Below are positions 1 through 64,000 of a stretch of DNA of 64,000 bases, piece after piece (positions within the stretch are counted from its first letter, which is position 1; every line of letters starts with the position of its first letter). The notes under the pieces were generated by a model, which was not told the DNA's origin, did not search any database, and worked only from the letters and a program-made list of their open reading frames with translations. Location of the stretch: sequence record PP886230.1. The stretch is one strand, 5' to 3'. The position numbers and the translations under genes were made by a program.

Positions 1-28
1 GATATAGCTAAACGTTTGATTAAGTTAA

Positions 29-1623
<1,595 letters not shown>

Positions 1624-1624
<1 letters not shown>

Positions 1625-2415
1625 TGCCAAGTAAGAGTAAAAGTCAGGCTAAATTCTTCGCAGCCGCCGCACACAATCCAGAATTTGCAAAGAAAGCTGG
1701 AATTTCACAAAGTGCTGCTAAAGAATGGAATGCCGCTGATGAAAAGGAAGGAAATCTTAAAAAAAGTTCTAAACTTCCTAATAAAGTAAAAGAAGCAAGT
1801 ATGCGTAGTTTAGTCGATATTGTACAAGATGCAGAATTAGCTGATACAGACGACAGAACTTGTGATATAATGGATTCATGTGAAGACGACAAAGATAAGT
1901 TGGATGAAATGCCACAACGTTTCGATAGTTTTCAAGGTCAAGACCGAGACGAGTTTGTCGATAAAACTGCCGAAATGACAGGTAAGCACAACATGGTTAA
2001 GTTCGCAGAACATAAAGACTATGATGTATATATGAACAAAAACGGTACTGGATTTATCGCTTACGATAAGTCTGGTAAACAGCTTGCTATAGTTAGTGGG
2101 CATTTATCCAATGATGCAGTACTTGGTGTTCAAAACGTTTTTGAAATTGCCGCAACTGCATCTAAAACTGGAACTAAAGGTATAATTTATAATATTTTTA
2201 TGGATATGATATCACATGGTATTAAAGTTCTGAGTGATAGTCTGCATACTGATGATGCAATTAAATTCTGGACCCGTTTAATTGGTTCCCATCAAGTTTA
2301 TATTGTTGGTGGTGGTGAAGTACTTGCAAAGGCGAGTCCAGATAAGGTTCATAAGTACTGGAGTGATGATGAATCAAGTCCAAGTGCCGAACTTCAACTT
2401 ATGTTAGTAAAATAA
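1624..2415 (+). CDS. Hypothetical protein: conserved phage N-terminal peptide + acidic linker + GNAT-like C-terminal domain
   Basis: N-terminus MPSKSKSQAKFFAAAAHNPEFAKKAGI resembles a peptide recalled from many phage ORFs; C-terminal GTKGIIY...VLSDSLHTDDAIKFWTRL fits a GNAT-like pattern; TAA/ATG coupled to upstream gene. Confidence 0.45.
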
Positions 2416-2419
2416 TAAT

Positions 2420-2450
2420 ATATCGGGACAAATTGTTCCGATATTTTTTT
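2420..2450 (+). terminator. Intrinsic terminator
   Basis: ATATCGGGACAA/TTGTTCCGATAT stem followed by T run. Confidence 0.75.
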
Positions 2451-2512
2451 GAGACAAACAAAACATTGGTGATACAATGTTTTATGACAAAGAGACATGA
2501 TAAGGAATTCAA

Positions 2513-4477
2513 ATGGCTAAGAAAGAAAGTGCTGTTCTACAGGAACATGATGTTCAACGACTAAATGATTATCAACATGCTCGTTTGCGTACCGAGATGT
2601 ATCTTGGTTCTCGTTCAGTGCATGAAAGTCAAGTACTGATTTTTGGCGAATCAGGTTATGAGGTTAAGAACGTAGAATGGGTTCCTGCAATTCTTACTGC
2701 TACACGTGAAATTATTGATAACAGCTTAGATGAATTTAAAAAAGCTGGAACCAAAGAACCTGTTTTGAAAGTTGATTTCAATGAAGAAGAACTATCATTT
2801 GAAATTAGTGACAATGGACGTGGTATTCCAATTGATTATGTTCCAGAGTATCAGAAAAACTTGTGTACTATGGTAATGACTGAAACAAAAACAGGCCGTA
2901 ACTTTGACGATTCAAAACGTGATGAAACGATTGGTCAGAATGGTTTAGGTGGTTCTGTTGCAATGATTGTCAGTTCTAAGGCAGAGTTAGAAATTCATCG
3001 CCAAGGTCGTCCGTATAAAACACAAAGTAGTAATGATGGTTATGATGGGTTTTATAAGTTCAATCAGAAGTTTGAGGAAGGAACTATTATGTTCCCTGAG
3101 CTTCATGTACACGAACCTACTATTAGAAAGGTACAAACCGATAAAACTGGAACAACAATTCGTTTTACTTTGAGTAAAGAAGTTTTTCCAAACAGAAAAC
3201 TACCAACCGAATTACTTTATAGTATTCTTAAAGAAATGGCAGCAGCTAACCCAACTTATAAAATCTTTCTGAACGGGAAACGTATTGCTATTAAAGGAAA
3301 CACTGAAAAAGCACTCTTCAATGCATCTAAATTAATGCAGTTGAATGTTAAAGATGATTCATTCAATTTTAACAGTACTTTTTATATTGTTCCTAATGCA
3401 GTAGCTGGCATGAACACGAATTTCCATATGCATGGGTTGGTTAACAATGCTCCTGCATTTGATGGTGGTACACATCTTGATACATTCAAGAAATTCTTCT
3501 CACTCGGTGTAGGAACTGCACTAGAGAAAGAATCTAAGAAACGTAGGATGAAACCTAATCGTTCTGATATTGAAGAAGGTTTGTTGATTTATAATGTCAC
3601 AACTATGAAAGCACCTTCATTCAACTCACAGATTAAATCTAAACTAACTAATGAAAACGTAATCCGTCCAATTCAACAAGCTATGAGTACCGAATGGTTT
3701 GATGAATTAGTTAAGAAGAACAAAGAATGGGTTGATGAAATCTTCGAACGTTGTGCTGCCCGTACAAATAAGAAAGATGCAGAAGAAGATCGTCGCCTAG
3801 CAAAGAAACTTCTAAAAGGTAAAGTTGCAAAACTATTGGATAGTACTGGAACAGACCGTTCACAGTGTATTCTATTGATTGCAGAAGGTGACTCTGCAAT
3901 TTCCAACATGGCTAGTGCTCGTATACCAAGTATTCATGGTATTCTACCATTGCGTGGGAAAATTATGAACGTCAGTGGTACTGAGAAAACCAAAGAATTA
4001 ATGGATTCAATGGCTTTACATGATATAATGGCTAGTATCAACTTAGTTCCAGGTGTTAAAGCAGAACGTTCTGAACTAAACTATGGTAAGCTTTACATCT
4101 GTGCTGATGAAGATGAAGATGGGAAGAACATTGGTGCTCTAGTGTGTAACTTCTTATTTAAATTCTGGCCTGAATTGTTTCAAGACCCAGAAAATCCATT
4201 TGTGTATGTATTCAAAACACCATTTATCATTCTTGAGAAAGGTAAAGAATCAAAATACTACTATGGTCATAATGTGCATGAATATAACCCAGATGATTGG
4301 AAAGGCTGGAAAGCAACGCGTGCAAAAGGTTTAGGAACTTTAGAAAAAGCAAACTTCCGTGATGCATTCACTAATAGTGTTGCAGTAGCGATCACCGATG
4401 ATGGACGTCTTGGAGAAACTCTTGATTTGATTTTCAACAAGAAACGTGCAGATGATCGTAAGAACTGGATGGAATAA
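2513..4477 (+). CDS. gp39: DNA topoisomerase II large subunit (GyrB/ParE-like; T4 gp39+gp60 in one chain)
   Basis: GHKL ATPase motifs EIIDNSLDE, DNGRGIP, GQNGLGG; TOPRIM motifs AEGDSA, PLRGKIMN, ADEDEDG, KGLG. Confidence 0.96.
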   Translation: MAKKESAVLQEHDVQRLNDYQHARLRTEMYLGSRSVHESQVLIFGESGYEVKNVEWVPAILTATREIIDNSLDEFKKAGTKEPVLKVDFNEEELSFEISDNGRGIPIDYVPEYQKNLCTMVMTETKTGRNFDDSKRDETIGQNGLGGSVAMIVSSKAELEIHRQGRPYKTQSSNDGYDGFYKFNQKFEEGTIMFPELHVHEPTIRKVQTDKTGTTIRFTLSKEVFPNRKLPTELLYSILKEMAAANPTYKIFLNGKRIAIKGNTEKALFNASKLMQLNVKDDSFNFNSTFYIVPNAVAGMNTNFHMHGLVNNAPAFDGGTHLDTFKKFFSLGVGTALEKESKKRRMKPNRSDIEEGLLIYNVTTMKAPSFNSQIKSKLTNENVIRPIQQAMSTEWFDELVKKNKEWVDEIFERCAARTNKKDAEEDRRLAKKLLKGKVAKLLDSTGTDRSQCILLIAEGDSAISNMASARIPSIHGILPLRGKIMNVSGTEKTKELMDSMALHDIMASINLVPGVKAERSELNYGKLYICADEDEDGKNIGALVCNFLFKFWPELFQDPENPFVYVFKTPFIILEKGKESKYYYGHNVHEYNPDDWKGWKATRAKGLGTLEKANFRDAFTNSVAVAITDDGRLGETLDLIFNKKRADDRKNWME

Positions 4478-4487
4478 TATAGACTAA

Positions 4488-4512
4488 TGGGGAACATGGT
4501 GTTCCCCTTTTA
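4488..4512 (+). terminator. Terminator-like hairpin between the two topoisomerase genes
   Basis: GGGGAAC-atggt-GTTCCCC-TTTT. Confidence 0.55.
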
Positions 4513-4527
4513 CCAAGAGACAATGGA

Positions 4528-5940
4528 ATGGCTAAAAGTAAAAAAACAGAAAATCATAATATCGATAACCAAACACTAACTCTACTAGATTATAACAGTT
4601 CTGATTATGTGAATACAACATCACTAGAATATTCGATGTATACACTAGACCGTGCTATTCCTGGAATTGATGGTCTAAAGAGTTCACAACGTAAAGCAAT
4701 CTTCACATTATCTAAAATTAGTGGGGAAATTAAGACAGTATCATGTGCTGGAAAAATGATTAGTGATGGTATCTATCTTCATGGGGACATGTCAGCATCA
4801 GGAACACTTCAAAATCTAGCATCTCCAGTAGCTAACAACTATCCTCTTATTGGAAAACGTGGTGGTTTTGGTACACAAGTAAACAGTACACCAGCATCTG
4901 CTCGTTACACTTATGTTAAAAAGAATAAGAGTACTGAGATGCTTGTTTTGCGTGATGCTGATATTATACCAATGAAAGAGAACTATGACGGGACAACATA
5001 TGAACCTGTTCATTTCTTGCCTATTATTCCATTATCATTGTTTGGTAATGATAGTATGTCAGTTGGTTATAAGAGTACAATTCTACCACATAAAATTGAA
5101 GATATTATTGATAATTGCATTCGTGCTATTGATAAAAAACCACTAAAAGAAATGACCCCATATTATGTTTCATGTGGTGCAAGTGATGTTGTGACTAAGC
5201 TTGATGAAAATAAGTATGAATTCTATGGTAAAGCTGAGGTTATTGATGCAAGCACTGTTAAAGTAACAGGCTTACCACCTAATTACAGTATTGAGAAATT
5301 CATCGAAAAACTAATCAAAATGAGTGATGATGGTGAGATTCGTGATTATGACAATGATAGTACTGATGTAATTGATATTACCATTAAACTTCCACGTGGA
5401 ACGTCAGCTAAATGGACAGAGATGGATGTTATTGAGTATTTTGGCATTAACAAAAAAATGACTCAACATTTAACTGTTCTAGGTGAAAATGGCAAAGTGA
5501 AAGTTTACGATACTACGATGGATTTGATTAAAGACTTCGTTGATTTCCGTTTCAAATATTACATCAAGCGTTATGAAAAGAAACTTGATGATTGTGCTGC
5601 TGAAGTTCGTTATAAAATTCTAATTAAAGAATGTTTCGATAATGATATGATTGCTAAGGTAAAAGGATTTGCAAACCGTGCTGAAATGGTTGAATTCGTT
5701 AAATCGTTAAATACCGAAATTGAAGCAACGGAAGAGAATATTCAAAGCATTGTAAACTTCCCTTCATATCGCTGGACGCAAGATAATTATCAATCAGTAC
5801 TACAAGATATTCAAGATAATCTTGATTTGATGGATAAGTACAATGAACTGTTATCTAATCATGACTTAATTTGGGACATTTATAAATCTGAACTAAAAGA
5901 ACTAAGAAAGATTGACTTTACTCCTAAATCAGACAATTGA
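4528..5940 (+). CDS. gp52: DNA topoisomerase II medium subunit (GyrA/ParC-like, T4 gp52)
   Basis: RAIPGIDGLKSSQRK, YLHGDMS, active-site PASARYTY, PIIPLSL; adjacent to large subunit. Confidence 0.95.
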   Translation: MAKSKKTENHNIDNQTLTLLDYNSSDYVNTTSLEYSMYTLDRAIPGIDGLKSSQRKAIFTLSKISGEIKTVSCAGKMISDGIYLHGDMSASGTLQNLASPVANNYPLIGKRGGFGTQVNSTPASARYTYVKKNKSTEMLVLRDADIIPMKENYDGTTYEPVHFLPIIPLSLFGNDSMSVGYKSTILPHKIEDIIDNCIRAIDKKPLKEMTPYYVSCGASDVVTKLDENKYEFYGKAEVIDASTVKVTGLPPNYSIEKFIEKLIKMSDDGEIRDYDNDSTDVIDITIKLPRGTSAKWTEMDVIEYFGINKKMTQHLTVLGENGKVKVYDTTMDLIKDFVDFRFKYYIKRYEKKLDDCAAEVRYKILIKECFDNDMIAKVKGFANRAEMVEFVKSLNTEIEATEENIQSIVNFPSYRWTQDNYQSVLQDIQDNLDLMDKYNELLSNHDLIWDIYKSELKELRKIDFTPKSDN

Positions 5941-5950
5941 TATATTTAAT

Positions 5951-5972
5951 GGAAGACCTTATGGGTCTTCCT
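5951..5972 (+). terminator. Intrinsic terminator
   Basis: GGAAGACC-ttatg-GGTCTTCC with short pyrimidine tail. Confidence 0.6.
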
Positions 5973-5981
5973 TGTCCTTTA

Positions 5982-5989
5982 TATAAATA
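5982..5989 (+). promoter_or_regulatory. T4-type late promoter TATAAATA
   Basis: Exact T4 late consensus about 40 bp upstream of a large virion-type gene. Confidence 0.6.
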
Positions 5990-6027
5990 ATCTATAGATA
6001 ATGGCAGCTTGGCTATGGAGAATTATA

Positions 6028-8421
6028 ATGACAACTTTTACCCCACGATGGGATATAAAAGCCGATGCTCGATATATACAAGAAGGACAAGACATTCTTG
6101 TGCGTTTGAGTATCAATAAAGAAAGCACAACGGATGATAGCTATGTATTAAATGAAGATGAATACTTAGAAATGATTCTTAACATACAATGCTTGGATAG
6201 TTCAGGTGCTGTATTTGATCCAGAACCACATTATACTTTTTATGTTGGTAATGACGAAAATACTTTTGTTCCTATTTCAGATGGTACAACTGGTAATAAA
6301 TTAGTAAATGGTAAGCATAAGTGTAAAATCAGCAAAAATGAATTTAACTTATCTGCAAGTACTAATAGTGAAGATGTTTATTTTATAAAAATTCATTGTA
6401 AAAATGATGGAACCTATAATAATACAGAAATTATAAATTTTTATTTACAAGCAGTAAATGTTATGTATTTTGGAAATATTTCACCAAGTGGTGTTCTAGG
6501 ATTAACTGATACATCAATAACATATGATAGTCAAGAAGTTTGGGTTACACCCGGAGTTGAGATTGGTGATGACAAAAAGCTTTATTGTATTGGTGATGTT
6601 GAGTATGGCTCCAACAGTACATTGTTCGTTCAAGGATTTGGAAGAAGACGACCTTTCATTTTGGGTACTGACATGACTACTGATATTACACCTCGTGTCT
6701 TTTTTCCAGCATATCGTTTGATTGACATGGATATTTCTGAAGTTCCAGATAAACATATTACGAATGATTTCGCAGTATTCAAGCCAGCACAATCAACATG
6801 GCCTATTTCTGGTATAAACAAAGAAGTAAAAGTTAATATTCAAAATAGAAATGGTAATTTAATTGACACTGGAATGGTGTTCAACCCAAATGGGCAATTA
6901 TTGCAAACATTTTTATATGACTCAGATGCTTGTGATGCATATTTTAAAGTTGAGATTGTTGATATATTAAGTACATACACCGAAGAAAGTGAAAGGTTTG
7001 CTATCAATCAACGATATAAAGCATATCAAATGTGGGTTTGTCCTGAAGACATAGATACTATATATTCTATTTCAGAAAAACCACTACCCAATCATTTATA
7101 TCAATTAAAAGATAATGTTGTGTATCCATACGTAATTAGTGGTGAATACGATAATGGAACAATTAAGCCCGTTTATGATAGTAGTGATTGGATTGATTTA
7201 GGATATTATGACTCTACTCTTGGTGATAATATCATTGGTATGCAAAAAATGTTCAGGGTTTTGATAAACGCAGAAGAAGGTAATAATATAAACTTTATTA
7301 CTGATAGTGATTTAGGAACCATACATGTTGGTGAATATTTTGGAGACAGTATATATCCTAAAATTGAAACTGATAGCTCTAATCAAGTTTCGTATGTTTT
7401 AGATGGTGGTGATGACATTAGAAAGTATGGGATAGATTTGACACCAGATGGATATCTTGTAGGAACTGCATATGCCAAAAGTATTGATTTTAGTGAAAAT
7501 GATGATATTAAATTATCGTTTTATGTTAAAGCATTTAGTACTGAAGGTGGTGAAGCAAGAAAAATATTTAACCTTAAGATTGTAAGAGGATTCGGACAGA
7601 ATTATTTGAGTGCACATGTATTACCTTCGGTTGCATTTGAGAGAGAATGGTTTAAATGTATAAGTACTTCATCATTCACTAATCAACTATTTTTCCGACA
7701 ATCTGACAATAGATATGGTCTTCAGAAAATACCGAAGATGTTATTGAAAGAAAACTTCCTAAGTCAAACGTATCCATATACTAACCTTTCTGATATCAAG
7801 AAAGTATTGAGAAATAGTATAATTAACCCAAATGGAACTACTATTCCAAATGGAAAATTTAAAATGGTAATGGGTAATTATAAAATAATATCAGCACTTG
7901 ACAATCAAGGTAACTTACAATATGATCTATTATATAGAGAGGTTTTACCTGAAGGTTCTTTAGTATCTGTATCCAAAAATCCACGTCAATATACTCAAAT
8001 CGACAACGGTCAGCTTGGTGAATTATTTGGTTTACGACAAAATATTTTTCAGGCTATTGGTGAAGACACAACCAACTTAGTAAAAGACCCAACCGATTTA
8101 CAAAATCGTGGTCTATACGTTGATGCGATACCAAGTATCAGTGATGAAATGCTTGATACGGTTCCAAGATTTATGAATCACCCATACATTGAAGATGGTA
8201 TACAGAAAAAATTCATGCCTATCATTCCAGTTGCATATTGTCAACCAGGGAAAGGTGAAGCATTTTTCAACACTTTACTTCAGAACAATGAACATGGTAC
8301 AATGGTAGGTGTAGAGTTCGAAATCACATCGGTTGAATTCGGATACTTTTCGCATGAATCAGTGAATTATGTTTCAGATACATTTTTGATTACATTGCAA
8401 AACAATAACATAGGAGGTTAA
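6028..8421 (+). CDS. Large putative virion structural protein (baseplate/tail type)
   Basis: About 797 aa, D/N/G/Y-rich beta-type composition, late-promoter motif upstream; start moved to 6028 (GGAG RBS). Confidence 0.55.
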   Translation: MTTFTPRWDIKADARYIQEGQDILVRLSINKESTTDDSYVLNEDEYLEMILNIQCLDSSGAVFDPEPHYTFYVGNDENTFVPISDGTTGNKLVNGKHKCKISKNEFNLSASTNSEDVYFIKIHCKNDGTYNNTEIINFYLQAVNVMYFGNISPSGVLGLTDTSITYDSQEVWVTPGVEIGDDKKLYCIGDVEYGSNSTLFVQGFGRRRPFILGTDMTTDITPRVFFPAYRLIDMDISEVPDKHITNDFAVFKPAQSTWPISGINKEVKVNIQNRNGNLIDTGMVFNPNGQLLQTFLYDSDACDAYFKVEIVDILSTYTEESERFAINQRYKAYQMWVCPEDIDTIYSISEKPLPNHLYQLKDNVVYPYVISGEYDNGTIKPVYDSSDWIDLGYYDSTLGDNIIGMQKMFRVLINAEEGNNINFITDSDLGTIHVGEYFGDSIYPKIETDSSNQVSYVLDGGDDIRKYGIDLTPDGYLVGTAYAKSIDFSENDDIKLSFYVKAFSTEGGEARKIFNLKIVRGFGQNYLSAHVLPSVAFEREWFKCISTSSFTNQLFFRQSDNRYGLQKIPKMLLKENFLSQTYPYTNLSDIKKVLRNSIINPNGTTIPNGKFKMVMGNYKIISALDNQGNLQYDLLYREVLPEGSLVSVSKNPRQYTQIDNGQLGELFGLRQNIFQAIGEDTTNLVKDPTDLQNRGLYVDAIPSISDEMLDTVPRFMNHPYIEDGIQKKFMPIIPVAYCQPGKGEAFFNTLLQNNEHGTMVGVEFEITSVEFGYFSHESVNYVSDTFLITLQNNNIGG

Positions 8422-8422
8422 T

Positions 8423-8734
8423 ATGTTTAATCCGTTTTTTGACCCGTCTGGAATGACGGAAAAAGAACTACAGTTAAAAATTAATGAACAGTCAATGCGT
8501 TTGACTTCTGCTCGTGCTGCTGGCCTAAGCGACATGATTATTGGTAATATGCAAACTGTCTTAAATCAATGTTATGCTGAACTAGAACTTCGCCAAGGAC
8601 AAAAAGAAAAAACTGTTTATGACGAAGAAGACCCATGTATCTTCGATATGGATTCATATCTAACTGACAACGAAGAGGCCCAGAAGAAGAAAAATGAAAG
8701 TACAAGGAAACAGATTTATAAGTCCCAATGGTGA
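8423..8734 (+). CDS. Conserved jumbo-phage hypothetical protein
   Basis: GGAGG RBS; helical N-terminal domain with acidic tail. Confidence 0.75.
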   Translation: MFNPFFDPSGMTEKELQLKINEQSMRLTSARAAGLSDMIIGNMQTVLNQCYAELELRQGQKEKTVYDEEDPCIFDMDSYLTDNEEAQKKKNESTRKQIYKSQW

Positions 8735-9212
8735 TGTGAAATGTAATCTTAACGCAGTTGTTTATGCAATCAATTGCGGTGCAGATATCCAGTACTTACA
8801 ATTGCAGGAAATTGATGAACCTGAAAGGTTGAAATTCAATGATAACTGTAAAAAATTTGGCTTAGAACAACGTATGCTGGATTATACAATTGAGCATGAT
8901 AAAAATCATGAACTGTGGCGATATGATCCAGTATACGACAATATAAATCTGCGTGACTTTTTCTTACAAAAATGCACATCCGATGAAGCACGAAAACGTG
9001 TTGAGTATGAACTTGATTTATATGAATATTATAATATGACAAAGCTACTAAGATGTATGATATGGCTTGTTGATTATATGGAAGAAAATGAGATCTTTTG
9101 GGGTCTAGGTCGTGGAAGCTCTGTTGCATCATACTGTTTGTTTTTGATTGGACTACATATGGTAGATTCATTGAAGTACGAACTTGATGTTAACGAATTT
9201 TTGAAATGGTAG
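8694..9212 (+). CDS. dnaE: Stand-alone fragment of DNA polymerase III alpha subunit (DnaE palm N-part)
   Basis: RVEYELDLY...WLVDYMEENEIFWGLGRGSSVASYCLFLIGLHMVDSLKYELDVNEFL matches the DnaE RLxxEL...GxGRGS...L.FERFL segment; ends before the PDxD catalytic motif. Confidence 0.85.
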   Translation: MKVQGNRFISPNGDVKCNLNAVVYAINCGADIQYLQLQEIDEPERLKFNDNCKKFGLEQRMLDYTIEHDKNHELWRYDPVYDNINLRDFFLQKCTSDEARKRVEYELDLYEYYNMTKLLRCMIWLVDYMEENEIFWGLGRGSSVASYCLFLIGLHMVDSLKYELDVNEFLKW

Positions 9213-9275
9213 AAAAACATGTGATATAATGTTTATTGTAGGCTTATATCACACATACAATAAAAGGATTTTGAT

Positions 9276-9620
9276 ATGTCTAAACATACAACTTATCGTG
9301 GTACAACAATTGACATGGATATGCTCAAGTACCAAAATCAACATCAGGTAGCATTGGGTAATGCTAATCTAAACGCACGTGGTGATAAAATCGGTTCCGG
9401 TGGAACAATTATTAAAACTCGTGAAGAGTTGATTCAAGAAAAAGAACGAGAAATGCAAATTCCTGATTATATCCCTGAACATCAACTTCATAGTACTGAA
9501 CATGGTACGGATGAAGTATGGGATGATGAGAGTTTTGAAGTTAAGCCCGAAGAACAAGAAGCTGAGGTTTCTGAAGAGAAGAAAGCACCACGTCGAGCTA
9601 GAACCAAAGATCAGGAGTAA
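9276..9620 (+). CDS. Conserved jumbo-phage hypothetical protein
   Basis: AAGGA RBS; motif YRGTTIDM...ALGNANLNARGDKIGSGG; acidic/basic tail. Confidence 0.75.
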   Translation: MSKHTTYRGTTIDMDMLKYQNQHQVALGNANLNARGDKIGSGGTIIKTREELIQEKEREMQIPDYIPEHQLHSTEHGTDEVWDDESFEVKPEEQEAEVSEEKKAPRRARTKDQE

Positions 9621-9628
9621 TATATTAA

Positions 9629-9955
9629 ATGACTAATAAAGTAATGACTGCATGTAAAGGTAAAGTACTGGTAACTGAACTGGAACATGGTGAACGCAAA
9701 ACAGCAGGTGGTATCGTTTTAACAAACGATGACGGTAAAATTAGAGGTATTCGTTCTCGCTGGGCAAAAGTTTATTCTGTAGGCGAAGACATTACTGATA
9801 TTAAAGAAGGTCAATGGATTTTAATTGATCATGGTCGATGGTCAAGAACTATTGAAGTTGATGGTATTGAATTAAACTTGGTTGATTATCCAGCCGCAGT
9901 TAGTTTAGTTTCAGATGAAGATCCACGAACTAAAATGCTAACCTTTGGTCGTTAA
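9629..9955 (+). CDS. groES: Co-chaperonin GroES (Cpn10)
   Basis: KVLVTELEHGERKTAGGIVL mobile-loop motif, V..VG...DIKEGQWIL; 108 aa. Confidence 0.9.
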   Translation: MTNKVMTACKGKVLVTELEHGERKTAGGIVLTNDDGKIRGIRSRWAKVYSVGEDITDIKEGQWILIDHGRWSRTIEVDGIELNLVDYPAAVSLVSDEDPRTKMLTFGR

Positions 9956-9968
9956 TAAAATATAATTA

Positions 9969-9997
9969 AAGCTCGGATGAATATCTGGGCTTTTTAT
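9969..9997 (+). terminator. Intrinsic terminator
   Basis: AGCTCGGAT-gaat-ATCTGGGCT followed by T run. Confidence 0.65.
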
Positions 9998-10008
9998 TTG
10001 GACAGATT

Positions 10009-10281
10009 TTGATGATAACTGATGATGGAAAATTTAGTTTCAAGGATGTAACATTAGTATCTAAAAACGGAAGATTCATGTTTGAAGATAGAAAAAATAC
10101 CAAATATGTATATGAAGTTTCACATGATATGTTTAAAGTTTTATTAGTTGCATCAGCCCAAGCTGAAAGTACTGGGATTAAAAATAAGGCAAATTCTTTT
10201 AATTTTTTATTAAATCAATTGGAAATGACAGAAGAACTTTTCACGGCTTTATTATATAATTCAGCCGATTGGATTCTATAA
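10009..10281 (+). CDS. Hypothetical protein
   Basis: Fills the gap in the + strand tiling; TTG start; no motif recognised. Confidence 0.6.
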   Translation: MMITDDGKFSFKDVTLVSKNGRFMFEDRKNTKYVYEVSHDMFKVLLVASAQAESTGIKNKANSFNFLLNQLEMTEELFTALLYNSADWIL

Positions 10282-10304
10282 CACGTACACATAAGGAAAT
10301 ACAA

Positions 10305-11258
10305 ATGACCACACTATGGACTGAAAAATATCGCCCACAATCAATGGAAGATTATGTATCAAAAAACGATGCACTACGCCAGAAAATGGAAGAATGGATT
10401 AAGACTGGTGACATTCCACATATTGGGTTTTTTGGCCCAGCAGGAACTGGTAAAACATCTGCGATCAAAGTACTAATTAATGGACTAGTTCAAAATGGAC
10501 ACCTTGATCCAAGTGATGTGACCACGCTTAACATGTCCGATGAAGGCATTGATGCTGTTCGTGACAAAATCGATGCCGCAGCAAAGCTATCATGTTTTGG
10601 TAGATATCGTATTTTTGTTCTTGAAGAAATGGAGCAGATGAACCACAAAGCACAAGGTAGTTTGAAACGTGTAATGGAAGACTATCATGAAAATGCTCGC
10701 TTTATTTTAACAAGTAACGAACCACATAAAATTCAAAAACCTATCATTTCTCGTGTTCAAGTTATTACAATCGAAAAGCATGATATGGAACAATTCATGA
10801 CTCGAATTTATAATATTCTTCTAGCAGAAGGTGTTGATTTGAGTAGTGATGATAGTGTTGAACAAGTTCAAAAGTACATCAATGCTTCCTATCCTGATTT
10901 CCGTAAAACACTAAACGTATTGCAAAGTTCAGTTGTTGATGGTAAGCTAGTAAAACTTGAAGATAGTATTGAAAATTCAGCAGGGTATCGTACTGCAATT
11001 GTTGAAGCATTAAAGGCAGGCAACATTCGCCAAATGCGTGAACAAATTGTACAAAATATCCCTGATGATGAGATGGATGCATTTTTCTCTTACTTGTACA
11101 GAAATGCTGAAATGTTCAGTACTGATGAAATCACACTGATGAAGATTAAAGTTAAAATTCGTGATGCAGTTGTTAAGCAAGCAACAGTATCAGACCGTGA
11201 AATGAATCTTAGTGCTTTACTGTGTGAGATTGACCTAATTTGTTCGGGGAACATGTAA
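10305..11258 (+). CDS. gp44: Sliding-clamp loader ATPase subunit (RFC small / T4 gp44-like)
   Basis: LWTEKYRPQS, Walker A GPAGTGKT, FILTSN...IISRV; start moved to 10305 (TAAGGA RBS). Confidence 0.93.
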   Translation: MTTLWTEKYRPQSMEDYVSKNDALRQKMEEWIKTGDIPHIGFFGPAGTGKTSAIKVLINGLVQNGHLDPSDVTTLNMSDEGIDAVRDKIDAAAKLSCFGRYRIFVLEEMEQMNHKAQGSLKRVMEDYHENARFILTSNEPHKIQKPIISRVQVITIEKHDMEQFMTRIYNILLAEGVDLSSDDSVEQVQKYINASYPDFRKTLNVLQSSVVDGKLVKLEDSIENSAGYRTAIVEALKAGNIRQMREQIVQNIPDDEMDAFFSYLYRNAEMFSTDEITLMKIKVKIRDAVVKQATVSDREMNLSALLCEIDLICSGNM

Positions 11259-11884
11259 TGAAACCACGTTGTATAGTTTTTGATTGTGATGAAGTTCTAT
11301 TGGACCATATGGGTATGCTTTCTGAGTTTGTAAAACAAACTTATAATATCACACCATCAACACCATACCCATTAGAATATGATTTATCAGACTGGTTGGG
11401 TGTTCCTCAACCTGAAGTTAAAAAGATTCTTGAACAGTTCAACCAACAATCATATTTGTTTGGGTTGTTAAAGCCAGTCGAACCAAATACAGTTGATATT
11501 GTACAAGAGCTACGTGATCGTTTTCATAAAGAAAAATTCGTAGTACTCACAAAATGTGGTAAAAAAGGCTATGGTGAAGTTTTACGAAATGTAAATCTAA
11601 TGCGTGAATTTGGTGAAAACTGCTTTGATGAGATTATTATCATAGAAATGAATGAATCAAAGAAAGAAGCATTAGAGGATTTACAAACACGATATGATGT
11701 AAAACTAATGATTGATGATTATATCAATAATATTGAAACTGCTATGGGTCTTGGTATTCCATCAGTTATGATGGGATGTTCTCATAATACTATGTATAAG
11801 AATCATAGTGGTTTTGAATATATCGAAAACTGGACAGAACTTAGACTGAAAATTTATTCAGTACTAGGTAAATATTACAAATAA
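11258..11884 (+). CDS. HAD-superfamily phosphatase (5'(3')-deoxyribonucleotidase-like)
   Basis: Motif I VFDCDEVL, motif IV LMIDDYINNI; TAATG overlap with upstream stop. Confidence 0.8.
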   Translation: MKPRCIVFDCDEVLLDHMGMLSEFVKQTYNITPSTPYPLEYDLSDWLGVPQPEVKKILEQFNQQSYLFGLLKPVEPNTVDIVQELRDRFHKEKFVVLTKCGKKGYGEVLRNVNLMREFGENCFDEIIIIEMNESKKEALEDLQTRYDVKLMIDDYINNIETAMGLGIPSVMMGCSHNTMYKNHSGFEYIENWTELRLKIYSVLGKYYK

Positions 11885-11895
11885 AACTTTTAAAT

Positions 11896-11920
11896 TGGGG
11901 TTTGATTCAAACCCCTTTTG
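11896..11920 (+). terminator. Intrinsic terminator
   Basis: GGGGTTTGA/TCAAACCCC stem followed by TTTT. Confidence 0.65.
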
Positions 11921-11980
11921 TTGTATTTTAAAAGTAGTAAATAGTATTATATGTGCTAGTTTTTAAGGATAATATAAAAT

Positions 11981-12544
11981 ATGGACGATTTAGATTATAC
12001 AGATAATGCTATTCAGCAGTTGTATGATAACAGTGGTATGTTAGATATACTTCTTGCTGTAGAGAAATATTTCGATGATAATGATTTATATGCGTATAAA
12101 GGAATTATTGAGGGTGAGTTGGTAGAGGGGCCAATTGTAAGTAAGTATTGGTGTACTGTTACATTTAAATACTATCGTGAAAATTTTCCCGATCCTACCG
12201 CATTCTCTATTTTAGAGAAACATGGAACTAAAGTATATGTTAAAGCTGATTATGAAATAACTCCTATTAAAGAACCAAATCGTCAAGCTGACATGAAAAG
12301 TGTAGCGACACAATCTGGCTCTGTACGTATACCAAAAAATGAAAGAATCCCAGTACTATTGGTTAGAGTGCAGATTCCACGAAACTTGATTAATCCAGAA
12401 AGTTTTGATGAATATAAACTAATGGCAGCAGAATTCAATAGTAATCCAATGAATTCTCCTGAGAATATTGAAGAACCTGTAACTGGTGATGATGTGGATT
12501 TAGATGTAGAAGTAACGGATGAGACACAAGAAGGTGGAATGTAA
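11981..12544 (+). CDS. Conserved jumbo-phage hypothetical protein
   Basis: TAAGGA RBS; 187 aa with acidic tail. Confidence 0.75.
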   Translation: MDDLDYTDNAIQQLYDNSGMLDILLAVEKYFDDNDLYAYKGIIEGELVEGPIVSKYWCTVTFKYYRENFPDPTAFSILEKHGTKVYVKADYEITPIKEPNRQADMKSVATQSGSVRIPKNERIPVLLVRVQIPRNLINPESFDEYKLMAAEFNSNPMNSPENIEEPVTGDDVDLDVEVTDETQEGGM

Positions 12545-13224
12545 TGAAAAAGAAATTAAATGAACAAGGCTTACGTCCGCAAGTTCTCAAAGATTTGATT
12601 CATCCTATCATTAGTGTTGATGAATATACTCCTAAAATTGAAGATAGTAATATTGTTATTATGTTTCAGGTACTTAACAATTTTGATGCAGCATATGATT
12701 TATCTTCTTTTATTGAAAAATCACCTATTGATGTAGCTGATACAGAAGCAGCAGAAACACCAAATTTAGATGGTCGATATCAAGTTTATGTTGAAATGGA
12801 ACGAAATGCCGAATTCCCTGAAAAACTTTTACGTTTAATTAAAACTATTGAAAATATTTGTCCAGACCCAGGTTGGAAAATACAACTATATGGTGTTAAT
12901 GACCCAATCGATGTTGATTTTGAAGAAATACAGCAGAGAATTGATTTGGGTATTCCTAGTTCAATTAGTGAGTTCCTTGATTATGCTGGTGTTTCAGTAA
13001 TCAAAGAAGGAAACATGTTGACATTAAAAACAGCATATGGTAAATTACATTACAGTACTGGAAGCGGTTTTGTTTCAGAAACATATGTGAAAAAGTTATT
13101 AAAGAATGATACACAATTAGACACTTCGCGTCTTAGTTCCATACTAGGGGAAAGCTATACAGTACTACGAAGTGGTGATCAATATGTAATTGGAAGAAAC
13201 GGGAAATATTTGGTGTTGCGATGA
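12544..13224 (+). CDS. Hypothetical protein, possible head protein
   Basis: TAATG coupling; N-terminal MKKKLNE resembles a prohead-protease LxE site. Confidence 0.7.
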   Translation: MKKKLNEQGLRPQVLKDLIHPIISVDEYTPKIEDSNIVIMFQVLNNFDAAYDLSSFIEKSPIDVADTEAAETPNLDGRYQVYVEMERNAEFPEKLLRLIKTIENICPDPGWKIQLYGVNDPIDVDFEEIQQRIDLGIPSSISEFLDYAGVSVIKEGNMLTLKTAYGKLHYSTGSGFVSETYVKKLLKNDTQLDTSRLSSILGESYTVLRSGDQYVIGRNGKYLVLR

Positions 13225-14039
13225 GAATTTTAAATATGCTTAAATCTCTTCACGAAACAACCAAATTACATCAGGATGAAAAGTATCGTCGCAGCCTTAC
13301 TAAAGATTTAGCATGTCGTATGTATATGCGTAGATTTGAAATTTCAAGAATTGGTAAAGGCTGGGATGATGTAAATCGTGAAGACATTGATCCAGATGCA
13401 ATTTTTAAAGCATACATGGCTAGAAAAGTTTTCATAAATGAAAAAACTTTTTATATTGATAGTGATAGAGAATTAGAAAATAAATTTACAAAAGGTTTAT
13501 GGAAGATATGGTGTGTTGAAGTATTCGGTGAAGTATTACCTGAGCCACCTGTTCCAGAAACTTATAAAGATTTAAAAAGTATTTTTGATAATGAACATAT
13601 ACATTCAAATTTCTCATTATATGATACTGTGTCAGAAGCTGTATTTTATGGTGAGTTACATGGTCATAACAAATACTTTGATAGTATGGTTAGTTTTGAT
13701 TTGTTTTGTCACTTGCCTGGTGTATCAAGTTGGACATGTGACCAACACAGAGCAAGTAAGATTGATAAGCGAAAATTCTCGGCCCAAAGATTTATGCAAG
13801 TTGCTATGAGTATGTATAAACTTGATTATCTTGGTTGTCCAGAACCATATAAACATTTTTGGAAAGAAAGAGCACAAAAATGTTTAAACTATTGTATAAT
13901 CCGTTTAATGGACACATACATTCTTAAGTTTAGAAATGCAACTGTATACGACATGCCTGAACCACCAAAGAATGAAAAATATCCACCTGTCAAGACATTT
14001 GTATGGTACAAGGATAAAAGTAACAAAAGGATGCACTAA
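13221..14039 (+). CDS. Hypothetical protein
   Basis: 272-aa frame, ATGA overlap, terminator downstream. Confidence 0.75.
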   Translation: MRILNMLKSLHETTKLHQDEKYRRSLTKDLACRMYMRRFEISRIGKGWDDVNREDIDPDAIFKAYMARKVFINEKTFYIDSDRELENKFTKGLWKIWCVEVFGEVLPEPPVPETYKDLKSIFDNEHIHSNFSLYDTVSEAVFYGELHGHNKYFDSMVSFDLFCHLPGVSSWTCDQHRASKIDKRKFSAQRFMQVAMSMYKLDYLGCPEPYKHFWKERAQKCLNYCIIRLMDTYILKFRNATVYDMPEPPKNEKYPPVKTFVWYKDKSNKRMH

Positions 14040-14060
14040 GGTGCGTCCTTTTTTCTTTTC
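14030..14060 (+). terminator. Intrinsic terminator
   Basis: GGATGCAC-taag-GTGCGTCC followed by T run. Confidence 0.8.
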
Positions 14061-14065
14061 AGGTG

Positions 14066-14094
14066 TTGACATGTGTAGTCGAAGTATGTACAAT
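14066..14094 (+). promoter_or_regulatory. sigma70 promoter
   Basis: TTGACA-17 bp-TACAAT. Confidence 0.75.
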
Positions 14095-14135
14095 ATCACC
14101 ATAGCGTAAATTTTAATTGATTATGAGGTTTTATA

Positions 14136-15263
14136 ATGAAAGGTAAATATTTTTTCATTGAAAATGGCAAAGAAGTTGAGATTCAAGAATTTAACTATAA
14201 TTATGTACTGAACTCTTTATTGAAACAATATGACCGTTCATCAAACAAAAAATACATTTACAATGTAATTGTACGTCGCACCTATGACTCGCTGGGTAAT
14301 CCGTTATTTGATGTAAAAACTCTGTCATTAGATGAAATCTATTTTGATAATAAACGTCTGAAAGTTCTTGATTTAATGAAGGATAAAATTCATTTTAGTA
14401 ATATTAGAATTGATCCTAACATGCCAGTACCGCCATTAGAGCGTGAATATCGTGAATGGAAAGAAGGTCGTGCCAAACCACGTTTAGACTTGGTACAAAC
14501 ATCACCAGATGTACCTGCACCTATTGTTCTTAAGAAAAAACCTATCAACCCAGACGATAGCAGAATTGATGACATTGAAAGATGGGTTGAATTCCCTAGT
14601 ACTATTGAAAAGAATTCAGTAAAAGTACTAGACTGGTTTGTAAACTTACCAGTTTGTGCACAAGAAATTGGAACTAAGATTCAACAAATTTCAGAACGTC
14701 AATTGGATCTTAACTCAGCATTACAACAGCATAGTGATTATATTAGAATGCTTATGAATAACCTTACTGTTGCGTTGGAGACGTTGTTCCCATTGAAGCC
14801 GACCTTTACACAGAAATTGTTTGGTAAAACTGATATCAAAGTGCAACCATCAGATTTGCCAAAAGTGATGAAAGCACTAAATGAAGCAGTTAAGTATGAC
14901 ACTAATAAGTTTAGTGGTCTTAGTACGATGTTTTCAGAACTTAGAAACGAAGTTAATGAAATCAAAAATGAACTTGAATATGGTAAGTTGGGTTGTGAAT
15001 ACGCACTACGTTGTGTGGATGATGCGTTTGAATATGAATTAACATTAGAACGTATTATGAAAATGGGAATCACCACCTCCATGACTGAAACGAGCATTAT
15101 TGCAACAAGTAAGCAATATCAAGTTGATATGAATCGTATGGTAGATATTCAAACTATTACTATTCCTTTGATTATCAATCGTTTACAATCACAGACAGGT
15201 AAAGCTGTGGATGAGAGTACTGTAGAAATTATTCGTAATCTGGCATATGGTAACAAAGAGTAA
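14136..15263 (+). CDS. TelA-like coiled-coil protein with an extra N-terminal domain
   Basis: C-terminal two thirds resembles the adjacent TelA (EIGTKIQQISERQL...FTQKLFG...TITIPLI). Confidence 0.5.
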   Translation: MKGKYFFIENGKEVEIQEFNYNYVLNSLLKQYDRSSNKKYIYNVIVRRTYDSLGNPLFDVKTLSLDEIYFDNKRLKVLDLMKDKIHFSNIRIDPNMPVPPLEREYREWKEGRAKPRLDLVQTSPDVPAPIVLKKKPINPDDSRIDDIERWVEFPSTIEKNSVKVLDWFVNLPVCAQEIGTKIQQISERQLDLNSALQQHSDYIRMLMNNLTVALETLFPLKPTFTQKLFGKTDIKVQPSDLPKVMKALNEAVKYDTNKFSGLSTMFSELRNEVNEIKNELEYGKLGCEYALRCVDDAFEYELTLERIMKMGITTSMTETSIIATSKQYQVDMNRMVDIQTITIPLIINRLQSQTGKAVDESTVEIIRNLAYGNKE

Positions 15264-15271
15264 AAAAATAC

Positions 15272-15300
15272 TTGACTATCATACGTGCTGCCCGTATAAT
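15272..15300 (+). promoter_or_regulatory. sigma70 promoter
   Basis: TTGACT-17 bp-TATAAT; dyad GTGCTGC/GCAGCAC spans the -10. Confidence 0.8.
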
Positions 15301-15348
15301 GTTTATCACAGAGCAGCACATCATATTAAATTAAACGAGGAATACTAA

Positions 15349-16485
15349 ATGTCCGAGAAAGAAATCAATCCTAAAAAAGCATCCACCGCAGCTAAATCAG
15401 CAAAACGCACTACTAAAACTGCGTCTAAAGGTCATACAATTGATGCAAGTGATATTTTTAACCAAACTACAAAATCACTACCAGTACTGAAAGATGTTAA
15501 GGGAAATACTATGTCTCTAACAGTTCAAAACATCAATACTGTTGGTACAACTGCTGGTGCTGCTGTTGGGCGTTTGGCTGATGAAATTATGTCTAAAGTT
15601 AATGTAACGGATGACAATACCGAGTTTGGTAAATCAATCACCACAATTCTTACGTTGACTCGTGCAGTTGATATTGACAGTCTTCAAGAAGATAAATCAA
15701 TTGTTGGTCGTATTAAGAAATTCTTTGTTAATGCTCAACAGAAAGTAGGTGATCAGTACAAAAACAGTAAAGAGCAAATTGACGAAATTATGAAAACTCT
15801 TCAAACTGGTATTAATCGCCAGCACGGAGAATGTGAATGGCTTGATAAAGCATATAATGAAAACAAAGAATATTTGTTTGAATTACGTGATACATTAGTT
15901 GGTTTAGAAGAAGTAACTAAAACACAAGATGCATTATTATTAGAAATGCAAGCAGACAAAAATGTAGACTCTTTTGCTATTCAAGAGCAAAAGATGATTT
16001 GTGAAGCACTTTCTAAACAAGAAGATAAGATTCGTCGTCTTATCATGATGTGCGAGCTAAGTGGTCCACGTTTGATGAGTATGAAAAAAGTAAACTTGAA
16101 CACTGTTTCTAAGTTTGAAGATTTAAAATCTGTTGTTATTCCAGCATGGAAGTCTCAATTGGCTGAACAGTTAATTTCCGAGCGTCAACGTAAGGATAAT
16201 GAACTAGGCAATCTAATTGATAATGAGACAAACCGTCTTTTGGAAACTAACTCTAAAATGGTTGCAGCAAATATGTTGGACGCAGCAAAGGCAAACAACC
16301 GTGGTATTGTGGATATTAAAACCTTGCGTAATGTACATAAAACGATGATTGACAGTATTGAAGCAGTTATTGAAGAAGAGAAAAAAGGTAAATTGGAACG
16401 TGAACGTGCTAAACAGGAAATTGCACAACTTTCCTATGAACTGGAAGACACTCTTCGTGAAATTGCCGAAAAAGCTAACAAGTAA
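15349..16485 (+). CDS. telA: Toxic anion resistance protein TelA family
   Basis: GRLADEIMSKV...GRIKKFF...Y...EQIDEI, VVIPAWKSQL, NRGIVDIKTL: typical TelA/KlaB coiled-coil signatures. Confidence 0.8.
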   Translation: MSEKEINPKKASTAAKSAKRTTKTASKGHTIDASDIFNQTTKSLPVLKDVKGNTMSLTVQNINTVGTTAGAAVGRLADEIMSKVNVTDDNTEFGKSITTILTLTRAVDIDSLQEDKSIVGRIKKFFVNAQQKVGDQYKNSKEQIDEIMKTLQTGINRQHGECEWLDKAYNENKEYLFELRDTLVGLEEVTKTQDALLLEMQADKNVDSFAIQEQKMICEALSKQEDKIRRLIMMCELSGPRLMSMKKVNLNTVSKFEDLKSVVIPAWKSQLAEQLISERQRKDNELGNLIDNETNRLLETNSKMVAANMLDAAKANNRGIVDIKTLRNVHKTMIDSIEAVIEEEKKGKLERERAKQEIAQLSYELEDTLREIAEKANK

Positions 16486-16488
16486 TAG

Positions 16489-16540
16489 TTGACATATGAG
16501 TGCGTTTTTAATATAATCTTATTGAAAACGCACTCTTTTT
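16489..16540 (+). promoter_or_regulatory. sigma70 promoter overlapping an intrinsic terminator
   Basis: TTGACA-17 bp-TATAAT (16489-16517) inside dyad GAGTGCGTTTT/AAAACGCACTC followed by TTTTT. Confidence 0.8.
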
Positions 16541-16564
16541 AATGTACAGATAAGGAACTAACTT

Positions 16565-17254
16565 ATGAAACGTCGTCATATTAGTGTTGATATTGAAGCT
16601 CTTGGAACACCTGAACTTTCCGGTTATGATATTATTATCCCAAATTACGCAGCAGTAGTAGTTCCAAGTAAACCTGAAAATGACATTCGTCAGTTCTTAT
16701 ATATTAAATTACCATACCAGGATCAAGTTGCTGCTGGTTTAAAATCAGACGCAGGTGCAATGGATTTTTGGATGAATACATGTCAGAAAGAATACCCTAA
16801 TGCATATTCTGAAGTTGCCAGTACTATGAAACTCAAAGCACCTGAACTGTATGGACCGAATGGTCAATCACGACGATTTTTTGCATACAGTAGTATTGTT
16901 GATTTCTGGAAAGAATTACGTTACAATGATTATGGTGAAGAAGTTCCTCATTCAGTCTGGGGCAACGGATGTAACTTCGATTGTAGTATTTTACAAGCAA
17001 ACCATTTAAAACTAATGAACGCTGGTGAGTTGTGGAAGTATGATGCACCTGAAAATGCACGCACATTGAAACGTTTATTGAATGAAGAAGCTCGTATTGA
17101 AATGGATGAAATCGTTTCGGTACAGTTGGATAAATTTATCACATATGCAAATACGTGTGGGATTAATGGGTTGGAGTTACATCACCCACTGTTTGATGCA
17201 GCACGTGAAGCAATCCAGATTTCATTCTGTCTAAACAAGCTTAAAATGGATTAA
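16565..17254 (+). CDS. dexA: DEDDh 3'-5' exonuclease (T4 DexA-like)
   Basis: ExoI VDIEALG, ExoII WGNGCNFDCSIL, ExoIII HHPLFDA. Confidence 0.85.
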   Translation: MKRRHISVDIEALGTPELSGYDIIIPNYAAVVVPSKPENDIRQFLYIKLPYQDQVAAGLKSDAGAMDFWMNTCQKEYPNAYSEVASTMKLKAPELYGPNGQSRRFFAYSSIVDFWKELRYNDYGEEVPHSVWGNGCNFDCSILQANHLKLMNAGELWKYDAPENARTLKRLLNEEARIEMDEIVSVQLDKFITYANTCGINGLELHHPLFDAAREAIQISFCLNKLKMD

Positions 17255-17257
17255 TAC

Positions 17258-18352
17258 ATGAATTTCATTATTCTGTTAATACCTGCTCTTATCGTTGTAT
17301 TCGTTATGAAATACATGTACGATAAGCATATCAGTACTAAAGAACTATTGATTCATATTGGTTGTTGTCTGGTTGGTGCGGCTCTTGTTCTTGGTATTTC
17401 ATACGCAATCAACTATAGCCAGCTTTATGATGTTGAGATTCTGAATGGTCAAGTAACTTCAAAATACAGCCACAAAGAATATTGCACACAATCTAGTTCA
17501 TGTAAGCACTATACATGGCATGAGAAGTGCCATACGCGATATGATAGTAAAGGTAAATCACATCGTGAGTGTGAATCATATAAGGTTTTTGATTACTCAT
17601 ATGAAGTTGATTGGTATGTGAAAAGTACAGTAGGTGAGTTTGAGATTGAACGTGTGAACCGTCAAGGTACAATGACACCACCACGTTGGCAGCAAGTTAT
17701 GATTGGTGACTATGCCGCCGCAGAGAGTTCATATATCAACTATCTATTTGCTGATAAGAACTCATTGTTTAGTCCTGAAGAACTACACAACATGTATGAT
17801 GAAAAGTATCTTAGTACTATTCCAGAATACCCAAGTGTAGTTGATTATTACAAAACACATCACGTAATTAACACTACAAATTACAACGTTGATGGTTACG
17901 ATGAATACCTTCGTAATGAGCTAAAAACGATGGGTGCACGAAAGCAGGTAAACATCCAAGTACTAGTTTATGATTACAAAGATGTGGATTTTGTTGATGC
18001 TACCCTTGCATCGTGGCGTGGTGGTAAGAAGAATGATGTTATTATGTTCTTTGGTATTGACAATGATGGTAACGTTGTCAAATTTTACAGTACATCATTT
18101 GCACAAGGAATGAAGAATGAAGAGTTACATGCAAAGATGCGTATTGATGCATTAAATGAAAAATTAACTCTTGACTTACTAGTTAAAGAAGTACATAATA
18201 TTGACACACAGTTTGAGAGACTCTCTAATAAAGAGTTTGAGTACTTGTCAGTAAAAATGGAACCTAGAAAAGATGTTCTTATCGGTGCTTCCATTGTTTT
18301 GTTGATTCTGTCTATTTTCATTGGCCTTTATATGAGGGATAACGATTTATGA
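17258..18352 (+). CDS. Membrane protein (2 N-terminal and 1 C-terminal TM) with large soluble domain
   Basis: Hydrophobic ends; Cys/His-rich loop; C-terminal WRGGKKNDVIMFFG segment. Confidence 0.75.
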   Translation: MNFIILLIPALIVVFVMKYMYDKHISTKELLIHIGCCLVGAALVLGISYAINYSQLYDVEILNGQVTSKYSHKEYCTQSSSCKHYTWHEKCHTRYDSKGKSHRECESYKVFDYSYEVDWYVKSTVGEFEIERVNRQGTMTPPRWQQVMIGDYAAAESSYINYLFADKNSLFSPEELHNMYDEKYLSTIPEYPSVVDYYKTHHVINTTNYNVDGYDEYLRNELKTMGARKQVNIQVLVYDYKDVDFVDATLASWRGGKKNDVIMFFGIDNDGNVVKFYSTSFAQGMKNEELHAKMRIDALNEKLTLDLLVKEVHNIDTQFERLSNKEFEYLSVKMEPRKDVLIGASIVLLILSIFIGLYMRDNDL

Positions 18353-18903
18353 ATGGTAAACTCCTTGCGTTAATTGGTATTTTGGTAGTTATTGTACTAA
18401 TGGTGTTTGGTTCTATTAGTATGTATGTTGGTGCACATGATCGTGCAGTTGAGTTTGAAGGAAACATTAAAAAGTACTATGATGCATCTGAAAGTCAACT
18501 TAGCAATTATACTCTTACTATTCAAGATAAGGTTCAAGTAGCAGATAAGTACAAAAATGCGTTGAAAGAAACGATTGAGTCATACTTTAAAGGGCGTGAA
18601 GGTGTTGACCAGAAGTTTGTAATGTCACAGATTCAACAACAGGTTCCAAATCTTGATCCTAAAATTTATCAGGAATTGATGGTGACAATTGAAGCAGGAC
18701 GTACAAAGTTCAACAATCTTCAGAAAATGAAAATTGACCAGTGTACTGATTATGCTAAGTTCCGCAAAGGCTTCTGGAATTCCAAAATTCTTGATTCGAA
18801 TACGTTTCCAAGTGAAAATATTGAACACCTTTGTACAGTAGTATCTGATACACGTACCAAGAAAGCAATGGATACTGGTATTCAAGAATCAATTAAACTA
18901 TAA
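18349..18903 (+). CDS. Membrane-anchored helical protein (LemA-like architecture)
   Basis: Single N-terminal TM helix then amphipathic helices; ATGA coupled to upstream membrane gene. Confidence 0.65.
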   Translation: MNGKLLALIGILVVIVLMVFGSISMYVGAHDRAVEFEGNIKKYYDASESQLSNYTLTIQDKVQVADKYKNALKETIESYFKGREGVDQKFVMSQIQQQVPNLDPKIYQELMVTIEAGRTKFNNLQKMKIDQCTDYAKFRKGFWNSKILDSNTFPSENIEHLCTVVSDTRTKKAMDTGIQESIKL

Positions 18904-18912
18904 TTAAATGTT

Positions 18913-18938
18913 GGGAGTACTTTGTACTCCCCTTTTCT
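18913..18938 (+). terminator. Intrinsic terminator
   Basis: GGGAGTAC-ttt-GTACTCCC-CTTTT. Confidence 0.7.
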
Positions 18939-18950
18939 ATGGGGTGTACT

Positions 18951-19538
18951 ATGTTTTTAAAAAATACTTATGAATTAATTAAAATGCTTCAAAATATGAA
19001 TTCCGGTGGCTTGTTTCCCTATTACTCTGAGGATGAAACTCATCGTTTAGTCCTTAAATTGGATGAAACTGGACGTATTATATCACTAAGAACAACAGTC
19101 CCCAGTGTAGAACCAGTAATTACCAAATCAACTCAAAATTCAGGAACTGCTGTTAAAACACCACAAACATACAACTCTAATTACCAACAACCACAAATGT
19201 ACACGATTAGCACTCCACCTATTAAACGAGTTGCTTGTATTGTGAATATAAAAGTATCTAAGGACTATCGCGACTTAATATCAGTTGAATGGTCAGAACT
19301 AACATCATCATTAGCAACAAATGGATTTGTAGTAACAAATACAGGTCTAGCACAAAATGTGAAAGAAGGACAACAGATCATGAGTGCATTGTATCTTAGT
19401 AATGGTTGTGTTATCATCAATGGTAAGTTGTATAGCGATGCCGACCCCACTGCATTCACTGAAGATTTGATTGGTGATAAAGAATACAGCATTCTTGAAA
19501 TTATGAATTTGAAAAAGGTATATGAAAACCATGACTAG
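18951..19538 (+). CDS. Hypothetical protein
   Basis: Open frame in tiling; no motif recognised. Confidence 0.7.
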   Translation: MFLKNTYELIKMLQNMNSGGLFPYYSEDETHRLVLKLDETGRIISLRTTVPSVEPVITKSTQNSGTAVKTPQTYNSNYQQPQMYTISTPPIKRVACIVNIKVSKDYRDLISVEWSELTSSLATNGFVVTNTGLAQNVKEGQQIMSALYLSNGCVIINGKLYSDADPTAFTEDLIGDKEYSILEIMNLKKVYENHD

Positions 19539-20103
19539 ATTTCATCAAGATGATTTGCCATTTATACAAGAACTAGAAGAACTGGTGATAAGTATTATGG
19601 ATGAAATTAGTACTTGGGATATAACAGTTTTTCGAAATGTATATGATAAAGTGGTGAATTTTAAAAATGTTAATATTGAAGTAAAACATAATAATTTTTA
19701 CTTAACAAAACAATTCATTCTAACTCGACCAGGATCAAAGCCAGTTAAACGTAATTTATCATTCGGACACCTGATTGGTGCAGAAAATGTACATGATGAA
19801 TGGGTTGATTCAATCTATTCGTATACAAAAGAACTTATTCCTGATATTGAGAAAAAATATTATCTTAGTATCACATTAGATGAACAAGGAAAACTAAATG
19901 CGTATTCCATAAATTCATCAGCACACGTTCCATTACATTCAACGTCAATTGGTGATAAACAATTACTAATCGATTCATCAACATGGCACAATAGGGAAAG
20001 TTTCTCCGCTGAAACTTTTCAGTACTCGGTATCTGAACCAAAGTCTCCATTTGATTTTGTGTTTGTTAATAACATCCTTTTACGTTTTGGTGTAGGAGTC
20101 TAA
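19522..20103 (+). CDS. Hypothetical protein, divergent EExxFQxS-family member
   Basis: C-terminal FSAETFQYSVSE. Confidence 0.65.
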   Translation: MKTMTRFHQDDLPFIQELEELVISIMDEISTWDITVFRNVYDKVVNFKNVNIEVKHNNFYLTKQFILTRPGSKPVKRNLSFGHLIGAENVHDEWVDSIYSYTKELIPDIEKKYYLSITLDEQGKLNAYSINSSAHVPLHSTSIGDKQLLIDSSTWHNRESFSAETFQYSVSEPKSPFDFVFVNNILLRFGVGV

Positions 20104-20105
20104 TT

Positions 20106-20459
20106 ATGCTAATTTATTTGAGTGTTCTTGTTATTTCATTACTGGTATCATTAGCAGTACTGAAAGCTGTTGCCATCGGTCGTAGTAAAATTGACAGTAC
20201 TGAAACGAGTTCCGTTCTAGATTTGATTATGGATCATCCTAAAGTCTGTGGTATTATTGTATTGTTTGTTATTCTGATTAATACGTATATTGTCAGGGAT
20301 CATTTATATAATATGTATGATTGTAGTGTTAGATCTATATCACAAGGTGTTGAAACTGACTATAGCTGGTACTATGAGAAATGTAGATTTAAAAATCAGC
20401 ATGGTATTTGGGTTGATTTTGACAAACTACGTGGAACTCCTTCAGGAGAAGAAGAATAA
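20106..20459 (+). CDS. Hypothetical membrane protein
   Basis: Two hydrophobic helices; GGAG RBS. Confidence 0.7.
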   Translation: MLIYLSVLVISLLVSLAVLKAVAIGRSKIDSTETSSVLDLIMDHPKVCGIIVLFVILINTYIVRDHLYNMYDCSVRSISQGVETDYSWYYEKCRFKNQHGIWVDFDKLRGTPSGEEE

Positions 20460-20461
20460 TT

Positions 20462-20953
20462 ATGTTTGAGTTCCCAGAAGAGTCATTTGACTTTATTGAC
20501 CCTACTGATGATGGATACCGACACATTAACATTTATAGTAAAGCTAGAACTAAGTTAGGTAGAGATCTATCTAACTTTTCTTCACATAGCTTCACACTTG
20601 AACCATATGGTTGGTTCCCTTCAGTTGAAACATTTTACTTTTGGTTTTTAACTGGGCAAAAACATGATGACCTTAGAAAAGTATCTGGTGCAGCAGCAAA
20701 AGCAGCCGCTAACAAATATATGCATGATCGAATTGAAATGACGGATGATTGTATTTCTATTATTCAAGATGCTATTTGTGCTAAGATAATTCAAAATCCA
20801 GAGTTAGCCGAAAGATTAAGAAAAAGCAAGTTACCTTTTTACCATTACTATGTATATGGTGGTAAAGTTGTAGATGTATCCGACGAACATGATTGGTTTG
20901 TTAAAACATTCGAATATATAAGAACGGTGTTAAAGGAAAACTATAATGGGTAA
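20462..20953 (+). CDS. NADAR-like protein (T4 gp30.3-like)
   Basis: LSNFSSHSF...FPSVETFY...SGAAAK...KIIQNPEL..RL..S...FYHY pattern. Confidence 0.6.
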   Translation: MFEFPEESFDFIDPTDDGYRHINIYSKARTKLGRDLSNFSSHSFTLEPYGWFPSVETFYFWFLTGQKHDDLRKVSGAAAKAAANKYMHDRIEMTDDCISIIQDAICAKIIQNPELAERLRKSKLPFYHYYVYGGKVVDVSDEHDWFVKTFEYIRTVLKENYNG

Positions 20954-21224
20954 ATGTTGGGTATGCTTCAAGGTGTTTGATGAAGAATATGAAATAATAT
21001 TAGATGTATTGCCACAGCAGTACATGGTGTGTAATGAAAAATACAAATTGGACACCTACCCGACCCCCAAGTACATGGGAATATGTCCTTTGTGTGATGC
21101 AAATGGCGTGTCCAATAGTGAGATTTCATTCACTAACCAAGCCACAACTAACTGTGTATCTGGGTATATAAGAGAGAATCGAGAATATTTTATTAGGAGA
21201 TTATATGAACGACAAAATCTTTGA
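20946..21224 (+). CDS. Hypothetical Zn-ribbon protein
   Basis: CWVC and CPLC pairs. Confidence 0.65.
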   Translation: MGKCWVCFKVFDEEYEIILDVLPQQYMVCNEKYKLDTYPTPKYMGICPLCDANGVSNSEISFTNQATTNCVSGYIRENREYFIRRLYERQNL

Positions 21225-21435
21225 TACATATGACATCGATACTTTACTAACACCATCTGATAACAGTACTGTTAAAATGGACATGTACTGGATTGTCGTT
21301 GATAAAAAAGTATTTAGACATAAAATTACTAAAGTTTGGCAATGTAATAAAAACAAATCTATTGTTGAAGGATTGGCACAATGCATTCCTAATGCAGAGG
21401 TTTTATTTTTACCATATGCATATACAAAGGAATAA
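21205..21435 (+). CDS. Hypothetical protein
   Basis: AGGAG RBS. Confidence 0.7.
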   Translation: MNDKIFDTYDIDTLLTPSDNSTVKMDMYWIVVDKKVFRHKITKVWQCNKNKSIVEGLAQCIPNAEVLFLPYAYTKE

Positions 21436-21436
21436 A

Positions 21437-21598
21437 ATGAAAAAAACTTGGAAAATATTCACAATACCTGCTATAATGTTGTTATTGGCACTTTTCACAC
21501 CGCAGAGTCATGTATTGTCTCTTAACATTGTGGAAATAATTCTTCTTGTAATTCACTGTGTCGTGTGTTATAATTATGTAAAAGGTGATAAAGAATGA
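21437..21598 (+). CDS. Small membrane protein
   Basis: 53 aa, two hydrophobic stretches; AAGGA RBS. Confidence 0.6.
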   Translation: MKKTWKIFTIPAIMLLLALFTPQSHVLSLNIVEIILLVIHCVVCYNYVKGDKE

Positions 21599-22017
21599 AG
21601 TTCTTTAAAATTCGAATTGGTGTAAGTTCTGGTTTATCTCATTGGGTATTTTATGATTTACCTGATAGTTATACTATTGATGATGTAATTGATTTATATA
21701 CCGAAGATCAACAATGGGTGTTAGATACCGAAACACATAGAATTGATTGTCAAGAGATTAGTGAAGAAGATTACAAACACGGAAAGCAAGCCATGAAGTA
21801 TTTTGAAACAAATATCAAAATGCTGACTGAAAACGTATTTCCAGTAAAAGAATGGGCGATTTTACTTGCTAATCCTAAAAAACCTGTTAGAATTGGTTAT
21901 CCAAATTTTCATATGGTGTATCGTATGAATGATAAGCGAGAGCTTAACTATCAATACGATTACGATTCATCTAAGTTTGGAGTTCTTAAACAATTTTTAA
22001 AGGCTTATCCAGTATGA
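21595..22017 (+). CDS. Hypothetical protein
   Basis: ATGA coupling on both sides. Confidence 0.7.
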   Translation: MKFFKIRIGVSSGLSHWVFYDLPDSYTIDDVIDLYTEDQQWVLDTETHRIDCQEISEEDYKHGKQAMKYFETNIKMLTENVFPVKEWAILLANPKKPVRIGYPNFHMVYRMNDKRELNYQYDYDSSKFGVLKQFLKAYPV

Positions 22018-22349
22018 GTGAAGATAGTAAAGAGTATATTTTACGTTGTTCTTGTGGCGATAAAATGGAGCATTGCGTTCACATTGCACAATTTGACTTG
22101 ACAGAGGAATATGGAGATGATAAACTTGGTCAATGTCTGATAAGTATGCGTTTAAATCCTTTTTTAAAATGGTATAACCGTGTATGGGTTGCAGTAAAGT
22201 ATGTTTTTGGTGTAAACGACTATCAATATGTAGAAGCAACAATTGATGTTGACATTCTAAAAGAAGTTGTGTTACAATTAGAAGATACTAGAACTGATGA
22301 GGTTAAAAAAGAACAAAGAGAAAAACGTACTGATGTGAAGGTTTTATGA
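22014..22349 (+). CDS. Hypothetical protein
   Basis: CSC..HC motif; ATGA coupling. Confidence 0.7.
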   Translation: MSEDSKEYILRCSCGDKMEHCVHIAQFDLTEEYGDDKLGQCLISMRLNPFLKWYNRVWVAVKYVFGVNDYQYVEATIDVDILKEVVLQLEDTRTDEVKKEQREKRTDVKVL

Positions 22350-22540
22350 GTACTGAACTTTATGAAAAAAAGTACTGTACAAATTGCTCAACTGAGTATA
22401 CAATACAAGGTATGTTGATTTGTACAATATGTCAGTCAAAGAAATCAGCAACTTTCATCGTTGATGATAGATTTGGTGATTTGAAACAGTTTAAAGCAAA
22501 CCGCAATCTTCGTATTTTTAGCAATCTAAATAAGGAATAA
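22346..22540 (+). CDS. Hypothetical Zn-ribbon protein
   Basis: CTNC and CTIC pairs. Confidence 0.65.
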   Translation: MSTELYEKKYCTNCSTEYTIQGMLICTICQSKKSATFIVDDRFGDLKQFKANRNLRIFSNLNKE

Positions 22541-22543
22541 TAT

Positions 22544-22972
22544 ATGAATATCGAACAAACTATCCGTGAACATTCTTTCTTCGCTCCAGAAACTGGTCGT
22601 GTTATTGAGAGCGTCAAAATCGAAGAACTAATGGTCAATGTTAAATACAAAGAACCAAATGATGAGATTAGCAGTACTTTTTGTGCTCTACGTGCACCAT
22701 TCCGTAATGAAAAAGCTAAGAAACCAGCATATGTTCTTGCCATTGCACTGGGTTGTGTTGTAAAACTTGCAGTTGATGAAAATCTTCTGAATATTAAAGT
22801 TGCACCAAGCAATGACGATGAAAACATTGATTTGAACTTTGATGGTTCTCTTGATGAAGATGTATTTTTCCAACAGTCACTTGTTTACGACTTCCGTACA
22901 GTGACACATTCTCACATCAAGTTCATTAATGAAATGGTTGAGATTGTTGCTGAATACGAAGAATCTCTCTAA
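22544..22972 (+). CDS. EExxFQxS-family protein
   Basis: LDEDVFFQQSLVYDF near C-terminus; TAAGGA RBS. Confidence 0.75.
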   Translation: MNIEQTIREHSFFAPETGRVIESVKIEELMVNVKYKEPNDEISSTFCALRAPFRNEKAKKPAYVLAIALGCVVKLAVDENLLNIKVAPSNDDENIDLNFDGSLDEDVFFQQSLVYDFRTVTHSHIKFINEMVEIVAEYEESL

Positions 22973-22982
22973 GTAAATACAA

Positions 22983-23005
22983 AAGCCTCCATTATGGAGG
23001 CTTTT
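22983..23005 (+). terminator. Intrinsic terminator
   Basis: AAAGCCTCCA-tta-TGGAGGCTTT-T. Confidence 0.75.
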
Positions 23006-23025
23006 ATCACATAAGGAAATGAAAT

Positions 23026-23577
23026 ATGATAGACCAAATTAAAATCCTTACAAAGCAAATCACTGATTTTCTTTCTGATAAAGATGGATTTAATACAGAA
23101 GTAAAAATGCACGGTGTTAGTGTTGATGTAATTGCACCAAATGGTAATGTAACAAGTTACGACATGTATGAATTACTTCTTTATACTCTAGCAGTACGTA
23201 AACTAGGTAGTGATATTGAACTCAATATCAATACTGATGAAAGTGGGAATAAAATTTTTGCAATCAACACCAGTGCTAAATTCGATATCAGTACTGAAAT
23301 TAAAAAAATAAATGAAAGTTTTATTGGCTTTAAGCATGAATCAATTCAAAGTGTTTTTATTGGAAAGCAAACTTCTAATAGTGAATGCCCATATTGTGTA
23401 ATGACTTTATATAAAGATGGAAACTGGATGCGTCAAGATTTAGTATTTGCTGAACTTCTGTATGCATTTACACATGAACTTAAAATCGAATTGGACGATA
23501 GTGTTTATTGCTTTAAGAAAATTCGAAATATAACTAAAGATATACAAACCCAACTTAAAGAATTAAATGATAAATAA
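23026..23577 (+). CDS. Hypothetical protein
   Basis: TAAGGA RBS. Confidence 0.7.
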   Translation: MIDQIKILTKQITDFLSDKDGFNTEVKMHGVSVDVIAPNGNVTSYDMYELLLYTLAVRKLGSDIELNINTDESGNKIFAINTSAKFDISTEIKKINESFIGFKHESIQSVFIGKQTSNSECPYCVMTLYKDGNWMRQDLVFAELLYAFTHELKIELDDSVYCFKKIRNITKDIQTQLKELNDK

Positions 23578-23692
23578 ATATACCAGAAATGGTTAACATA
23601 TCATGTTACTTTCCTCCCTTACATAATAATGATGCGTTATTATATTTTCATTTTGTTCTTATTCCCCTTTTGGTACAAAATCATTTTAGTAC

Positions 23693-23716
23693 TGCCCCGA
23701 TCTTCGGGGCATTTTT
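23693..23716 (+). terminator. Intrinsic terminator
   Basis: TGCCCCG/CGGGGCA stem followed by TTTTT. Confidence 0.75.
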
Positions 23717-23737
23717 CTTATCTAAAATTGAGGATAT

Positions 23738-24133
23738 ATGAAGAACAATATTGGAACTTCAATAATTAAACCACTTTCTTATTACCTTGAAAAATTTAGA
23801 AGCACAAATGGTAATAAATTTAATAATATATTTCAGTTCTCTCATAAAGAATATATTACAATTGATCATTTTTCAAAGAAACTAATGTATGTAAATGATA
23901 ATAGTCATATTATTAAATTATCATTCGATATTGAGTTAGATAAATTAACATTTACTGAATACATTAATCAAAAAACTTCTTTTTTATGTCAATACAATAG
24001 GAAAGTATATAGTAATATTTCTATGTATCTAAATGATGAATATCACTTTCAACAATCTACAATAGAAGAAGTATTGTTCAGTACTGAAGAATTAAAAGAA
24101 CTATATTACTGGTATAATTATTTCACATCTTGA
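23738..24133 (+). CDS. EExxFQxS-family protein
   Basis: LNDEYHFQQSTIEE; GAGGA RBS. Confidence 0.75.
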   Translation: MKNNIGTSIIKPLSYYLEKFRSTNGNKFNNIFQFSHKEYITIDHFSKKLMYVNDNSHIIKLSFDIELDKLTFTEYINQKTSFLCQYNRKVYSNISMYLNDEYHFQQSTIEEVLFSTEELKELYYWYNYFTS

Positions 24134-24158
24134 CATTATTGTGGGTTTATCCTACAAT
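24130..24158 (+). promoter_or_regulatory. sigma70 promoter
   Basis: TTGACA-17 bp-TACAAT, with a dyad over spacer and -10. Confidence 0.75.
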
Positions 24159-24188
24159 ACATGATGATGCTGCATTGAGGATAAATTT

Positions 24189-24599
24189 ATGAGTTTAGAT
24201 TTACACAATGAACTAAAATATTTTTTAGATTTGGACATATCAGAATTGAACCACCACGTCAATCATATGACTAGTACTGTATGGTGGTCTAATGAACAAG
24301 ACGACCCAATTATCCAACTAAGTGATGAATCGTCAATTATGCGATTTTATAAGATTAATTATAAAAAGAACATCAAGATCACATATGTACCATACAAAAA
24401 CATACTACTAGTCGAAACACTTAATCCAAGTTCTTTATTAAAAATCACCGATTTAGATACATTACAAACAAGTGAATCTTTATTCCAACGTTCATTAGTT
24501 GATGATCTTGGTGGTATTACTTTTGAAGATATATTACAATTGAAGAATATGTATAGTGAATTGTTGGAGATTAAAAACACTTTAGTAATGGGGAATTGA
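24189..24599 (+). CDS. EExxFQxS-family protein
   Basis: TSESLFQRSLVDDLGGITFEDI; GAGGA RBS. Confidence 0.75.
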   Translation: MSLDLHNELKYFLDLDISELNHHVNHMTSTVWWSNEQDDPIIQLSDESSIMRFYKINYKKNIKITYVPYKNILLVETLNPSSLLKITDLDTLQTSESLFQRSLVDDLGGITFEDILQLKNMYSELLEIKNTLVMGN

Positions 24600-24600
24600 T

Positions 24601-25005
24601 ATGGTAAGTTTACTAGATATTGATAATACCAGTTTAGTGCTGGTGAAAAAAGGTTTAATTCCAAATTCTAAAAAAATTGATTATGCTGTTATTGAAACAA
24701 ATATTGGAAATATCTGGTACGACTCTGAAAGGGATATTGTGTTTAGCTGTGTAGACAGTGATCGTTCTGAATGTTGTAGAGTCGGTCATGACGGACAATT
24801 TGTTTTTGAATTTCGTTATTGGAAGGACGCAAAATTTCACCAAGAACTGGTTGCTTTGTCAAATGAACTATATACAGAAGAATCGTTCTTCATGGCTAGT
24901 ACTATTAATGATTTTGGTTCAGTTACATTTGAGTACTATAAAAAAATATACGCACTATCCAGAGAAGTTATGAAAATTATCAGAACTGCTGAAGGTAAAG
25001 AATAA
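24601..25005 (+). CDS. EExxFQxS-family protein
   Basis: YTEESFFMASTINDFGSVTFEY. Confidence 0.75.
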   Translation: MVSLLDIDNTSLVLVKKGLIPNSKKIDYAVIETNIGNIWYDSERDIVFSCVDSDRSECCRVGHDGQFVFEFRYWKDAKFHQELVALSNELYTEESFFMASTINDFGSVTFEYYKKIYALSREVMKIIRTAEGKE

Positions 25006-25006
25006 C

Positions 25007-25384
25007 ATGACTACTATATATGATATTTTGGGTGTTCTGAGTAGAAATATAGATGATGATTTTGTTATTGTTCAAGATACTAGAAATACATTTCAACTAC
25101 CAATAGGTTCACCAGATAGGTTAATTTTTAATAGATACTCAAATGAACTAACTTACATCCATGATGGGATTGCAATTGTATCAGTTTCTATAAACGACTA
25201 TACAATACGATATGTATATGACTTCAACGATTATTGTACAAGAATCCACAGTATTGATATTTCCGAAGAGGAACTATTCCAATTGTCATTGATTGAGAAA
25301 AATGTAATAGGAATTACAGAAATTGGTATTATTAAAAAAGCATTAAACTATACAAATATAAGAATTAATGGTGGGTGCGGATGA
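25007..25384 (+). CDS. EExxFQxS-family protein
   Basis: ISEEELFQLSLIE. Confidence 0.75.
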   Translation: MTTIYDILGVLSRNIDDDFVIVQDTRNTFQLPIGSPDRLIFNRYSNELTYIHDGIAIVSVSINDYTIRYVYDFNDYCTRIHSIDISEEELFQLSLIEKNVIGITEIGIIKKALNYTNIRINGGCG

Positions 25385-25836
25385 ATGTTGACGAAATAAA
25401 AAATCATTTTGAAATTGCAATGTCATGTGAATTTGACACACAACGTGTTCATGACCCGAAAGAACATATACGCATTTGTTGTGAATTGTCAGATGATTGT
25501 AATATTTTTATTGGAAAAACCTATGACATGATCGATCTTTCATGTATAGATCCATTGGAAAGAAAAACAAAATATTTATATCTGTACAACACAACATCAG
25601 ATACGATTGCAATACAACTAATATCAACCACAACATCCCAAAGTTATTATAACATAACTGAGGTTAGTAGTTTAACGTTAACCGAAGAAGGATTCTTTCA
25701 ACAATCGCTTATTCGTGAAATTGGTGTTAGTTATGATGAGTTAAATGTATTAGTAGATTGTTTCGAAAAATTGAGTACTTTTGTATTATCCCTTTTTAAT
25801 ATACAGTCGCAAAATCCAATGGTGGTGAAATGCTAA
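25381..25836 (+). CDS. EExxFQxS-family protein
   Basis: LTEEGFFQQSLIREIGVSYDEL; ATGA overlap start. Confidence 0.75.
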   Translation: MNVDEIKNHFEIAMSCEFDTQRVHDPKEHIRICCELSDDCNIFIGKTYDMIDLSCIDPLERKTKYLYLYNTTSDTIAIQLISTTTSQSYYNITEVSSLTLTEEGFFQQSLIREIGVSYDELNVLVDCFEKLSTFVLSLFNIQSQNPMVVKC

Positions 25837-26270
25837 ATCCAAGTAAATTTCTCCACTTACTTTCGATAACATCAATACCGGATCTTACCAGTGAAACTAA
25901 TGAATATCGTGAAGCTGGGGTGGTGTCTATGGAACTCGATACATTTGACCACAAATGCTATGTGACATATGACCCACCGCGTTATGGTAAAGAACATTCT
26001 TCTTTTATTTTTGTATTCGTATACACTGTATATGATAATACAACACTTGATGATGTTTGTATTGACACTTACGAAATTTGTGATAATATCATAACTGATG
26101 ACAACAATAATTCATTTGATATGTCACTATATAACACAGAAGAATCGTTGTTTCAACTTAGTACTGTTATTGATGCACCATCATTAGAAGATATAAAACA
26201 ATTTCAAGAACATCTTGACGCAGTTCGTGAGATGTTCTATAATCATTATCCAGAAGTAGAGTTCAATTAA
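25830..26270 (+). CDS. EExxFQxS-family protein
   Basis: NTEESLFQLSTVIDAPSLEDI. Confidence 0.75.
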   Translation: MLNPSKFLHLLSITSIPDLTSETNEYREAGVVSMELDTFDHKCYVTYDPPRYGKEHSSFIFVFVYTVYDNTTLDDVCIDTYEICDNIITDDNNNSFDMSLYNTEESLFQLSTVIDAPSLEDIKQFQEHLDAVREMFYNHYPEVEFN

Positions 26271-26284
26271 CTAAAGGTAATAAG

Positions 26285-26545
26285 ATGACTAAAGTAGTTC
26301 GTAAACGCCACATGATGAACATGGATGAATTTCGCACATTTGACAAATATCGTACTATGTTTCGTATGCTTTCACAGGGCCGTCCAATCGTCATTGTAAC
26401 AGAGAATTACATGTCACCTGAGATTATGTTTGGTAATTATGAAAAGGTCTTCATGTTGTACGTGAAGCGTGGATTACTTACAATCAAGACATTAGCTGAA
26501 GCAACTGATGAAGATATGGATGGTGATAATACCTTTACCATGTGA
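26285..26545 (+). CDS. Hypothetical protein
   Basis: AAGGT RBS; fills tiling. Confidence 0.7.
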   Translation: MTKVVRKRHMMNMDEFRTFDKYRTMFRMLSQGRPIVIVTENYMSPEIMFGNYEKVFMLYVKRGLLTIKTLAEATDEDMDGDNTFTM

Positions 26546-26553
26546 GGAAATAT

Positions 26554-26631
26554 ATGTCTGAAAAGCCAAAAGAACCATTAGATCGTGATGATGATTTTTA
26601 TGACGAACGATATGGAGATGATGATGAGTGA
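26554..26631 (+). CDS. 25-aa highly acidic micro-protein (not in ORF track)
   Basis: GAGGA RBS; MSEKPKEPLDRDDDFYDERYGDDDE. Confidence 0.55.
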   Translation: MSEKPKEPLDRDDDFYDERYGDDDE

Positions 26632-26875
26632 ACATAGTGATGTGCTTAAAAAGATTTTAAAGGAACTTGATGGTGAGTTTAATGTCACAGAAGAAGAATA
26701 TGAGCATTGGAAGAAAGGTTTTGAACAACTAACCGAGTATGATAAAGTGTTCAATATGATTGGCGTAATTAGCCAGTACTTACTCGGTGGAGGACGTGCA
26801 AGTGCTTCAATTCTGGCATCTGCAATCATCTGTACATCACGATGGTGTGATGAAAAAAGTTTGGAAGATTTCTAA
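26624..26875 (+). CDS. Hypothetical protein
   Basis: GGAG RBS inside the upstream micro-ORF. Confidence 0.65.
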   Translation: MSEHSDVLKKILKELDGEFNVTEEEYEHWKKGFEQLTEYDKVFNMIGVISQYLLGGGRASASILASAIICTSRWCDEKSLEDF

Positions 26876-26927
26876 ATAAGATGCTATAATATATTATAGT
26901 ACCTTAACAATATAAAAAGGATTTTAT

Positions 26928-27788
26928 ATGAAACCTATCCGAGTACTTTCTCTTTTTAATGGAATGAGTGTGGGATATATGGCATTGCAAGATGCTGGTA
27001 TCCCAGTTGAAAAATATTATTCATCCGAAATTGACAAGTACGCAATAGCTGAATCTCAAGCTAACTTTCCTGATATTATCCAATTGGGTGATGTAACTAA
27101 GTGGAGAGAATGGGATATTGAGTGGGATAAAATAGATTTATTAATGGGTGGTTTCCCATGTCAAGCCTGGTCAGTTGCAGGTAAACAGGGTGGTTTAAAT
27201 GATATACGTGGGCAGTTATTTTTAGTAATGGTTGAAATTTTTGATCATATCAAAAGTCTCAATCCTAACTTGAAATTTCTGTTTGAAAATGTTAAAATGA
27301 AGGAAGATTTCAAAGAATACATTAATAGTATTTTAGGAATCACGCCAGTACTGATAAACTCCCAGCATTATACGCCTCACTTCAGGCAGAGATATTACTG
27401 GTACAGTACTGATAAGCTTTTTATACCACCTGCATTATCCAATGCACCTAAACTTCAAGATATTATTGAAGATGGTTGGTACACTGACAGAACCGCTTCG
27501 TACTGTATAGATGCTAACTATTTTAAAGGTGGTGATTGTAACCAGTACTTTAATAAATCCAGACGACAATTGGTGTTTCGTGACCCAGTGATCAGTCGTC
27601 AATATCTATTAGAGAATGGCAAAAGAAATATTGACTATAGACACTTAAGTGTAGTAGAATGTTGTAAATTACAGGGTGTTCCTGAAGATTTCTTTAAAGT
27701 GTCTAGTAAGACACAAGCATACAAAATGCTTGGGAATGGATGGACTATGCCAGTTATATCACATTTACTAAGAGAGATATTCTTTTGA
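26928..27788 (+). CDS. Orphan C5-cytosine DNA methyltransferase
   Basis: Motif I VLSLFNG, motif IV GGFPCQ, motif VI ENV, motif VIII QRYYW, motif X LGNGW; no restriction gene adjacent. Confidence 0.92.
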   Translation: MKPIRVLSLFNGMSVGYMALQDAGIPVEKYYSSEIDKYAIAESQANFPDIIQLGDVTKWREWDIEWDKIDLLMGGFPCQAWSVAGKQGGLNDIRGQLFLVMVEIFDHIKSLNPNLKFLFENVKMKEDFKEYINSILGITPVLINSQHYTPHFRQRYYWYSTDKLFIPPALSNAPKLQDIIEDGWYTDRTASYCIDANYFKGGDCNQYFNKSRRQLVFRDPVISRQYLLENGKRNIDYRHLSVVECCKLQGVPEDFFKVSSKTQAYKMLGNGWTMPVISHLLREIFF

Positions 27789-28270
27789 ACATAAACAAAT
27801 ACCAAACTTATATAAAACGTACAGAAAGTTTCAAACGGCTGGCTGTAAAATCTGAATTAGAATTTAATTTGTATTATCCTAATATTGGTGATGAGGTATT
27901 TTATTGCTCTCATTCAAAGAATGGAACTTTACTTAAATCGGGTAAAGGAACTATTGTTGATATGACCGCAAATTTCAGAGGTAAACTTAATGTAATGTAC
28001 AAAGTACAAGATTCAAGTACTGAGTGTATTCATGAAGTGATGCATAACATACCTGCATATCCAAAAGATTTTGTTCAGCTAATATCTCGAAGGGAGAAAC
28101 CTATGTTTTATTGTGGTTACGACAAATTAACCAAACAAATTATTCCTAATACTATGGGAAAATTTAAAAGTGATGTGAAATCTGAACTTGAAAAGAAATT
28201 TGGCACGTCATGGGAAACTGAAAACGAGTTTATCGAAATTCGTTTAATTGAAATTACTATACTTGAATAA
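27785..28270 (+). CDS. Hypothetical protein
   Basis: Probable TTG start overlapping the MTase stop. Confidence 0.6.
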   Translation: MNINKYQTYIKRTESFKRLAVKSELEFNLYYPNIGDEVFYCSHSKNGTLLKSGKGTIVDMTANFRGKLNVMYKVQDSSTECIHEVMHNIPAYPKDFVQLISRREKPMFYCGYDKLTKQIIPNTMGKFKSDVKSELEKKFGTSWETENEFIEIRLIEITILE

Positions 28271-28274
28271 TTAC

Positions 28275-28299
28275 AAATCCACGCATTGCGTGGATTTTT
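28275..28299 (+). terminator. Intrinsic terminator
   Basis: AAATCCACGC/GCGTGGATTT stem with T run. Confidence 0.7.
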
Positions 28300-28312
28300 C
28301 ACAGGTGCATAT

Positions 28313-28828
28313 ATGCCAATTCCTTATGTTAAAATTATTAATAATATTCTCGATTCATGGGAAGATGTTATTACGGGTAAAAAGCAACCATCACCAGTAC
28401 ATGCTTTATCTGGGAAACTTCAATTCAGAATGTCAAACCAAACTGAAACATTTAATAATCATGATATTTGCATTACATTAAAAACACCTATTAGTATTGT
28501 AATTAAAAAAAATAAAGATGATGAATTGACATTATCTATTGGTCGTGATAAAATCATTTTAAGTAATTTGTCTGAAGAAGAATTCTTTCAAAGAAGTACT
28601 ATTATCGATATGAAAGATTTCACATATGAATCATTGGTTGAACTCAATACACGTTTTAACGATATTCAGGAACGATTGCGACCAATTCTTCGTATCGAAG
28701 AAGAAGCCTGGATTGAAAGTATTAGGAAGATGCAAGAAATGTTGAAAGAAAATATTAACAATCTGGGTAAAGCTACAATGGAATTTGGTAAAACTTTTAA
28801 ACTGAACTTTTCAAAGGATCGTAAATGA
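28313..28828 (+). CDS. EExxFQxS-family protein with C-terminal helical extension
   Basis: LSEEEFFQRSTIIDMKDFTYESL. Confidence 0.75.
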   Translation: MPIPYVKIINNILDSWEDVITGKKQPSPVHALSGKLQFRMSNQTETFNNHDICITLKTPISIVIKKNKDDELTLSIGRDKIILSNLSEEEFFQRSTIIDMKDFTYESLVELNTRFNDIQERLRPILRIEEEAWIESIRKMQEMLKENINNLGKATMEFGKTFKLNFSKDRK

Positions 28829-29280
28829 AAATTGATAATTTGATTCATGTTTTAGGATCTTTACATAAAATATTATCACATCTACATGAGATAAAGAAAC
28901 TGGGATTTAACATCTCAAATTCAATTGAAACTACATTTAAATATCAATCAATTACTGGTGATGGTTATTACATAATCGAATATACTTATGAAACCGATCC
29001 AGACTTCTATCCTCTTACGTTGAGAATTTATCCAACAAATCCGAGAGGAATTCACGACATATCATCAATTTCACTTGATCCAGATGGTGAAACGAGTATT
29101 GAATACAATAATGATTCAAAACCAGAATTTTACATTGATGATATTAAAATGATGTTCAACGATGAATATGTGTTCCAGCAAAGTACAGTGCATGATGTTG
29201 GAAGTACTAATGGACAATTTTGGAATACATGTTATTATCATATGATTGAAATTTGTAAATTACTAAAAGGTGATGATTAA
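28825..29280 (+). CDS. EExxFQxS-family protein
   Basis: FNDEYVFQQSTVHDVG. Confidence 0.75.
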   Translation: MKIDNLIHVLGSLHKILSHLHEIKKLGFNISNSIETTFKYQSITGDGYYIIEYTYETDPDFYPLTLRIYPTNPRGIHDISSISLDPDGETSIEYNNDSKPEFYIDDIKMMFNDEYVFQQSTVHDVGSTNGQFWNTCYYHMIEICKLLKGDD

Positions 29281-29663
29281 TGAAATACAGCATTGAAGTA
29301 CATTACACTACAGGGGACACTGAAACTGAAGATTCAGTTACCAATACATTGGATGTTCAATGGGAATCAAAGGATGAGGCAGTTGTAGCATTACAGTCTT
29401 TGAAAGAGCATTGGGTATTCTTTAAGAAACTCGATGATGCATATAGTAACGAACGTGCGACAATAATCGATGAAGCCAAACATAAAGAATGGTTTGATCC
29501 AATGTCATGTGAATTCTCTTTCTTTGTAAAAATTGGAGATAAAAAAATTCCAGTACGAACACCGTGGAACGGCTACTTTGAAACTCTTCATAATGCACGA
29601 GTTGTCGCTGTTGATAATCCTGAGCAAATCGATTTCGATTCATTGGACTGGAAAAAACTATGA
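29280..29663 (+). CDS. Hypothetical protein
   Basis: TAATG coupling. Confidence 0.7.
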   Translation: MKYSIEVHYTTGDTETEDSVTNTLDVQWESKDEAVVALQSLKEHWVFFKKLDDAYSNERATIIDEAKHKEWFDPMSCEFSFFVKIGDKKIPVRTPWNGYFETLHNARVVAVDNPEQIDFDSLDWKKL

Positions 29664-30103
29664 CAGTACTGCACCAATTGAAGAAGGTTAAGCATCCAGT
29701 TGTATACGAGGATTGGAAACGACAGAAGTTGATGGGTGATTTTTATTTCCCAAAATCTAAAGTACTAGCAACGTCAAAAGCTATATACTTGAAATATAAG
29801 GATGAAGATTGTTTGTGTATTCAAATGGGATTCCATCCTAAAGTTGGTTTGTTTACAACAAATCAAACATTTTATAAATTTAGAATTCAAAAAGATACAT
29901 TTAGTATTCATATCGAAAAACATGATGTACAAGATACAATTTATCGTGTGGAAAGTGAGCCTTTGAATCTTGTTGAGATCCCGTACAATAATTTAGAAGA
30001 AATGTACTTTCAGCAGTTGACAATACAAGAAGACTTTGGTATGATAGGACTTCAAGAGTTAGAGATGATTAAACAAATTCGTGATATCTACTTTAAGGAG
30101 TAA
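29660..30103 (+). CDS. EExxFQxS-family protein
   Basis: NLEEMYFQQLTIQEDFG. Confidence 0.75.
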   Translation: MTVLHQLKKVKHPVVYEDWKRQKLMGDFYFPKSKVLATSKAIYLKYKDEDCLCIQMGFHPKVGLFTTNQTFYKFRIQKDTFSIHIEKHDVQDTIYRVESEPLNLVEIPYNNLEEMYFQQLTIQEDFGMIGLQELEMIKQIRDIYFKE

Positions 30104-30105
30104 CT

Positions 30106-30249
30106 ATGCCAGTACGTAACAGTACTTCACGCTTTACGCTTCAACAGAAAGCAGATCTTTTGAATATGGCAAACAAAGATTCTAATTTTCACTATCTAGT
30201 GCTCGGTGGGTCAGTAGAAAAGATTGACCTACGTGAGTGTATGAAATAA
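30106..30249 (+). CDS. 47-aa hypothetical protein (not in ORF track)
   Basis: TAAGGAG RBS; MPVRNSTSRFTLQQKADLL... Confidence 0.6.
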   Translation: MPVRNSTSRFTLQQKADLLNMANKDSNFHYLVLGGSVEKIDLRECMK

Positions 30250-30263
30250 CAAAAGGGGCTAAA

Positions 30264-30434
30264 ATGAGTTTACGTGAATCATGGGAACAATTTAAAGAAG
30301 AGATTGGTTATCGTGGTGTTAAGATTGAACCAATCAATCGTACTGAAAGCATCAAAGCTAGTACTAATGGTACTACCTATGATCGTTATGATGAAAAGTA
30401 TGGTTTACATTCTAAACCAAAGGATACTGAGTAA
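30264..30434 (+). CDS. Small hypothetical protein
   Basis: AAGGGG RBS. Confidence 0.6.
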   Translation: MSLRESWEQFKEEIGYRGVKIEPINRTESIKASTNGTTYDRYDEKYGLHSKPKDTE

Positions 30435-30577
30435 TGGTGTATACTAATATTTTTACTGGTATTATGCGTAAATTTATTAATGGTACTGGATACGTATCTA
30501 ATGACAACGGTAGTACATGGGTAAAAAATAATACGTCTGAATCTTTAGTAAAAAGTCTTCCGTATTATAAAGCTTGA
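30434..30577 (+). CDS. 47-aa hypothetical protein (not in ORF track)
   Basis: TAATG coupling; MVYTNIFTGIMRKF... Confidence 0.5.
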   Translation: MVYTNIFTGIMRKFINGTGYVSNDNGSTWVKNNTSESLVKSLPYYKA

Positions 30578-30607
30578 CACATGAAAATGGAGTATATATA
30601 ATACTCC
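30574..30607 (+). promoter_or_regulatory. sigma70 promoter
   Basis: TTGACA-17 bp-TATAAT inside dyad GGAGTAT/ATACTCC. Confidence 0.8.
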
Positions 30608-30634
30608 TATATTAATTAAACGAGGATATACGAA

Positions 30635-31207
30635 ATGGCTGGTGTTGATAAAATTTGTGAATTCAGTTCAGATTATGAAGGTTACGAGATGTACAAGTCC
30701 AAGCGTAATCACATTCAAGTACTGTCAAAGTACCGTAAAGAATTCCGAGGACACAAAGCAACATTGTATGTTTTTGAGAATGGATATTCTGAAGTTTTCA
30801 CAAGTGGTGGGTACAGTACAGCTAACATGGCACATATCAACCCAAACCCAACTGAAGATGATTGGAATAGTGGTAACGCTTTTCGTATTTCAATTTTGAA
30901 TAAAATGAATCGTTACGACCGTTATTGTACATTCTTTGAAAATATTTCAGAATACAAGCAAGCATTAAAGAAATATAATCAACGCTTACTAATGAATTAT
31001 GATTACATTCTTCATGTGCCAACTGTTCCAGGTCAGGTTAATGGTCTGTATACGAATAGTACACATGATTTAACTGCGGTGAAGCGTCGCCTCAAACGTA
31101 TGTTGGGTTGTCGTAATTTAACAATCAAGGTTGTGCGTAATGAATCAATGTATAACTTTTTAGATGTACTACACTACACATTGAAGGATAATAATGGAAA
31201 CGATTAA
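30635..31207 (+). CDS. Hypothetical protein
   Basis: GAGGA RBS, promoter upstream. Confidence 0.75.
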   Translation: MAGVDKICEFSSDYEGYEMYKSKRNHIQVLSKYRKEFRGHKATLYVFENGYSEVFTSGGYSTANMAHINPNPTEDDWNSGNAFRISILNKMNRYDRYCTFFENISEYKQALKKYNQRLLMNYDYILHVPTVPGQVNGLYTNSTHDLTAVKRRLKRMLGCRNLTIKVVRNESMYNFLDVLHYTLKDNNGND

Positions 31208-31391
31208 GTTTATGTTTGAGGTGTTTGTTGCATTCATCTTATGTGCTGTGTCTATTACTATTGCTTTAATCCCAGTAATCGTTTACCAAGTTAATGGTGG
31301 GACAGATCCAACAATTGATATTTTACTTCGTTGTTTCGGGTTTTTTATATGGTTGGCGATGTTTATGTACTACATGCATCTTGAGGATTGA
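31194..31391 (+). CDS. Small membrane protein
   Basis: Two hydrophobic helices. Confidence 0.65.
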   Translation: METIKFMFEVFVAFILCAVSITIALIPVIVYQVNGGTDPTIDILLRCFGFFIWLAMFMYYMHLED

Positions 31392-32224
31392 TTATGTCAT
31401 TAGAAAAAATAATCATTTCTGAATTCCGAAAGTATATCATGGATTGTGATAGAGATGTACAGCGTAAGTTCAATGAGTACCTTGACAAATATCCGTATTT
31501 GATGTTTAATCCGTTTGAAACTGATGATGATTTATATCTTGGTTTTTACATAGGATTTACTCAACGAATTCTTCATAAAGATGAAATGAAACAATCTGAG
31601 ATTTGGGTAGAAACTGACTCATCAGAGTCTAATGTTTTTTATCTTTATACATATTATGCCGAAATTGTTAGAGATACGACACCTGATGGTTGTCTATTTG
31701 TACAATCTTCTGATATTGAAAGAATATATATCGAACCTGTATCTTTGGATATGGTGGCACAGCTTCCAACTATCCAAGAACTAGGTGCAGACGAATTAAC
31801 TTATTCTGTATTTGAATATCTAAATAGAGATGATTTGACTCAAGAAATTGATAAAATGGTTTCTAGATATACTTCATCACTTATTTCGAATGGTAAACTT
31901 AAATTAGAATTAATTTTTGAAGATACTAGTATTAATCCAGTAAGAGGGGTTACAATTGGAAAAGTTACCATACGTGTTGTTTACGATAATGAAGTACTAG
32001 GATATATTTCAAAACGTGGACATGATTTATGTATAATTAGTACATTCGTTATTTCTCGTAAAAAATGGAATGATTTAATGCAAAAAATCGTGGACGGCAG
32101 TAAAATTCGTGATATAATATGTAATGACATGGTAATTATGAATCCTGATGTTGACTGTGATGTATATTTTCCAGTTCCTGGATTTACACGAGAAAACTTT
32201 AGTAAATTGAAGGATACGAAATGA
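31388..32224 (+). CDS. Hypothetical protein, possible fusion containing a degenerate EExxFQxS module
   Basis: Internal SLDMVAQLPTIQELGADELTYSVFEY; 278 aa. Confidence 0.7.
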   Translation: MIMSLEKIIISEFRKYIMDCDRDVQRKFNEYLDKYPYLMFNPFETDDDLYLGFYIGFTQRILHKDEMKQSEIWVETDSSESNVFYLYTYYAEIVRDTTPDGCLFVQSSDIERIYIEPVSLDMVAQLPTIQELGADELTYSVFEYLNRDDLTQEIDKMVSRYTSSLISNGKLKLELIFEDTSINPVRGVTIGKVTIRVVYDNEVLGYISKRGHDLCIISTFVISRKKWNDLMQKIVDGSKIRDIICNDMVIMNPDVDCDVYFPVPGFTRENFSKLKDTK

Positions 32225-32511
32225 AAATTTTAGAAGTCTTGCTAGAAAAAGATGCATCTGGTACTCTTTATGTTGGTAATGAGTTCAGTCCAGATCCAAT
32301 TGATATGTTACAGAGAATCCAAACACTGACTCAAAACATCTCGGTTAAAAAACCGTTTCAGAAAGAATTGGAAATCTTTTGTGATAAAGATATTGAACAG
32401 CATGATAATGTGATTTCAGATATTAAAAGTCTATTGACAAAAAATGGTTATGTAGAGTATAATCCTCCTATCGTAATCGTTATTCCAGACTTCATGAAAG
32501 GAACAATCTAA
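32221..32511 (+). CDS. Hypothetical protein, possible head-targeted
   Basis: N-terminus MKILEVLLE resembles LxE processing sites. Confidence 0.65.
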   Translation: MKILEVLLEKDASGTLYVGNEFSPDPIDMLQRIQTLTQNISVKKPFQKELEIFCDKDIEQHDNVISDIKSLLTKNGYVEYNPPIVIVIPDFMKGTI

Positions 32512-32780
32512 TGACTAAAGACGAAATGAAATCTCGCTTAAGCGAACTGAAGAAAGAACGTAAACTAGTACGTTTAGACTGGGATATCCTTAACAGGAAA
32601 GATGAGCAATCATATGCTAACTGGAGTTCTGATAAAGTACGAAATGACCGTTCTAAAGAAGATGCAAAGCAATTCATGGCATTATCGAAGCGACTATCAT
32701 CTTTGAACAGTGAAATTACTGGCCTTCAGAAAGAGATCATTTCCATTCTTAAAGCGGAGATTGAATCACTCTATGAATAA
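32511..32780 (+). CDS. Coiled-coil hypothetical protein
   Basis: Heptad-like K/E/L pattern. Confidence 0.7.
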   Translation: MTKDEMKSRLSELKKERKLVRLDWDILNRKDEQSYANWSSDKVRNDRSKEDAKQFMALSKRLSSLNSEITGLQKEIISILKAEIESLYE

Positions 32781-33069
32781 ACATGAAGTAATTCATTTTG
32801 ATGATAAGATCTATATTCCAAATATTGATAGTACTGAAACATATTACCTAATCAATAAGATTATGGCTGAAACAAATACGTGTTGTCGTCAACAGCCAGG
32901 AAAATATGAGTTCAGTCAGACTATTGGTTATTACCGATATGATATGTTAGAATCATTTACAATTGATAAGTCTAAAGTTATTGACATTCTTGTACAGAAT
33001 GGATATAATGAACAACGTGTAAATGATACAGATTTACCAGTTTCAAAAATTGTTCTTTCTAATAATTAA
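32773..33069 (+). CDS. Hypothetical protein
   Basis: Start moved to overlap with upstream stop. Confidence 0.65.
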   Translation: MNKHEVIHFDDKIYIPNIDSTETYYLINKIMAETNTCCRQQPGKYEFSQTIGYYRYDMLESFTIDKSKVIDILVQNGYNEQRVNDTDLPVSKIVLSNN

Positions 33070-33184
33070 AAATTGGACAAGAACAGATATTGTGATATAA
33101 TGTTTGTTATCGGCAGATATTAAAATGCAAACCATTCCTCAATGATGAGGGTTTTTCATAAAAAAGAAATAAAAGGGTATTAAA

Positions 33185-33394
33185 ATGGCTAAAGAAACTA
33201 ACGCACAAGTACTAGATATCACCGACTTCGACCGCACTGTGAACTACATTCAATTCCAGATTCATCAAGCAGAAGAAGCTCTAGCAGTATTCCACGGTAC
33301 TGGTGCAAGGCCAATCCGTTTTGCTCACTTGATTGCATGGAAGAAAAGTCTTCAAGAAGAACTATCTGAACTGCGTAAAGCAAATCGTAAGTAA
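33185..33394 (+). CDS. Hypothetical protein
   Basis: Extended -10 promoter (TGaTATAAT near 33093) upstream, terminator downstream. Confidence 0.7.
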   Translation: MAKETNAQVLDITDFDRTVNYIQFQIHQAEEALAVFHGTGARPIRFAHLIAWKKSLQEELSELRKANRK

Positions 33395-33459
33395 TTTATC
33401 TTACCGCCTCATCATTTTTGATGGGGCATTTTAATCATATAAAGTAAGAGGATTTATAA

Positions 33460-33966
33460 ATGAGTGTTGAATATTGGTTTTTGTTTGTGTGTATTGGTAC
33501 ACTTGCATTAATCACCATTGGATTGATTTTCAATACCATGATTAGTGGAAGTAAGTACTTTAAGACATTCCAACTTTTAATGTCTGCTATGCCATATAGT
33601 GCTGATGCCGAAAAAACAATTTCTCTAATTTTAGATAAGTTCGATGCAAATCTTTTGGTGGCTAAAATTTCAGCATGTGATACAAATATTTCATTCTACT
33701 CGGTAGACACGGATCTAGATGGAATTGATACACAATACTCAAATCCAGTAGTTGCTGAAATTTTCATTGGTTCAAAATATTATGCCTATGGATATGTAAG
33801 AAAATATTATTCAGAAGCAAAAGCTGAGTTGACGAAGAAGCGACCATCAATAAAAACTTTAAAACGCATCATTGCGTTGGAAAAATCACTTCGTGGTCAA
33901 ACAAGCGTTAATGAGCCACCATCAGTGATTAAATCCAAAAAAAGTAATGTTGTGGAGTTGGAGTAA
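33460..33966 (+). CDS. Membrane-anchored hypothetical protein
   Basis: N-terminal TM helix; GAGGA RBS. Confidence 0.7.
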   Translation: MSVEYWFLFVCIGTLALITIGLIFNTMISGSKYFKTFQLLMSAMPYSADAEKTISLILDKFDANLLVAKISACDTNISFYSVDTDLDGIDTQYSNPVVAEIFIGSKYYAYGYVRKYYSEAKAELTKKRPSIKTLKRIIALEKSLRGQTSVNEPPSVIKSKKSNVVELE

Positions 33967-34256
33967 TGGAACCAGAAAAATCAAGAAAAATTCTTATTGA
34001 TGTCCAAACTAAATTACTAGATATTATGGAAATCATCAATGAGTTACCACAGGGTTATCAGTACAAAGTTCGTGAAATGTTATCTTGTGCCGAAACCGTT
34101 GTTTCTATGTACGATGATATTCAACATGGTATTATCCCTGATATTCTCAAAGATGACGTAAATATTAACACTGAGGTAAAAGAAACTAAATTAGAATCAG
34201 AAACAGTATCTAATAAAAAAGTTCTAGACCTTAGTGGTATAAAAATTAATATCTAA
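33966..34256 (+). CDS. Hypothetical protein
   Basis: TAATG coupling. Confidence 0.7.
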   Translation: MEPEKSRKILIDVQTKLLDIMEIINELPQGYQYKVREMLSCAETVVSMYDDIQHGIIPDILKDDVNINTEVKETKLESETVSNKKVLDLSGIKINI

Positions 34257-34278
34257 AAAACATCCAATAGGAGAAGTA

Positions 34279-34428
34279 ATGAGTAATCAAAAAATCGACT
34301 TAGTAGTAAAACTTCAAGAGATTCAAGCACTAGCTAAAGACCTTGATAACACACGTGCATCAGTAGTTGATTCACTATGTGCAACAATCCTGACTGTTTT
34401 TACAGATTACGAAAAGAAATCTGATTAA
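34279..34428 (+). CDS. 49-aa hypothetical protein (not in ORF track)
   Basis: AGGAG RBS; MSNQKIDLVVKLQEIQ... Confidence 0.6.
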   Translation: MSNQKIDLVVKLQEIQALAKDLDNTRASVVDSLCATILTVFTDYEKKSD

Positions 34429-34441
34429 ACGTTACTTTGTA

Positions 34442-34470
34442 AATACCCAGTCAAGTACTGGGTATTTTTA
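34442..34470 (+). terminator. Intrinsic terminator
   Basis: AATACCCAGT-caagt-ACTGGGTATT-TTT. Confidence 0.7.
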
Positions 34471-34482
34471 TAAGGAAATAAA

Positions 34483-34875
34483 ATGACTGAATCAGAACTA
34501 CACGAAATGATAGATTTCATTTATGAAATGGTACAAGATAAAAATAACATCAATACAATTGCATCAGGCCCAAGACAAATTGGTAACCAAATAACATATT
34601 CTTTGTCCTTATGGTTACACCCGTGCATTAAGGTTGATTGTTTGTATTTCCGTCCTGATATTGATGCTTATTATTTTGTCAATCATGATGCATTAATGAA
34701 ACCACATAATCGTCCAGTTGATGATACCTTTGTGACACACCCATTTTACCTGGCTGATTCCGAAGAAGATGAGTTTCAAAAGAACACAACGTTAAGCCCA
34801 GGTGAAATTTGCATCCCTTACACACTAAAAGATAAAATGATTTACATCACAGAAGTTATGAAAACATGCTGGTAG
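34483..34875 (+). CDS. EExxFQxS-family protein (divergent)
   Basis: DSEEDEFQKNTTL; TAAGGA RBS. Confidence 0.7.
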   Translation: MTESELHEMIDFIYEMVQDKNNINTIASGPRQIGNQITYSLSLWLHPCIKVDCLYFRPDIDAYYFVNHDALMKPHNRPVDDTFVTHPFYLADSEEDEFQKNTTLSPGEICIPYTLKDKMIYITEVMKTCW

Positions 34876-34922
34876 ATGCAATGAAACTCTGATATAATAC
34901 TATGACTTACTAAGGAGAACAT

Positions 34923-35492
34923 ATGAACTTTATTAAATTCAACACATATGAGTCAGAAGCATACTTTAATACAAATAATAAATTTAATATTATTCTTAAA
35001 GACGGAACGGTTGTTATCGGAGTATCATTGCTTTCATTTGATGGCGAAAAACTCAAAACTGTTTATAAATTCACCAATCTTGATGGTGATTACTGGGATA
35101 CGTCAGATGTATCTAAAATTTGCACACATTATGTATTTGAATCTATTGAAGTTGGTGATGGCTGGGCATTGACCTGTAATGGTAATAAAGTATTTTCTGG
35201 TAACATATTTGGAGTAATTTCCAGTAAAGAAATCGTAGACCATCATCTTCATGTTCTCAATAATAACGCCAACACTTATACACCTGATAATATCAAAATT
35301 CACGATATTGTAACATATACTGATTATAATGGTTTCAGACATAAAGCAATCGTAACTGAAGTTAAAAAACCAAAAAATTATTTCGACCACGGTTTAATTG
35401 AAGTATATATGGTAGGTGGCGAAAAACAATACTTTGATCATTTCACTTATACTGGTTGGGATAGATTCCTAACCGTTATTGAGGAATACTAA
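34923..35492 (+). CDS. Hypothetical protein
   Basis: TAAGGAG RBS. Confidence 0.75.
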   Translation: MNFIKFNTYESEAYFNTNNKFNIILKDGTVVIGVSLLSFDGEKLKTVYKFTNLDGDYWDTSDVSKICTHYVFESIEVGDGWALTCNGNKVFSGNIFGVISSKEIVDHHLHVLNNNANTYTPDNIKIHDIVTYTDYNGFRHKAIVTEVKKPKNYFDHGLIEVYMVGGEKQYFDHFTYTGWDRFLTVIEEY

Positions 35493-35493
35493 C

Positions 35494-35982
35494 ATGCCGA
35501 TTCGTGGTGTCCCAGAACCATTAATGGAAGTTATTAAGCATGTTCGCATTGGAGATCGAGAAGTTAATCTTCGCCGTAATAACATTTATTACTTTAAAAC
35601 TTCAGAAATGAGTTCTGTGCAGATTGTCATTGGTACATCTATTAAGATTACTCGTGTACTTGATGGTAGTACTGACTTCGTTGAATATAATGTACTTACT
35701 AATAAAGTAACGCATATATATAAATGGAGTGGGTATAAAACTATTAAGTATGAATTTGACTTAGCTAGAACTGAAGAAGAACGATTTATGCTGAGTACTA
35801 TCAATCCGGCAAACTATCCCGATCTTGATGCATTTTTGCTAATTTTAAAATTGTATAATGAAGCAAATCAGAAAGCTAAAGAGTATGATAGAATCATGTA
35901 TGAACGCCGAAAAGAACGTGCACAAAAAAGTTATGATCTGTATGATAGCCCATACGTGAAATATAGTAAGGGGTCGAAATGA
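35494..35982 (+). CDS. EExxFQxS-family protein
   Basis: RTEEERFMLSTINP; GAGGA RBS. Confidence 0.7.
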   Translation: MPIRGVPEPLMEVIKHVRIGDREVNLRRNNIYYFKTSEMSSVQIVIGTSIKITRVLDGSTDFVEYNVLTNKVTHIYKWSGYKTIKYEFDLARTEEERFMLSTINPANYPDLDAFLLILKLYNEANQKAKEYDRIMYERRKERAQKSYDLYDSPYVKYSKGSK

Positions 35983-36383
35983 ATAACGAAGTTCAAATTG
36001 TCATTACTCCACCTATACAAAGTCTGGATGTATCCATTAGTGATTTTTTGGAAAAATACTATGAATGGTTTAATGAAGATTCAGTAATTTATAACCATTC
36101 ATTACCTGATGGTTTCGTTGAGCTTATTGAATTAAATGCCAAATCACTATACTTCTGTGTTGAATATAATGATTATATGACAGATGAAGCATATCGTTTT
36201 CGTTGTACATTGTATCCTAACCATTTTTCCATTGGTTATAAAGACTATCAGTACTGTACCACTAACTATAGTGTTGAGGAAGAATTTCAGTACAATTTAC
36301 TTTATCCTGATTTAGATTATACGATTGCAGTACTGTTGACTAAAATCATGGATTTTTATAAAGATAAATATAATGCAGCCTAA
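35979..36383 (+). CDS. EExxFQxS-family protein (divergent)
   Basis: YSVEEEFQYNLLYPD. Confidence 0.7.
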   Translation: MNNEVQIVITPPIQSLDVSISDFLEKYYEWFNEDSVIYNHSLPDGFVELIELNAKSLYFCVEYNDYMTDEAYRFRCTLYPNHFSIGYKDYQYCTTNYSVEEEFQYNLLYPDLDYTIAVLLTKIMDFYKDKYNAA

Positions 36384-36558
36384 GACATTTGATGAGTGGT
36401 TTAATCTACACTATAATATAAATGCAGCAGATATATACTATTTTAAGCTTGAATTGTATATATCATTGCGTAACCCAATTGAGTACTATAACAACATTAT
36501 CAATTGTGATGATTTTGGTACATATTTTAGTATAGCCGTTATGGATATTAAGAGATGA
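36373..36558 (+). CDS. Small hypothetical protein
   Basis: N-terminal KTFDEWF, loosely like the MTHEEW family. Confidence 0.6.
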   Translation: MQPKTFDEWFNLHYNINAADIYYFKLELYISLRNPIEYYNNIINCDDFGTYFSIAVMDIKR

Positions 36559-36734
36559 CACATGAAGAATGGATGGCAATGATGAAAAAACGTTATGACC
36601 AGTTTGGAAATGGATTTATTGATGGTCATTTCGATATTTTACGAGACAAATATAAGTTCGAATCATATGTACTAGATGAGAATGGAAATCGTTGGTTCAT
36701 CTATGAGCTTGCGGTTAGAGACAAAAAAATATAA
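36555..36734 (+). CDS. MTHEEW-family micro-protein 1 (not in ORF track)
   Basis: 59 aa, MTHEEWMAMMKKRYDQFGNGF...WFIYELAVRDKKI; ATGA overlap. Confidence 0.75.
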   Translation: MTHEEWMAMMKKRYDQFGNGFIDGHFDILRDKYKFESYVLDENGNRWFIYELAVRDKKI

Positions 36735-36745
36735 TAACCTTTTCC

Positions 36746-36811
36746 ATTGTCCATTGCAATGCTTTCTTTACAGAAGAATAAATGAAACACTTAATTGAAC
36801 TGGATACATAA
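36746..36811 (+). pseudogene. Remnant duplicate of the 3' end of ORF 37115-37330
   Basis: Reads IVHCNAFFTEE*MKHLIELDT* versus IVHDSAFFTKEEMQHLIVLDT*; internal stop, no start. Confidence 0.65.
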
Positions 36812-36812
36812 A

Positions 36813-36989
36813 ATGACACACAAAGAATGGATAGATGAACTAAAATTCAAACATAATCCTTTTGGTTTTGGTATACGCCAAGGTCATTATGATGTGTTAA
36901 AAGATAAACAACTTTTCAAATCATTTGTACTTGATGCGGATAGCAACCACTGGTTCATCTATGAGCTTGCAATTAGAGACAAAAAATAG
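36813..36989 (+). CDS. MTHEEW-family micro-protein 2
   Basis: MTHKEWIDELKFKHNPFGFGI...WFIYELAIRDKK. Confidence 0.75.
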   Translation: MTHKEWIDELKFKHNPFGFGIRQGHYDVLKDKQLFKSFVLDADSNHWFIYELAIRDKK

Positions 36990-36994
36990 TAAGA

Positions 36995-37330
<336 letters not shown>

Positions 37331-37331
37331 A

Positions 37332-37514
37332 ATGACACACGAAGAATGGATGTCCAAACAGCATAAAGAACATGACTGCTTTGGGAATGGCATTCGTCAG
37401 GTACATTATGATATATTAAGAGATGAAAATCTTTTCAGGTCATATGTTTTGGATACCAGAAAACCCTGGTTTATATGCGAACTGGCATTTAGAAAGTCAA
37501 ATAATCAAAACTAA
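37332..37514 (+). CDS. MTHEEW-family micro-protein 3
   Basis: MTHEEWMSKQHKEHDCFGNGI...WFICELAFRK. Confidence 0.75.
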   Translation: MTHEEWMSKQHKEHDCFGNGIRQVHYDILRDENLFRSYVLDTRKPWFICELAFRKSNNQN

Positions 37515-37530
37515 ACAAGGAATACAAAAA

Positions 37531-37749
37531 ATGGAAACAACTTTATTTGAAGTTATTCAATCATTAAAACCTGAAGATGAGGTTCAAGTACTACTACATG
37601 GTTATCGTGTAAAAGGTACTGTGGTTTTAGTCAATGATACAACATTGGTTATTACAGAAACAAACCCATATGATAGTAATCAACTTGTCAATATCCATAT
37701 CGATATCACTGGAATTATTGGTGTCGGTGTATCTAAAACACTTGCATAA
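37531..37749 (+). CDS. Small hypothetical beta-rich protein
   Basis: AAGGA RBS; start moved to 37531. Confidence 0.65.
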   Translation: METTLFEVIQSLKPEDEVQVLLHGYRVKGTVVLVNDTTLVITETNPYDSNQLVNIHIDITGIIGVGVSKTLA

Positions 37750-37802
37750 ATCATTAATTCATTATATAATGATTATCACTGGTTCTAGATGAGGATAATA
37801 TT

Positions 37803-38075
37803 ATGCATTTTGAAAAATTCAACGTAAATCGTAACACACGCATTGAAGTTCTTTATGAAACTCAAGACACCATTAGTATTCGTACAAGTAGTGGGGATGT
37901 ATATCATGACTGTACGATTGGCTGGGAACAGGGAAGAACGCGTAGTGCAGTATTTGATAATTATCGCTTTTATCAAGGAGACACTACGATTTGGCCTGAA
38001 TACGTAGAAGATATTGCGTTTGAAGATGAACATAAAGATGAATTTATCAAATTTAATCCTCAAACTGAATCATAA
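37803..38075 (+). CDS. Hypothetical protein
   Basis: GAGGA RBS. Confidence 0.7.
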   Translation: MHFEKFNVNRNTRIEVLYETQDTISIRTSSGDVYHDCTIGWEQGRTRSAVFDNYRFYQGDTTIWPEYVEDIAFEDEHKDEFIKFNPQTES

Positions 38076-38080
38076 ATAAT

Positions 38081-38208
<128 letters not shown>

Positions 38209-38212
38209 AAAT

Positions 38213-38314
<102 letters not shown>

Positions 38315-38318
38315 AACC

Positions 38319-38479
38319 ATGACGCATGAAGAATGGATGAATGACATTAATTTTAGATATGCAGGTTTCGGTAACTGGAGAAAGTATCATTGGGAAATCA
38401 TGTCAGACCCAGCAGAATACGATAAACTTATAAACCATGAAGCGTATCCGTGGTTCTTTATTGAAATAATGGTACGAAC

Positions 38480-38483
<4 letters not shown>
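38319..38483 (+). CDS. MTHEEW-family micro-protein 4 (not in ORF track)
   Basis: 54 aa MTHEEWMNDINFRYAGFGNW...PWFFIEIMVRT. Confidence 0.7.
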
Positions 38484-38645
<162 letters not shown>

Positions 38646-38653
38646 AAAAAAAG

Positions 38654-39062
<409 letters not shown>

Positions 39063-39067
<5 letters not shown>

Positions 39068-39085
39068 CTAAATAATTCAGTACTG
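39063..39085 (+). repeat. 23-bp promoter repeat copy 2 (one mismatch, no -10)
   Basis: CTTGACTAAATAATTCAGTACTG followed by GAGGA and a 9-codon ORF (39097-39126). Confidence 0.8.
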
Positions 39086-39124
39086 AGGATATTAATATGT
39101 TTAAAGATGAACGTCCAGATTTGT

Positions 39125-39162
<38 letters not shown>

Positions 39163-39168
39163 GAATTC

Positions 39169-39510
39169 CACAATCAGACGTATATGGTGTAAGTTACGTC
39201 GATGCAATCCAGAACAAGATCTCTGGTACTCTAGGAAGTGGTGAATGTTAACCTAGACGGGTTTGATAATTGGACGATAGGCAATTATTACTTGACTAGC
39301 AGGTTTAAACTAGAGGTGACTATCCTTCACCAAACTGGAAAACCGGATGGACTTTTATTTAAAAGGGTAAGGCGTGGAAATATGTTTACAGTAGTTGCTT
39401 TTAGTATCCTGTACGCCCCACGTCAAGGTAGCCGAAAGGCAAGTTAAAACGGGTGGTTATAAAGCTGAATTAACAGCGACGTTTAAAAGCGTCACCATCC
39501 ATTTTTTTTT
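39169..39510 (+). ncRNA. Candidate structured ncRNA, about 340 nt, family unknown
   Basis: Own consensus promoter, at least 8 stems incl. GCC-GAAA-GGC tetraloop, 9-T end; GC richer than flanks. Confidence 0.7.
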
Positions 39511-39526
39511 AATTAAAGTTGGTGAT

Positions 39527-40164
<638 letters not shown>

Positions 40165-40165
40165 T

Positions 40166-40335
<170 letters not shown>

Positions 40336-40358
40336 CGAAATTACAATAGGAAATTAAA

Positions 40359-40544
40359 ATGCAACTTTTAATTCTTTCAATATTGTATATTATTATAATG
40401 GTTCCGATATCAATACGTTTAATTACAGTTGAACGATTTTTATCGAAACATGGAAATAGATCTATGATCTTTGTACCAATTGGGCTTATATTGTTTGGTA
40501 TTTTTGCATTTATAATGGGAATTAACGCTACATTCATTTCATAG
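40359..40544 (+). CDS. Small membrane protein
   Basis: Two TM helices; AGGA RBS. Confidence 0.65.
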   Translation: MQLLILSILYIIIMVPISIRLITVERFLSKHGNRSMIFVPIGLILFGIFAFIMGINATFIS

Positions 40545-40553
40545 GAAACAAAT

Positions 40554-40811
<258 letters not shown>

Positions 40812-40814
40812 CTA

Positions 40815-41015
40815 ATGTCAAAATTTATTAACCGTAAGAAAAGAAAAAAACGTTCTAAAGAAGAAATTCTTCAGTTAATTAAACAAAACAAGAAAGAATT
40901 GATACTTGATGAATATGTTTTCCAATACGGAATGAAAAGTGGTTTAGTGAAAGAATGTAATAATAAGTACAGTACTGAGCATTTTGATCTTATTAAAAAT
41001 ATTCTTTTAAAATAA
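40815..41015 (+). CDS. Basic hypothetical protein
   Basis: AAGGA RBS; RKKRKKR stretch. Confidence 0.6.
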   Translation: MSKFINRKKRKKRSKEEILQLIKQNKKELILDEYVFQYGMKSGLVKECNNKYSTEHFDLIKNILLK

Positions 41016-41183
41016 AAGTATTTTTTGGATTAATTATGAGATTAACACTTGAAGAAAAAGAAGCTATTCGAGTACTGGTACGGTAAAAAGAAATTGACAA
41101 AATATGTCATTTCACCTAAACTACGTGGTAAGACTTCACTTGGTGTATTCAACGCCGCAGACTTAAACTACTAGCGGGTATTA

Positions 41184-41734
<551 letters not shown>

Positions 41735-41736
41735 TA

Positions 41737-41793
<57 letters not shown>

Positions 41794-41794
41794 A

Positions 41795-41826
<32 letters not shown>

Positions 41827-41878
41827 TACCAAGCAGCTTGAAGAACTTTGTAGTGCTGCACCTATGCCGACTCTTGGC

Positions 41879-41979
<101 letters not shown>

Positions 41980-41991
41980 TATCTTACTTCT

Positions 41992-42081
<90 letters not shown>

Positions 42082-42087
42082 TACACT

Positions 42088-42513
42088 ATGACATACAACA
42101 TTGTTAAAATGGTGAACTATGTATTAAAAAACAACGCATGGTCACTGCATGATGTACAATTAGAAGATATTGGTGAAGTTAGAGTATTTTGCTATGATCC
42201 AGATTTGAATCAAACCACAGATTTGAGTAAATGTTTTAATATTTTTCTTGGTTATGAATTCAATAATCATTTTTATTCATTTGATGTGTATTTTGAAAAA
42301 GTTATATTCAGAAGTTATGAATGTGATAATGAAGATTATGATTATGATGATGAATCAATTGAATTGAATGTTAACGATATTGATACTGAAGAAAAATTCT
42401 TCCAGTACTGCCTCCTTAACGACATATTAGGATTAACATTTGAGGACATTAAAGCTATACTTAAAGTTCAAAAGTTGATTCCAGAAGAGGTTCTAAATCC
42501 ATTAAATGACTAG
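42088..42513 (+). CDS. EExxFQxS-family protein
   Basis: DTEEKFFQYCLLNDILGLTFEDI. Confidence 0.75.
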   Translation: MTYNIVKMVNYVLKNNAWSLHDVQLEDIGEVRVFCYDPDLNQTTDLSKCFNIFLGYEFNNHFYSFDVYFEKVIFRSYECDNEDYDYDDESIELNVNDIDTEEKFFQYCLLNDILGLTFEDIKAILKVQKLIPEEVLNPLND

Positions 42514-42871
42514 TCTAATAGTACGTATAATGCAAGATGTTTGTAATAACCTTTATACAGGCAATTTTGACGATCCGAACATAAAAATATTATGTTATGA
42601 TGGTTTTACAATGGTACATCCATCCTATTCAAATAATATCTACGTAGCATATACAGGTGAAAATCTATTATATCAATTTGATATATATAGTACAATGACA
42701 AAGATAATTTTGGATGCCTCTAAACCAGCAATCTTTATTGCTTCTCATGATTACCATTACACTGAAGAATCACTATTTCAGTACTCAATGATTAATGACA
42801 TTGGTGGGTTGACATTGGATGAGGTTAATGCTATACTAGCTGTCTCACGTTTAGTTAAAACCCACAATTAG
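42506..42871 (+). CDS. EExxFQxS-family protein
   Basis: YTEESLFQYSMINDIGGLTLDEV. Confidence 0.75.
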   Translation: MTSLIVRIMQDVCNNLYTGNFDDPNIKILCYDGFTMVHPSYSNNIYVAYTGENLLYQFDIYSTMTKIILDASKPAIFIASHDYHYTEESLFQYSMINDIGGLTLDEVNAILAVSRLVKTHN

Positions 42872-42880
42872 GAGATTCAT

Positions 42881-43072
42881 ATGTTCTGGAATTTATTATG
42901 CTTGTTTGGTCGTACATTGGTTCTTGCTATTATTCATACACCTGGTATTCGTAATTATGTTTCTTATGAATTTAAGAAAAATTATCACAACAATACTGAA
43001 GTTCGTACAACTAAGATGTGCAAAGACTTCAAGGTAGATGTTCCACCATTCAAGAAGTACGAGGATGAATAA
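42881..43072 (+). CDS. Small hypothetical protein
   Basis: AGGAG RBS. Confidence 0.6.
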   Translation: MFWNLLCLFGRTLVLAIIHTPGIRNYVSYEFKKNYHNNTEVRTTKMCKDFKVDVPPFKKYEDE

Positions 43073-43356
43073 TGGAATTCATTGTTGCACCTGATGAACT
43101 TAAAACATTCACGTTCAGAGATAATAACAATTATCCTTATACAAATCATTCATTGAATTCATTACATGTTATTTCAATCATTGCATCTGAATACAGGGAT
43201 AATCCATGTATTGATTTTAAAACCACTGATGGTGAATATACATGGGTGATCCCAAAAGATAAATATAGTTATCAAGGGGCAGTAGAAATTCGTGACTCGA
43301 TTCTAAAACAAATCGAAGATGGAAATACTCATCCTAAACTAAACACTCAGTACTGA
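43072..43356 (+). CDS. Hypothetical protein
   Basis: TAATG coupling. Confidence 0.7.
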   Translation: MEFIVAPDELKTFTFRDNNNYPYTNHSLNSLHVISIIASEYRDNPCIDFKTTDGEYTWVIPKDKYSYQGAVEIRDSILKQIEDGNTHPKLNTQY

Positions 43357-43369
43357 AATCGTTTAACCC

Positions 43370-43424
43370 GATAGCTTCTAGTCAGTACTGATTCCTCCTT
43401 ATGTATAGAAGCTATCACTTTTTT
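43370..43424 (+). terminator. Long-stem terminator-like hairpin with anti-SD-like loop
   Basis: GATAGCTTCTA/TAGAAGCTATC 11-bp stem, loop contains TTCCTCCTTA, T run follows. Confidence 0.6.
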
Positions 43425-43544
43425 ACGTATAATGATATTACCCTCAAATTCATTATATTCGTTACCCTCTAACAGTATCTTTTTATTCCTCTTGGATGCT
43501 GTAATTTAGAAGTTGACTTTTTAACTTCTACTGTGTTATACTTA

Positions 43545-43572
43545 AGGCTGATTCGATGAATCGGCCTTTTTT
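43545..43572 (+). terminator. Intrinsic terminator
   Basis: AGGCTGATTC-gat-GAATCGGCCT-TTTTT. Confidence 0.7.
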
Positions 43573-43581
43573 CTTATATAG

Positions 43582-44010
43582 GTGAATGCAATGAGTTATT
43601 TGTTTACTTTAATTGATAAGTATGTTGACATTGTATACTGTCAAGTTTGTAGTGATACGTTTGAAACAAAAAACCCAATTAGAGATGGCTTTTTTGATGT
43701 TGTCGTTGGATCATTTTTGAATGGATACACCGAGACATTATACAACAGTAATAATATTTTTATTTCAGTTCAATCCAGACATACATCAGACTATGCTGTT
43801 AGCATTGATATTTGGGAAAATAATATAGAAATAGATATAACGGAACATACTAACATTCATGTTGATGATACATTTAATCAATTAACTGAAGAAATGTACT
43901 TGCAGTTGAATTTTGTACATGATCTTACAAATATCAGTTATGATACATTAAGGAAAATATGTTTTCTTAGTGGGGTGATCCGTAGTAATATGAGTAAGGA
44001 TGGGAAGTGA
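43582..44010 (+). CDS. EExxFQxS-family protein
   Basis: LTEEMYLQLNFVHDLTNISYDTL. Confidence 0.7.
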   Translation: MNAMSYLFTLIDKYVDIVYCQVCSDTFETKNPIRDGFFDVVVGSFLNGYTETLYNSNNIFISVQSRHTSDYAVSIDIWENNIEIDITEHTNIHVDDTFNQLTEEMYLQLNFVHDLTNISYDTLRKICFLSGVIRSNMSKDGK

Positions 44011-44428
44011 AATGTTAAAAATTCCACCTAAGTCGTTAACACATCTTATTGAATGTGGTGTAATATTTTCCGAAGGTGATACCTCATCATACACATTGGT
44101 CGATGAACCTTATAATTTTTCATACCAATCTTATAAAAATAATTCTAAAATTTCTTGTAGATATGCTGAAAACATATTAATAGATGTTTCGTTACATAAT
44201 GTTCCGAAATTTTACATTGATATCTTTGGTGATTCTTTGACAATTCGAACATATGATTATTTTATTAATAAAGACCTCTTGAGTCTTCCAATTGAACATG
44301 ATACTATAGATTCAGAGATGTTCTTTCAACTATCAACAGTTTACGATTTACAGGGTTTAACTGTTGAGCAGTTGAATGGAATATTTGAGATTTCACGAAA
44401 CATACGAAGCAGGAATAAAAATGTCTAA
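44000..44428 (+). CDS. EExxFQxS-family protein
   Basis: IDSEMFFQLSTVYDLQGLTVEQL. Confidence 0.75.
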   Translation: MGSEMLKIPPKSLTHLIECGVIFSEGDTSSYTLVDEPYNFSYQSYKNNSKISCRYAENILIDVSLHNVPKFYIDIFGDSLTIRTYDYFINKDLLSLPIEHDTIDSEMFFQLSTVYDLQGLTVEQLNGIFEISRNIRSRNKNV

Positions 44429-44831
44429 TATTTTAAATGAAAAAACAGTTGATGTTGTTATTGGTGTTCTTAACACCGCAACTTCATTTCAGAAGAAACA
44501 CAGTGTTGTATACTTTGGTGAAGATTGTTGGCTGAACTATACTAATAATTCGTTTATAATTCGTGTAGAGGCTGATGATATTGGATTAACCGTTCAGGTA
44601 GGATGTACCAAAACTGACAAACAAATCACTGTCATTGTTGATAAACTTACGTCTTCTTTTTATGATAGTATAGATGATTGTGAACACTGTAGTTCAACAT
44701 TTTATGATACAGAAGAAGAACATTTTATGGAAAGTACTGTTCAAGAGTTAGCTATTCCATATAAGCTAATGAAAGCAGTGAGTGATTTAATTTTAAAATA
44801 TAAAAAAATAGGAGTTACTAATGCAATTTAA
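44421..44831 (+). CDS. EExxFQxS-family protein
   Basis: DTEEEHFMESTVQELAIPY; AGGA RBS. Confidence 0.75.
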   Translation: MSNILNEKTVDVVIGVLNTATSFQKKHSVVYFGEDCWLNYTNNSFIIRVEADDIGLTVQVGCTKTDKQITVIVDKLTSSFYDSIDDCEHCSSTFYDTEEEHFMESTVQELAIPYKLMKAVSDLILKYKKIGVTNAI

Positions 44832-45267
44832 TGGTAAAGTTTCCAAAGTAGGTTTGGTTTTTGAAAACTGTGAATTTGTTGATATTGATGTAAAGAATGT
44901 TTTATGGATGCATATTGCTGATGAGAAGACTCTTTGTAGCCGTTTTTCAAACGGTCTGACAATTAGTACTGTTATCGGTGAGTTCGGTATTGCATTACGC
45001 AGCAATACACCATCGGATTTCATGGACAACTCTACACTGTTAGACCGTTTAAAAATGCGTGACGTTACACACGTTTATCTATATGATACTAACGGTGTTG
45101 AACAGCGTTATGTAGTTGAATGGGCTAATTATAACCTTAGTGATCAATATTCAGTAAACCAGCGTGTTCAAATCACCCCTGGTGGTAATATTGTGTTTGT
45201 TAGTTCAACTGGTAAATTAATCAGTGTAGATGATAAAAACATTGACCTATTCACAGCATATAACTAA
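44821..45267 (+). CDS. Hypothetical protein
   Basis: AGGAG RBS; LVFENCE motif. Confidence 0.75.
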   Translation: MQFNGKVSKVGLVFENCEFVDIDVKNVLWMHIADEKTLCSRFSNGLTISTVIGEFGIALRSNTPSDFMDNSTLLDRLKMRDVTHVYLYDTNGVEQRYVVEWANYNLSDQYSVNQRVQITPGGNIVFVSSTGKLISVDDKNIDLFTAYN

Positions 45268-45278
45268 TACGAGCTTCC

Positions 45279-45698
45279 ATGAAAACAATCAAAATTCATT
45301 TCAAAGACACTTGGACAGAAGTAAGTACTGGTAATATTCAGGATATTTTATATAGTACTGAAACTATTCATGTTTATGATGAAGAGACTGCTACCGAGCA
45401 GTTAAAAGTTTTGCATCGTAGTGTTGGTGTGCACACCGAATATGGCATTAAACATACTCGTGAATTACTTAATACTAATCACATTGAAACCCGTAAAGCA
45501 AACTTATCAAAAGAAGAAATGTTCGATTTCATCCTGAACCATAAAGTTCATATTGAGCCTGATGGGTCTATATGGGAGAACACTGCTGGACAAAAAGTGC
45601 TGAAAAAATATCATGTTTCAATTGATAATGTAAAAATGTCAGGGTATGATTTGGAAGATGCAATTAATGAATATGTATCTAGGCAGAGGGCAAATTGA
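45279..45698 (+). CDS. Hypothetical protein
   Basis: Open frame in tiling. Confidence 0.7.
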   Translation: MKTIKIHFKDTWTEVSTGNIQDILYSTETIHVYDEETATEQLKVLHRSVGVHTEYGIKHTRELLNTNHIETRKANLSKEEMFDFILNHKVHIEPDGSIWENTAGQKVLKKYHVSIDNVKMSGYDLEDAINEYVSRQRAN

Positions 45699-46069
45699 TG
45701 AGCTTGATAACATTTACAATTATTTGTTGCATTACTATTGTACTTTGTCGCCTGATTCATGTATACTCATATCATAAAGCGTTGCGAATCGAACAAGAGA
45801 TTTACAACGAAAACCGAGAACCAGAACCAGTCAAGAAGCCACCATCACCTTATGGGTTGAAACGTGAGATGCATTCTCAAAGTAAAAAGTGGGGTTATGC
45901 AATTACTAAAAATGGCTACATCTATACTGCAAGTAATGGTTATTTTCAAATTCACCACGAATTAGAAGTGGCAGTTCAAATTTTGTGGGAGATGGAGGAC
46001 ATTGGTGGTTATGAGCGTACTAAGTTTGAATTCATATCAAATGATCCAGGAACTTCACGAGAAACATGA
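45695..46069 (+). CDS. Membrane-anchored hypothetical protein
   Basis: N-terminal TM helix. Confidence 0.65.
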   Translation: MMSLITFTIICCITIVLCRLIHVYSYHKALRIEQEIYNENREPEPVKKPPSPYGLKREMHSQSKKWGYAITKNGYIYTASNGYFQIHHELEVAVQILWEMEDIGGYERTKFEFISNDPGTSRET

Positions 46070-46214
46070 TATAATTGTTGATGTGAAGAAGAAGGAAGTC
46101 GTTATGAAAAAGCAAGCATATAGAATTTTAGAAGACTTCCATCTAAAAGCATTTATAATGAAGTTCTGTACAGATGAACATCTTACCGGACGAGTAATAC
46201 GTAAGGAGTTGTAA

Positions 46215-46556
46215 ATGAACTTAAGTTCAACAATTCAGTACTTGAGCAGTAACTTCGAGAAAATTATTTCTCGCGGTGGGATGATTGTACACCCAGAAAC
46301 AGAGGAAATGTACATCATTGGATTTGATAAAAATTCTTATGATCAAGTACTTGTAATTTCCAAGTTAGAAAGTTATAATGAAGTTGTTCAGTTTTGCTGT
46401 ACCGAATTTGGTATCTATATTAAAGACGCTGAAACTAATACAATTTCGCATTATTTTTACCACACACTGATGGGTACTAAAGACTTCGGCTTGAAGTTCG
46501 ATGATTTAGTACAATGTCACTATATGTTTAAAACCTTCCCAGCTAGTGGGCATTAA
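46215..46556 (+). CDS. Hypothetical protein
   Basis: TAAGGAG RBS. Confidence 0.7.
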   Translation: MNLSSTIQYLSSNFEKIISRGGMIVHPETEEMYIIGFDKNSYDQVLVISKLESYNEVVQFCCTEFGIYIKDAETNTISHYFYHTLMGTKDFGLKFDDLVQCHYMFKTFPASGH

Positions 46557-46569
46557 GGAGTATATCAAT

Positions 46570-47358
46570 ATGAGCAACATTTTCTTCAAAACTATTTCTT
46601 TCAAAAAAGCATCTTACTCCTACGCCTACGTTGATGGTAAAGTGCTTAATATTGTACTGGATGGTGTTGACGTACCAGTTGAATTTAAAACACATGAAGA
46701 AGCAGTTGAAGGTGCTAAAGAATTGAATTCAATTCTTAATGGTGAAGTAAGTCAAAAACAACATGTAAAATCTGATTTAGATGTACTTTTGGAAAAAATC
46801 AAAACTGGTGAAGTATTAGAAATTTTAGACAACTGTAATGAAAAACTTCGTAATGTAGTTAATAATGTTCGTGACCAGATTCAAGAAAAAGCACTAGAGC
46901 AAGCATTCAAACATGTATCCAAGAATGCTGAATCTCGTATTGACGGTATGGTTAAAAATCTTGATGATGTACTATCTCATCTCTTTACTAAAGAATACGA
47001 ACAAGAAGTTGAAGAAGAACCAGTAAAAGAAACTAAAAAAGAAAAACGTAGCTTTGGCTCAGGTGATGATGTGTTTGGTTTTACGAATGTCCGAACAAGT
47101 GCAGATGAACCAAAAGAAATTAGTGAGATGCTCATTGGTGACATGACAACTAAGCAGCTTCGTAATGAAATTGACAAGTTTGTAACTAGTTGTATCAAAT
47201 CAGAACGTGCACAAAGTATGTTTAAAAGCATTAGTGAGAACTTTGGTCCAGAAGCAACTGAGCAGGCACTAACTGCATTTAAAGAATTGATTTATAATGT
47301 AGCCATTAGCAATCCAGATAAAACACTTGAAGAAGTTCTACGTGACAATTTCAAATAA
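46570..47358 (+). CDS. Hypothetical helical/acidic protein
   Basis: TAAGGAG RBS; terminator downstream. Confidence 0.75.
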   Translation: MSNIFFKTISFKKASYSYAYVDGKVLNIVLDGVDVPVEFKTHEEAVEGAKELNSILNGEVSQKQHVKSDLDVLLEKIKTGEVLEILDNCNEKLRNVVNNVRDQIQEKALEQAFKHVSKNAESRIDGMVKNLDDVLSHLFTKEYEQEVEEEPVKETKKEKRSFGSGDDVFGFTNVRTSADEPKEISEMLIGDMTTKQLRNEIDKFVTSCIKSERAQSMFKSISENFGPEATEQALTAFKELIYNVAISNPDKTLEEVLRDNFK

Positions 47359-47370
47359 TTAGATAAAATT

Positions 47371-47400
47371 AAAGCCACTACAATGTAGTGGCTTTTTTTA
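47371..47400. terminator. Bidirectional intrinsic terminator
   Basis: AAAGCCACTACA/TGTAGTGGCTTT with A/T runs either side, between convergent genes. Confidence 0.8.
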
Positions 47401-48555
47401 TTATGCGTTGTAACCAACTATTACGACTGAGCAGTCAAGCGGTTCTACTACTTTAAGAATTACATTATCATCTTCATCCACTTGTATTTCACTATGAACT
47501 ACATGATTGTCTGAAGAATATAATTGAACTTGTGGTAGTGCTTTACCATGTTCAGTTACTGGAACTGAGATAGAGTACATAGAGTCTTCACCGAGAACCC
47601 ACTCACTTAAAGTATATTCTTTATGGAAAGGAGTAGTATGCAGTGTTTTTCCGATTATACTCAAAGAAACAGGTAAATTATCAGTTTGATACACAGTAAT
47701 ATTACCTTCTGCGTCTACAGAAAGATCTACACCAACTTGATATAAGTCACCACTGTATGCTTGAAGTGCTAAGTACTGTCCACGATCATGAACATCAAAT
47801 GGAACAACCGCAGAAAATACACCTTCCGAAACAGGTTCAAATTGGGATAGAAGAACTGATGTAACAAAATCAATATCCTCACCACTTTCAAGAACATCAA
47901 ATTCCACCACTTTAGTGTTATAATATGGAGAAGTGAGCGTAGCAGTACCTTTCCCTGATTGTGTGATAACATCAACTGGAATTGTAAATGCATCATTAAC
48001 AAATTGGGTAGTAAAGTATTCTGTCCCGTCTGGTAATACGATTGTTATTACCATACCGTTAGTATCAATTTCTGAACCAGTGTTGAATAATTTACCACTA
48101 ATTGAGTCATTACCAACAAATACTGGTGAAATGAGAATATTATCTATATCACGATCTATAATACCACATTCAGGTGTATACATATGATACAAGGTTTGTG
48201 AACTACCTAAAATTGTTTTATGTAGCATAAATTTATATACAAATCCAGTATCAGTTTCTTGTGGCTCTTCAGAATATCCACGAACAAAGAAACAATTTTT
48301 ATTAATTTCACTTAATAGTTGGTCATTAGTTTTATTGTAATTTAATAGATAACCTTTATTATCTTTAGTTGTTATTTGTACTTTACGATATATTATATTA
48401 GTTCTTGGATCAACTAAATCATATAATCTATGGCTTCTTTGGCGATAGATTCTAATATTTTTTAGTCTAGTTCCATCGTTGAGGATTGCACCATCAACAA
48501 CATAACCACATTCACCAAACTTATAGCGTCCAGCCGCAGCAATTGACCTTGACAT
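47401..48555 (-). CDS. Putative virion protein with two repeated C-terminal beta domains
   Basis: Only long - strand gene; GGAGGGA RBS; TAAATA late-type motif upstream; repeats HDRGQYLALQAYS and HGKALPQVQLYS. Confidence 0.7.
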   Translation of the reverse strand: MSRSIAAAGRYKFGECGYVVDGAILNDGTRLKNIRIYRQRSHRLYDLVDPRTNIIYRKVQITTKDNKGYLLNYNKTNDQLLSEINKNCFFVRGYSEEPQETDTGFVYKFMLHKTILGSSQTLYHMYTPECGIIDRDIDNILISPVFVGNDSISGKLFNTGSEIDTNGMVITIVLPDGTEYFTTQFVNDAFTIPVDVITQSGKGTATLTSPYYNTKVVEFDVLESGEDIDFVTSVLLSQFEPVSEGVFSAVVPFDVHDRGQYLALQAYSGDLYQVGVDLSVDAEGNITVYQTDNLPVSLSIIGKTLHTTPFHKEYTLSEWVLGEDSMYSISVPVTEHGKALPQVQLYSSDNHVVHSEIQVDEDDNVILKVVEPLDCSVVIVGYNA

Positions 48556-48616
48556 TTATCCCTCCATTGGTATAATTATTATAACGTATTTATTATGCAT
48601 ATCCAAAAAATGAGCT

Positions 48617-48645
48617 TGACTGGTGTATGATTTGGTGTTATCATG
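48617..48645 (+). promoter_or_regulatory. sigma70 promoter
   Basis: TTGACT-17 bp-TATCAT. Confidence 0.6.
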
Positions 48646-48671
48646 TAGTGAATGAATAATGAGGTGTTTTT

Positions 48672-49256
48672 ATGAATGTTATTGATAATAGATTAGTACT
48701 GAAAAATGGAAAAATGACTGTTAAGTTATATAAAGATGAAGCTGATTCTTTTATGGCAAAAGCGATTGAAAAATCAGAACGATATAAACTTTTGGCTCCA
48801 GCAAGTAAATCGCCATATGGTTTTAATCATGCACATAGTCATTTTGTTGGTATGGTGTGTGAGCACGCATCTTTAGTACTTTTTAATGAAATTGAAAACA
48901 ATACTGGTATTAAACTTAATATCGATCCAGCATTCCAAAATGAAGCACGTGACGGTGAATGTGATATTAAGGTAAACAACCTTCGTATTGAAGTAAAAGG
49001 TATCAAGTATAAATCATGGACTGACTTTGGACCATGTGTTAGTACTCGACAGTTAAAAAATATCCAGAAAAAAGCTGACGTAATACTATGGGTATTGTAT
49101 AATGAGAAAAAACAAGAGTTCACGTTTGAGGGATTCAACTATGTAAAAGATATTAGTTCTATCCCAGTTATCCTCACTGGTGTACCAGGGCGACCAATGA
49201 TTGAAAATCACCCAGTACTCGGTATTATGAAACCACTACAGGAGTTACCATTGTGA
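48672..49256 (+). CDS. Putative PD-(D/E)xK nuclease
   Basis: GMVCEHA helix plus ECDIKVNNLRIEVKG core. Confidence 0.6.
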   Translation: MNVIDNRLVLKNGKMTVKLYKDEADSFMAKAIEKSERYKLLAPASKSPYGFNHAHSHFVGMVCEHASLVLFNEIENNTGIKLNIDPAFQNEARDGECDIKVNNLRIEVKGIKYKSWTDFGPCVSTRQLKNIQKKADVILWVLYNEKKQEFTFEGFNYVKDISSIPVILTGVPGRPMIENHPVLGIMKPLQELPL

Positions 49257-49480
49257 TTACTGCAACTGTATATCAAGATATCAATGAAGAATTTCATTCT
49301 AAAATTGCGTTCTTATCATTTCCTGTACTCCCAGTAGTTGGGTCAACGTTGAATCTTACCATTTGTGGGTTTGAGAAATATTATAAAGTTCTAGATATTG
49401 AGTACTGTGCTGATGTATATTCATGTAATAGTGAAATTGCAATTCCAGTATCAATCGATATTATTGTAAAAGAGGTTTGA
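49253..49480 (+). CDS. Small hypothetical protein
   Basis: GTG start, AGGAG RBS. Confidence 0.65.
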   Translation: MITATVYQDINEEFHSKIAFLSFPVLPVVGSTLNLTICGFEKYYKVLDIEYCADVYSCNSEIAIPVSIDIIVKEV

Positions 49481-49938
49481 TTATGTTTAAGAATTTTATG
49501 GTTATCGTAGCAGTACTGTTTGGTACATCATGTTTTATTTCCCCAGTACACGCAGAAGAACAACGTCAAACTATTAAAACTATTGGGACTGGTAAAACTC
49601 CCCCTAAACGTACTGCTGACGAATACATGCCTGAAATGCGTGAACGTTATCGTCAGACATACAGGGAAAAACATGCTAATGATAAACCCATCAAGAAGCA
49701 TAAATGGGAAGTTGTTAAATCTCCTTCATTTTGTGCTGGATATGCTAAAGTAAAGATTGAGCAGCACAAAAACCAGTACTATAAAGATATGTATTCCTTC
49801 TATGACTCCAGAATTTCTGACACAGATATGATGGCAGGGAAGGTTGATAAAGAAGAATTTCTACAAGGCTATGATATGATGGACGATGACAAAATCATGG
49901 AATGCGTTGAAGTGTATGAAAAATACAGAGGCTTCTGA
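49477..49938 (+). CDS. Secreted/periplasmic hypothetical protein
   Basis: Signal peptide ending VHA; two Cys in mature part. Confidence 0.65.
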   Translation: MIMFKNFMVIVAVLFGTSCFISPVHAEEQRQTIKTIGTGKTPPKRTADEYMPEMRERYRQTYREKHANDKPIKKHKWEVVKSPSFCAGYAKVKIEQHKNQYYKDMYSFYDSRISDTDMMAGKVDKEEFLQGYDMMDDDKIMECVEVYEKYRGF

Positions 49939-50414
49939 TGTTAACAATAGTGTTGTTGGTAAGTCCATTTGTGTATTTTGTGCTGTATAATATTTTTAGT
50001 AATGCTAATCATTTTAAATATGCACAAACAATTGCAAAGTATGAAGGTTTTTGGAATTTTTTCCCAGCATTACTATGCTCATATCTATACCATGAACGCT
50101 ATTTCATTTTTCCTGAATATAAAAATTATGGTTATGATTCTAAAGTAAATGGTATAATTGAGTACTGTATAAGAAATTATCTTAATAATAATGATAACGT
50201 CCAAGTAAGAATAGGAAATGGTAATATATCAAGAATAGTTTTCATACCTGATATACAAGATCCAATATACTTATATCCATATGATTATAGTATTAGTGTA
50301 GGTTGTTCGATACATGGTAGTAAATCTATGTACGATTACTTTATCTTACCACCAACACAAATTAGATTAATAGAAAAATATTTGAGGGAAAAGTTTGACA
50401 ACAAAGATTCTTAG
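49938..50414 (+). CDS. Membrane-associated hypothetical protein
   Basis: Hydrophobic N-terminus. Confidence 0.65.
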   Translation: MLTIVLLVSPFVYFVLYNIFSNANHFKYAQTIAKYEGFWNFFPALLCSYLYHERYFIFPEYKNYGYDSKVNGIIEYCIRNYLNNNDNVQVRIGNGNISRIVFIPDIQDPIYLYPYDYSISVGCSIHGSKSMYDYFILPPTQIRLIEKYLREKFDNKDS

Positions 50415-50455
50415 TATTATAATTAACACACCAAGTAACCCAAGGGGGATGGAAA

Positions 50456-50914
50456 ATGGATGTATTAGCTACAAATTTCAAACGTAATGTTGAAGAGCGT
50501 GAAGGTTATTTTAGTATTAGTGAAGTTGTCGATGACAATTTTAAACAATACATTTTTAATAGTGCAATTAAATTAAAATGCACAAAAGATTCACCTGATC
50601 GTAGCTTTACTAAATGGATTGCGTATTGGGAAGATTCACCAGTTGCAATTGAAATGACTGTGATTACAACAGTACTTGAAACTGGTTACATCAAAGCCAT
50701 TATAGTTGATAAGAAAGTCCGTACTCTTGATGAAATTAATCCATATCCAGCCCGAAATTCTAAAGTTTTTGGTGTGTTGGTTGATGGTAAATTTATGATA
50801 GAAAAAGATGCAAAGGAATATGTAATTAATAAACTTCAAACTACATCAGAAAAAAAGGAAGTAGTGGACCAAAACTCTGTTGATGCAATCAAAAAAGCAT
50901 GGGGATTAAAGTAA
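50456..50914 (+). CDS. Hypothetical protein
   Basis: TTGACA-17 bp-TATAAT upstream; AAGGGG RBS. Confidence 0.75.
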   Translation: MDVLATNFKRNVEEREGYFSISEVVDDNFKQYIFNSAIKLKCTKDSPDRSFTKWIAYWEDSPVAIEMTVITTVLETGYIKAIIVDKKVRTLDEINPYPARNSKVFGVLVDGKFMIEKDAKEYVINKLQTTSEKKEVVDQNSVDAIKKAWGLK

Positions 50915-50915
50915 T

Positions 50916-51338
50916 ATGTTCACACTAAGTAATGCAAAATATCTTTTTCTTATTAGTATTATTGGTTGGGTTATGGCTCCAGTGCTAAATGCACTGGGGT
51001 TTTCCGATGAACATAAACTTTTAAATGTTTCAGGTTTAATTCAGGGTATTTCATGGTATACATTAATTACATTTTCAGTGTGCATCAATACATTTGCCCG
51101 TGATTATCGACGTTTGTTATATCTGAAAGTATTTGGAACTACACGATATAGTTTTGTTTACACTTTCATTTTAGTACCGTGTATGTTATATGCATTTGTA
51201 TTTGATTACTATACATATCTATGGGTATGTGGAACTATGTTTGTTATGTTGGAATACATCAGAACTGTTCAAAACTCATATGCCGATGAGTTTCATGATC
51301 TAGAAGTTAAACGAAAATTAACGGAGCTAAACAAATGA
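50916..51338 (+). CDS. 4-TM membrane protein (paralogue of next gene)
   Basis: DYRRLLYLKVFGTTRYS. Confidence 0.7.
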   Translation: MFTLSNAKYLFLISIIGWVMAPVLNALGFSDEHKLLNVSGLIQGISWYTLITFSVCINTFARDYRRLLYLKVFGTTRYSFVYTFILVPCMLYAFVFDYYTYLWVCGTMFVMLEYIRTVQNSYADEFHDLEVKRKLTELNK

Positions 51339-51760
51339 GAGGCTATAATAAGATTTGTATTTTTGTATTTTTAGTTTGTGCATTCAATTCGTTTGGTTAC
51401 TACTGTACAGAAAATAATATTTCATATGGTTTAAATCCTTTGTGGTTTACAATTTCCAATGTAGCACAAATTGGTATTGCTCTTATGTCTGCACTTATGT
51501 TCTGTCCAATTGTCACTATGGATACTGATCATGAAAGGCTTGGATTTCTCCGTGATACTGGAGACGAACCTTACAGTAGATTGATTGTGTTGTATCCATT
51601 TATTGTTATTTTAGGTACTAACATCCAACTTGGGTCATTATCTAATAGTGTTACATCAGCAGCTATTGCTATATTTGCATTCACATTTTTTATGGTACAC
51701 AAATCAGTACTTAATTGGTATATCACAAAAATGGCAGAAGAAGGTACTAAAAATACTTGA
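51335..51760 (+). CDS. 4-TM membrane protein (paralogue of previous gene)
   Basis: DHERLGFLRDTGDEPYS. Confidence 0.7.
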   Translation: MRGYNKICIFVFLVCAFNSFGYYCTENNISYGLNPLWFTISNVAQIGIALMSALMFCPIVTMDTDHERLGFLRDTGDEPYSRLIVLYPFIVILGTNIQLGSLSNSVTSAAIAIFAFTFFMVHKSVLNWYITKMAEEGTKNT

Positions 51761-51786
51761 CATAATTTAGTATGTTATATATAATT
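51758..51786 (+). promoter_or_regulatory. sigma70 promoter
   Basis: TTGACA-17 bp-TATAAT. Confidence 0.8.
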
Positions 51787-51819
51787 ATTTTGTTAAAAAC
51801 AAATTAGAGTAAGGAACTT

Positions 51820-52071
51820 ATGAACATCGATAAGGTCAAAGAACTTAGTGCTGCACTAATTAAGAATGAAGAAGTTTGTGAAGAACTTCGCAGTACTATC
51901 AAAGTTGAGTACGCACGACTCCAAGGTATGCTTCAAGAATCAGAATGGGTAGTAACTAAATCTATCGAAGCAATCTATAAGGATATCGAATCCCTTTTCA
52001 ACAAGAAAAGTAAGATTGAATCTGATTCATATAACAAACGTAAAGAGTTATCTACTGCACTTGGTATCTAA
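51820..52071 (+). CDS. Coiled-coil hypothetical protein
   Basis: TAAGGA RBS. Confidence 0.7.
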   Translation: MNIDKVKELSAALIKNEEVCEELRSTIKVEYARLQGMLQESEWVVTKSIEAIYKDIESLFNKKSKIESDSYNKRKELSTALGI

Positions 52072-52077
52072 AAGTAT

Positions 52078-52113
52078 TTGACATAACAAATAATATGGAG
52101 TACAATGTGCTCC
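52078..52113 (+). promoter_or_regulatory. sigma70 promoter
   Basis: TTGACA-17 bp-TACAAT within dyad GGAGTAC/GTGCTCC. Confidence 0.75.
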
Positions 52114-52145
52114 TAATTTAATTATCAGCTAAAAAGGAAAACATT

Positions 52146-52406
52146 ATGAAATCTATTCTCGTTGCAGTTAACCTGGTTGCTTCCCCATCTTTCAACTTCA
52201 AACAAGTTGTTGCTGATAATCTGAAGAAGATCTGTCCAAACGCTGAATTAACTTTCTGTGTGTTTGATTCAGAAAAAGTAACTAAAGTTGATCTAAACTA
52301 TCTTTTGAACGAAGTAAAAAGCGTTTCTGGTGAAAGTAACTTAAAAGTTCTTCATGATATTGCAGAAGATTATGATGACACTCTAGTAATTTCGGAGAAA
52401 TTCTAA
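52146..52406 (+). CDS. Hypothetical protein
   Basis: AAGGA RBS. Confidence 0.7.
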   Translation: MKSILVAVNLVASPSFNFKQVVADNLKKICPNAELTFCVFDSEKVTKVDLNYLLNEVKSVSGESNLKVLHDIAEDYDDTLVISEKF

Positions 52407-52411
52407 ATCAA

Positions 52412-52831
52412 ATGATTACATTCATTCAGTACTTAATCATTAAATTTTTTGGCTATTATACGATTGAAGGCAAAGCTACACTCGCACATAAAATCTTTGT
52501 AGCATTATGTACGGGTGATTATGACGTATTGAATAAGTACTGTAAATCGCAAGCATGTATTGATATAATGGCACTTCGTATCTATGAGTGCCAGTTCAAT
52601 AGATATAATTTTTACCAGTACAGATTTGATAAAGAAGAATTTGATAGCATCAAAATGCTAAAGAATTTATGTAACAATAAAAAGAATATGCATATATCAG
52701 AATTTGTTGCTTTGTATTTTTATTTAAAAAGTTCATTGTATATGAACACGATGCAAAGATTCGATACTAGAATTAATGTATTCACCGATAAAGAATTTTA
52801 TATATACGATAAATTCTTAGATAAGGTTTAA
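52412..52831 (+). CDS. Hypothetical protein
   Basis: Open frame in tiling. Confidence 0.65.
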   Translation: MITFIQYLIIKFFGYYTIEGKATLAHKIFVALCTGDYDVLNKYCKSQACIDIMALRIYECQFNRYNFYQYRFDKEEFDSIKMLKNLCNNKKNMHISEFVALYFYLKSSLYMNTMQRFDTRINVFTDKEFYIYDKFLDKV

Positions 52832-52832
52832 T

Positions 52833-53330
52833 ATGACAACTGTTTATATTGATAAACGATTAAATTTATTGATTACCGATTCTAGAGTTACGTCAACTAT
52901 ACCACGAAACTTATTTGGTTTTTTCCCACTAAGACCAAAATATCAATATGGAGTTGTTAATCAAAAAACTTTATATGTACATGACCGTTTATTCAGTGCT
53001 AGTGGGGTAGTAAGTGAAATTGATAAAGTACTGGATTGGTTAATTAATAAAGTACCAGTTATACCTGACAGAAAGTTAAGTTGCCATTGTGTGCTTCTTT
53101 CTAAAGATTATGTTATTCATATGATTTTAACTAAAGGAAAGTTTATTAAAAAACTTGAATATCTACATGAAGACTACACTTTCTTTATGGGAAGTGGTGG
53201 TGAATACATGCTAGATGCTGCTATTCATGAAGAACATACAACTTTATATGATAAAGTGTTTAGTACTTTCATGGATGTGCACAACCATGATTGCTTCACA
53301 GATGATAATATTAATGTATATCGATTTTGA
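52833..53330 (+). CDS. Ntn-hydrolase, proteasome-beta/HslV-like
   Basis: N-terminal M-T-T, ITDSRVT, SASG, FMGSGGEY match the Thr1, DxR, GSG layout. Confidence 0.65.
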   Translation: MTTVYIDKRLNLLITDSRVTSTIPRNLFGFFPLRPKYQYGVVNQKTLYVHDRLFSASGVVSEIDKVLDWLINKVPVIPDRKLSCHCVLLSKDYVIHMILTKGKFIKKLEYLHEDYTFFMGSGGEYMLDAAIHEEHTTLYDKVFSTFMDVHNHDCFTDDNINVYRF

Positions 53331-53351
53331 TTTCGTCATTAGGAGATGTAA

Positions 53352-54317
53352 GTGAAAAAGCTTGATTTAAATACAATTGCCGAAGAAGTTCTGGATGAAT
53401 GTTTTGCTAATGAAGAAGTCAACACACTAGAAGCCTTAGATTTCGTTGAAGATAAAGATGATAATGAAGGTAAAGTACAAAGCAGTTTCAAATATAATAT
53501 TACACTTAAGCGACCACCAAATGTTTCCAATGAAGATCTAATTCGTGATATTCAAGCTGGTATCAATGTAAAGAAAAACACTGAACTGTTAGTTCGTTAC
53601 AATTATGGACTGATTATTGATGTAGCAAGTAAATGTACTTGTTATATCCCATTTGAAGATAAGATTTCATATGGTGTTGAGGGGTTCATGAGAGCACTAA
53701 AAACCTTTGATCTTAATAAGAATGTTAAGTTCATTACCTATGCTTCTTCTAGTATTTACATGACAGTCTATAACGAAAGTTCTGACGCTAACTATATGGT
53801 ACACTTCCCACGTTATATGAGTGTTCATAAGATCAAAGTAAAAAGATTCTGCCAGGAATATATGCGTAAACATGGTGTTCGCCCAACACCTGAAATAATC
53901 TCAGAGGGTACTGGGATTGAGATTCAGCATGTTAATAATTGTTTGTTATTTCAAAGCGAATACACTTCGCTGGATGCACCATTAGACGGTGTTACAGATG
54001 GTACATTAGGTGACATTATTCATTCACCTGCTTCTGATTTTAACCTCAATGTTGATAGTATCCGTGCACCTTTGCGTTATGCTATCAATGAACTGACCAA
54101 CGAATTGAGTACTAAAGAACGTGAGATTATCCAGCGTGTTCATGGTCTAGGTGAATATGAACCTGAAACGCTTCGTGAGATTGCTGATAATGGTTTTGTT
54201 GATGATAATGGAAAATATGTTAAATCCCGTTCATCAATACATCGAAAGTACAGTGAAGCTATGCAAAAGCTTAAGAAGTTAGTACTTGCAAAAGGGTACG
54301 AATACGAAGATTTCTAA
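53352..54317 (+). CDS. RNA polymerase sigma70-family factor (RpoD/RpoS/RpoH-like, regions 2-4)
   Basis: LLVRYNYGLI, EDKISYGVEGFMRALKTFD...KFITYA, SLDAPL, LSTKEREII, TLREIA, SRSSIHR; AGGAG RBS, GTG start. Confidence 0.9.
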   Translation: MKKLDLNTIAEEVLDECFANEEVNTLEALDFVEDKDDNEGKVQSSFKYNITLKRPPNVSNEDLIRDIQAGINVKKNTELLVRYNYGLIIDVASKCTCYIPFEDKISYGVEGFMRALKTFDLNKNVKFITYASSSIYMTVYNESSDANYMVHFPRYMSVHKIKVKRFCQEYMRKHGVRPTPEIISEGTGIEIQHVNNCLLFQSEYTSLDAPLDGVTDGTLGDIIHSPASDFNLNVDSIRAPLRYAINELTNELSTKEREIIQRVHGLGEYEPETLREIADNGFVDDNGKYVKSRSSIHRKYSEAMQKLKKLVLAKGYEYEDF

Positions 54318-54322
54318 AGAAC

Positions 54323-54350
54323 AAGGGTTGGCTTATGCCAACCTTTTTTT
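54323..54350 (+). terminator. Intrinsic terminator
   Basis: AAGGGTTGGC-ttat-GCCAACCTT-TTTTT. Confidence 0.8.
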
Positions 54351-54383
54351 ATGGGATGAAGTAAAAGTTTGTGATATAATTAT

Positions 54384-54835
54384 CTTGTACAATTCTGTTG
54401 GCATGATATTCATGTACCTGATCCACTCGAAAACGTAGAGGGCAGTTGAGCAGTCCGACAGTGCGAACAGCAAAAGAAACCCGTTAGATGTGGGCATAGT
54501 TTGAACCCCTCACGGCAATGCGGCTGTATAAAGAACCACGTTAGGATAGCTGGTGGTTCCTTGATAGACATATAAGGATAACACCTTACGAATTATCTAA
54601 GGGAGAGTTATCGAATTTTGTACAGGAAAGTTGCGTCCAAAATTTGAGTACTCACATTAAGTATTTGATTGCATAGATACTTAATGAAGATACACTATGT
54701 TTAAAAGTGTAGACCGTCATATGAAACTGAAGTAGAGAGAAACAGGATGACCCGCTTTCGCACTCTTTATGAGTAATCTTCAATGCAATAGCTCTGATAC
54801 CATCAGCGTCAAATTTCCCTCCTTGTGGGGGGAAG
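54384..54835 (+). ncRNA. Candidate structured ncRNA, about 450 nt, family unknown
   Basis: Extended -10 TGaTATAAT at 54372-54380, no + strand ORF, at least 7 stems incl. long-range 54384-95/54613-26. Confidence 0.65.
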
Positions 54836-54874
54836 AAAAATCCCTTCCTCAAATCCCGTCAATATTAAAAGTCC

Positions 54875-54903
54875 TTGACAGTTATTAATCATTCGCGTAG
54901 AAT
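54875..54903 (+). promoter_or_regulatory. sigma70 promoter
   Basis: TTGACA-17 bp-TAGAAT. Confidence 0.75.
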
Positions 54904-54967
54904 ACGTAGTATTAGAAGCGAACAGACATCTCGAAGAGATGGATGATTAACCATTAAGGAATATCAA

Positions 54968-55177
54968 ATGAATTCAGTAATCTTTTTAGTAGTCGCTTTC
55001 TCTGTTAATTCCGGTGTACAAATAACCCCAATGAATTCCATGAATCAATGCATAGCAGTACGTGATAGTACATACGAACAAGTAAACAAAGATATTTGGA
55101 TTACAGTTAGTAAAGAACAAATGTGGTGTTACAATAGTAATACTAACACAAAGCTTATTGTAGGACAAACTCAATGA
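54968..55177 (+). CDS. Small secreted/membrane hypothetical protein
   Basis: Hydrophobic N-terminus, two Cys; TAAGGA RBS. Confidence 0.7.
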   Translation: MNSVIFLVVAFSVNSGVQITPMNSMNQCIAVRDSTYEQVNKDIWITVSKEQMWCYNSNTNTKLIVGQTQ

Positions 55178-55404
55178 GTTATGGCGTTCGTTTTGAGATT
55201 CGTTCTATTGTCATCAATGCAGAGAAACAAGTATCGTTGGATGGTGATATACGTGAAATTTATCTATCATGTATCCGTGCGAAATCTGAAGCAGATGCCT
55301 TAGTACAAATGTATAGTTTTAACTTTTCAAATGGATTCTATTTGGTACGAGTTATTGAAGTGAAAAAAGTACTTATTGGTTGTAGCATAGAAGGATTAAT
55401 GTAA
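55174..55404 (+). CDS. Small hypothetical protein
   Basis: ATGA coupling. Confidence 0.65.
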   Translation: MSYGVRFEIRSIVINAEKQVSLDGDIREIYLSCIRAKSEADALVQMYSFNFSNGFYLVRVIEVKKVLIGCSIEGLM

Positions 55405-55405
55405 A

Positions 55406-56194
55406 ATGAGCACTATAGATGAACTGATTCGACGGAATTCAAAATATTACCAACCATCAGAAATTGTAGGTAACATTACCAAATCAGAGTTTGGTCCAAA
55501 TACTCGAAAACTCATTCATGTAATGTCACGTGATGGCTTTAAATGTGATTGTTGCGGTGAATCTAATGTAGTATTCACTTTACACAAGCACAGTACTAAA
55601 GATCGTTATAAATTCAGACCTTATGTACTTAAAGGGAAACGCCTTGTACGCATGACGTTAGACCATAATGTACTGGACTGTCTTCAGGGCGGTAATGATA
55701 AAGAGAACATGACTGCACTGTGTGAAGATTGTAACGCATTACGCCAGCATAAGTTTGCTGAATACAGTGAGTTTAAACACTGGTATCATAACGCGGATCG
55801 TTCAATCGAGCCTGACGTTAACTACTGCTTCATTGAGTACATTAAGAATGCCAAAGATACATACATTCTTAAATCAATGTCACCTATTACCGTGTTTCCT
55901 GAGAACCTATTCACTACATTAAAGAATAGTTTTATTGTGGGTGATATTGATGCATTCAAGTATTTTGACAAAGGTGCAAAACATTTTGAAATTCAATGTC
56001 TTAGTACTGCACTATGTGAACTCATTAAAATTTACATAAAAGAGTATTTGGGTATTGACAATGTACGTGTACCAGAGTATACTTTTTCTATTGAATTCGA
56101 TTGTGAATCAATCAAAGAGTTTGGAATTCTTTTCAATAAACAAATAGAACTTGCAATTCAAAACGAAATCAAGTACTATACTACTAACATTTAA
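55406..56194 (+). CDS. HNH endonuclease with C-terminal extension
   Basis: RDGFKCDCCG...TLDH...GGNDKENMTALCEDCN. Confidence 0.8.
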   Translation: MSTIDELIRRNSKYYQPSEIVGNITKSEFGPNTRKLIHVMSRDGFKCDCCGESNVVFTLHKHSTKDRYKFRPYVLKGKRLVRMTLDHNVLDCLQGGNDKENMTALCEDCNALRQHKFAEYSEFKHWYHNADRSIEPDVNYCFIEYIKNAKDTYILKSMSPITVFPENLFTTLKNSFIVGDIDAFKYFDKGAKHFEIQCLSTALCELIKIYIKEYLGIDNVRVPEYTFSIEFDCESIKEFGILFNKQIELAIQNEIKYYTTNI

Positions 56195-56209
56195 TCAGAG
56201 GAAATTATC

Positions 56210-56392
56210 ATGCAAATTATCATTCTTATCGTTGGCATCATGCTGGGTGTTTACGGTCACTCCTGGATGAACGAGAAGTTTCCTAATACGCGTCCTGAGT
56301 ATTGCAGTACTAATGTATTCCAGAATGGTGAGAAACCAAAGGAAAGCATTGGTAAAAAGCTGGATAAAGTACTTGATGTGATCAATGAATAA
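56210..56392 (+). CDS. Small membrane-anchored protein
   Basis: GAGGA RBS; N-terminal TM. Confidence 0.65.
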   Translation: MQIIILIVGIMLGVYGHSWMNEKFPNTRPEYCSTNVFQNGEKPKESIGKKLDKVLDVINE

Positions 56393-56603
56393 GGGCCATA
56401 AAATGTTTAAACCGAATTCCAATGTTGGTAAGAAAGTTCAATTACTTGAAGATGTATCCACCATGAGTGGAATTTTCCCAAGAGGTCACATCATGACTAT
56501 TATTGCCGAAACATCCCGTGGGTGGGATTTGGAAGATGCTGATGGTAATCGCATCCTTGAGGCTGGATTCTATGGTCATCGTGAATATAAAATCGTTGAT
56601 TAA
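56385..56603 (+). CDS. Small hypothetical protein
   Basis: Open frame in tiling. Confidence 0.65.
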   Translation: MNKGHKMFKPNSNVGKKVQLLEDVSTMSGIFPRGHIMTIIAETSRGWDLEDADGNRILEAGFYGHREYKIVD

Positions 56604-56700
56604 GGATACAACATGACTTTAGAGATTGTCTTTGGTATTGTTAGCTTAGTCGTCTGTGTGGGTTGGTTTGGGTATCTGATGATTTTTGGTGATTAATACT

Positions 56701-56728
56701 TGACATAAGATATCAGTACTGTATAATG
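56701..56728 (+). promoter_or_regulatory. sigma70 promoter with AGTACT in spacer
   Basis: TTGACA-taagatatcAGTACTg-TATAAT (16 bp). Confidence 0.75.
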
Positions 56729-56772
56729 TTTATATCAAACGAAATCCACTTTAACAAATGATAGGAAATATT

Positions 56773-57051
56773 ATGTCTTTTTCTAAAGAAGAACGTGACC
56801 TTATTAAAAAAGCAATTTGGTTTTATGCTAATGAAGGGAAGTGCGATGAAGAAAAAGCACGTGAACTGTGTAATATTCTTGAGAAGAAACAAGAACTGAA
56901 AGTGTATCGTATCCGTGATTTGGATGAAGGAGATCGTATTGTCCTAGCTGAAACAAAAGAAGAAGCAGAACAAATCTTCACTGATAAAAACGAAAATCCA
57001 CATTGGATGGAAGAAGTCTGTGATGTTAAAAAAGGTACTTATATCGATTGA
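56773..57051 (+). CDS. Hypothetical protein
   Basis: AGGA RBS. Confidence 0.7.
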   Translation: MSFSKEERDLIKKAIWFYANEGKCDEEKARELCNILEKKQELKVYRIRDLDEGDRIVLAETKEEAEQIFTDKNENPHWMEEVCDVKKGTYID

Positions 57052-57170
57052 CAGTACTGAATAATAGCAGTATTATGTTTTATATAAAAGGGAATGCAGT
57101 GAAAGGAAAGACAGCATAATCGTACTCGTCACTGCGTTCCCGCCCTTTTAAATTAAATGAGGAATTAACT

Positions 57171-57479
57171 ATGTTTCAAACTAACACTCAAGGTTTTGTA
57201 ATCATCGATTTGAATCAAAACAGCGGTCATTGGATGAAACCTACTGACGCATGTATGCAGTTTGATTTCTTAGGTTACAAAATTAGTGTAAGTACTGGTG
57301 CTTCTGTACTGAGAGGTGGTTGTATCGTTGAACATCTGGTAACTGATCCAGAAGGTCGTGAGTATGAAATCGCAGGTTCAGTACAAGATGCCATTATGTT
57401 TGTATGTCAGCGTGAAATGAATGGTTCGAATTCAAATGCACTGACTCATGCTCTTTCTCAAGAAGTGGAGGTTCGTTAA
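57171..57479 (+). CDS. Hypothetical protein
   Basis: GAGGA RBS. Confidence 0.7.
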   Translation: MFQTNTQGFVIIDLNQNSGHWMKPTDACMQFDFLGYKISVSTGASVLRGGCIVEHLVTDPEGREYEIAGSVQDAIMFVCQREMNGSNSNALTHALSQEVEVR

Positions 57480-57724
57480 TGAAATACATTGTAGCAGTAC
57501 TCGTCGCATTTCTACTCACTGCATGTGATGCTTCTACCAAAGAACGTACAAGTGATTTTGTTCTACCTGCTGAATTAAAAGAAGCAGGGTGTAAGATTTA
57601 TCGTATGCAACAAGATGGTGCTGGTGCGACTTTATACACTGTGTACTGTCCTAATGCAAATACAAGTACTGGATACACTAGCGGTAAAACACGAATCAAC
57701 ACTTCCGTAATTCATGGAGAATAA
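57479..57724 (+). CDS. Lipoprotein
   Basis: Signal peptide with lipobox LTAC. Confidence 0.75.
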   Translation: MKYIVAVLVAFLLTACDASTKERTSDFVLPAELKEAGCKIYRMQQDGAGATLYTVYCPNANTSTGYTSGKTRINTSVIHGE

Positions 57725-57726
57725 CA

Positions 57727-58095
57727 ATGAGCCTTGATACAACACGTGCAGCAGATTTATTAACTCGTCTGAATGATGAAGAATATCTTGCTGAGATAAA
57801 GTACAAGCTTGACAAACTTGTTCGAAGTGCTGAAGTAATTGAAGTTGAAGGTCACTTACCGATGGATCAATACCATAGGTTCAAGGAAGATATGGTTTAT
57901 TATCCTAATGAAATTTGGATTGAGTGGCAACATTGGACTAACAAAACTCTTCGCATTGAAGGGTATTGTGTGAAGTATGAAAGTTCACCTGGTGATGTTA
58001 CAAAAACTCTATCAATTTGGTGTACAAAAACAAATGAACTCGTTGAGGTGAATTTGAATTATATGAATGGATTCCGTTGGGGTGATGTTAAATGA
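57727..58095 (+). CDS. Hypothetical protein
   Basis: GGAG RBS. Confidence 0.7.
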   Translation: MSLDTTRAADLLTRLNDEEYLAEIKYKLDKLVRSAEVIEVEGHLPMDQYHRFKEDMVYYPNEIWIEWQHWTNKTLRIEGYCVKYESSPGDVTKTLSIWCTKTNELVEVNLNYMNGFRWGDVK

Positions 58096-58367
58096 TTAAA
58101 AAACTCTTGACTGGAATCATTGTGTGCAGTACAATGTTTCTTACAGCATGTAATGATGACGGCAGGTTTAGTGCAAAAGACTTAGTTCGTCAGGATTGTA
58201 CATTCACAGGTAAGTCTTTTATTAACGAGTATGAAATATGTACACAATCAGGTCGTATCTGTGGTGGTTGGGAAAAACGACAGGAGCGATTGTATGTATA
58301 TGAATGCCCTGGACATCACAACAAAGTACTAAGCACACACAAACTTGTTTATGATAAGGTTGAATAA
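58092..58367 (+). CDS. Lipoprotein, Cys-rich
   Basis: Signal peptide with lipobox LTAC; four further Cys. Confidence 0.75.
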   Translation: MIKKLLTGIIVCSTMFLTACNDDGRFSAKDLVRQDCTFTGKSFINEYEICTQSGRICGGWEKRQERLYVYECPGHHNKVLSTHKLVYDKVE

Positions 58368-58582
58368 TGACTACCAATGAAATGATGCAGGTTATTTGGG
58401 ATAAAGGTTGTGATATTAAAATCACTAGTACTGATGTTCGTGTATTCAAAACTGAATATATGGAGTACTTGGACCTTGATACTTATAATAATATTGTATC
58501 AATTGAACACAAAGGTGCAGTACTGGAAACCATTGACGTAGTACTCAAGAAAGCTACCGACCTATTAGGAGTGGCAGTGTGA
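58367..58582 (+). CDS. Small hypothetical protein
   Basis: TAATG coupling. Confidence 0.65.
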   Translation: MTTNEMMQVIWDKGCDIKITSTDVRVFKTEYMEYLDLDTYNNIVSIEHKGAVLETIDVVLKKATDLLGVAV

Positions 58583-58735
58583 ATAACAAAGAGTGGGAAG
58601 ATTACCGCAAGAAGTGCAGGGAGTTTGATAAAGAACTTACTGGTACAGTGAATGCAGTAATGTGGGTATCTGTAATTATTGCAGTTCTTGCGTTGGGTGC
58701 TATTATTATTAATAAATTATTCTAAGGCGAATATC

Positions 58736-58936
58736 ATGTTTACTTTATATCTCGCAGTAGTTCTCACCAATGGTGAAATCACTCGTACTATTGGTGAAGG
58801 TGTATATAAAACACCAGACCAGTGCTACTCTGCCACTCATTGGCCTCGCGATAGTGGGGATGAAACTCGCACTGAATTCAAATGCATGAAAGTAAAAGGT
58901 GATTTTGTTAACCTTAAGGTTATCGAGGCGAAATAA
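58736..58936 (+). CDS. Small secreted/membrane hypothetical protein
   Basis: Hydrophobic N-terminus, two Cys; layout like 54968-55177. Confidence 0.65.
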   Translation: MFTLYLAVVLTNGEITRTIGEGVYKTPDQCYSATHWPRDSGDETRTEFKCMKVKGDFVNLKVIEAK

Positions 58937-59454
58937 TGGATATTAATGAGTTGTTGAAATTAGTGTTTAATCGTGAACGCCGCGATACAAGACCAATTGA
59001 ATATCAAGATGTGATACGCATTGAAACTGATTTCTGTTATGGTAAAACAACTCATGACCTTTTGAATCTCTCTGGAAAACGCTATGCTGATGTTTGTTTT
59101 TCAGAGAGAAGTGATGGTTCAGAAATAACGAGTACTGATATTGTTTGTTACGCACGCAGTGCTGATAAATCTTATGAAATAGAACTTATATATTCCCCTA
59201 GTTCTAAAACAAATCATCACCGCCATATTTTATATGATGTTTATACACCACCTGGTATTGCTGAATATTTTGTTATTGATTATAGTACTGAAGAAAATGT
59301 GTTTCAACAAAGTTTGATTCATAACTTTGAGGTGAATGATCCATTAGTACCAAAGTTGTTCAAACTACTTGACACCATAGATGTTGATTTTGAATTTGTT
59401 ATGTGCATTAGAACTTCTTTATTCAATGAATTCATGGAACTTTTTAATATATGA
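58936..59454 (+). CDS. EExxFQxS-family protein
   Basis: STEENVFQQSLIHNF. Confidence 0.75.
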   Translation: MDINELLKLVFNRERRDTRPIEYQDVIRIETDFCYGKTTHDLLNLSGKRYADVCFSERSDGSEITSTDIVCYARSADKSYEIELIYSPSSKTNHHRHILYDVYTPPGIAEYFVIDYSTEENVFQQSLIHNFEVNDPLVPKLFKLLDTIDVDFEFVMCIRTSLFNEFMELFNI

Positions 59455-59672
59455 ATAGATACTATGTTGTGTATGAACACGTCTCTGAATTTAATAACAT
59501 ACGCGGGTTTTCCAGAGTAGTCACCAAGATGGATGTATTCATTCGTGCTCTTAGTGAAGTAGATGCACTGTTTAAATTGTTTGATGAAATTACAAAGTAT
59601 AACACACCTAAAACACACCGCTATGTGGAAACTGTACATAGCATTATGCTAACTGAAAGTGATGAGGAATGA
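59451..59672 (+). CDS. Small hypothetical protein
   Basis: ATGA coupling. Confidence 0.65.
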   Translation: MNRYYVVYEHVSEFNNIRGFSRVVTKMDVFIRALSEVDALFKLFDEITKYNTPKTHRYVETVHSIMLTESDEE

Positions 59673-59675
59673 TAA

Positions 59676-59894
59676 ATGAATTTATATCTAGTTGAAGGTT
59701 TAGTACAAGTCTATAAACCAGAAGGTGAAGGTCAACGTTTTTCACACGTAGAAGAATTTAAGTACGTTGTACAGGCTGATGGTCAGTACGATGCGGAAAT
59801 TCAAGTAGATGAATCATTCCGTAAGAAAAATGAAATTGGTAAATTTCAATACCAGAACTTACAATATAAAGTATGGCCTAGTATAAATGACTAA
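59676..59894 (+). CDS. Small hypothetical protein
   Basis: GAGGA RBS. Confidence 0.65.
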   Translation: MNLYLVEGLVQVYKPEGEGQRFSHVEEFKYVVQADGQYDAEIQVDESFRKKNEIGKFQYQNLQYKVWPSIND

Positions 59895-60102
59895 GATGTG
59901 GTGGTGTCATGGTGTATATAACGTGTATGTAAATGGTAGATATAAAATGTCTAGTACCTATGCAAGACGTGTTAATGCGAACAACCAAGTTGATGCTGCT
60001 TGTGAGATCATTGAGTGGTATGCTGAGTTCAATGCACCTGACTATATGTACGAAATAGTTACAATAAATGTTGTACAAATCGATACATCTTTGATACAAT
60101 AA
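59887..60102 (+). CDS. Small hypothetical protein
   Basis: Overlap coupling. Confidence 0.6.
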   Translation: MTKMWWCHGVYNVYVNGRYKMSSTYARRVNANNQVDAACEIIEWYAEFNAPDYMYEIVTINVVQIDTSLIQ

Positions 60103-60134
60103 CCACATCAAAAAAATTGCATCTGAGGATACTT

Positions 60135-60797
60135 ATGTTAGTTAATCTTAATTTCATCACTTCACCTGACTGGGCATTACGTGGAGTTTCTTTAAACTTC
60201 AAGGAAACTATGTTTGACTACATTGGTGAGTGTACATTGGTAAATGCAACTTTTGATCCAAATCATCCGTTTTGGGCTGAAATTCATGATCCAAATGTAA
60301 ACAACAATACATCTGTTATGACTATTGTCCAGACTAAACATGCAGGTATCCTTGCAGGTTATCGACCTGCACATGCAATTGAACACTTCACTGATTACGA
60401 TGTCGTGGATGAATACCCAATGATCCATGAAGATGGAAGTCTATACACATCTGAAGACTTCCGTGCTATCTTTAATAGTACTGATGATATTCTACCAAGT
60501 GGACGTCCACGTCCTGAGTCTTATCTTATGCATCCATCTTATGGTGTAGCAGATACGCTTGAACAGATTATGAATAAGTACAAGAACCTAATTGAAGGTC
60601 CAGAAGAAATTGTCCTGTGCTATCACCCAGTACTGAAGTCTGAACAACCAAAGGATGGTGGATGGCGTTGGCATAAGAATGGTGAGTATATCGGTACTAA
60701 ACGAAGTAAAGAACGTTTTGAGTACTTGTATGATGAGCCAGATGTTGATGTGGTTTTGTGTTATAATTTTATTAAGGTGAAAAAGAAATGTATCTAG
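60135..60797 (+). CDS. Conserved phage hypothetical protein
   Basis: GAGGA RBS; C-terminal GGWRWHKNGEYIG motif recalled from other phage ORFs. Confidence 0.75.
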   Translation: MLVNLNFITSPDWALRGVSLNFKETMFDYIGECTLVNATFDPNHPFWAEIHDPNVNNNTSVMTIVQTKHAGILAGYRPAHAIEHFTDYDVVDEYPMIHEDGSLYTSEDFRAIFNSTDDILPSGRPRPESYLMHPSYGVADTLEQIMNKYKNLIEGPEEIVLCYHPVLKSEQPKDGGWRWHKNGEYIGTKRSKERFEYLYDEPDVDVVLCYNFIKVKKKCI

Positions 60798-61030
60798 TAC
60801 TAAGTTTTGTTGTTGCACTATTGTTTATGTTCTATCCTACACTAGTGGCATTAGCCACTAGGCGAACGATGGTAGATCTCACTACTGTATTCTTGCTAAA
60901 CGTGGCATTAGTACTGGTGTCTATTATCATTCCAGTGAGCTTTACAGTTATTGATATTATTTCGGTATTACTCTTCGTGTTAAGTTATCTTATGCTTATT
61001 GAAGAAACAAATGTTGACAAACGTTCGTAG
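60788..61030 (+). CDS. Imm-like superinfection-immunity membrane protein
   Basis: FYPTLVALATRR...VFLLN resembles the T4 Imm family start; lacks the LGWT motif. Confidence 0.5.
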   Translation: MYLVLSFVVALLFMFYPTLVALATRRTMVDLTTVFLLNVALVLVSIIIPVSFTVIDIISVLLFVLSYLMLIEETNVDKRS

Positions 61031-61042
61031 TACTGTATAATG
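61015..61042 (+). promoter_or_regulatory. sigma70 promoter with AGTACT in spacer
   Basis: TTGACA-aacgttcgtAGTACTg-TATAAT (16 bp). Confidence 0.75.
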
Positions 61043-61088
61043 GTTCCTGTAGTCTGAAACTTAACACTTAAACTTGAGGTAAAAAAAT

Positions 61089-61415
61089 ATGCTATCAGTA
61101 CTAATTTCAATTCCGTCTTTAATTCTGATTTGGCTTCTGGTTTACGAATGCTTTATTACTGATGATAATGATAAAAAAGAGTTCTCTGAGTTGTTTATGC
61201 TTGATTCACCGATTGTGCGTATTTTCTATACAGTCGTTGTGGTTTCAGTAATTGTATGGATTTTGAGTTTTATCTTCCCACTCGGTGCAGTAGTTAAAAC
61301 TTTGGATTTAGTTGAGAACTTTGTTGCAATTATGTGGCTAATCAAAGCACTATTTGCAGGAAATGTTAAAATTTGGATTGATATTATCAAATTCAAGTTC
61401 ACGAATAAGATGTAA
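61089..61415 (+). CDS. 3-TM membrane protein
   Basis: GAGGT RBS; three hydrophobic helices. Confidence 0.7.
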   Translation: MLSVLISIPSLILIWLLVYECFITDDNDKKEFSELFMLDSPIVRIFYTVVVVSVIVWILSFIFPLGAVVKTLDLVENFVAIMWLIKALFAGNVKIWIDIIKFKFTNKM

Positions 61416-61439
61416 CAGTGAAAATATCTCTATAGTATT

Positions 61440-61476
61440 AAATACTTCTGTACATATATATAGTACAGAAGTATTT
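61440..61476. repeat. Perfect 14-bp inverted repeat
   Basis: AAATACTTCTGTAC-atatatata-GTACAGAAGTATTT. Confidence 0.8.
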
Positions 61477-61493
61477 CTCGTTAGAGGTTTGTT

Positions 61494-61853
61494 ATGAAGA
61501 GTTATATAAAATTAATAGCACTTGTGTGTGCATTATTTTCATGTTTTAGTTATGGTGCAGCAGCAGAAACATATTGTCGTAGTACTAAGGGAACGTGGCA
61601 TGTATTGACTAACGACCCTAGAAATGGTAAAAATATAGTTGTTGATGGTGTGATTTATCGTTTTAAAGTAGAAAGTATTATCGGTAATAAAAAAATCTCG
61701 ACTTATAGAGATGATTCTGGTACATTAGCAAACGTAATATTAATTGTAGACCCAAGAACTGGTAATGGTGATATCTATATAGTAATTTACTTGGACTCAT
61801 CGGTACGCCGTGACCTAGATATAGATAAATTGAACTTACACTGTGAAATATAG
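61494..61853 (+). CDS. Secreted/periplasmic beta protein
   Basis: Signal peptide; Cys near each end; paralogue-like to 62245-62595. Confidence 0.7.
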   Translation: MKSYIKLIALVCALFSCFSYGAAAETYCRSTKGTWHVLTNDPRNGKNIVVDGVIYRFKVESIIGNKKISTYRDDSGTLANVILIVDPRTGNGDIYIVIYLDSSVRRDLDIDKLNLHCEI

Positions 61854-61864
61854 GACTTAAAAAA

Positions 61865-62242
61865 ATGGTAAACACTATTTTACTTTTGTTGTTGAATATT
61901 CCAATTATTCTGTCTTTTTTAATTTCTATTTTTATGGCAGGATATTGTTTAGTTGCAGTAATTCATTTCATTTTAACAAACAAATATGTCCTAATTTCTA
62001 AGCTTGATTCTATTTTTGCTTGCGATTCGATTGCTTATAACTTGTGGTTAATTTGTTCTTGCATTATGGGAGTAACTTTCCTTCTGTATGTATTTGATGT
62101 CCTTGACCAAAAGTTCGTATACATCAGTACTGGATTGGCTCTTTATCCTGCTACGTGGTACTTGATTTACGTTGGTGATATATGGTATAGTACTTATAAA
62201 GAATATCAGTACAAGAAATCACTTAACGTTGGAGGAAAATAA
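61865..62242 (+). CDS. 3-TM membrane protein
   Basis: Hydrophobic helices. Confidence 0.7.
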   Translation: MVNTILLLLLNIPIILSFLISIFMAGYCLVAVIHFILTNKYVLISKLDSIFACDSIAYNLWLICSCIMGVTFLLYVFDVLDQKFVYISTGLALYPATWYLIYVGDIWYSTYKEYQYKKSLNVGGK

Positions 62243-62244
62243 TC

Positions 62245-62595
62245 ATGAAAATTATTTTATTTTTTGTATGTATGTTAATGTGTGGATTGTCATATGCTGA
62301 ACCATTGGAAGGTTTAGTTTGTACAGATGGTAATATTAAACATATCTATCAAGGTGATAGTGACGATCGAGATATTGTATATATTGATGGACAATCATAT
62401 ACGTTTGTTAAAGAGCATACAGTAGGCGACATTAGCTTCACTGAGTTTTCTAACGACACAGACCCTAACTTCTTAGCGTTTATTGAAGTAGATGTATATG
62501 AAGATAGTAATGGCACACAATATGCTAAATTAGTTATGATGCGTCGTGGTGCTAAAGAAACTAGTTTTGGTGGCTTGTGTAAATATAAGGATTGA
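62245..62595 (+). CDS. Secreted/periplasmic beta protein
   Basis: Signal peptide ending SYA; Cys near each end; IDGQSYTF versus VDGVIYRF. Confidence 0.7.
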   Translation: MKIILFFVCMLMCGLSYAEPLEGLVCTDGNIKHIYQGDSDDRDIVYIDGQSYTFVKEHTVGDISFTEFSNDTDPNFLAFIEVDVYEDSNGTQYAKLVMMRRGAKETSFGGLCKYKD

Positions 62596-62599
62596 TATT

Positions 62600-62791
62600 A
62601 TGTTGATTTATCAAAGTGATAATATTCGTGTTATGCAGCATCCCTACTTACAAATCTTTGATGTGCAGCAGTATATGGAAGGTGATGACCCAAGAACCTA
62701 TGGTCGTAAGTATGATTACTTCACTGTAAAGCAGTGTAAAAATATTAACGAAGTACGACAATTAGTTCAAGAACTTCAAAACAAAGGTTGA
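62600..62791 (+). CDS. Small hypothetical protein
   Basis: TAAGGA RBS. Confidence 0.65.
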   Translation: MLIYQSDNIRVMQHPYLQIFDVQQYMEGDDPRTYGRKYDYFTVKQCKNINEVRQLVQELQNKG

Positions 62792-62817
62792 CTTCGGTCA
62801 GCCTTTTTTGTTATAAT
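62785..62817 (+). terminator. Intrinsic terminator overlapping the next sigma70 promoter
   Basis: AGGTTGAC-TTCG-GTCAGCCT-TTTTT; TTGACT in the stem with TATAAT 18 bp later. Confidence 0.75.
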
Positions 62818-62845
62818 TCTCTTAATAAATTAGAGGATTTTAATT

Positions 62846-63286
62846 ATGTATGTATATCGTTTTGAACTTAAATTTAGTTACATTGAACCTAACTTAGATC
62901 CTGCACGAACTGTAGGTCCGTTTGCACGGTATTCAACTAGATACAGTACTAAAAATGGATTTGACCGTTTGCTTATGACTACACCTTCTCAATTCCAACC
63001 TGAACCAACTGAGGATGGGATCTATTCAATCAAAAGTGGATGGGTATTTGGCTGTCAAAGTTTGAAAGATTTGTTCAGATTCTTCACTATGGACTTGGGT
63101 AAATTGCATCGTGCTGGGTTTGCTATATCTGTATATGAAGTTCCAGACCACCATGTAGACATTGGTCGTAATCAGGTTCAGTACTATTGCGGTAGTGCTA
63201 AATTAGTTCGTATCATGTCAGTTAAGGAAGCAAAGGATGAGTTCCGACAAAGTAAAAGAGAAACACATGAGGTAATATATGGATAA
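62846..63286 (+). CDS. Conserved phage hypothetical protein, weak ADP-ribosyltransferase-like pattern
   Basis: VYRFE...GPF...QPEPTEDG...FGCQS...GFAISVY...QVQY; GAGGA RBS. Confidence 0.6.
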   Translation: MYVYRFELKFSYIEPNLDPARTVGPFARYSTRYSTKNGFDRLLMTTPSQFQPEPTEDGIYSIKSGWVFGCQSLKDLFRFFTMDLGKLHRAGFAISVYEVPDHHVDIGRNQVQYYCGSAKLVRIMSVKEAKDEFRQSKRETHEVIYG

Positions 63287-63623
63287 AACTCAAATAGAAT
63301 TAAAGAAATTTGTTTCATTCTATTTTCCTGATGACCCACGTAATTCACAAAAAGATATTGAATATTATAATATCCTATCTAAACAGTTAATGAGAAAGTT
63401 TCAACAGTGTTTAACTATATTCAATACAGATGGAAGACGTAGATACCGAATCGTTTCAATGAATGATGAAAACGCAAATTTCTTTGATTACGATGTAGTT
63501 TTTAGAGCATATAATGATGATCGTATAAAATTAAATTATGATCAAATTATACTTGACCTGAATGTTATATGTGTTATAATCACTCACGTAGCCGAACTTA
63601 ATGGTTTTAAAGAATGGTATTGA
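63279..63623 (+). CDS. Hypothetical protein
   Basis: GAGGT RBS. Confidence 0.7.
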   Translation: MDKTQIELKKFVSFYFPDDPRNSQKDIEYYNILSKQLMRKFQQCLTIFNTDGRRRYRIVSMNDENANFFDYDVVFRAYNDDRIKLNYDQIILDLNVICVIITHVAELNGFKEWY

Positions 63624-63637
63624 ATAGAGGATAACAT

Positions 63638-63904
63638 ATGAAGCTTAAATTACAATATAATGGATTTACTTTACGTAATGATACTGAATTTATTAATCGT
63701 TCTCCTGGTGCTGAACTGTTTTTACGAGAGATGAACATTCCTTTCATCATTACTACAGTGGGCGACCGTGAAGTTCTACAATATGCAGAGCATCCGATTA
63801 TTGATGTTCCTTGGTACTCTGAGCATATGTACATGGATATGGCACGTCGCTACAACTGTAAGTTCGTAGTTGAAGGTGATAAAATTACAGTCGAATTTAA
63901 ATAA
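63638..63904 (+). CDS. Hypothetical protein
   Basis: GAGGA RBS. Confidence 0.7.
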   Translation: MKLKLQYNGFTLRNDTEFINRSPGAELFLREMNIPFIITTVGDREVLQYAEHPIIDVPWYSEHMYMDMARRYNCKFVVEGDKITVEFK

Positions 63905-63917
63905 GGTAAATTAAAAA

Positions 63918-64000
63918 TGATCAGTACTTCAGTTAATGAAAGCATCGTCGCTGACGTAGAAATGGTTAAAGAATGTGCAGATGAAACTCTTCGTGATATG
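63918..64000 (+). CDS. Partial ORF truncated by the window end
   Basis: AAGGT RBS; MISTSVNESIVADVE... open to the edge. Confidence 0.5.

Follow-up and report, generated by a model that had tools for sequence, protein, structure and literature searches.

A hyper-diverged family of small proteins sharing one C-terminal motif in RaK2-like jumbo phages

The C-terminal motif shared by many small proteins of this DNA is real and marks a very large, fast-diverging protein family. Each gene encodes a version of the same small protein (about 120 to 170 aa), and as paralogues the genes are hyper-diverged. Mostly by tandem duplication, the family has expanded in RaK2-like jumbo phages, whose genomes carry about 43-64 copies each. 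About 21 copies lie in the window, the whole 64,000-nt stretch analysed here. The stretch spans bases ~248001-312000 in the genome of the PBECO4/121Q-like Escherichia jumbo phage vB_EcoM_E9.1. The family was found only in RaK2-like jumbo phages, where it occurs across several genera; of 50,697 phage records, just 60 contained it. Phage EC22.5-2 (98.6% identical) carried 64 copies and a RaK2-like Klebsiella phage 43, in both cases on one strand throughout and in two main clusters. The syntenic region held 18 copies in E9.1, 19 in WPEC5 and 21 in JNE01.

Searches of the window with a loose regular expression for the motif, a motif HMM and full-length family HMMs recovered 14, 16 and 18 plus-strand ORFs, respectively, the last at E 2e-8 to 3e-19. 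No minus-strand ORF and no further ORF of the window reached E 0.01 in the family HMM search. A degraded motif could still be read in three further genes, whose profile match covered almost the entire protein (per-sequence p 4e-5 to 5e-4). In the whole of a related genome, 34 family ORFs carried the strict motif, against 1 among the 1280 ORFs outside the family, far beyond chance. The 21 clear and 2 weak ORFs counted in the earlier note are thus revised to 18 robust and 3 weak members (Table 1). That set had been said to start at 19522; the ORFs 19522-20103 and 20106-20459 were non-members by every test, and the first true member is 22544. The motif had also been placed, as a rule, 25-45 aa from the C-terminus, and the distance is usually 35-50 residues, reaching 85 in 28313-28828; its start lies 81-119 residues from the N-terminus in the window members. 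Most members were acidic, with pI below 5 in 14 of 18 against 29% of neighbours.

Table 1. Family members and sigma70-like sites in the window. E-values are from the family HMM search; p is the per-sequence value of the profile match of weak members. Sigma70-like sites are consensus matches (positions matched out of 12) and their activity is putative.
Feature	Position	Strand	Motif	Motif position	E or p	Remarks
Promoter-like, TTGACA-18-TACAAT	22249..22278	+				11/12; ahead of operon leading into 22544-26270 cluster
Member, 142 aa	22544..22972	+	DEDVFFQQSLVY	22853-22888	E 4.2e-14	pI 4.6
Member, 131 aa	23738..24133	+	NDEYHFQQSTIE	24032-24067	E 3.2e-13	
Sigma70-like site	24130-24158					11/12; just upstream of 24189
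Member, 136 aa	24189..24599	+	TSESLFQRSLVD	24468-24503	E 2.4e-18	
Member, 134 aa	24601..25005	+	TEESFFMASTIN	24874-24909	E 1.2e-17	aligns with 42506 over residues 32-123
Member, 125 aa	25007..25384	+	SEEELFQLSLIE	25262-25297	E 2.2e-8	
Member, 151 aa	25381..25836	+	TEEGFFQQSLIR	25681-25716	E 6.5e-19	only 49% identical to WPEC5 orthologue
Member, 146 aa	25830..26270	+	TEESLFQLSTVI	26136-26171	E 1.3e-16	net charge -21, pI 4.1
Member, 171 aa	28313..28828	+	SEEEFFQRSTII	28571-28606	E 2.8e-18	long additional C-terminal tail; phrog_38573 match spans gene from ATG at 28313
Member, 151 aa	28825..29280	+	NDEYVFQQSTVH	29158-29193	E 5.4e-16	
Member, 147 aa	29660..30103	+	LEEMYFQQLTIQ (variant)	29993-30028	E 2.6e-19	detected by full-length profiles only
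Weak degenerate member, 130 aa	34483..34875	+	SEEDEFQKNTT	34759-34791	p 4.5e-4	profile positions 5-101 matched
Member, 162 aa	35494..35982	+	TEEERFMLSTIN	35770-35805	E 7.2e-19	basic C-terminal tail, pI 9.2; WPEC5 orthologue 97% identical
Weak degenerate member, 134 aa	35979..36383	+	VEEEFQYNLL	36273-36302	p 1.1e-4	motif one residue short; profile positions 14-126 matched; relative in JNE01 at E 7.6e-5
Sigma70-like site	38655-38682					11/12; directly upstream of 38714
Member, 117 aa	38714..39067	+	TEEEYFQMSTVQ	38960-38995	E 2.1e-14	
Weak degenerate member, 123 aa (E9.1 annotation)	39527..39898	+	DEADEFQKRTV	39785-39817	p 3.7e-5	profile positions 5-126 matched; JNE01 orthologue, 97% identical, at E 8.3e-7
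Promoter-like, TTGACA-16-TATAAT	41678..41705	+				12/12; ahead of tRNA-Thr (annotated at 41998-42070) and 42088-44831 cluster
Member, 141 aa	42088..42513	+	TEEKFFQYCLLN	42385-42420	E 2e-14	pI 4.1; aligns with 42506 over residues 1-131, E 6.5e-14
Member, 121 aa	42506..42871	+	TEESLFQYSMIN	42761-42796	E 1.5e-16	
Member, 142 aa	43582..44010	+	TEEMYLQLNFVH (variant)	43885-43920	E 4.1e-16	only 43% identical to WPEC5 orthologue
Member, 142 aa	44000..44428	+	DSEMFFQLSTVY	44309-44344	E 1.4e-14	
Member, 151 aa	44376..44831	+	TEEEHFMESTVQ	44709-44744	E 3.7e-15	
Isolated member, 172 aa	58936..59454	+	TEENVFQQSLIH	59287-59322	E 7.5e-12	

The copies are under purifying selection, yet they diverge faster than neighbour genes, the sheet part most. 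Median orthologue identity of members against neighbours was 75% against 89% (p 5e-4) and 36% against 61% (p 1e-4). Pooled dN/dS reached 0.33 in the N-terminal part, the values of the C-terminal module and of neighbours being 0.19 and 0.20, and the proposed division into a constant part and a faster-evolving remainder was borne out; dS was alike in the motif module (0.61) and elsewhere (0.58). Because dN/dS was below 1 everywhere, positive selection is not shown. For the motif Ser, 7 members use a TCN codon and 8 use AGT, so selection acts at the protein level. The consensus of 224 sequences, drawn from several phage genera, was [T/S]-E-E-x-[Y/F/L]-F-Q-x-S-[T/L]-[V/I]-x-D, with F at 100%, E at 90 and 87%, Q at 90% and S at 92%; the five polar positions (E, E, Q, S, D) were conserved at 87-94%, and conservation of the motif exceeded that of the remaining fold.

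The family had been thought undescribed, and it had no match in Pfam, NCBIfam, PADLOC or PDB. The silence of PADLOC says little, because its content is defence systems and counter-defence proteins are absent from it. The members were scattered over at least 17 PHROGs, all of unknown function, and BLAST broke the family into groups of at most 5. As for the motif string, a PDB match that ends in ...EENYFQ illustrates how readily strings of this kind produce hits.

The N-terminal parts are dissimilar by sequence, as had been noted by eye. Leave-one-out HMMs of these parts did not recover the omitted member (E 0.04-85), and in profile-profile comparison of N-terminal parts only, the reversed control was beaten in just 6 of 153 pairs. 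The statement does not hold for a sub-group of six members (42088, 42506, 43582, 44000, 24189 and 24601), which are alignable along most of their length. AlphaFold models were obtained for 22544 (pLDDT 93, pTM 0.87), whose N-terminal part could not be related to any other member by sequence, and for 42506 (pLDDT 78, pTM 0.75). The order of elements was identical in the two models: a helix (residues 3-17 and 4-15, respectively), an antiparallel sheet (7 and 5 strands), the motif helix (105-114 and 87-96) and a last helix (122-141 and 104-120), with pLDDT 88-92 in the motif helix blocks. Both models were built on the family-wide alignment, which may bias them in favour of a shared layout. BFVD models, predicted independently, of distant members from phages UB, CBB and RaK2 matched over their full length at TM 0.47-0.71 and 10-30% identity. 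Each member is predicted to fold as one compact domain, with an N-terminal helix, a 5-7-stranded antiparallel sheet and a C-terminal helix-loop-helix whose first helix is the motif. This predicted fold is without counterpart among solved structures.

Because all 144 relatives (clusters) found among 1.84 billion proteins were small (62-217 aa) and carried the motif at a constant relative position (80-130 residues in and ~40-50 from the end), the motif occurs there on no other architecture. In the motif logo, the variable positions of the helix form a single i/i+4/i+8 stripe, a pattern typical of an embedded helix and not of a free docking peptide, and conservation runs on for 30 more residues with helical periodicity. 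Judged from conservation pattern and secondary structure, the conserved helix may serve as keystone of the domain. Aromatic and aliphatic side chains of this helix would pack on the sheet, the motif Thr, Glu, Gln, Ser and Asp would cap and join the two C-terminal helices, and the sheet and exposed helix faces would be free to vary. The near-invariant polar E, E, Q, S and D exceed usual packing needs and could form a site for a shared ligand or partner.

The earlier note had read the proteins as an adaptor library, in which the conserved helix docks all members on a single common partner of phage or host origin (for instance a protease, RNA polymerase or a scaffold) and the variable remainder of each member would bring a different target to it. 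The conservation of F and the polar positions above the rest of the fold, the faster evolution of that rest and the numerous copies with differing surfaces agree with such docking, which we consider unlikely: the motif is confined to one architecture and predicted to be an integral helix, the supposed variable domains share one predicted fold, the analysis turned up no candidate partner, and PRANC/F-box or other known adaptor modules were unmatched. What stands of that proposal is an undescribed family with a constant part and a faster-evolving rest. Varied recognition domains joined to a portable docking module find no support, since the motif sits on one architecture and the N-termini are predicted to share one fold. 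The shared predicted layout and the BFVD matches come close to the outcome that the note had set against its own reading, simple diverged paralogues of one fold, and leave room for a shared partner of the polar residues.

The motif might instead be kept for assembly, the C-terminal helix-loop-helix and the N-terminal helix forming a conserved interface for homo- or mixed oligomers, like the flanking helices of the acidic p32/MAM33 trimer. p32 is an acidic protein with an N-terminal helix, 7 antiparallel strands and 2 C-terminal helices. The members agree with this description in element order and acidity, and C1QBP/p32 chains ranked with the top TM-scores of either model (3rpx, 0.38 and 0.31; 1yqf, 0.30); the Foldseek scores were non-significant (E 0.2-2.7, TM <0.4) and Pfam gave no MAM33 match, so that we regard this explanation as quite unlikely.

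Strong sigma70-like sites (11-12 of 12 consensus positions) numbered 30 on the plus strand of the window against 2 on the minus strand, with about 3 expected. The claim that several clusters lie behind sigma70 promoters was partly confirmed: sites stood immediately ahead of 24189 and 38714, and others preceded the operons holding 22544 and 42088. In a related genome, family density and promoter density were not significantly correlated (rho 0.24, p 0.17).

The T4 internal-protein locus encodes hypervariable proteins sharing one short conserved element. This resemblance, and the inner body possessed by 121Q and phAPEC6 (PMC5646251, PMC7247149), would suit virion-internal or assembly proteins with a common targeting signal, packaged and injected with the DNA. 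However, none of the orthologues gp120c-gp134c was among the 62 proteins of the phAPEC6 virion proteome (PMC7247149). The motif is internal and helical and not an N-terminal cleaved peptide, and the genes are surrounded by sigma70-type promoters typical of early genes, which makes packaging very improbable. It is scarcely credible that the motif is a protease-processing site freeing the C-terminal helix, for which the sole supporting point is that the consensus TEEEYFQQS resembles ExxYxQ(S/G), the form of 3C/TEV-type sites, since the motif is predicted with high confidence to be helical within the fold, conservation extends well beyond it, and the window showed no 3C-like protease.

The explanation we favour, to which we give about an even chance, is that the proteins are early host-directed binders, diverged copies of one fold that arose by tandem duplication. 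The products would be soluble, mostly acidic and non-virion, and the consensus promoter matches suggest early expression from host sigma70-type promoters. They would most likely act as diversified binders or inhibitors of host proteins in host takeover and counter-defence, and different copies would suit different targets or host strains, as in the multigene families of eukaryotic large DNA viruses.

In tandem poly-immunity arrays of SUKH/SMI1-KNR4 and other Imm proteins, every one of the small diverged alpha+beta paralogues is believed to neutralise its own protein target, and versions are known in viruses. The phage genes likewise form arrays of small diverged alpha+beta paralogues, but they were unmatched to these in Pfam, NCBIfam and Foldseek and had no toxin genes nearby. 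With p32/gC1qBP/MAM33 the family has acidity and predicted element order in common, but TM was only 0.30-0.38 (E at least 0.2) with no sequence or Pfam match, and p32 is a eukaryotic, mitochondrial protein of ~200 aa. The T4-type internal proteins are likewise dissimilar small proteins in a plastic locus with one short conserved element; that element is an N-terminal peptide cut off by the prohead protease and the T4 proteins are packaged, whereas the element here lies inside the protein, as a helix towards the C-terminus, and the orthologues were not in the virion proteome.

Bacillus phage G carries an expansion of about 35 zinc-ribbon copies, called 'unprecedented' (Iyer et al. 2021, PMC7824862). 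It is likewise a lineage-specific expansion of one small protein in a jumbo phage; the present family is larger, has another fold without zinc ligands, is far more diverged and spans several phage genera. Compared with the multigene families of eukaryotic large DNA viruses (ASFV MGF110/360/505, poxvirus ANK/PRANC and Bcl-2-like, cytomegalovirus US22), the phage family has a bacterial host, consists of single small domains unmatched to those families and without the separable constant domain of ANK/PRANC proteins, and its role in host range or immune evasion is putative. It shares with them dozens of tandem, fast-diverging paralogues that make up a sizeable part of a very large genome (~8% for the phage family), vary in copy number among relatives and lie away from structural modules.

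The motif that the earlier note had reported among small, dissimilar proteins of this region proved to be real. A loose regular expression retrieved 14 ORFs, all on the plus strand, and no others. An HMM of the motif converged on 16 ORFs in the window, and full-length HMMs converged on 18, with E values of 2e-8 to 3e-19 against 0.01 or more for all other ORFs. Three further ORFs carried an eroded motif and matched the profile with p values of 4e-5 to 5e-4 per sequence; relatives of two of them in the related phage JNE01 were found at E values of 8e-7 and 8e-5. We therefore count 18 robust and three weak members, close in total to the 21 clear and two weak ORFs proposed before. The interval proposed for the family opened with ORFs 19522-20103 and 20106-20459, which are not members and have no credible motif or profile match. 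ORFs 23026-23577, 29280-29663, 34923-35492, 44821-45267 and 45279-45698 were rejected on the same ground. Positions 22000-30000 of the window match 270000-278000 of Escherichia phage vB_EcoM_E9.1 (PP886230.1) at 100% identity, which places the window at about 248001-312000 of this 368-kb jumbo phage of the PBECO4/121Q type (Asteriusvirus). All family genes are annotated as 'hypothetical protein' in E9.1 and in phAPEC6, WPEC5 and JNE01. When the whole genome of a closely related phage was scanned, 34 family ORFs carried the strict motif, compared with one of 1280 other ORFs of at least 60 aa.

Motif composition was computed over 224 sequences from several phage genera. The first three positions are T/S (87%), E (90%) and E (87%), followed by a variable residue, Y/F/L, F (100%), Q (90%, otherwise M), a variable residue, S (92%), T/L (96%), V/I/L (98%), a variable residue and D/N/E (94%). 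The motif starts 81-119 residues from the N-terminus and is helical by prediction, and about 25 residues with hydrophobic helical periodicity follow directly after it. Only positions x4, x8 and x12 vary freely. They form a single i/i+4/i+8 stripe, a pattern typical of a helix that is embedded over most of its circumference.

The N-terminal parts, in which the earlier note saw no similarity, are mostly dissimilar by sequence but share a layout by predicted structure. Leave-one-out HMMs of the pre-motif parts missed the omitted member (E 0.04-85), and when N-terminal orthologue profiles were compared by hhalign against a reversed control, 6 of 153 pairs scored above the control (Wilcoxon p 0.08). 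The exception was a sub-group aligned across most of its length, comprising the genes starting at 42088, 42506, 43582, 44000, 24189 and 24601. Common ancestry of the N-terminal parts is beyond sequence alone to show and rests on predicted structures. Two members were modelled, both with family-wide alignments, which is a caveat to their likeness. The model of 42506-42868 (pLDDT 78, pTM 0.75) had a helix at residues 4-15, five strands, the motif helix at 87-96 and a last helix at 104-120. The N-terminal part of 22544-22969 has no detectable similarity with any other member; its model (pLDDT 93, pTM 0.87) had N-terminal helices, seven strands, the motif helix at 105-114 and a last helix at 122-141. 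In each model the chain forms one compact domain, in which the motif helix comes after the sheet and before the final helix. A Foldseek search of the 42506 model against independently predicted viral structures returned uncharacterised proteins of phages UB, CBB, RaK2 and others, with 127-137 aligned columns, 10-30% identity and TM-scores of 0.46-0.71.

When 1.84 billion representative proteins were searched with a family profile, 144 clusters were recovered, all of 62-217 aa and mostly of 120-170 aa, with the motif at a constant relative position in every one. The motif joined to any other kind of protein was not found among these 1.84 billion proteins. Taken together, the models, the viral structure matches, the uniform clusters and the variable stripe indicate that the members are diverged paralogues of one predicted fold, not a portable docking module on various domains. 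The family had been proposed to be an adaptor library in which variable N-terminal domains are joined to a constant docking module. That interpretation is partly supported: the family is real, large and undescribed, but the adaptor model survives only in a weakened version, in which a single partner, or other members in an oligomer, could bind at the polar helix residues that are nearly invariant.

The paralogues have diverged rapidly. Median identity to WPEC5 orthologues was 75% for the family and 89% for neighbouring genes (p 5e-4), and to JNE01 orthologues 36% and 61%, respectively (p 1e-4). Pooled dN/dS was 0.33 for the N-terminal part, 0.19 for the motif module and 0.20 for neighbouring genes, indicating that all copies are under purifying selection and that the sheet part is least constrained. 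The isoelectric point was below 5 in 14 of the 18 members, compared with 29% of neighbouring ORFs. The least acidic members, 28313-28828 (pI 6.8) and 35494-35982 (pI 9.2), continue beyond the second helix for another 45-50 residues, a long C-terminal tail in which K, R and E are abundant, and the latter is the best-conserved member between phages (97% identity in WPEC5).

Other origins for the shared motif and for the family were considered. Packaged internal proteins are disfavoured: the motif is internal and helical by prediction, and the 62 proteins that one mass-spectrometry study identified in phAPEC6 virions do not include the orthologues gp120c-gp134c, although absence from one such study is not proof. 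A DNA-level repeat was rejected as the origin of the motif, because codons vary by member. The motif serine is encoded by TCN in seven window members and by AGT in eight, two unlinked codon sets, and phenylalanine and glutamine each use both of their codons, so conservation acts at the protein level; dS between orthologues was also alike in the motif module (0.61) and the remaining protein (0.58). A TEV-like cleavage site was rejected as the main reading since the motif is helical by prediction.

The statement that no such family had been described was borne out. Pfam gave no match at E values up to 1 for ten members or up to 0.01 for all 18, NCBIfam gave none for family members, all 18 members matched no PADLOC family, and PHROGs returned only families of unknown function. 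The family profile found no true match among PDB sequences, only two chance matches to ...EENYFQ-like strings. The sole near-significant one, residues 142-178 of 3ihk chain A (thiamin pyrophosphokinase, E 0.065), ends in ...LTEENYFQ; we judged it a chance likeness to the motif string, and a reminder that motif searches can be misled by short strings of the form E-x-x-Y-F-Q. In Foldseek searches of the PDB, neither model had a match with an E value under 0.001. The matches included Bet v1/START, lipocalin, LolA and p32, every TM-score being below 0.4. As modelled, the predicted fold is absent from solved structures, and the family is undescribed.

Phage EC22.5-2 (OR845138.1), which has 98.6% identity with the window region, was scanned in pieces along its whole genome. 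It contained 64 members, one strand throughout. About 41 of these, many of 150-197 aa, clustered at 57-86 kb (57000-86400), about 220 kb away from the region equivalent to the window (303-337 kb), which held 18; smaller groups lay at 5.6, 98.8, 138.9 and 151.7-153.2 kb. A RaK2-like Klebsiella phage had 43 members in the same two-cluster layout. Copies in the syntenic region numbered 18, 19 and 21 across relatives. Of the 50,697 phage records searched by tblastn with the consensus, only 60 contained the family; these were RaK2-like jumbo phages of 310-386 kb save two records below 100 kb (Escherichia phage IA-38 and Klebsiella phage phiKp_21). Their hosts are Escherichia, Klebsiella, Salmonella, Erwinia, Yersinia, Cronobacter and Pectobacterium, with one Xanthomonas phage. 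BLAST clustering splits the family into groups of at most five, and in PHROGs the 18 members from the window fall into no fewer than 17 families, all of unknown function, which explains why it has been overlooked so far. The RaK2 paper noted that about 10% of gene products are paralogues and said nothing further on them (PMC3622015). For 121Q, Hua et al. mentioned, but did not describe, over 30 similar genes in an array, which may or may not belong to this family (PMC5646251). A separate array of 16 genes for proteins about 392 aa long (median identity 30%), located on the minus strand of EC22.5-2 at 6300-24700, is the largest BLAST-level family of that genome; its products are probably the counterparts of the 41-kDa 'DNA condensation proteins' in phAPEC6 virions, and it may be the 121Q array of Hua et al.

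Sigma70-like sites matching 11-12 of 12 consensus positions numbered 30 on the plus strand of the window and two on the minus strand, with about three expected. Sites of this quality immediately precede 24189 and 38714, and others precede the operons containing 22544 and 42088. In the EC22.5-2 genome, 101 sites of the same quality were on the coding strand and 12 on the opposite strand; along this genome, promoter density showed no significant correlation with family density. This asymmetry suggests that the host polymerase transcribes the entire window. Six tRNA genes are interleaved with family members, and tRNA content differs in WPEC5 and JNE01. Adjoining them, three ORFs of about 60 aa (36552-36734, 36795-36989 and 37314-37514; mutual identity 54-57%) form a separate mini-family. 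WPEC5 has additional HNH endonuclease genes near its tRNAs (20327-20722 and 22524-23066 of WPEC5 locus L003), and in JNE01 a 1890-bp ORF occupies the methyltransferase position (7567-9456 of JNE01 locus L004).

Features of the window: weak family members, perfect promoter matches, tRNA genes and annotated genes among the small ORFs
Feature	Position	Strand	Basis
Weak member	34483-34875		Eroded readable motif, near full-length profile alignment
Weak member	35979-36383		Eroded readable motif, near full-length profile alignment
Weak member	39527-39898		Eroded readable motif, near full-length profile alignment
Perfect TTGACA-N16-18-TATAAT (n=10)	16489, 30574, 32434, 32981, 41678, 48549, 50395, 51757, 56700, 61014	+ (41678)	Consensus match
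tRNA-Gly	37017-37090		E9.1 annotation
tRNA-Ser	38119-38208		E9.1 annotation
tRNA-Ser	39930-40019		E9.1 annotation
tRNA-Met	40174-40252		E9.1 annotation
tRNA-Asn	40257-40329		E9.1 annotation
tRNA-Thr	41998-42070		E9.1 annotation
DNA methyltransferase	26928-27788		Annotated among small ORFs
Phage-encoded RNA polymerase sigma factor	53352-54317		Annotated among small ORFs
HNH endonuclease	55406-56194		Annotated among small ORFs

The function of more than 80% of jumbo-phage genes is unknown. Here, about 60 'hypothetical proteins' per genome, assigned to at least 17 PHROGs, come together in a single family that has one predicted fold and one diagnostic motif. The analyses document this predicted fold, expansion in tandem, rapid but constrained divergence, and absence from the phAPEC6 virion proteome. 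Small, soluble, acidic, probably early, fast-evolving and variable in copy number, the members are obvious candidates for host takeover or counter-defence. The motif helix would be the keystone of the fold, the proteins, soluble, acidic and made early, may bind or inhibit host proteins, and their expansion would supply a repertoire for these roles. Mutation of the invariant F, Q and S offers a ready handle on this idea. About 8% of RaK2-like genomes is given to this family of 40-60 members with a fold new to solved structures, which would be the largest lineage-specific phage expansion reported. In a bolder reading, which we regard as unlikely, the invariant helix would be a common handle for one partner or mixed oligomers, and the hypervariable sheet surfaces would serve as a combinatorial library against many different host proteins, of defence or of housekeeping, whose neutralisation sets host range.

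The family differs from poxvirus ANK/PRANC proteins, in which the constant module, the one that binds a shared cellular partner, is PRANC/F-box-like by profile and the variable part is a separate repeat-array domain; the family has no Pfam match and is a single compact predicted domain. T4 internal proteins have in common some 10 aa at the N-terminus that the prohead protease cuts off, and they are found in virions, whereas the family motif lies well inside the protein and the phAPEC6 orthologues are missing from the virion proteome. SUKH/Imm (SMI1_KNR4) immunity proteins were matched neither through Pfam or NCBIfam nor among the Foldseek PDB matches. The acidic protein p32/C1QBP, which forms a homotrimeric ring, has a single N-terminal helix followed by seven antiparallel strands and a pair of C-terminal helices. 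The 22544-22969 model has this alpha-beta7-alpha2 order of elements, and p32 gave the best TM-scores against the family models (0.30-0.38). However, the MAM33 profile of Pfam was unmatched and the best Foldseek match to 3rpx was weak (TM 0.38, E 0.24, probability 0.54), so p32 is a lead, not a match. The closest likeness is to viral multigene families, which share many, mostly tandem paralogues per genome confined to one viral lineage (here 64 and 43 copies), and divergence and copy-number change faster than in flanking genes. The family would surpass the expansion of about 35 copies in phage G that Iyer et al. termed unprecedented (PMC7824862). A pattern of large eukaryotic viruses is now seen in phages, and we conclude that the family is a multigene family of the viral kind, at a scale unreported for phages.

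What the first reader, a model, noticed from the sequence alone, without database searches (positions are those of the whole stretch)
39169..39510. Unannotated ~340-nt structured RNA with its own promoter and terminator inside the tRNA region
Seen: consensus promoter TTGACT-17-TATAAT (39134-39162), then stems GACGTA/TACGTC (39177-82/39195-200), CCAGA/TCTGG (39209-13/39222-26), CTAGG/CCTAG (39231-35/39252-56), GGCGT/ACGCC (39371-75/39413-17) and a GCC-GAAA-GGC tetraloop (39431-40). A multibranch closes it: GGGTGG/CCATCC (39451-56/39495-500) enclosing GCTG/CAGC and GACG/CGTC, followed by nine Ts. The ORFs called here (39238-39447 and the 5' part of 39395) lack an RBS and look like shadows. I find no tRNA, tmRNA, RNase P or group I hallmarks. 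Established: large ncRNAs such as GOLLD and ROOL occur among phage tRNA genes, but I cannot assign this to them. Inference: a new phage ncRNA class.
Basis: partly seen in the sequence, partly recalled or inferred. Interest (0 to 1): 0.8.

Follow-up and report, generated by a model that had tools for sequence, protein, structure and literature searches.

The report
Phage stable-RNA operon: three RNA modules
The flagged 340 bases are non-coding, but they hold two independent structured RNA genes and a small tRNA-like end piece rather than one RNA, and the first gene belongs to an undescribed pseudoknotted RNA family that sits inside the tRNA gene arrays of five unrelated phage groups.

Summary
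The window is Escherichia jumbo phage vB_EcoM_E9.1 (Asteriusvirus). The promoter, most stems and the T-run are real, and no Rfam family matches. The region is modular, not a single RNA.

- **Module A (39164-39351):** a ~188-nt RNA with seven helices, an H-type pseudoknot, a 5'-end/loop pseudoknot and a probable loop-loop contact. Covariation is strong: 94.8% of cells paired, 18 pairs with compensatory changes. It occurs on the tRNA strand inside tRNA arrays of Rak2-like, T4-like (Bragavirus, Aeromonas phages), T5-like and Stephanstirmvirinae phages. In four of these groups it starts at or within three bases of a tRNA 3' end.
- **Module B (39368-39445):** a long hairpin plus a GNRA hairpin, found only in Rak2-like phages.
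- **Module C (39451-39500, then T9):** a 50-nt tRNA-like three-way junction. It recurs at the ends of stable-RNA units and also appears in Klebsiella podophages.

Relatives carry A only, B only, or neither, so the cassette is accessory. ORF 39238-39447 is not conserved as a reading frame.

Best reading: an early stable-RNA operon matured by tRNA-processing enzymes, analogous in context to T4 rnaC/rnaD. Function is unknown; I favour a trans-acting accessory RNA.

The parts
39134..39162 (+). Sigma-70-type early promoter TTGACT-17-TATAAT with a TG extension. The spacer carries the CAGTACTG motif that recurs in this phage group.
   Evidence: 11/12 matches. The same promoter is fused directly to module B in JNE01, and similar promoters precede the RNA units in L014, L015 and RaK2.
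39164..39351 (+). Module A: a ~188-nt structured RNA running from AAUUCCAC to CCGGAUGGA. It is a member of a new family found in phage tRNA arrays.
   Evidence: Covariance model R1 finds one copy in the window (217.5 bits) and one in each of 20 other loci. Covariation. Boundaries come from the BLAST limits in other lineages and from flanking tRNAs.
39168..39241 (+). Pseudoknot PKa: 5'-end CCAC (39168-71) pairs with GUGG (39238-41) in the loop of P3.
   Evidence: The pair reads CCAC:GUGG in the enterobacterial group (read from the alignment; the script cut the leader short for these rows), CCUCA:UGAGG in KP13-16 and AGCAC:GUGCU or GCAC:GUGC in Aeromonas phages.
39173..39203 (+). P1 hairpin (39173-82 with 39195-203, one bulged A). 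Its loop carries the conserved motif GGYGUA.
   Evidence: The hairpin is kept with different sequences in Mm5, KP13-16 and the Aeromonas phages.
39209..39226 (+). P2, a peripheral hairpin of variable length.
   Evidence: It is replaced by other hairpins in SdyM006, the T5-like phage, KP13-16 and the Aeromonas phages.
39230..39257 (+). P3 (39230-35 with 39252-57).
   Evidence: 100% paired, and 6 of 6 pairs have changes on both sides.
39265..39289 (+). P4 (39265-71 with 39283-89). Its loop carries the motif GACGAUA, present in every lineage aligned.
   Evidence: 4 pairs with double changes; alignment.
39290..39313 (+). H-type pseudoknot. S1 is 39290-94 with 39300-04. S2 is 39296-99 with 39310-13. 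The A-rich third loop is 39305-09.
   Evidence: both helices are 100% paired, and pairs take the forms AU/CG, CG/AU/GC, UA/AU and AU/GC.
39315..39331 (+). P7 hairpin (GGUGA/UCACC). The loop triplet at 39322-24 probably pairs with the P1 loop at 39186-88.
   Evidence: the fourth pair is G-C, A-U or U-A; the loop-loop triplet is 100% paired, with GU/GC/AU and UA/UG/CG forms.
39311..39337 (+). Alternative helix, 39311-13 with 39335-37. It is mutually exclusive with S2.
   Evidence: 100% paired, with UG/UA/CG and AU/UA forms. One search shows the same column covarying with both partners.
39352..39367 (+). AU-rich linker between A and B. It is a probable processing site (inferred).
   Evidence: Sequence. 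RaK2-like phages have a promoter inserted here.
39368..39445 (+). Module B: a long irregular hairpin closed by 39371-77 with 39418-24, followed by the GNRA mini-hairpin at 39431-40.
   Evidence: KP13-7 carries a compensatory G>A with C>T. The module stands alone behind the promoter in JNE01.
39451..39500 (+). Module C: a tRNA-like three-way junction. The 7-bp closing stem is 39451-57 with 39494-500. Hairpin 1 is 39464-67 with 39474-77. Hairpin 2 is 39478-82 with 39489-93 and abuts the closing stem with no unpaired base between them.
   Evidence: Further copies lie after tRNAs and RNA units in RaK2-like phages and in the podophage Klyazma.
39502..39510 (+). T9 run after the junction. Together with module C it probably ends the operon.
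   Evidence: It is weaker or interrupted in RaK2-like copies and absent in Klyazma.
39527..39898 (+). Real downstream gene (123 aa, unknown function). It is not part of the RNA.
   Evidence: full-length match to phrog_38341.

Best explanation
The region is an early stable-RNA operon of a Rak2-like jumbo phage.

Host RNA polymerase starts at the 39134-39162 promoter. It transcribes module A, module B and module C, and stops at or near the T9 run.

The precursor is then cut into separate stable RNAs by the host enzymes that mature tRNA arrays. This step is inferred from three observations: A starts at or within three bases of a tRNA 3' end in four lineages, the A-B linker is AU-rich, and C has a tRNA-like acceptor/T-type stack.

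A is the functional core of the finding. It is a compact, multiply pseudoknotted ~188-nt RNA of a previously undescribed family that is exchanged horizontally between unrelated lytic phages carrying tRNA arrays.

I think A most likely acts in trans as an accessory RNA that binds a host component of tRNA or translation metabolism, or of an RNA-directed defence. This is inference only. The two mutually exclusive covarying helices suggest it can change conformation.

B and C are separate accessory modules. C serves as an end or processing cap of stable-RNA units.
For: **Identity**
- The region is 100% identical to phage E9.1.

**Modularity**
- BLAST limits split the query at position ~200.
- EJP2 has A only, followed by tRNA-Ser.
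- JNE01 has B only, fused to the same promoter.
- G17 has neither.
- RaK2-like phages have a promoter between A and B.

**Family A**
- Model R1 hits range from 145 to 217 bits in 21 loci from five phage lineages.
- A always lies on the tRNA strand, and it starts at or within three bases of a tRNA 3' end in Bragavirus, the T5-like phage, KP13-16 and the Aeromonas phages.

**Structure**
- 94.8% of cells are paired, against 24-45% in the slid controls. 18 pairs have changes on both sides, and 0 of 500 shuffles reach the observed values.
- The pseudoknots and the loop-loop contact are supported.
- G-U pairs (for example GU:15 with GC:6, and UG:20) place the RNA on the + strand.

**Not coding**
-.

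**Module C**
-.

**No known family**
- Rfam; ARAGORN; T4 rnaC/rnaD; no E. coli match.
Against: - No transcript data exist for any of these phages, so the 5' and 3' ends, processing and stability are all inferred.
- The predicted transcription start (about 39168-39170) lies at the very edge of the 5' pseudoknot strand.
- The function is unknown. No partner protein, ligand or target was found.
- Diversity is limited to about five lineages, so some covariation counts reflect only a few evolutionary events.
- The loop-loop contact rests on 3 base pairs (10 of 500 shuffles reach the observed pairing and covariation score, 26 of 500 the double-change counts).
- C is not followed by a T-run in every copy, so 'terminator' is not its only role, or not its role at all.
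Confidence: 0.6

Rival explanations
1. One ~340-nt ncRNA of a single new class. A, B and C would be domains of one functional molecule.
For: In the window there is one promoter, no promoter or terminator between A and B, and one T-run at the end. A+B+C is conserved as a block in most Asteriusvirus genomes.
Against: A alone occurs in four other lineages and in EJP2. B+C alone occurs in JNE01. C alone occurs after tRNAs and in podophages. Alcyoneusvirus has a promoter between A and B. No covarying pair links A with B or C.
Confidence: 0.1
2. Module A is a cis-acting sensor (riboswitch-like or tRNA-sensing) that controls read-through into, or processing of, the downstream RNAs by switching between helix S2 and the alternative helix.
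For: Two mutually exclusive helices both covary. The fold is complex with conserved single strands, as in aptamers. A is usually followed by further tRNAs.
Against: No terminator or other expression platform follows A in any lineage. The downstream neighbour differs between lineages: Asp, Ser, Thr, Glu or module B. No Rfam riboswitch matches. No ligand is suggested by the gene context.
Confidence: 0.12
3. Module A is a self-processing ribozyme that frees itself or its tRNA neighbours from the array transcript.
For: Its 5' end abuts a tRNA 3' end and is drawn into a pseudoknot. The size and pseudoknotted core resemble ribozymes.
Against: No match to any self-cleaving ribozyme family in Rfam. 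The helix order does not fit HDV-like, glmS, hammerhead, twister or hatchet layouts (compared from my own knowledge). In Asteriusvirus A follows a promoter rather than a tRNA. Host RNase P, RNase E and exonucleases are enough for array maturation.
Confidence: 0.06
4. The region is protein-coding (ORF 39238-39447 and/or the long form of ORF 39395-39898), as several GenBank records annotate.
For: ORFs of 69 and 167 codons exist. 'Hypothetical protein' features overlap the region in many records.
Against: The frame has in-frame stops in all four Klebsiella-phage homologues (RaK2, K64-1, KP13-7, L015), plus a frameshift in RaK2 and K64-1. Substitutions are not concentrated at third positions. There is no Pfam or PHROG match, whereas both flanking genes match PHROGs end to end. 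The ORF spans the A/B boundary, which is broken in EJP2, JNE01 and G17.
Confidence: 0.02
5. It is a DNA-level element (a homing-endonuclease target or mobile cassette, an origin, or a promoter array), and the RNA folds are incidental.
For: The module boundaries are sharp, and A is 85-93% identical between unrelated phages, which implies recent lateral transfer. Homing-endonuclease genes lie nearby in some loci.
Against: Compensatory changes keep the helices. Frequent G-U pairs would be A-C mismatches on the other strand or in DNA cruciforms. The pseudoknot and loop contacts covary. Mobility explains the spread, not the conserved fold.
Confidence: 0.05

Closest known systems
Bacteriophage T4 rnaC (species 1) and rnaD (species 2) stable RNAs
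   Same: Both are small stable RNAs encoded within a phage tRNA gene region, on the tRNA strand, next to tRNAs. The T4 RNAs still have no known function (PMC3014915 and PMC9697503). In T4 two RNAs also lie side by side, as A and B do here.
   Different: There is no sequence similarity, and model R1 finds nothing in the T4 tRNA region. A is longer (188 versus 139/119 nt) and has pseudoknots. A has its own sigma-70 promoter in the window.
GOLLD and ROOL large ornate RNAs
   Same: Both are structured non-coding RNAs often found next to tRNA genes in phages and prophages, with unknown function (PMC12286853, listed; the association itself is from my own knowledge).
   Different: Neither Rfam model matches. 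GOLLD and ROOL are about 600-800 nt, against 188 nt here. The host range differs, and no shared motif was seen.
tRNA and tRNA-like 3' elements such as mascRNA
   Same: Module C has a 7-bp closing stem directly abutting a 5-bp hairpin. That is the 12-bp arrangement of the tRNA acceptor and T arms. It also occupies positions that tRNAs occupy in other phages, for example directly upstream of A in RaK2.
   Different: It has no D arm and no anticodon arm, its T-type loop is not the tRNA consensus, and no CCA is encoded. ARAGORN and the Rfam tRNA model do not call it. Cleavage by RNase P is untested.
H-type pseudoknot RNAs (tmRNA PK1, riboswitch aptamers, frameshift signals)
   Same: S1/S2, with a one-base first loop and an A-rich third loop, has the classical H-type layout.
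   Different: There is no tag reading frame, no tRNA-like domain within A, and no downstream expression platform or slippery site. No family matches.

Membership tests
Any Rfam 15 family (including GOLLD, ROOL, RNase P, 6S, tmRNA, group I, riboswitches, self-cleaving ribozymes) | A covariance-model score at or near the family's gathering threshold | tested here: not met
   No match in 39164-39510 at gathering scores or up to E = 10. None lies over module A in seven other loci up to E = 5.
tRNA / tmRNA | A cloverleaf with an anticodon arm, or a tRNA-like domain plus a tag reading frame | tested here: not met
   ARAGORN calls six tRNAs in the window and none in 39164-39510. A candidate in-frame reading after the pseudoknot is not conserved in Aeromonas phages (read from the alignment).
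tRNA-like element (module C only) | A 7-bp acceptor-type stem directly abutting a 5-bp T-type hairpin | tested here: met
   The minimum-free-energy fold gives this layout in three copies, and the helices covary.
tRNA-like element (module C only) | Recognition and cleavage by RNase P, or CCA addition | not testable with these tools
   No CCA is encoded. This needs an in vitro RNase P assay.
T4 rnaC / rnaD | Sequence or structure homology to the T4 RNAs | tested here: not met
   blastn with word size 7 finds only chance 8-16-nt matches. R1 finds no hit in the T4 tRNA region.
T4 rnaC / rnaD | Location inside a phage tRNA array on the tRNA strand | tested here: met
T4 rnaC / rnaD | Accumulates as a discrete stable RNA during infection | not testable with these tools
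   No transcriptome of an A-bearing phage was found in the literature searches.
Intrinsic terminator (module C + T9) | A stable stem immediately followed by a U-run | tested here: inconclusive
   The window has a 7-bp closing stem, one A, then T9. The consensus scan does not call it because the structure is branched. Other copies have interrupted T-runs or none.
Protein-coding gene | A reading frame conserved in homologues, with third-position bias | tested here: not met
   (in-frame stops in all four, a frameshift in two, and substitution counts such as 8/6/4 by codon position). (no family).

The most novel reading that the evidence does not exclude
Module A is a new class of catalytic or switching RNA, or a trans-acting counter-defence or translation-hijacking RNA. 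It has a compact fold with two pseudoknots and a loop-loop contact. It is passed between unrelated lytic phages as a tRNA-sized cassette. Its two mutually exclusive, covarying helices reflect a functional conformational change triggered by a tRNA, a small ligand or a host protein.
Probability: 0.3. Interest if true: 0.85.

Novelty: new variant of a known kind. Interest (0 to 1): 0.6.

Why it matters
- **A long-standing gap.** Stable RNAs of unknown role have been known in phage tRNA regions since T4 rnaC and rnaD, and none has been explained. Module A gives that problem a much better handle.
- **Signs of selection.** A is strongly structured and 85-93% identical between T4-like, T5-like and jumbo phages, which implies recent lateral transfer and selection.
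- **Natural genetic controls.** Within one genus it is present or absent in near-isogenic relatives: A+B, A only, B only, or none.
- **Possible outcomes.** Complex pseudoknotted RNAs of this size are often ribozymes, aptamers or RNP scaffolds, so a defined function would add a new RNA class to phage-host biology.
- **Practical use.** About 60 or more GenBank phage genomes annotate spurious 'hypothetical proteins' over these RNAs. The two covariance models built here could correct that.

Tried and rejected
- **Rfam.** Gathering and permissive scans of the window, the region and seven homologous loci found nothing over A, B or C.
- **T4 rnaC/rnaD homology.** None by blastn or by model R1.
- **tmRNA.** A GACGGG-type motif and the pseudoknot suggested it. 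There is no tRNA-like domain in A, no conserved tag frame and no ARAGORN call.
- **RNase P-like P4 pairing** (CGGGUUU with AAAACCG). It is not kept in KP13-16 or the Aeromonas phages (read from the alignment).
- **Pairing of the 3' tail GGAUGG with the P7 loop.** Broken in Bragavirus and the T5-like phage.
- **CsrA-type GGA motifs.** Not conserved in the Aeromonas phages.
- **Small ORF after the GAGGU motif.** There is no start codon, and the motif is paired.
- **Mimicry of a host RNA.** No blastn match in 5,426 E. coli genomes.
- **Wider family search.** Motif scans of viral, metagenome and genome collections returned only the known isolates plus two metagenome contigs, and no bacterial genome.
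- **Three-way-junction motif in viral contigs.** Four of the five new hits were chance matches inside coding sequence.
- **Literature searches.** Seven searches found no description of these RNAs.
- **Idea noted only.** The GACGAU in the P4 loop could act as an Asp 'specifier', with UGGN in the 3' tail as in T-box RNAs. The flanking tRNAs are not consistent, so I do not claim it.

Full report
**Where the window comes from**

The 901 bases around the finding are 100% identical to Escherichia phage vB_EcoM_E9.1. This is a 368-kb Rak2-like jumbo phage, and its close relatives are 121Q and PBECO4 (Asteriusvirus). The finding lies in the phage's tRNA region. ARAGORN finds six tRNAs between 37017 and 42071, all on the + strand and none in 39164-39510.

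**Checking the observation**

- The promoter TTGACT-17-TATAAT (39134-39162) scores 11 of 12 with a TG extension.
- The stems at 39177/39195, 39209/39222 and 39231/39252 are real.
- The GAAA hairpin, the closing multibranch and the nine T's are real.

One stem needs correcting. GGCGT/ACGCC is not the supported pairing. A double change in Klebsiella phage KP13-7 (G>A together with C>T) and the minimum-free-energy fold support GGCGTGG (39371-77) with CCACGTC (39418-24).

Single-sequence folding is only mildly better than shuffles (z about -2.4 on both strands). Thermodynamics alone would therefore not carry the claim. Comparative evidence does.

Rfam 15 gives nothing at gathering scores for the whole window. 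It gives nothing credible up to E = 10 for 38800-39900.

**It is not one RNA**

A sensitive BLAST of 39160-39515 against 50,697 phage records splits the query in two.
- Positions 5-191 (window about 39164-39350) hit T4-like Bragavirus phages of Proteus, Morganella and Shigella, and T5-like Proteus phages, at 85-93% identity. They hit Klebsiella phage KP13-16 and Aeromonas T4-like phages more weakly.
- Positions 201-356 hit only Rak2-like phages.

Nature has done the dissection within the genus.
- EJP2 keeps the first half only, followed at once by tRNA-Ser.
- JNE01 keeps the second half only, joined directly to the same promoter.
- G17 has neither. Its two flanking genes are separated only by the promoter region.
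- Klebsiella Rak2-like phages (RaK2, K64-1, KP13-7) and one metagenome contig have a TTGAAC-17-TATAAT promoter inserted between the halves.

I therefore treat the region as module A (39164-39351), module B (39368-39445) and module C (39451-39500, followed by T9).

**Module A: distribution**

- A covariance model built from 14 sequences (R1) finds exactly one copy in the window, at 217.5 bits.
- It finds one copy in each of 20 other loci, at 145-217 bits.
- It finds nothing in the T4 tRNA region.
- In every annotated locus A lies inside a tRNA array on the tRNA strand, and in the records whose features I examined no feature is annotated over it.
- A begins at or within three bases of the end of an upstream tRNA in four lineages (directly after the encoded CCA in Bragavirus):
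  - Bragavirus, after tRNA-Gly;
  - the T5-like phage, after tRNA-Leu;
  - KP13-16, after tRNA-Leu;
  - the Aeromonas phages, after tRNA-Pro.
- In Bragavirus, the T5-like phage and EJP2 it ends about 10-20 bases before the next tRNA; in KP13-16 and the Aeromonas phages the gap is about 70-90 bases.
- In Asteriusvirus and in contig L014 a promoter takes the place of the upstream tRNA. In RaK2-like phages a copy of module C does.

**Module A: structure**

- On the model-based alignment of 21 sequences, six helices (32 pairs) are 94.8% paired, against 24-45% when partners are slid by 1-3 columns.
- 18 pairs show changes on both sides. No shuffle out of 500 reaches the observed pairing or covariation score.
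- P3 is 100% paired, and all six pairs are compensated.
- S1 and S2 interlock as a classical H-type pseudoknot with a one-base first loop and an A-rich third loop.
- The 5' end pairs with the loop of P3 through three different sequences in different lineages: CCAC:GUGG, CCUCA:UGAGG and AGCAC:GUGCU (the first is read from the alignment).
- A three-pair contact between the P1 loop and the P7 loop is never broken. It takes GU/GC/AU and UA/UG/CG forms, with 10 of 500 shuffles reaching the observed pairing and covariation score. I rate it as probable.
- The 3' strand of S2 can instead pair with 39335-37. That alternative helix is also 100% paired and covaries. One column therefore covaries with two partners, which suggests two conformations.
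- Frequent G-U pairs place the RNA on the + strand.
- Conserved unpaired stretches point to tertiary contacts or a binding surface: GGYGUA in the P1 loop, CGGGNUUG between P3 and P4, GACGAUA in the P4 loop, CCU in the P7 loop, and CNGAUGG at the 3' end.

**Module B**

B is about 90% conserved between Asteriusvirus and Alcyoneusvirus. It folds as a long irregular hairpin followed by the GNRA hairpin. With only two lineages available, support is limited to one compensatory pair plus the fold. In RaK2-like phages a B-like paralogue also lies upstream of A.

**Module C**

C is a 50-nt three-way junction.
- It has a 7-bp closing stem, a 6-base conserved single strand, a 4-bp hairpin and a 5-bp hairpin that abuts the closing stem with no unpaired base between them.
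- It is the minimum-free-energy fold, with z between -3.5 and -5.2.
- Eight distinct copies are 97.7% paired, with six compensated pairs.
- Model R2 finds one copy in the window and three within 1.7 kb in RaK2, K64-1 and KP13-7: after the B-like unit, after B, and directly after a tRNA-Ser.
- In contig L015 a copy directly follows a tRNA-Ser/tRNA-Arg pair.
- It also occurs at 84% identity in the unrelated 50-kb Klebsiella podophages Klyazma and Asterion. There it sits in the leader before the first early gene and has no T-run after it.

C is therefore a mobile element in its own right. The 7+5 base-pair arrangement is that of the tRNA acceptor and T arms. Because C also takes a tRNA's place upstream of A in RaK2, I suspect it serves as a processing or end-protecting cap for stable-RNA units. 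That is inference.

**Not coding**

- The 69-codon ORF 39238-39447 starts on the GUGG strand of the 5' pseudoknot and runs across the A/B boundary.
- Its frame has in-frame stops in RaK2, K64-1, KP13-7 and L015, plus a frameshift in RaK2 and K64-1. Substitutions are spread evenly over codon positions.
- It matches no Pfam or PHROG family.
- Both flanking genes (38714-39067 and 39527-39898) match PHROG families end to end. The 167-codon ORF from 39395 is therefore an over-extension of the gene that starts at 39527.

**How it most likely works**

What is shown:
- a consensus early promoter;
- three conserved structured modules;
- a T-run at the end;
- accessory distribution among close relatives;
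- lateral transfer between unrelated phages.

What is inferred:
- The host polymerase makes one A-B-C precursor.
- The AU-rich linker and the tRNA-like features let host RNase E, RNase P and 3' trimming enzymes release the mature RNAs, as they do for tRNA arrays and for T4's stable RNAs.
- Tucking the 5' end into a pseudoknot would help stability.

For function, I favour a trans-acting accessory RNA that binds a host factor of tRNA or translation metabolism, or of an RNA-targeting defence. The reasons are:
- it travels with tRNA genes;
- it is dispensable within a genus;
- it is under selection on almost every base;
- it resembles nothing in E. coli.

A cis-acting switch and a self-processing ribozyme remain possible but have less support. 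No expression platform follows A, and A fits no known ribozyme layout.

**Comparison with known systems**

- The closest analogues by context are T4 rnaC and rnaD, whose roles are still unknown (PMC3014915, PMC9697503). There is no homology to them.
- GOLLD and ROOL share the association with tRNAs in phages but do not match, and they are three to four times larger.
- No paper describing these RNAs was found in seven literature searches.
- I classify module A as a new family within the known kind 'stable structured RNAs of phage tRNA regions', with an unusually elaborate fold.

**Limits**

- Only about five independent lineages exist, so covariation counts partly repeat the same events.
- Motif scans of the viral, metagenome and genome collections added only two contigs and no bacterial genome.
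- No expression data are available.
- The E-values from my models are rough, as the tool states.

Noticed in passing
window 39064-39126: A second copy of the promoter (TTGACT-18-GATATT, 39064-39093) is followed by a GAGGA ribosome-binding site and a 9-codon mini-ORF (39097-39126). It lies just upstream of the main promoter.
   Followed up: no
window 38319-38483 and 38480-38644: Two tandem, overlapping 54-codon ORFs belong to the same family (phrog_10970, unknown function). JNE01 has three copies in a row.
   Followed up: partly
window 38213-38291: Rfam gives a borderline tRNA match (29.3 bits against a threshold of 29) directly after tRNA-Ser 38119-38208. ARAGORN does not call it. It may be a degenerate or unusual tRNA.
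   Followed up: no
L014 (metagenome contig JACCDR011713278.1), minus strand about 780-600: After module A, a further TTGACC-17-TATAAT promoter drives a different, unidentified structured RNA closed by a stem of about 20 bp. It is followed by tRNA-Arg and a copy of the three-way junction.
   Followed up: no
L031 1166-1241 (Klebsiella podophage Klyazma); L026 3448-3523: The three-way junction (module C) also occurs in 50-kb Zobellviridae podophages. It lies between the terminal repeat and the first early ORF, after a conventional terminator hairpin (seen in the related contig L026), and has no T-run after it.
   Followed up: partly
L007 1-31 (Klebsiella phage KP13-16): The 3' end of a tmRNA gene (Rfam, 26.2 bits, truncated by the locus edge) lies just upstream of this phage's tRNA array.
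   Followed up: no
L015 from about 1828: An ORF with what look like NUMOD/HNH-type homing-endonuclease motifs (judged by eye, no family search run) starts right after a copy of the three-way junction. SdyM006 has a segD-like endonuclease gene two features upstream of module A. Either could explain lateral spread of the cassettes.
   Followed up: no
L032 (phage G17), L023 (JNE01), L024 (EJP2): Within Asteriusvirus the locus between the phrog_34619 and phrog_38341 genes exists in four states: A+B+C, A only, B+C only, and empty. This gives ready-made natural deletion variants.
   Followed up: yes

Follow-up and report, generated by a model that had tools for sequence, protein, structure and literature searches.

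The gene-free gap at positions 54318-54967 of the window (the whole analysed stretch of DNA, 64,000 nucleotides of record PP886230.1) is best read, on comparative sequence analysis, as an independently transcribed gene for a structured non-coding RNA of a new family. We assign a probability of roughly 0.5 to the more specific reading that the gap is a gene for a ~430-480-nt non-coding RNA that acts in trans through its fold and is one of four paralogues. It is rather probable that the RNA belongs to an undescribed triple-pseudoknotted class of Rak2-like jumbo phages with four to five position-fixed paralogues; these would serve in the replication phase as a new ribozyme or RNP core, or else would be RNA-defined replication origins. 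The first-pass annotation had proposed a large structured non-coding RNA at this site. This proposal is strongly supported by conservation, by covariation, by a promoter of its own and by the lack of a conserved open reading frame (ORF).

Layout of the gap

The source of the window is a jumbo coliphage of the genus Asteriusvirus, similar to 121Q and PBECO4; the Rak2-like jumbo myoviruses to which it belongs have genomes of ~350 kb. BLAST searches against phage genomes showed 100% identity of the stretch with Escherichia phages vB_EcoM_E9.1 and JP4 and ~99% identity with 121Q, PBECO4, phAPEC6 and G17. The ~600 bp without a plus-strand ORF that the first-pass annotation had described behind the sigma-gene terminator are indeed present, and the gap contains no plus-strand ORF of at least 50 aa. 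First comes the terminator and then the extended -10 promoter; the structured RNA is followed by a 3′ G-hairpin and its tail (to ~54862), and a separate promoter comes last (Table 1). The terminator, which is also annotated as such in G17 and UE-S1, is predicted to insulate the RNA unit from transcription upstream. The extended -10 element noted earlier lies within TGTGATATAAT (54370-54380). It is conserved upstream of every family member, each of which has the same promoter arrangement. The separate promoter is predicted to serve the first downstream ORF (54968-55177) and, as judged from its sequence and position, marks the end of the RNA unit. An analogous TTGAC promoter, read by eye, also trails the E-group copies.

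The region was reported to be richer in GC than its flanks, and we found values of 0.40-0.455 over 54300-54599 against ~0.30-0.34 in most flanking windows. The single-sequence fold has an MFE z-score of -2.0, which is equalled by 3 of 100 shuffles and is modest alone. Neither a lack of conservation nor a folding energy no better than that of shuffles, both named at the outset as grounds for rejecting the RNA, was found. Further downstream, a 262-aa ORF (55406-56194) is HNH-endonuclease-like in the G17 annotation, and its weak homologues lie 3-4 kb downstream of E-group RNA copies in other genera.

Table 1. Features of the RNA gene and its surroundings (window positions unless 121Q is given)
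Feature	Position	Strand	Remarks
RpoD-like sigma gene	53352-54317	+	directly upstream of the RNA gap
Intrinsic terminator of the sigma gene	54323-54346	+	10-bp stem, then T run
Promoter of the RNA	54352-54380	+	-35-like TGGGATG (54352-58), 13-nt spacer, extended -10 TGATATAAT (54372-80)
Structured RNA core	~54387-54812	+	putative 5′ end ~7 nt after the -10; runs through first CGUCAA repeat (R1)
P1	54395-401/54455-461	+	95.8% paired, 7/8 pairs covary; encloses P2 and P3
P2	54402-06/54410-14	+	7/7 pairs covary
P3	54418-28/54438-45	+	6/8 pairs covary; conserved 9-nt loop
Conserved joiner	54446-54	+	consensus AGAUGAG; UUGAG in copy A
P4	54467-71/54523-27	+	98% paired, 4/5 covary; encloses P5 and P6
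P5	54481-84/54512-15	+	99% paired
P6	54492-94/54506-08	+	conserved CAUAGUUUG loop; 55% paired overall, holds only in the insertion-free subfamily
P7 hairpin	54533-38/54554-59	+	98.4% paired, 5/6 pairs covary
P8	54573-77/54584-88	+	H-type pseudoknot with P9; 99.2% paired, 3/4 covary
P9	54578-82/54607-11	+	H-type pseudoknot with P8; 68% paired, 5/5 covary; module absent in some members
AAGGGAG within UAAGGGAG	54598-54605	+	unpaired, SD-like, in the long loop of the P8/P9 pseudoknot
Movable module	54613-54654	+	stem 54614-20/54638-44, conserved 11-nt loop, then small hairpin
P10	54655-61/54680-86 and 54663-67/54674-78	+	first part 6/6 pairs covary; second part 96% paired
PK-A	54668-73 (P10 loop) with 54784-89	+	99.5% paired, 5/6 covary
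P11 hairpin	54691-96/54706-11	+	92% paired, 2/3 pairs covary
PK-B	54716-20/54747-51	+	100% paired, 3/5 covary
P13	54728-32/54778-82	+	100% paired, 4/5 covary
P14	54735-39/54755-59	+	100% paired, 4/5 covary
P15	54762-65/54771-74	+	3′ core (54716-54789)
3′ module	54800-54862	+	repeat R1, G-hairpin P17, repeat R2; sequence conserved without compensatory change
Repeat R1 CGUCAA	54807-12	+
G-hairpin P17, TTCCCTCC/GGGGGGAA	54815-22/54827-34	+	variation on one side only; G6 run invariant
Repeat R2 CAAAUCCCGUCAA	54850-62	+	family consensus CAAAYCNCGUCAR
Separate sigma-70-type promoter	54875-54903	+	TTGACA, 17 nt, TAGAAT; 11/12 consensus matches
Copy A	~90 kb in 121Q	+	copy in the window, after the sigma gene
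Copy B	~193 kb in 121Q	+
Copy C	~247 kb in 121Q	+
Copy D	~327 kb in 121Q	+	amid minus-strand genes: endonuclease VII, baseplate-hub operon

The promoter of the RNA belongs to a general 121Q class, which combines a -35 of TG(G/A)GAC or TGAAAC with an extended -10. This class is also found before tRNA-Ser (window 38080), before the genes for SSB, primase, topoisomerase and DNA polymerase, and before the late sigma gene. Genome-wide, the pattern TG(G/A)GACA-N13-TGnTATAAT (for example at window 2450 and 38080) precedes tRNA, replication and late-sigma genes, and the phage RpoD-like sigma factor may recognise it. The class was named the ‘divergent RpoD-like’ promoter in CBB, where it has a -35 of TGAAACG and stands before DNA-synthesis genes (PMC5259590). 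The B-group copies have a terminator-like hairpin and a U6 tract between the -10 element and P1 (L016 43742-43803; L010 ~7985-8037), and these may act as a 5′ stabiliser or as an attenuator.

The tRNA cluster of the window (37017-42071) contains six tRNAs (Gly, two Ser, Met, Asn and Thr) according to ARAGORN. Rfam gave an extra, borderline tRNA-like match there at 38213-38291 (29.3 bits) and missed the tRNA-Gly at 37017. The ~300 nt after 38291 are without an ORF.

Covariation and the fold

Helices were located by a covariation scan and by hand, and were then counted on two alignments built by software from 33 distinct sequences. Some 17 helices are supported by covariation, along with three pseudoknots (P8/P9, PK-A and PK-B), and they are arranged in two domains. 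For the 46 pairs counted in the 5′ domain, 88.0% of the cells are paired (slid controls: 32-46%), both sides changed in 34 pairs, and the covariation score is 0.42 (0.07-0.13 in the controls). The 3′ domain, with 74 pairs counted, has 89.6% of the cells paired (37-46%), 44 pairs changed on both sides and a score of 0.40 (0.06-0.11). The observed score was reached in 0 of 500 shuffles for each domain; together, 78 of 120 pairs show changes on both sides. The alignments of paralogues and orthologues contain invariant single-stranded blocks between stems that change by compensation. The invariant unpaired stretches are the P3 loop, the AGAUGAG joiner, AAAGAAACC, GAUAGACAUAUAAG, AAGGGAG and ACCCGC. 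The AAGGGAG heptamer is the same in all 33 sequences, and the octamer that contains it serves elsewhere as the ribosome-binding site of ordinary genes in the same phage.

The copy in the window has all the features by which family members were recognised. Covariance model R1, which represents the 5′ domain, matches it at full model length (54387-54614, 210.8 bits, E 9e-56), with the P1-P8 domain and its conserved joiners. On the 3′ side (54655-54862) it has PK-A, PK-B, P13-P15 and the CGUCAR repeats that flank the G6 hairpin.

Several stems that had been proposed from the single sequence are part of this fold. GAACCAC/GTGGTTC is P7, TACACT/AGTGTA is P11 and the 12-bp stem 54655-66/54675-86 is P10, all of them supported by covariation; GATAAC/GTTATC is P9, with covariation support where the module is present. 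Other proposals did not survive the comparison. A long-range helix had been drawn between 54384-95 and 54613-26. The 5′ leader, however, has no consistent partner across members (duplex z ~0), and 54614-20 forms a local stem with 54638-44. The nested CCTTA/TAAGG pairing shows zero compensatory changes and breaks where CCUUA varies; the partner of CCUUA is the upstream UAAGG at 54573-77 (99% paired, 3/4 pairs covary), which is the 5′ strand of P8. CTGAT/ATCAG is 75% paired with no both-sided change and has no comparative support. All three pseudoknots and the 5′ P1-P6 architecture had been missed. ‘One or two’ RNAs had been considered; we find one and not two, since PK-A ties in what was taken for a second part. 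This pseudoknot covaries through five different sequence combinations, and its partner strand is 110 nt downstream.

In the movable module, complementarity of the stem is kept by eye (AAUUUUG/CAAAAUU vs AAAUUUG/CAAAUUU), with a formal count of 1/5 pairs changed on both sides. The module is found in relatives between P9 and P10, in the P15 loop, at both places or at neither. Within 121Q, this ~35-nt hairpin (window 54613-54648; loop AAnAnAGUUGC) occupies both places in copy C and neither in copy D.

The 3′ module and the RNA ends

The 3′ module differs in kind from the domains before it. The first-pass stem TTCCCTCC/GGGGGGAA does pair and corresponds to P17, but its one-sided variation includes no compensatory change. 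In the 121Q genome the motifs of this module occur only at the four RNA loci. A canonical intrinsic terminator with covarying stems is present right after the first CGUCAR repeat in 14 of 33 members, which suggests that the functional RNA ends there. No canonical terminator was found after the core of copy A. The G-hairpin and the second repeat stay conserved even behind the terminator.

The repeats R1 and R2 change together within single elements and not per genome (UUGUCAG twice, GCGUCAG twice, CUUCAAG twice and so on). This was seen at window 54800-54862 and at the equivalent places in L003, L027, L033, L023, L051 and L056. A search for a third strand that pairs with both CGUCAR repeats gave none that covaries. 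A DRT2-like concatemeric ORF built from the R1-R2 unit was rejected, as the unit lengths modulo 3 are 0, 1 and 2 in 10, 15 and 8 members. The unit shows no 3-nt periodicity and no conserved stop-free frame.

Copies, relatives and synteny

There are four copies of the RNA in 121Q, all on the plus strand and each in its own CDS-free gap of ~600 nt (counted over the window and the rest of the 121Q genome; nhmmer E 1e-37 to 2e-58). Covariance model R1 finds exactly these four (186-232 bits) and a divergent copy in RaK2 (100 bits), which is syntenic with copy B; the next best match has 13.6 bits. Copy D lies amid minus-strand genes. It must therefore be an independent unit and cannot be the leader of a neighbouring gene.

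The RNA core (~54417-54870) has ~70% nucleotide identity in distant genera by BLAST against phage genomes. The relatives that carry it are Eneladusvirus BF, Erwinia phages, CBB, GAP32, Yersinia fHe-Yen9-04, the Salmonella Munch/7t3 group and Xanthomonas XbC2, and BLAST places the core at three to five sites per distant genome. Rak2-like jumbo-phage genomes and contigs together account for more than 60 family members. Motif scans gave 35 loci in IMG/VR and 37 in metagenomes, and nhmmer confirmed 34 of the 37 metagenome loci. Four hits were discarded as chance pattern matches: the IMG/VR giant-virus locus L011, L057 in a Pirellulaceae MAG, and the metagenome loci L061 and L090. When 185,579 bacterial and archaeal species (one genome each) were scanned for the motif, a single match came up; nhmmer did not confirm it, so that no member was found.

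The copies occupy syntenic positions across genera (BF, CBB, GAP32, fHe-Yen9-04, RaK2 and metagenomic jumbo-phage contigs). Outside Asteriusvirus they cluster by genomic position, which argues for ancient duplications; within Asteriusvirus, copies A, C and D group together. Copy A of UE-S1 is a hybrid. Its 5′ domain is near-identical to that of 121Q copy D (153/158 positions; L001 2589-2750 vs L019 27643-27800), and its 3′ domain matches copy A of the window. This indicates gene conversion between paralogues, and such exchange of domains argues that the copies are biochemically equivalent.

The neighbourhoods differ between the copy groups. A 175-206-aa ORF, a methylase and a cytidylyltransferase always come after copy B; copy D is downstream of sbcCD homologues, and the A/E group is 0.05-3.9 kb downstream of the sigma gene. 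When neighbour genes were compared across the copy groups, no protein family was found that accompanies all of them. The first-pass annotation had suggested checking synteny with the sigma gene. In other genera (BF, Yen9-04 and one UViG) a sigma homologue is found 1.6-3.9 kb upstream of the RNA; this is ordinary backbone synteny of one copy in four or five and not functional pairing.

Two observations on annotation may be added. A 2-kb stretch of 121Q without an annotated CDS (135194-137161, i.e. L015 36194-38161, outside the window) contains no RNA copy according to covariance model R1. In the GenBank entries of E9.1, JP4, the SD-series Salmonella phages, GAP32 and fHe-Yen9-04, one to six ‘hypothetical proteins’ are annotated inside the RNA gene and are most likely spurious calls; some annotations leave the RNA gaps empty.

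Coding potential and known RNA families

No conserved ORF was found in the RNA, where stop-free stretches differ in strand and length between members. A frame of 7-9 codons after the SD-like AAGGGAG was rejected: it is present in some members only, its differences are non-synonymous and no consistent ORF exists there. The Rfam search that had been recommended was run with version 15. No match within the RNA was obtained for copy A, at the gathering threshold or at E up to 10, or for seven relatives at E up to 1; the only matches were terminator-like or due to chance and lay outside the RNA. The families without a match include 6S, RNase P, tmRNA, group I/II introns, GOLLD and ROOL, the last two of which are presumably represented in the Rfam 15 library.

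It is highly improbable that the RNA is a remnant or unusual form of a known element, be it a group I/II intron, RNase P RNA, tmRNA, the template RNA of a reverse transcriptase or a short protein gene. Introns and homing endonucleases abound in T4-like genomes, a few stretches look to the eye like RNase P motifs, and the identical repeats R1 and R2 around a segment recall template-jumping RNAs. These readings are largely refuted by Rfam, ARAGORN, the layout of the flanks, the R1-R2 periodicity and the ORF tests. An intron is contradicted by the flanks, which are a terminator and promoters and not exons, by the intergenic position of all four copies and by the Rfam result. RNase P and tmRNA likewise have no Rfam match, and the 5′ and 3′ ends of the RNA do not pair. 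The RNase P-like letters sit in helix P4, which covaries away from them, and they match no model. ARAGORN detected no tmRNA in the window.

We found no paper that describes this RNA element. The CBB genome paper (PMC5259590) does not mention non-coding regions, and two ncRNA-mining preprints of 2026 do not mention jumbo phages.

Possible functions

We infer a free-standing RNA gene from its own promoter, the insulation on both sides, the conserved pseudoknotted fold, the independence from neighbours and the exchangeability of domains. The promoter is of the class that also drives tRNA and DNA-replication genes, and the fold consists of two domains held by three pseudoknots. The RNA would be released as a stable molecule. 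For ~40% of the family its 3′ end is predicted at the CGUCAR repeat and terminator; the other members, copy A among them, would end at the G-hairpin or further downstream. Such an RNA may act in trans as a protein-binding scaffold or as a catalytic RNA in an early-to-middle, replication-phase programme, with the invariant loops as putative contact surfaces. Against this stand the four to five dispersed copies, at fixed syntenic positions since before the genera split, and the lack of a partner protein consistently encoded beside them. The 3′ hairpin and tail, conserved even behind a terminator, also speak against a simple RNA gene. The main weakness of a role in trans is that a cis-acting element accounts better for two findings, namely several copies dispersed at fixed positions and a 3′ module with DNA-like conservation. 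An RNA-primed origin is the most appealing of the cis-acting readings, ahead of a transcription element.

We consider a cis-acting origin of replication possible, if doubtful. As for ColE1 RNA II and the T4 origins ori(uvsY) and ori(34), the folded transcript would form a persistent RNA-DNA hybrid ~430-500 nt downstream, at the G6/C-run hairpin, and would prime the leading strand; each of the four to five copies would be one origin of the 350-kb genome. The RNA shares with ColE1 RNA II and the T4 origin transcripts that the transcript is folded, that its promoter stands ~0.5 kb before a fixed site and that a G-run is found towards the 3′ end. A set of copies scattered over the genome would be sensible for origins, and those of 121Q are spread out (~90, 193, 247 and 327 kb) in one orientation; synteny shows their positions to be constant across genera. 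Promoters of the same class stand before DNA-synthesis genes (PMC5259590). The distance from the start to the sequence-invariant GC hairpin with its G6 run is constant, this hairpin lacks RNA-type compensatory change and occurs nowhere else in the genome, and the 3′ module is conserved behind terminators as a DNA-level site would be. However, the fold is far more elaborate than in these systems, and known R-loop origins do not need three pseudoknots with invariant loops. In 14 of 33 members the terminator would also stop transcription before the G-hairpin is reached. A simple consensus scan found no minus-strand promoter-like site in 54200-55100, i.e. no ColE1-type antisense promoter for an RNA I-like regulator of copy A, and neither an AT-rich unwinding element nor iterons were noted. 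A transcription element in cis is unlikely. Here the nascent RNA, or the 3′ hairpin with its tail, would modify RNA polymerase as in HK022 put or rrn boxB-boxA antitermination, or the RNA would be a very large leader or riboswitch that controls read-through. Its position directly behind a promoter and along the main gene flow would suit this, as would the several copies per genome (compare putL and putR), the 3′ hairpin with a conserved single-stranded tail, and the B-group hairpin and U-tract between -10 and P1. In 14 of 33 members the folded core is directly followed by a terminator, a layout like that of an expression platform, and the hairpin followed by CUCAACAAAU loosely recalls rrnB boxB-boxA by eye. 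The similarity to boxA is nevertheless weak, as the stretch is without the U-run of a real boxA, and the RNA is about six times larger than put or boxB-boxA and far larger than any known antitermination RNA. Copy A and the E-group copies are followed by a strong promoter of their own, so that the genes downstream do not depend on read-through. Moreover, copy D faces convergent genes, and the downstream genes differ between copies.

The first-pass annotation had speculated about a 6S-like RNA that binds the RNA polymerase holoenzyme and is tied to the adjacent phage sigma factor. We regard this as very improbable. The RNA shares with 6S its non-coding nature and, for copy A, the place beside a sigma factor gene in Asteriusvirus; in BF, Yen9-04 and one UViG the neighbourhood is looser (1.6-3.9 kb). 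6S consists of one long, irregular hairpin (~180 nt) whose central bubble resembles an open promoter. In contrast, the RNA described here has a multi-domain pseudoknotted fold that is not an open-promoter mimic. It also differs in size and copy number and matched no 6S model (copy A, E up to 10; seven relatives, E up to 1), and three of the four paralogues are far from the sigma gene. If the TGAAAC-type -35 is recognised by the phage sigma factor, the RNA would rank as a product of this factor and not as its partner.

Comparison with other large phage RNAs

Few large RNAs are known to have so much conserved tertiary-type structure, and most of these have proved to be ribozymes, RNP cores or RNA assemblies. 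The multi-copy, position-fixed layout raises the question of cis action (origins or transcription control of a 350-kb genome) versus action in trans. If the copies are origins, structured origin RNAs would be seen in a T4-related phage for the first time. The carriers 121Q, PBECO4, phAPEC6 and G17 are culturable coliphages that grow on E. coli, so that genetics and structural work are directly feasible. The several paralogues in each of many genomes make the family a rich natural data set.

The related jumbo phage PA5oct has two RNA-seq-defined lncRNAs of 450-620 nt in ORF-free gaps, ncRNA002 and ncRNA004 (PMC7318152). Like copy D, ncRNA004 is on the plus strand between minus-strand genes, and it ends in a C-run/G-run hairpin. 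This 3′ end (L040 1386-1419), with CUC...CCCGA-AUAU after the hairpin, recalls P17 and its tail with a non-significant E of 1.3. The PA5oct phage belongs to the same wider clade, but its lncRNAs have no detectable homology with the RNA described here (nhmmer E of at least 1.3; nothing above 8.8 bits with the covariance model, filters off). A tblastx comparison of the flanks found no flanking genes shared with the RNA copies.

GOLLD and ROOL are large, ornate non-coding RNAs associated with phages or prophages, from Lactobacillales or rumen samples. The jumbo-phage RNA resembles them in its length of several hundred nucleotides, its many covarying helices and pseudoknots, and its occurrence as a free-standing phage gene with no obligatory protein neighbour. 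It differs from them in having no match in Rfam 15, in its carriers, which are Gram-negative jumbo myoviruses, and in its four to five diverged, syntenically fixed copies per genome.
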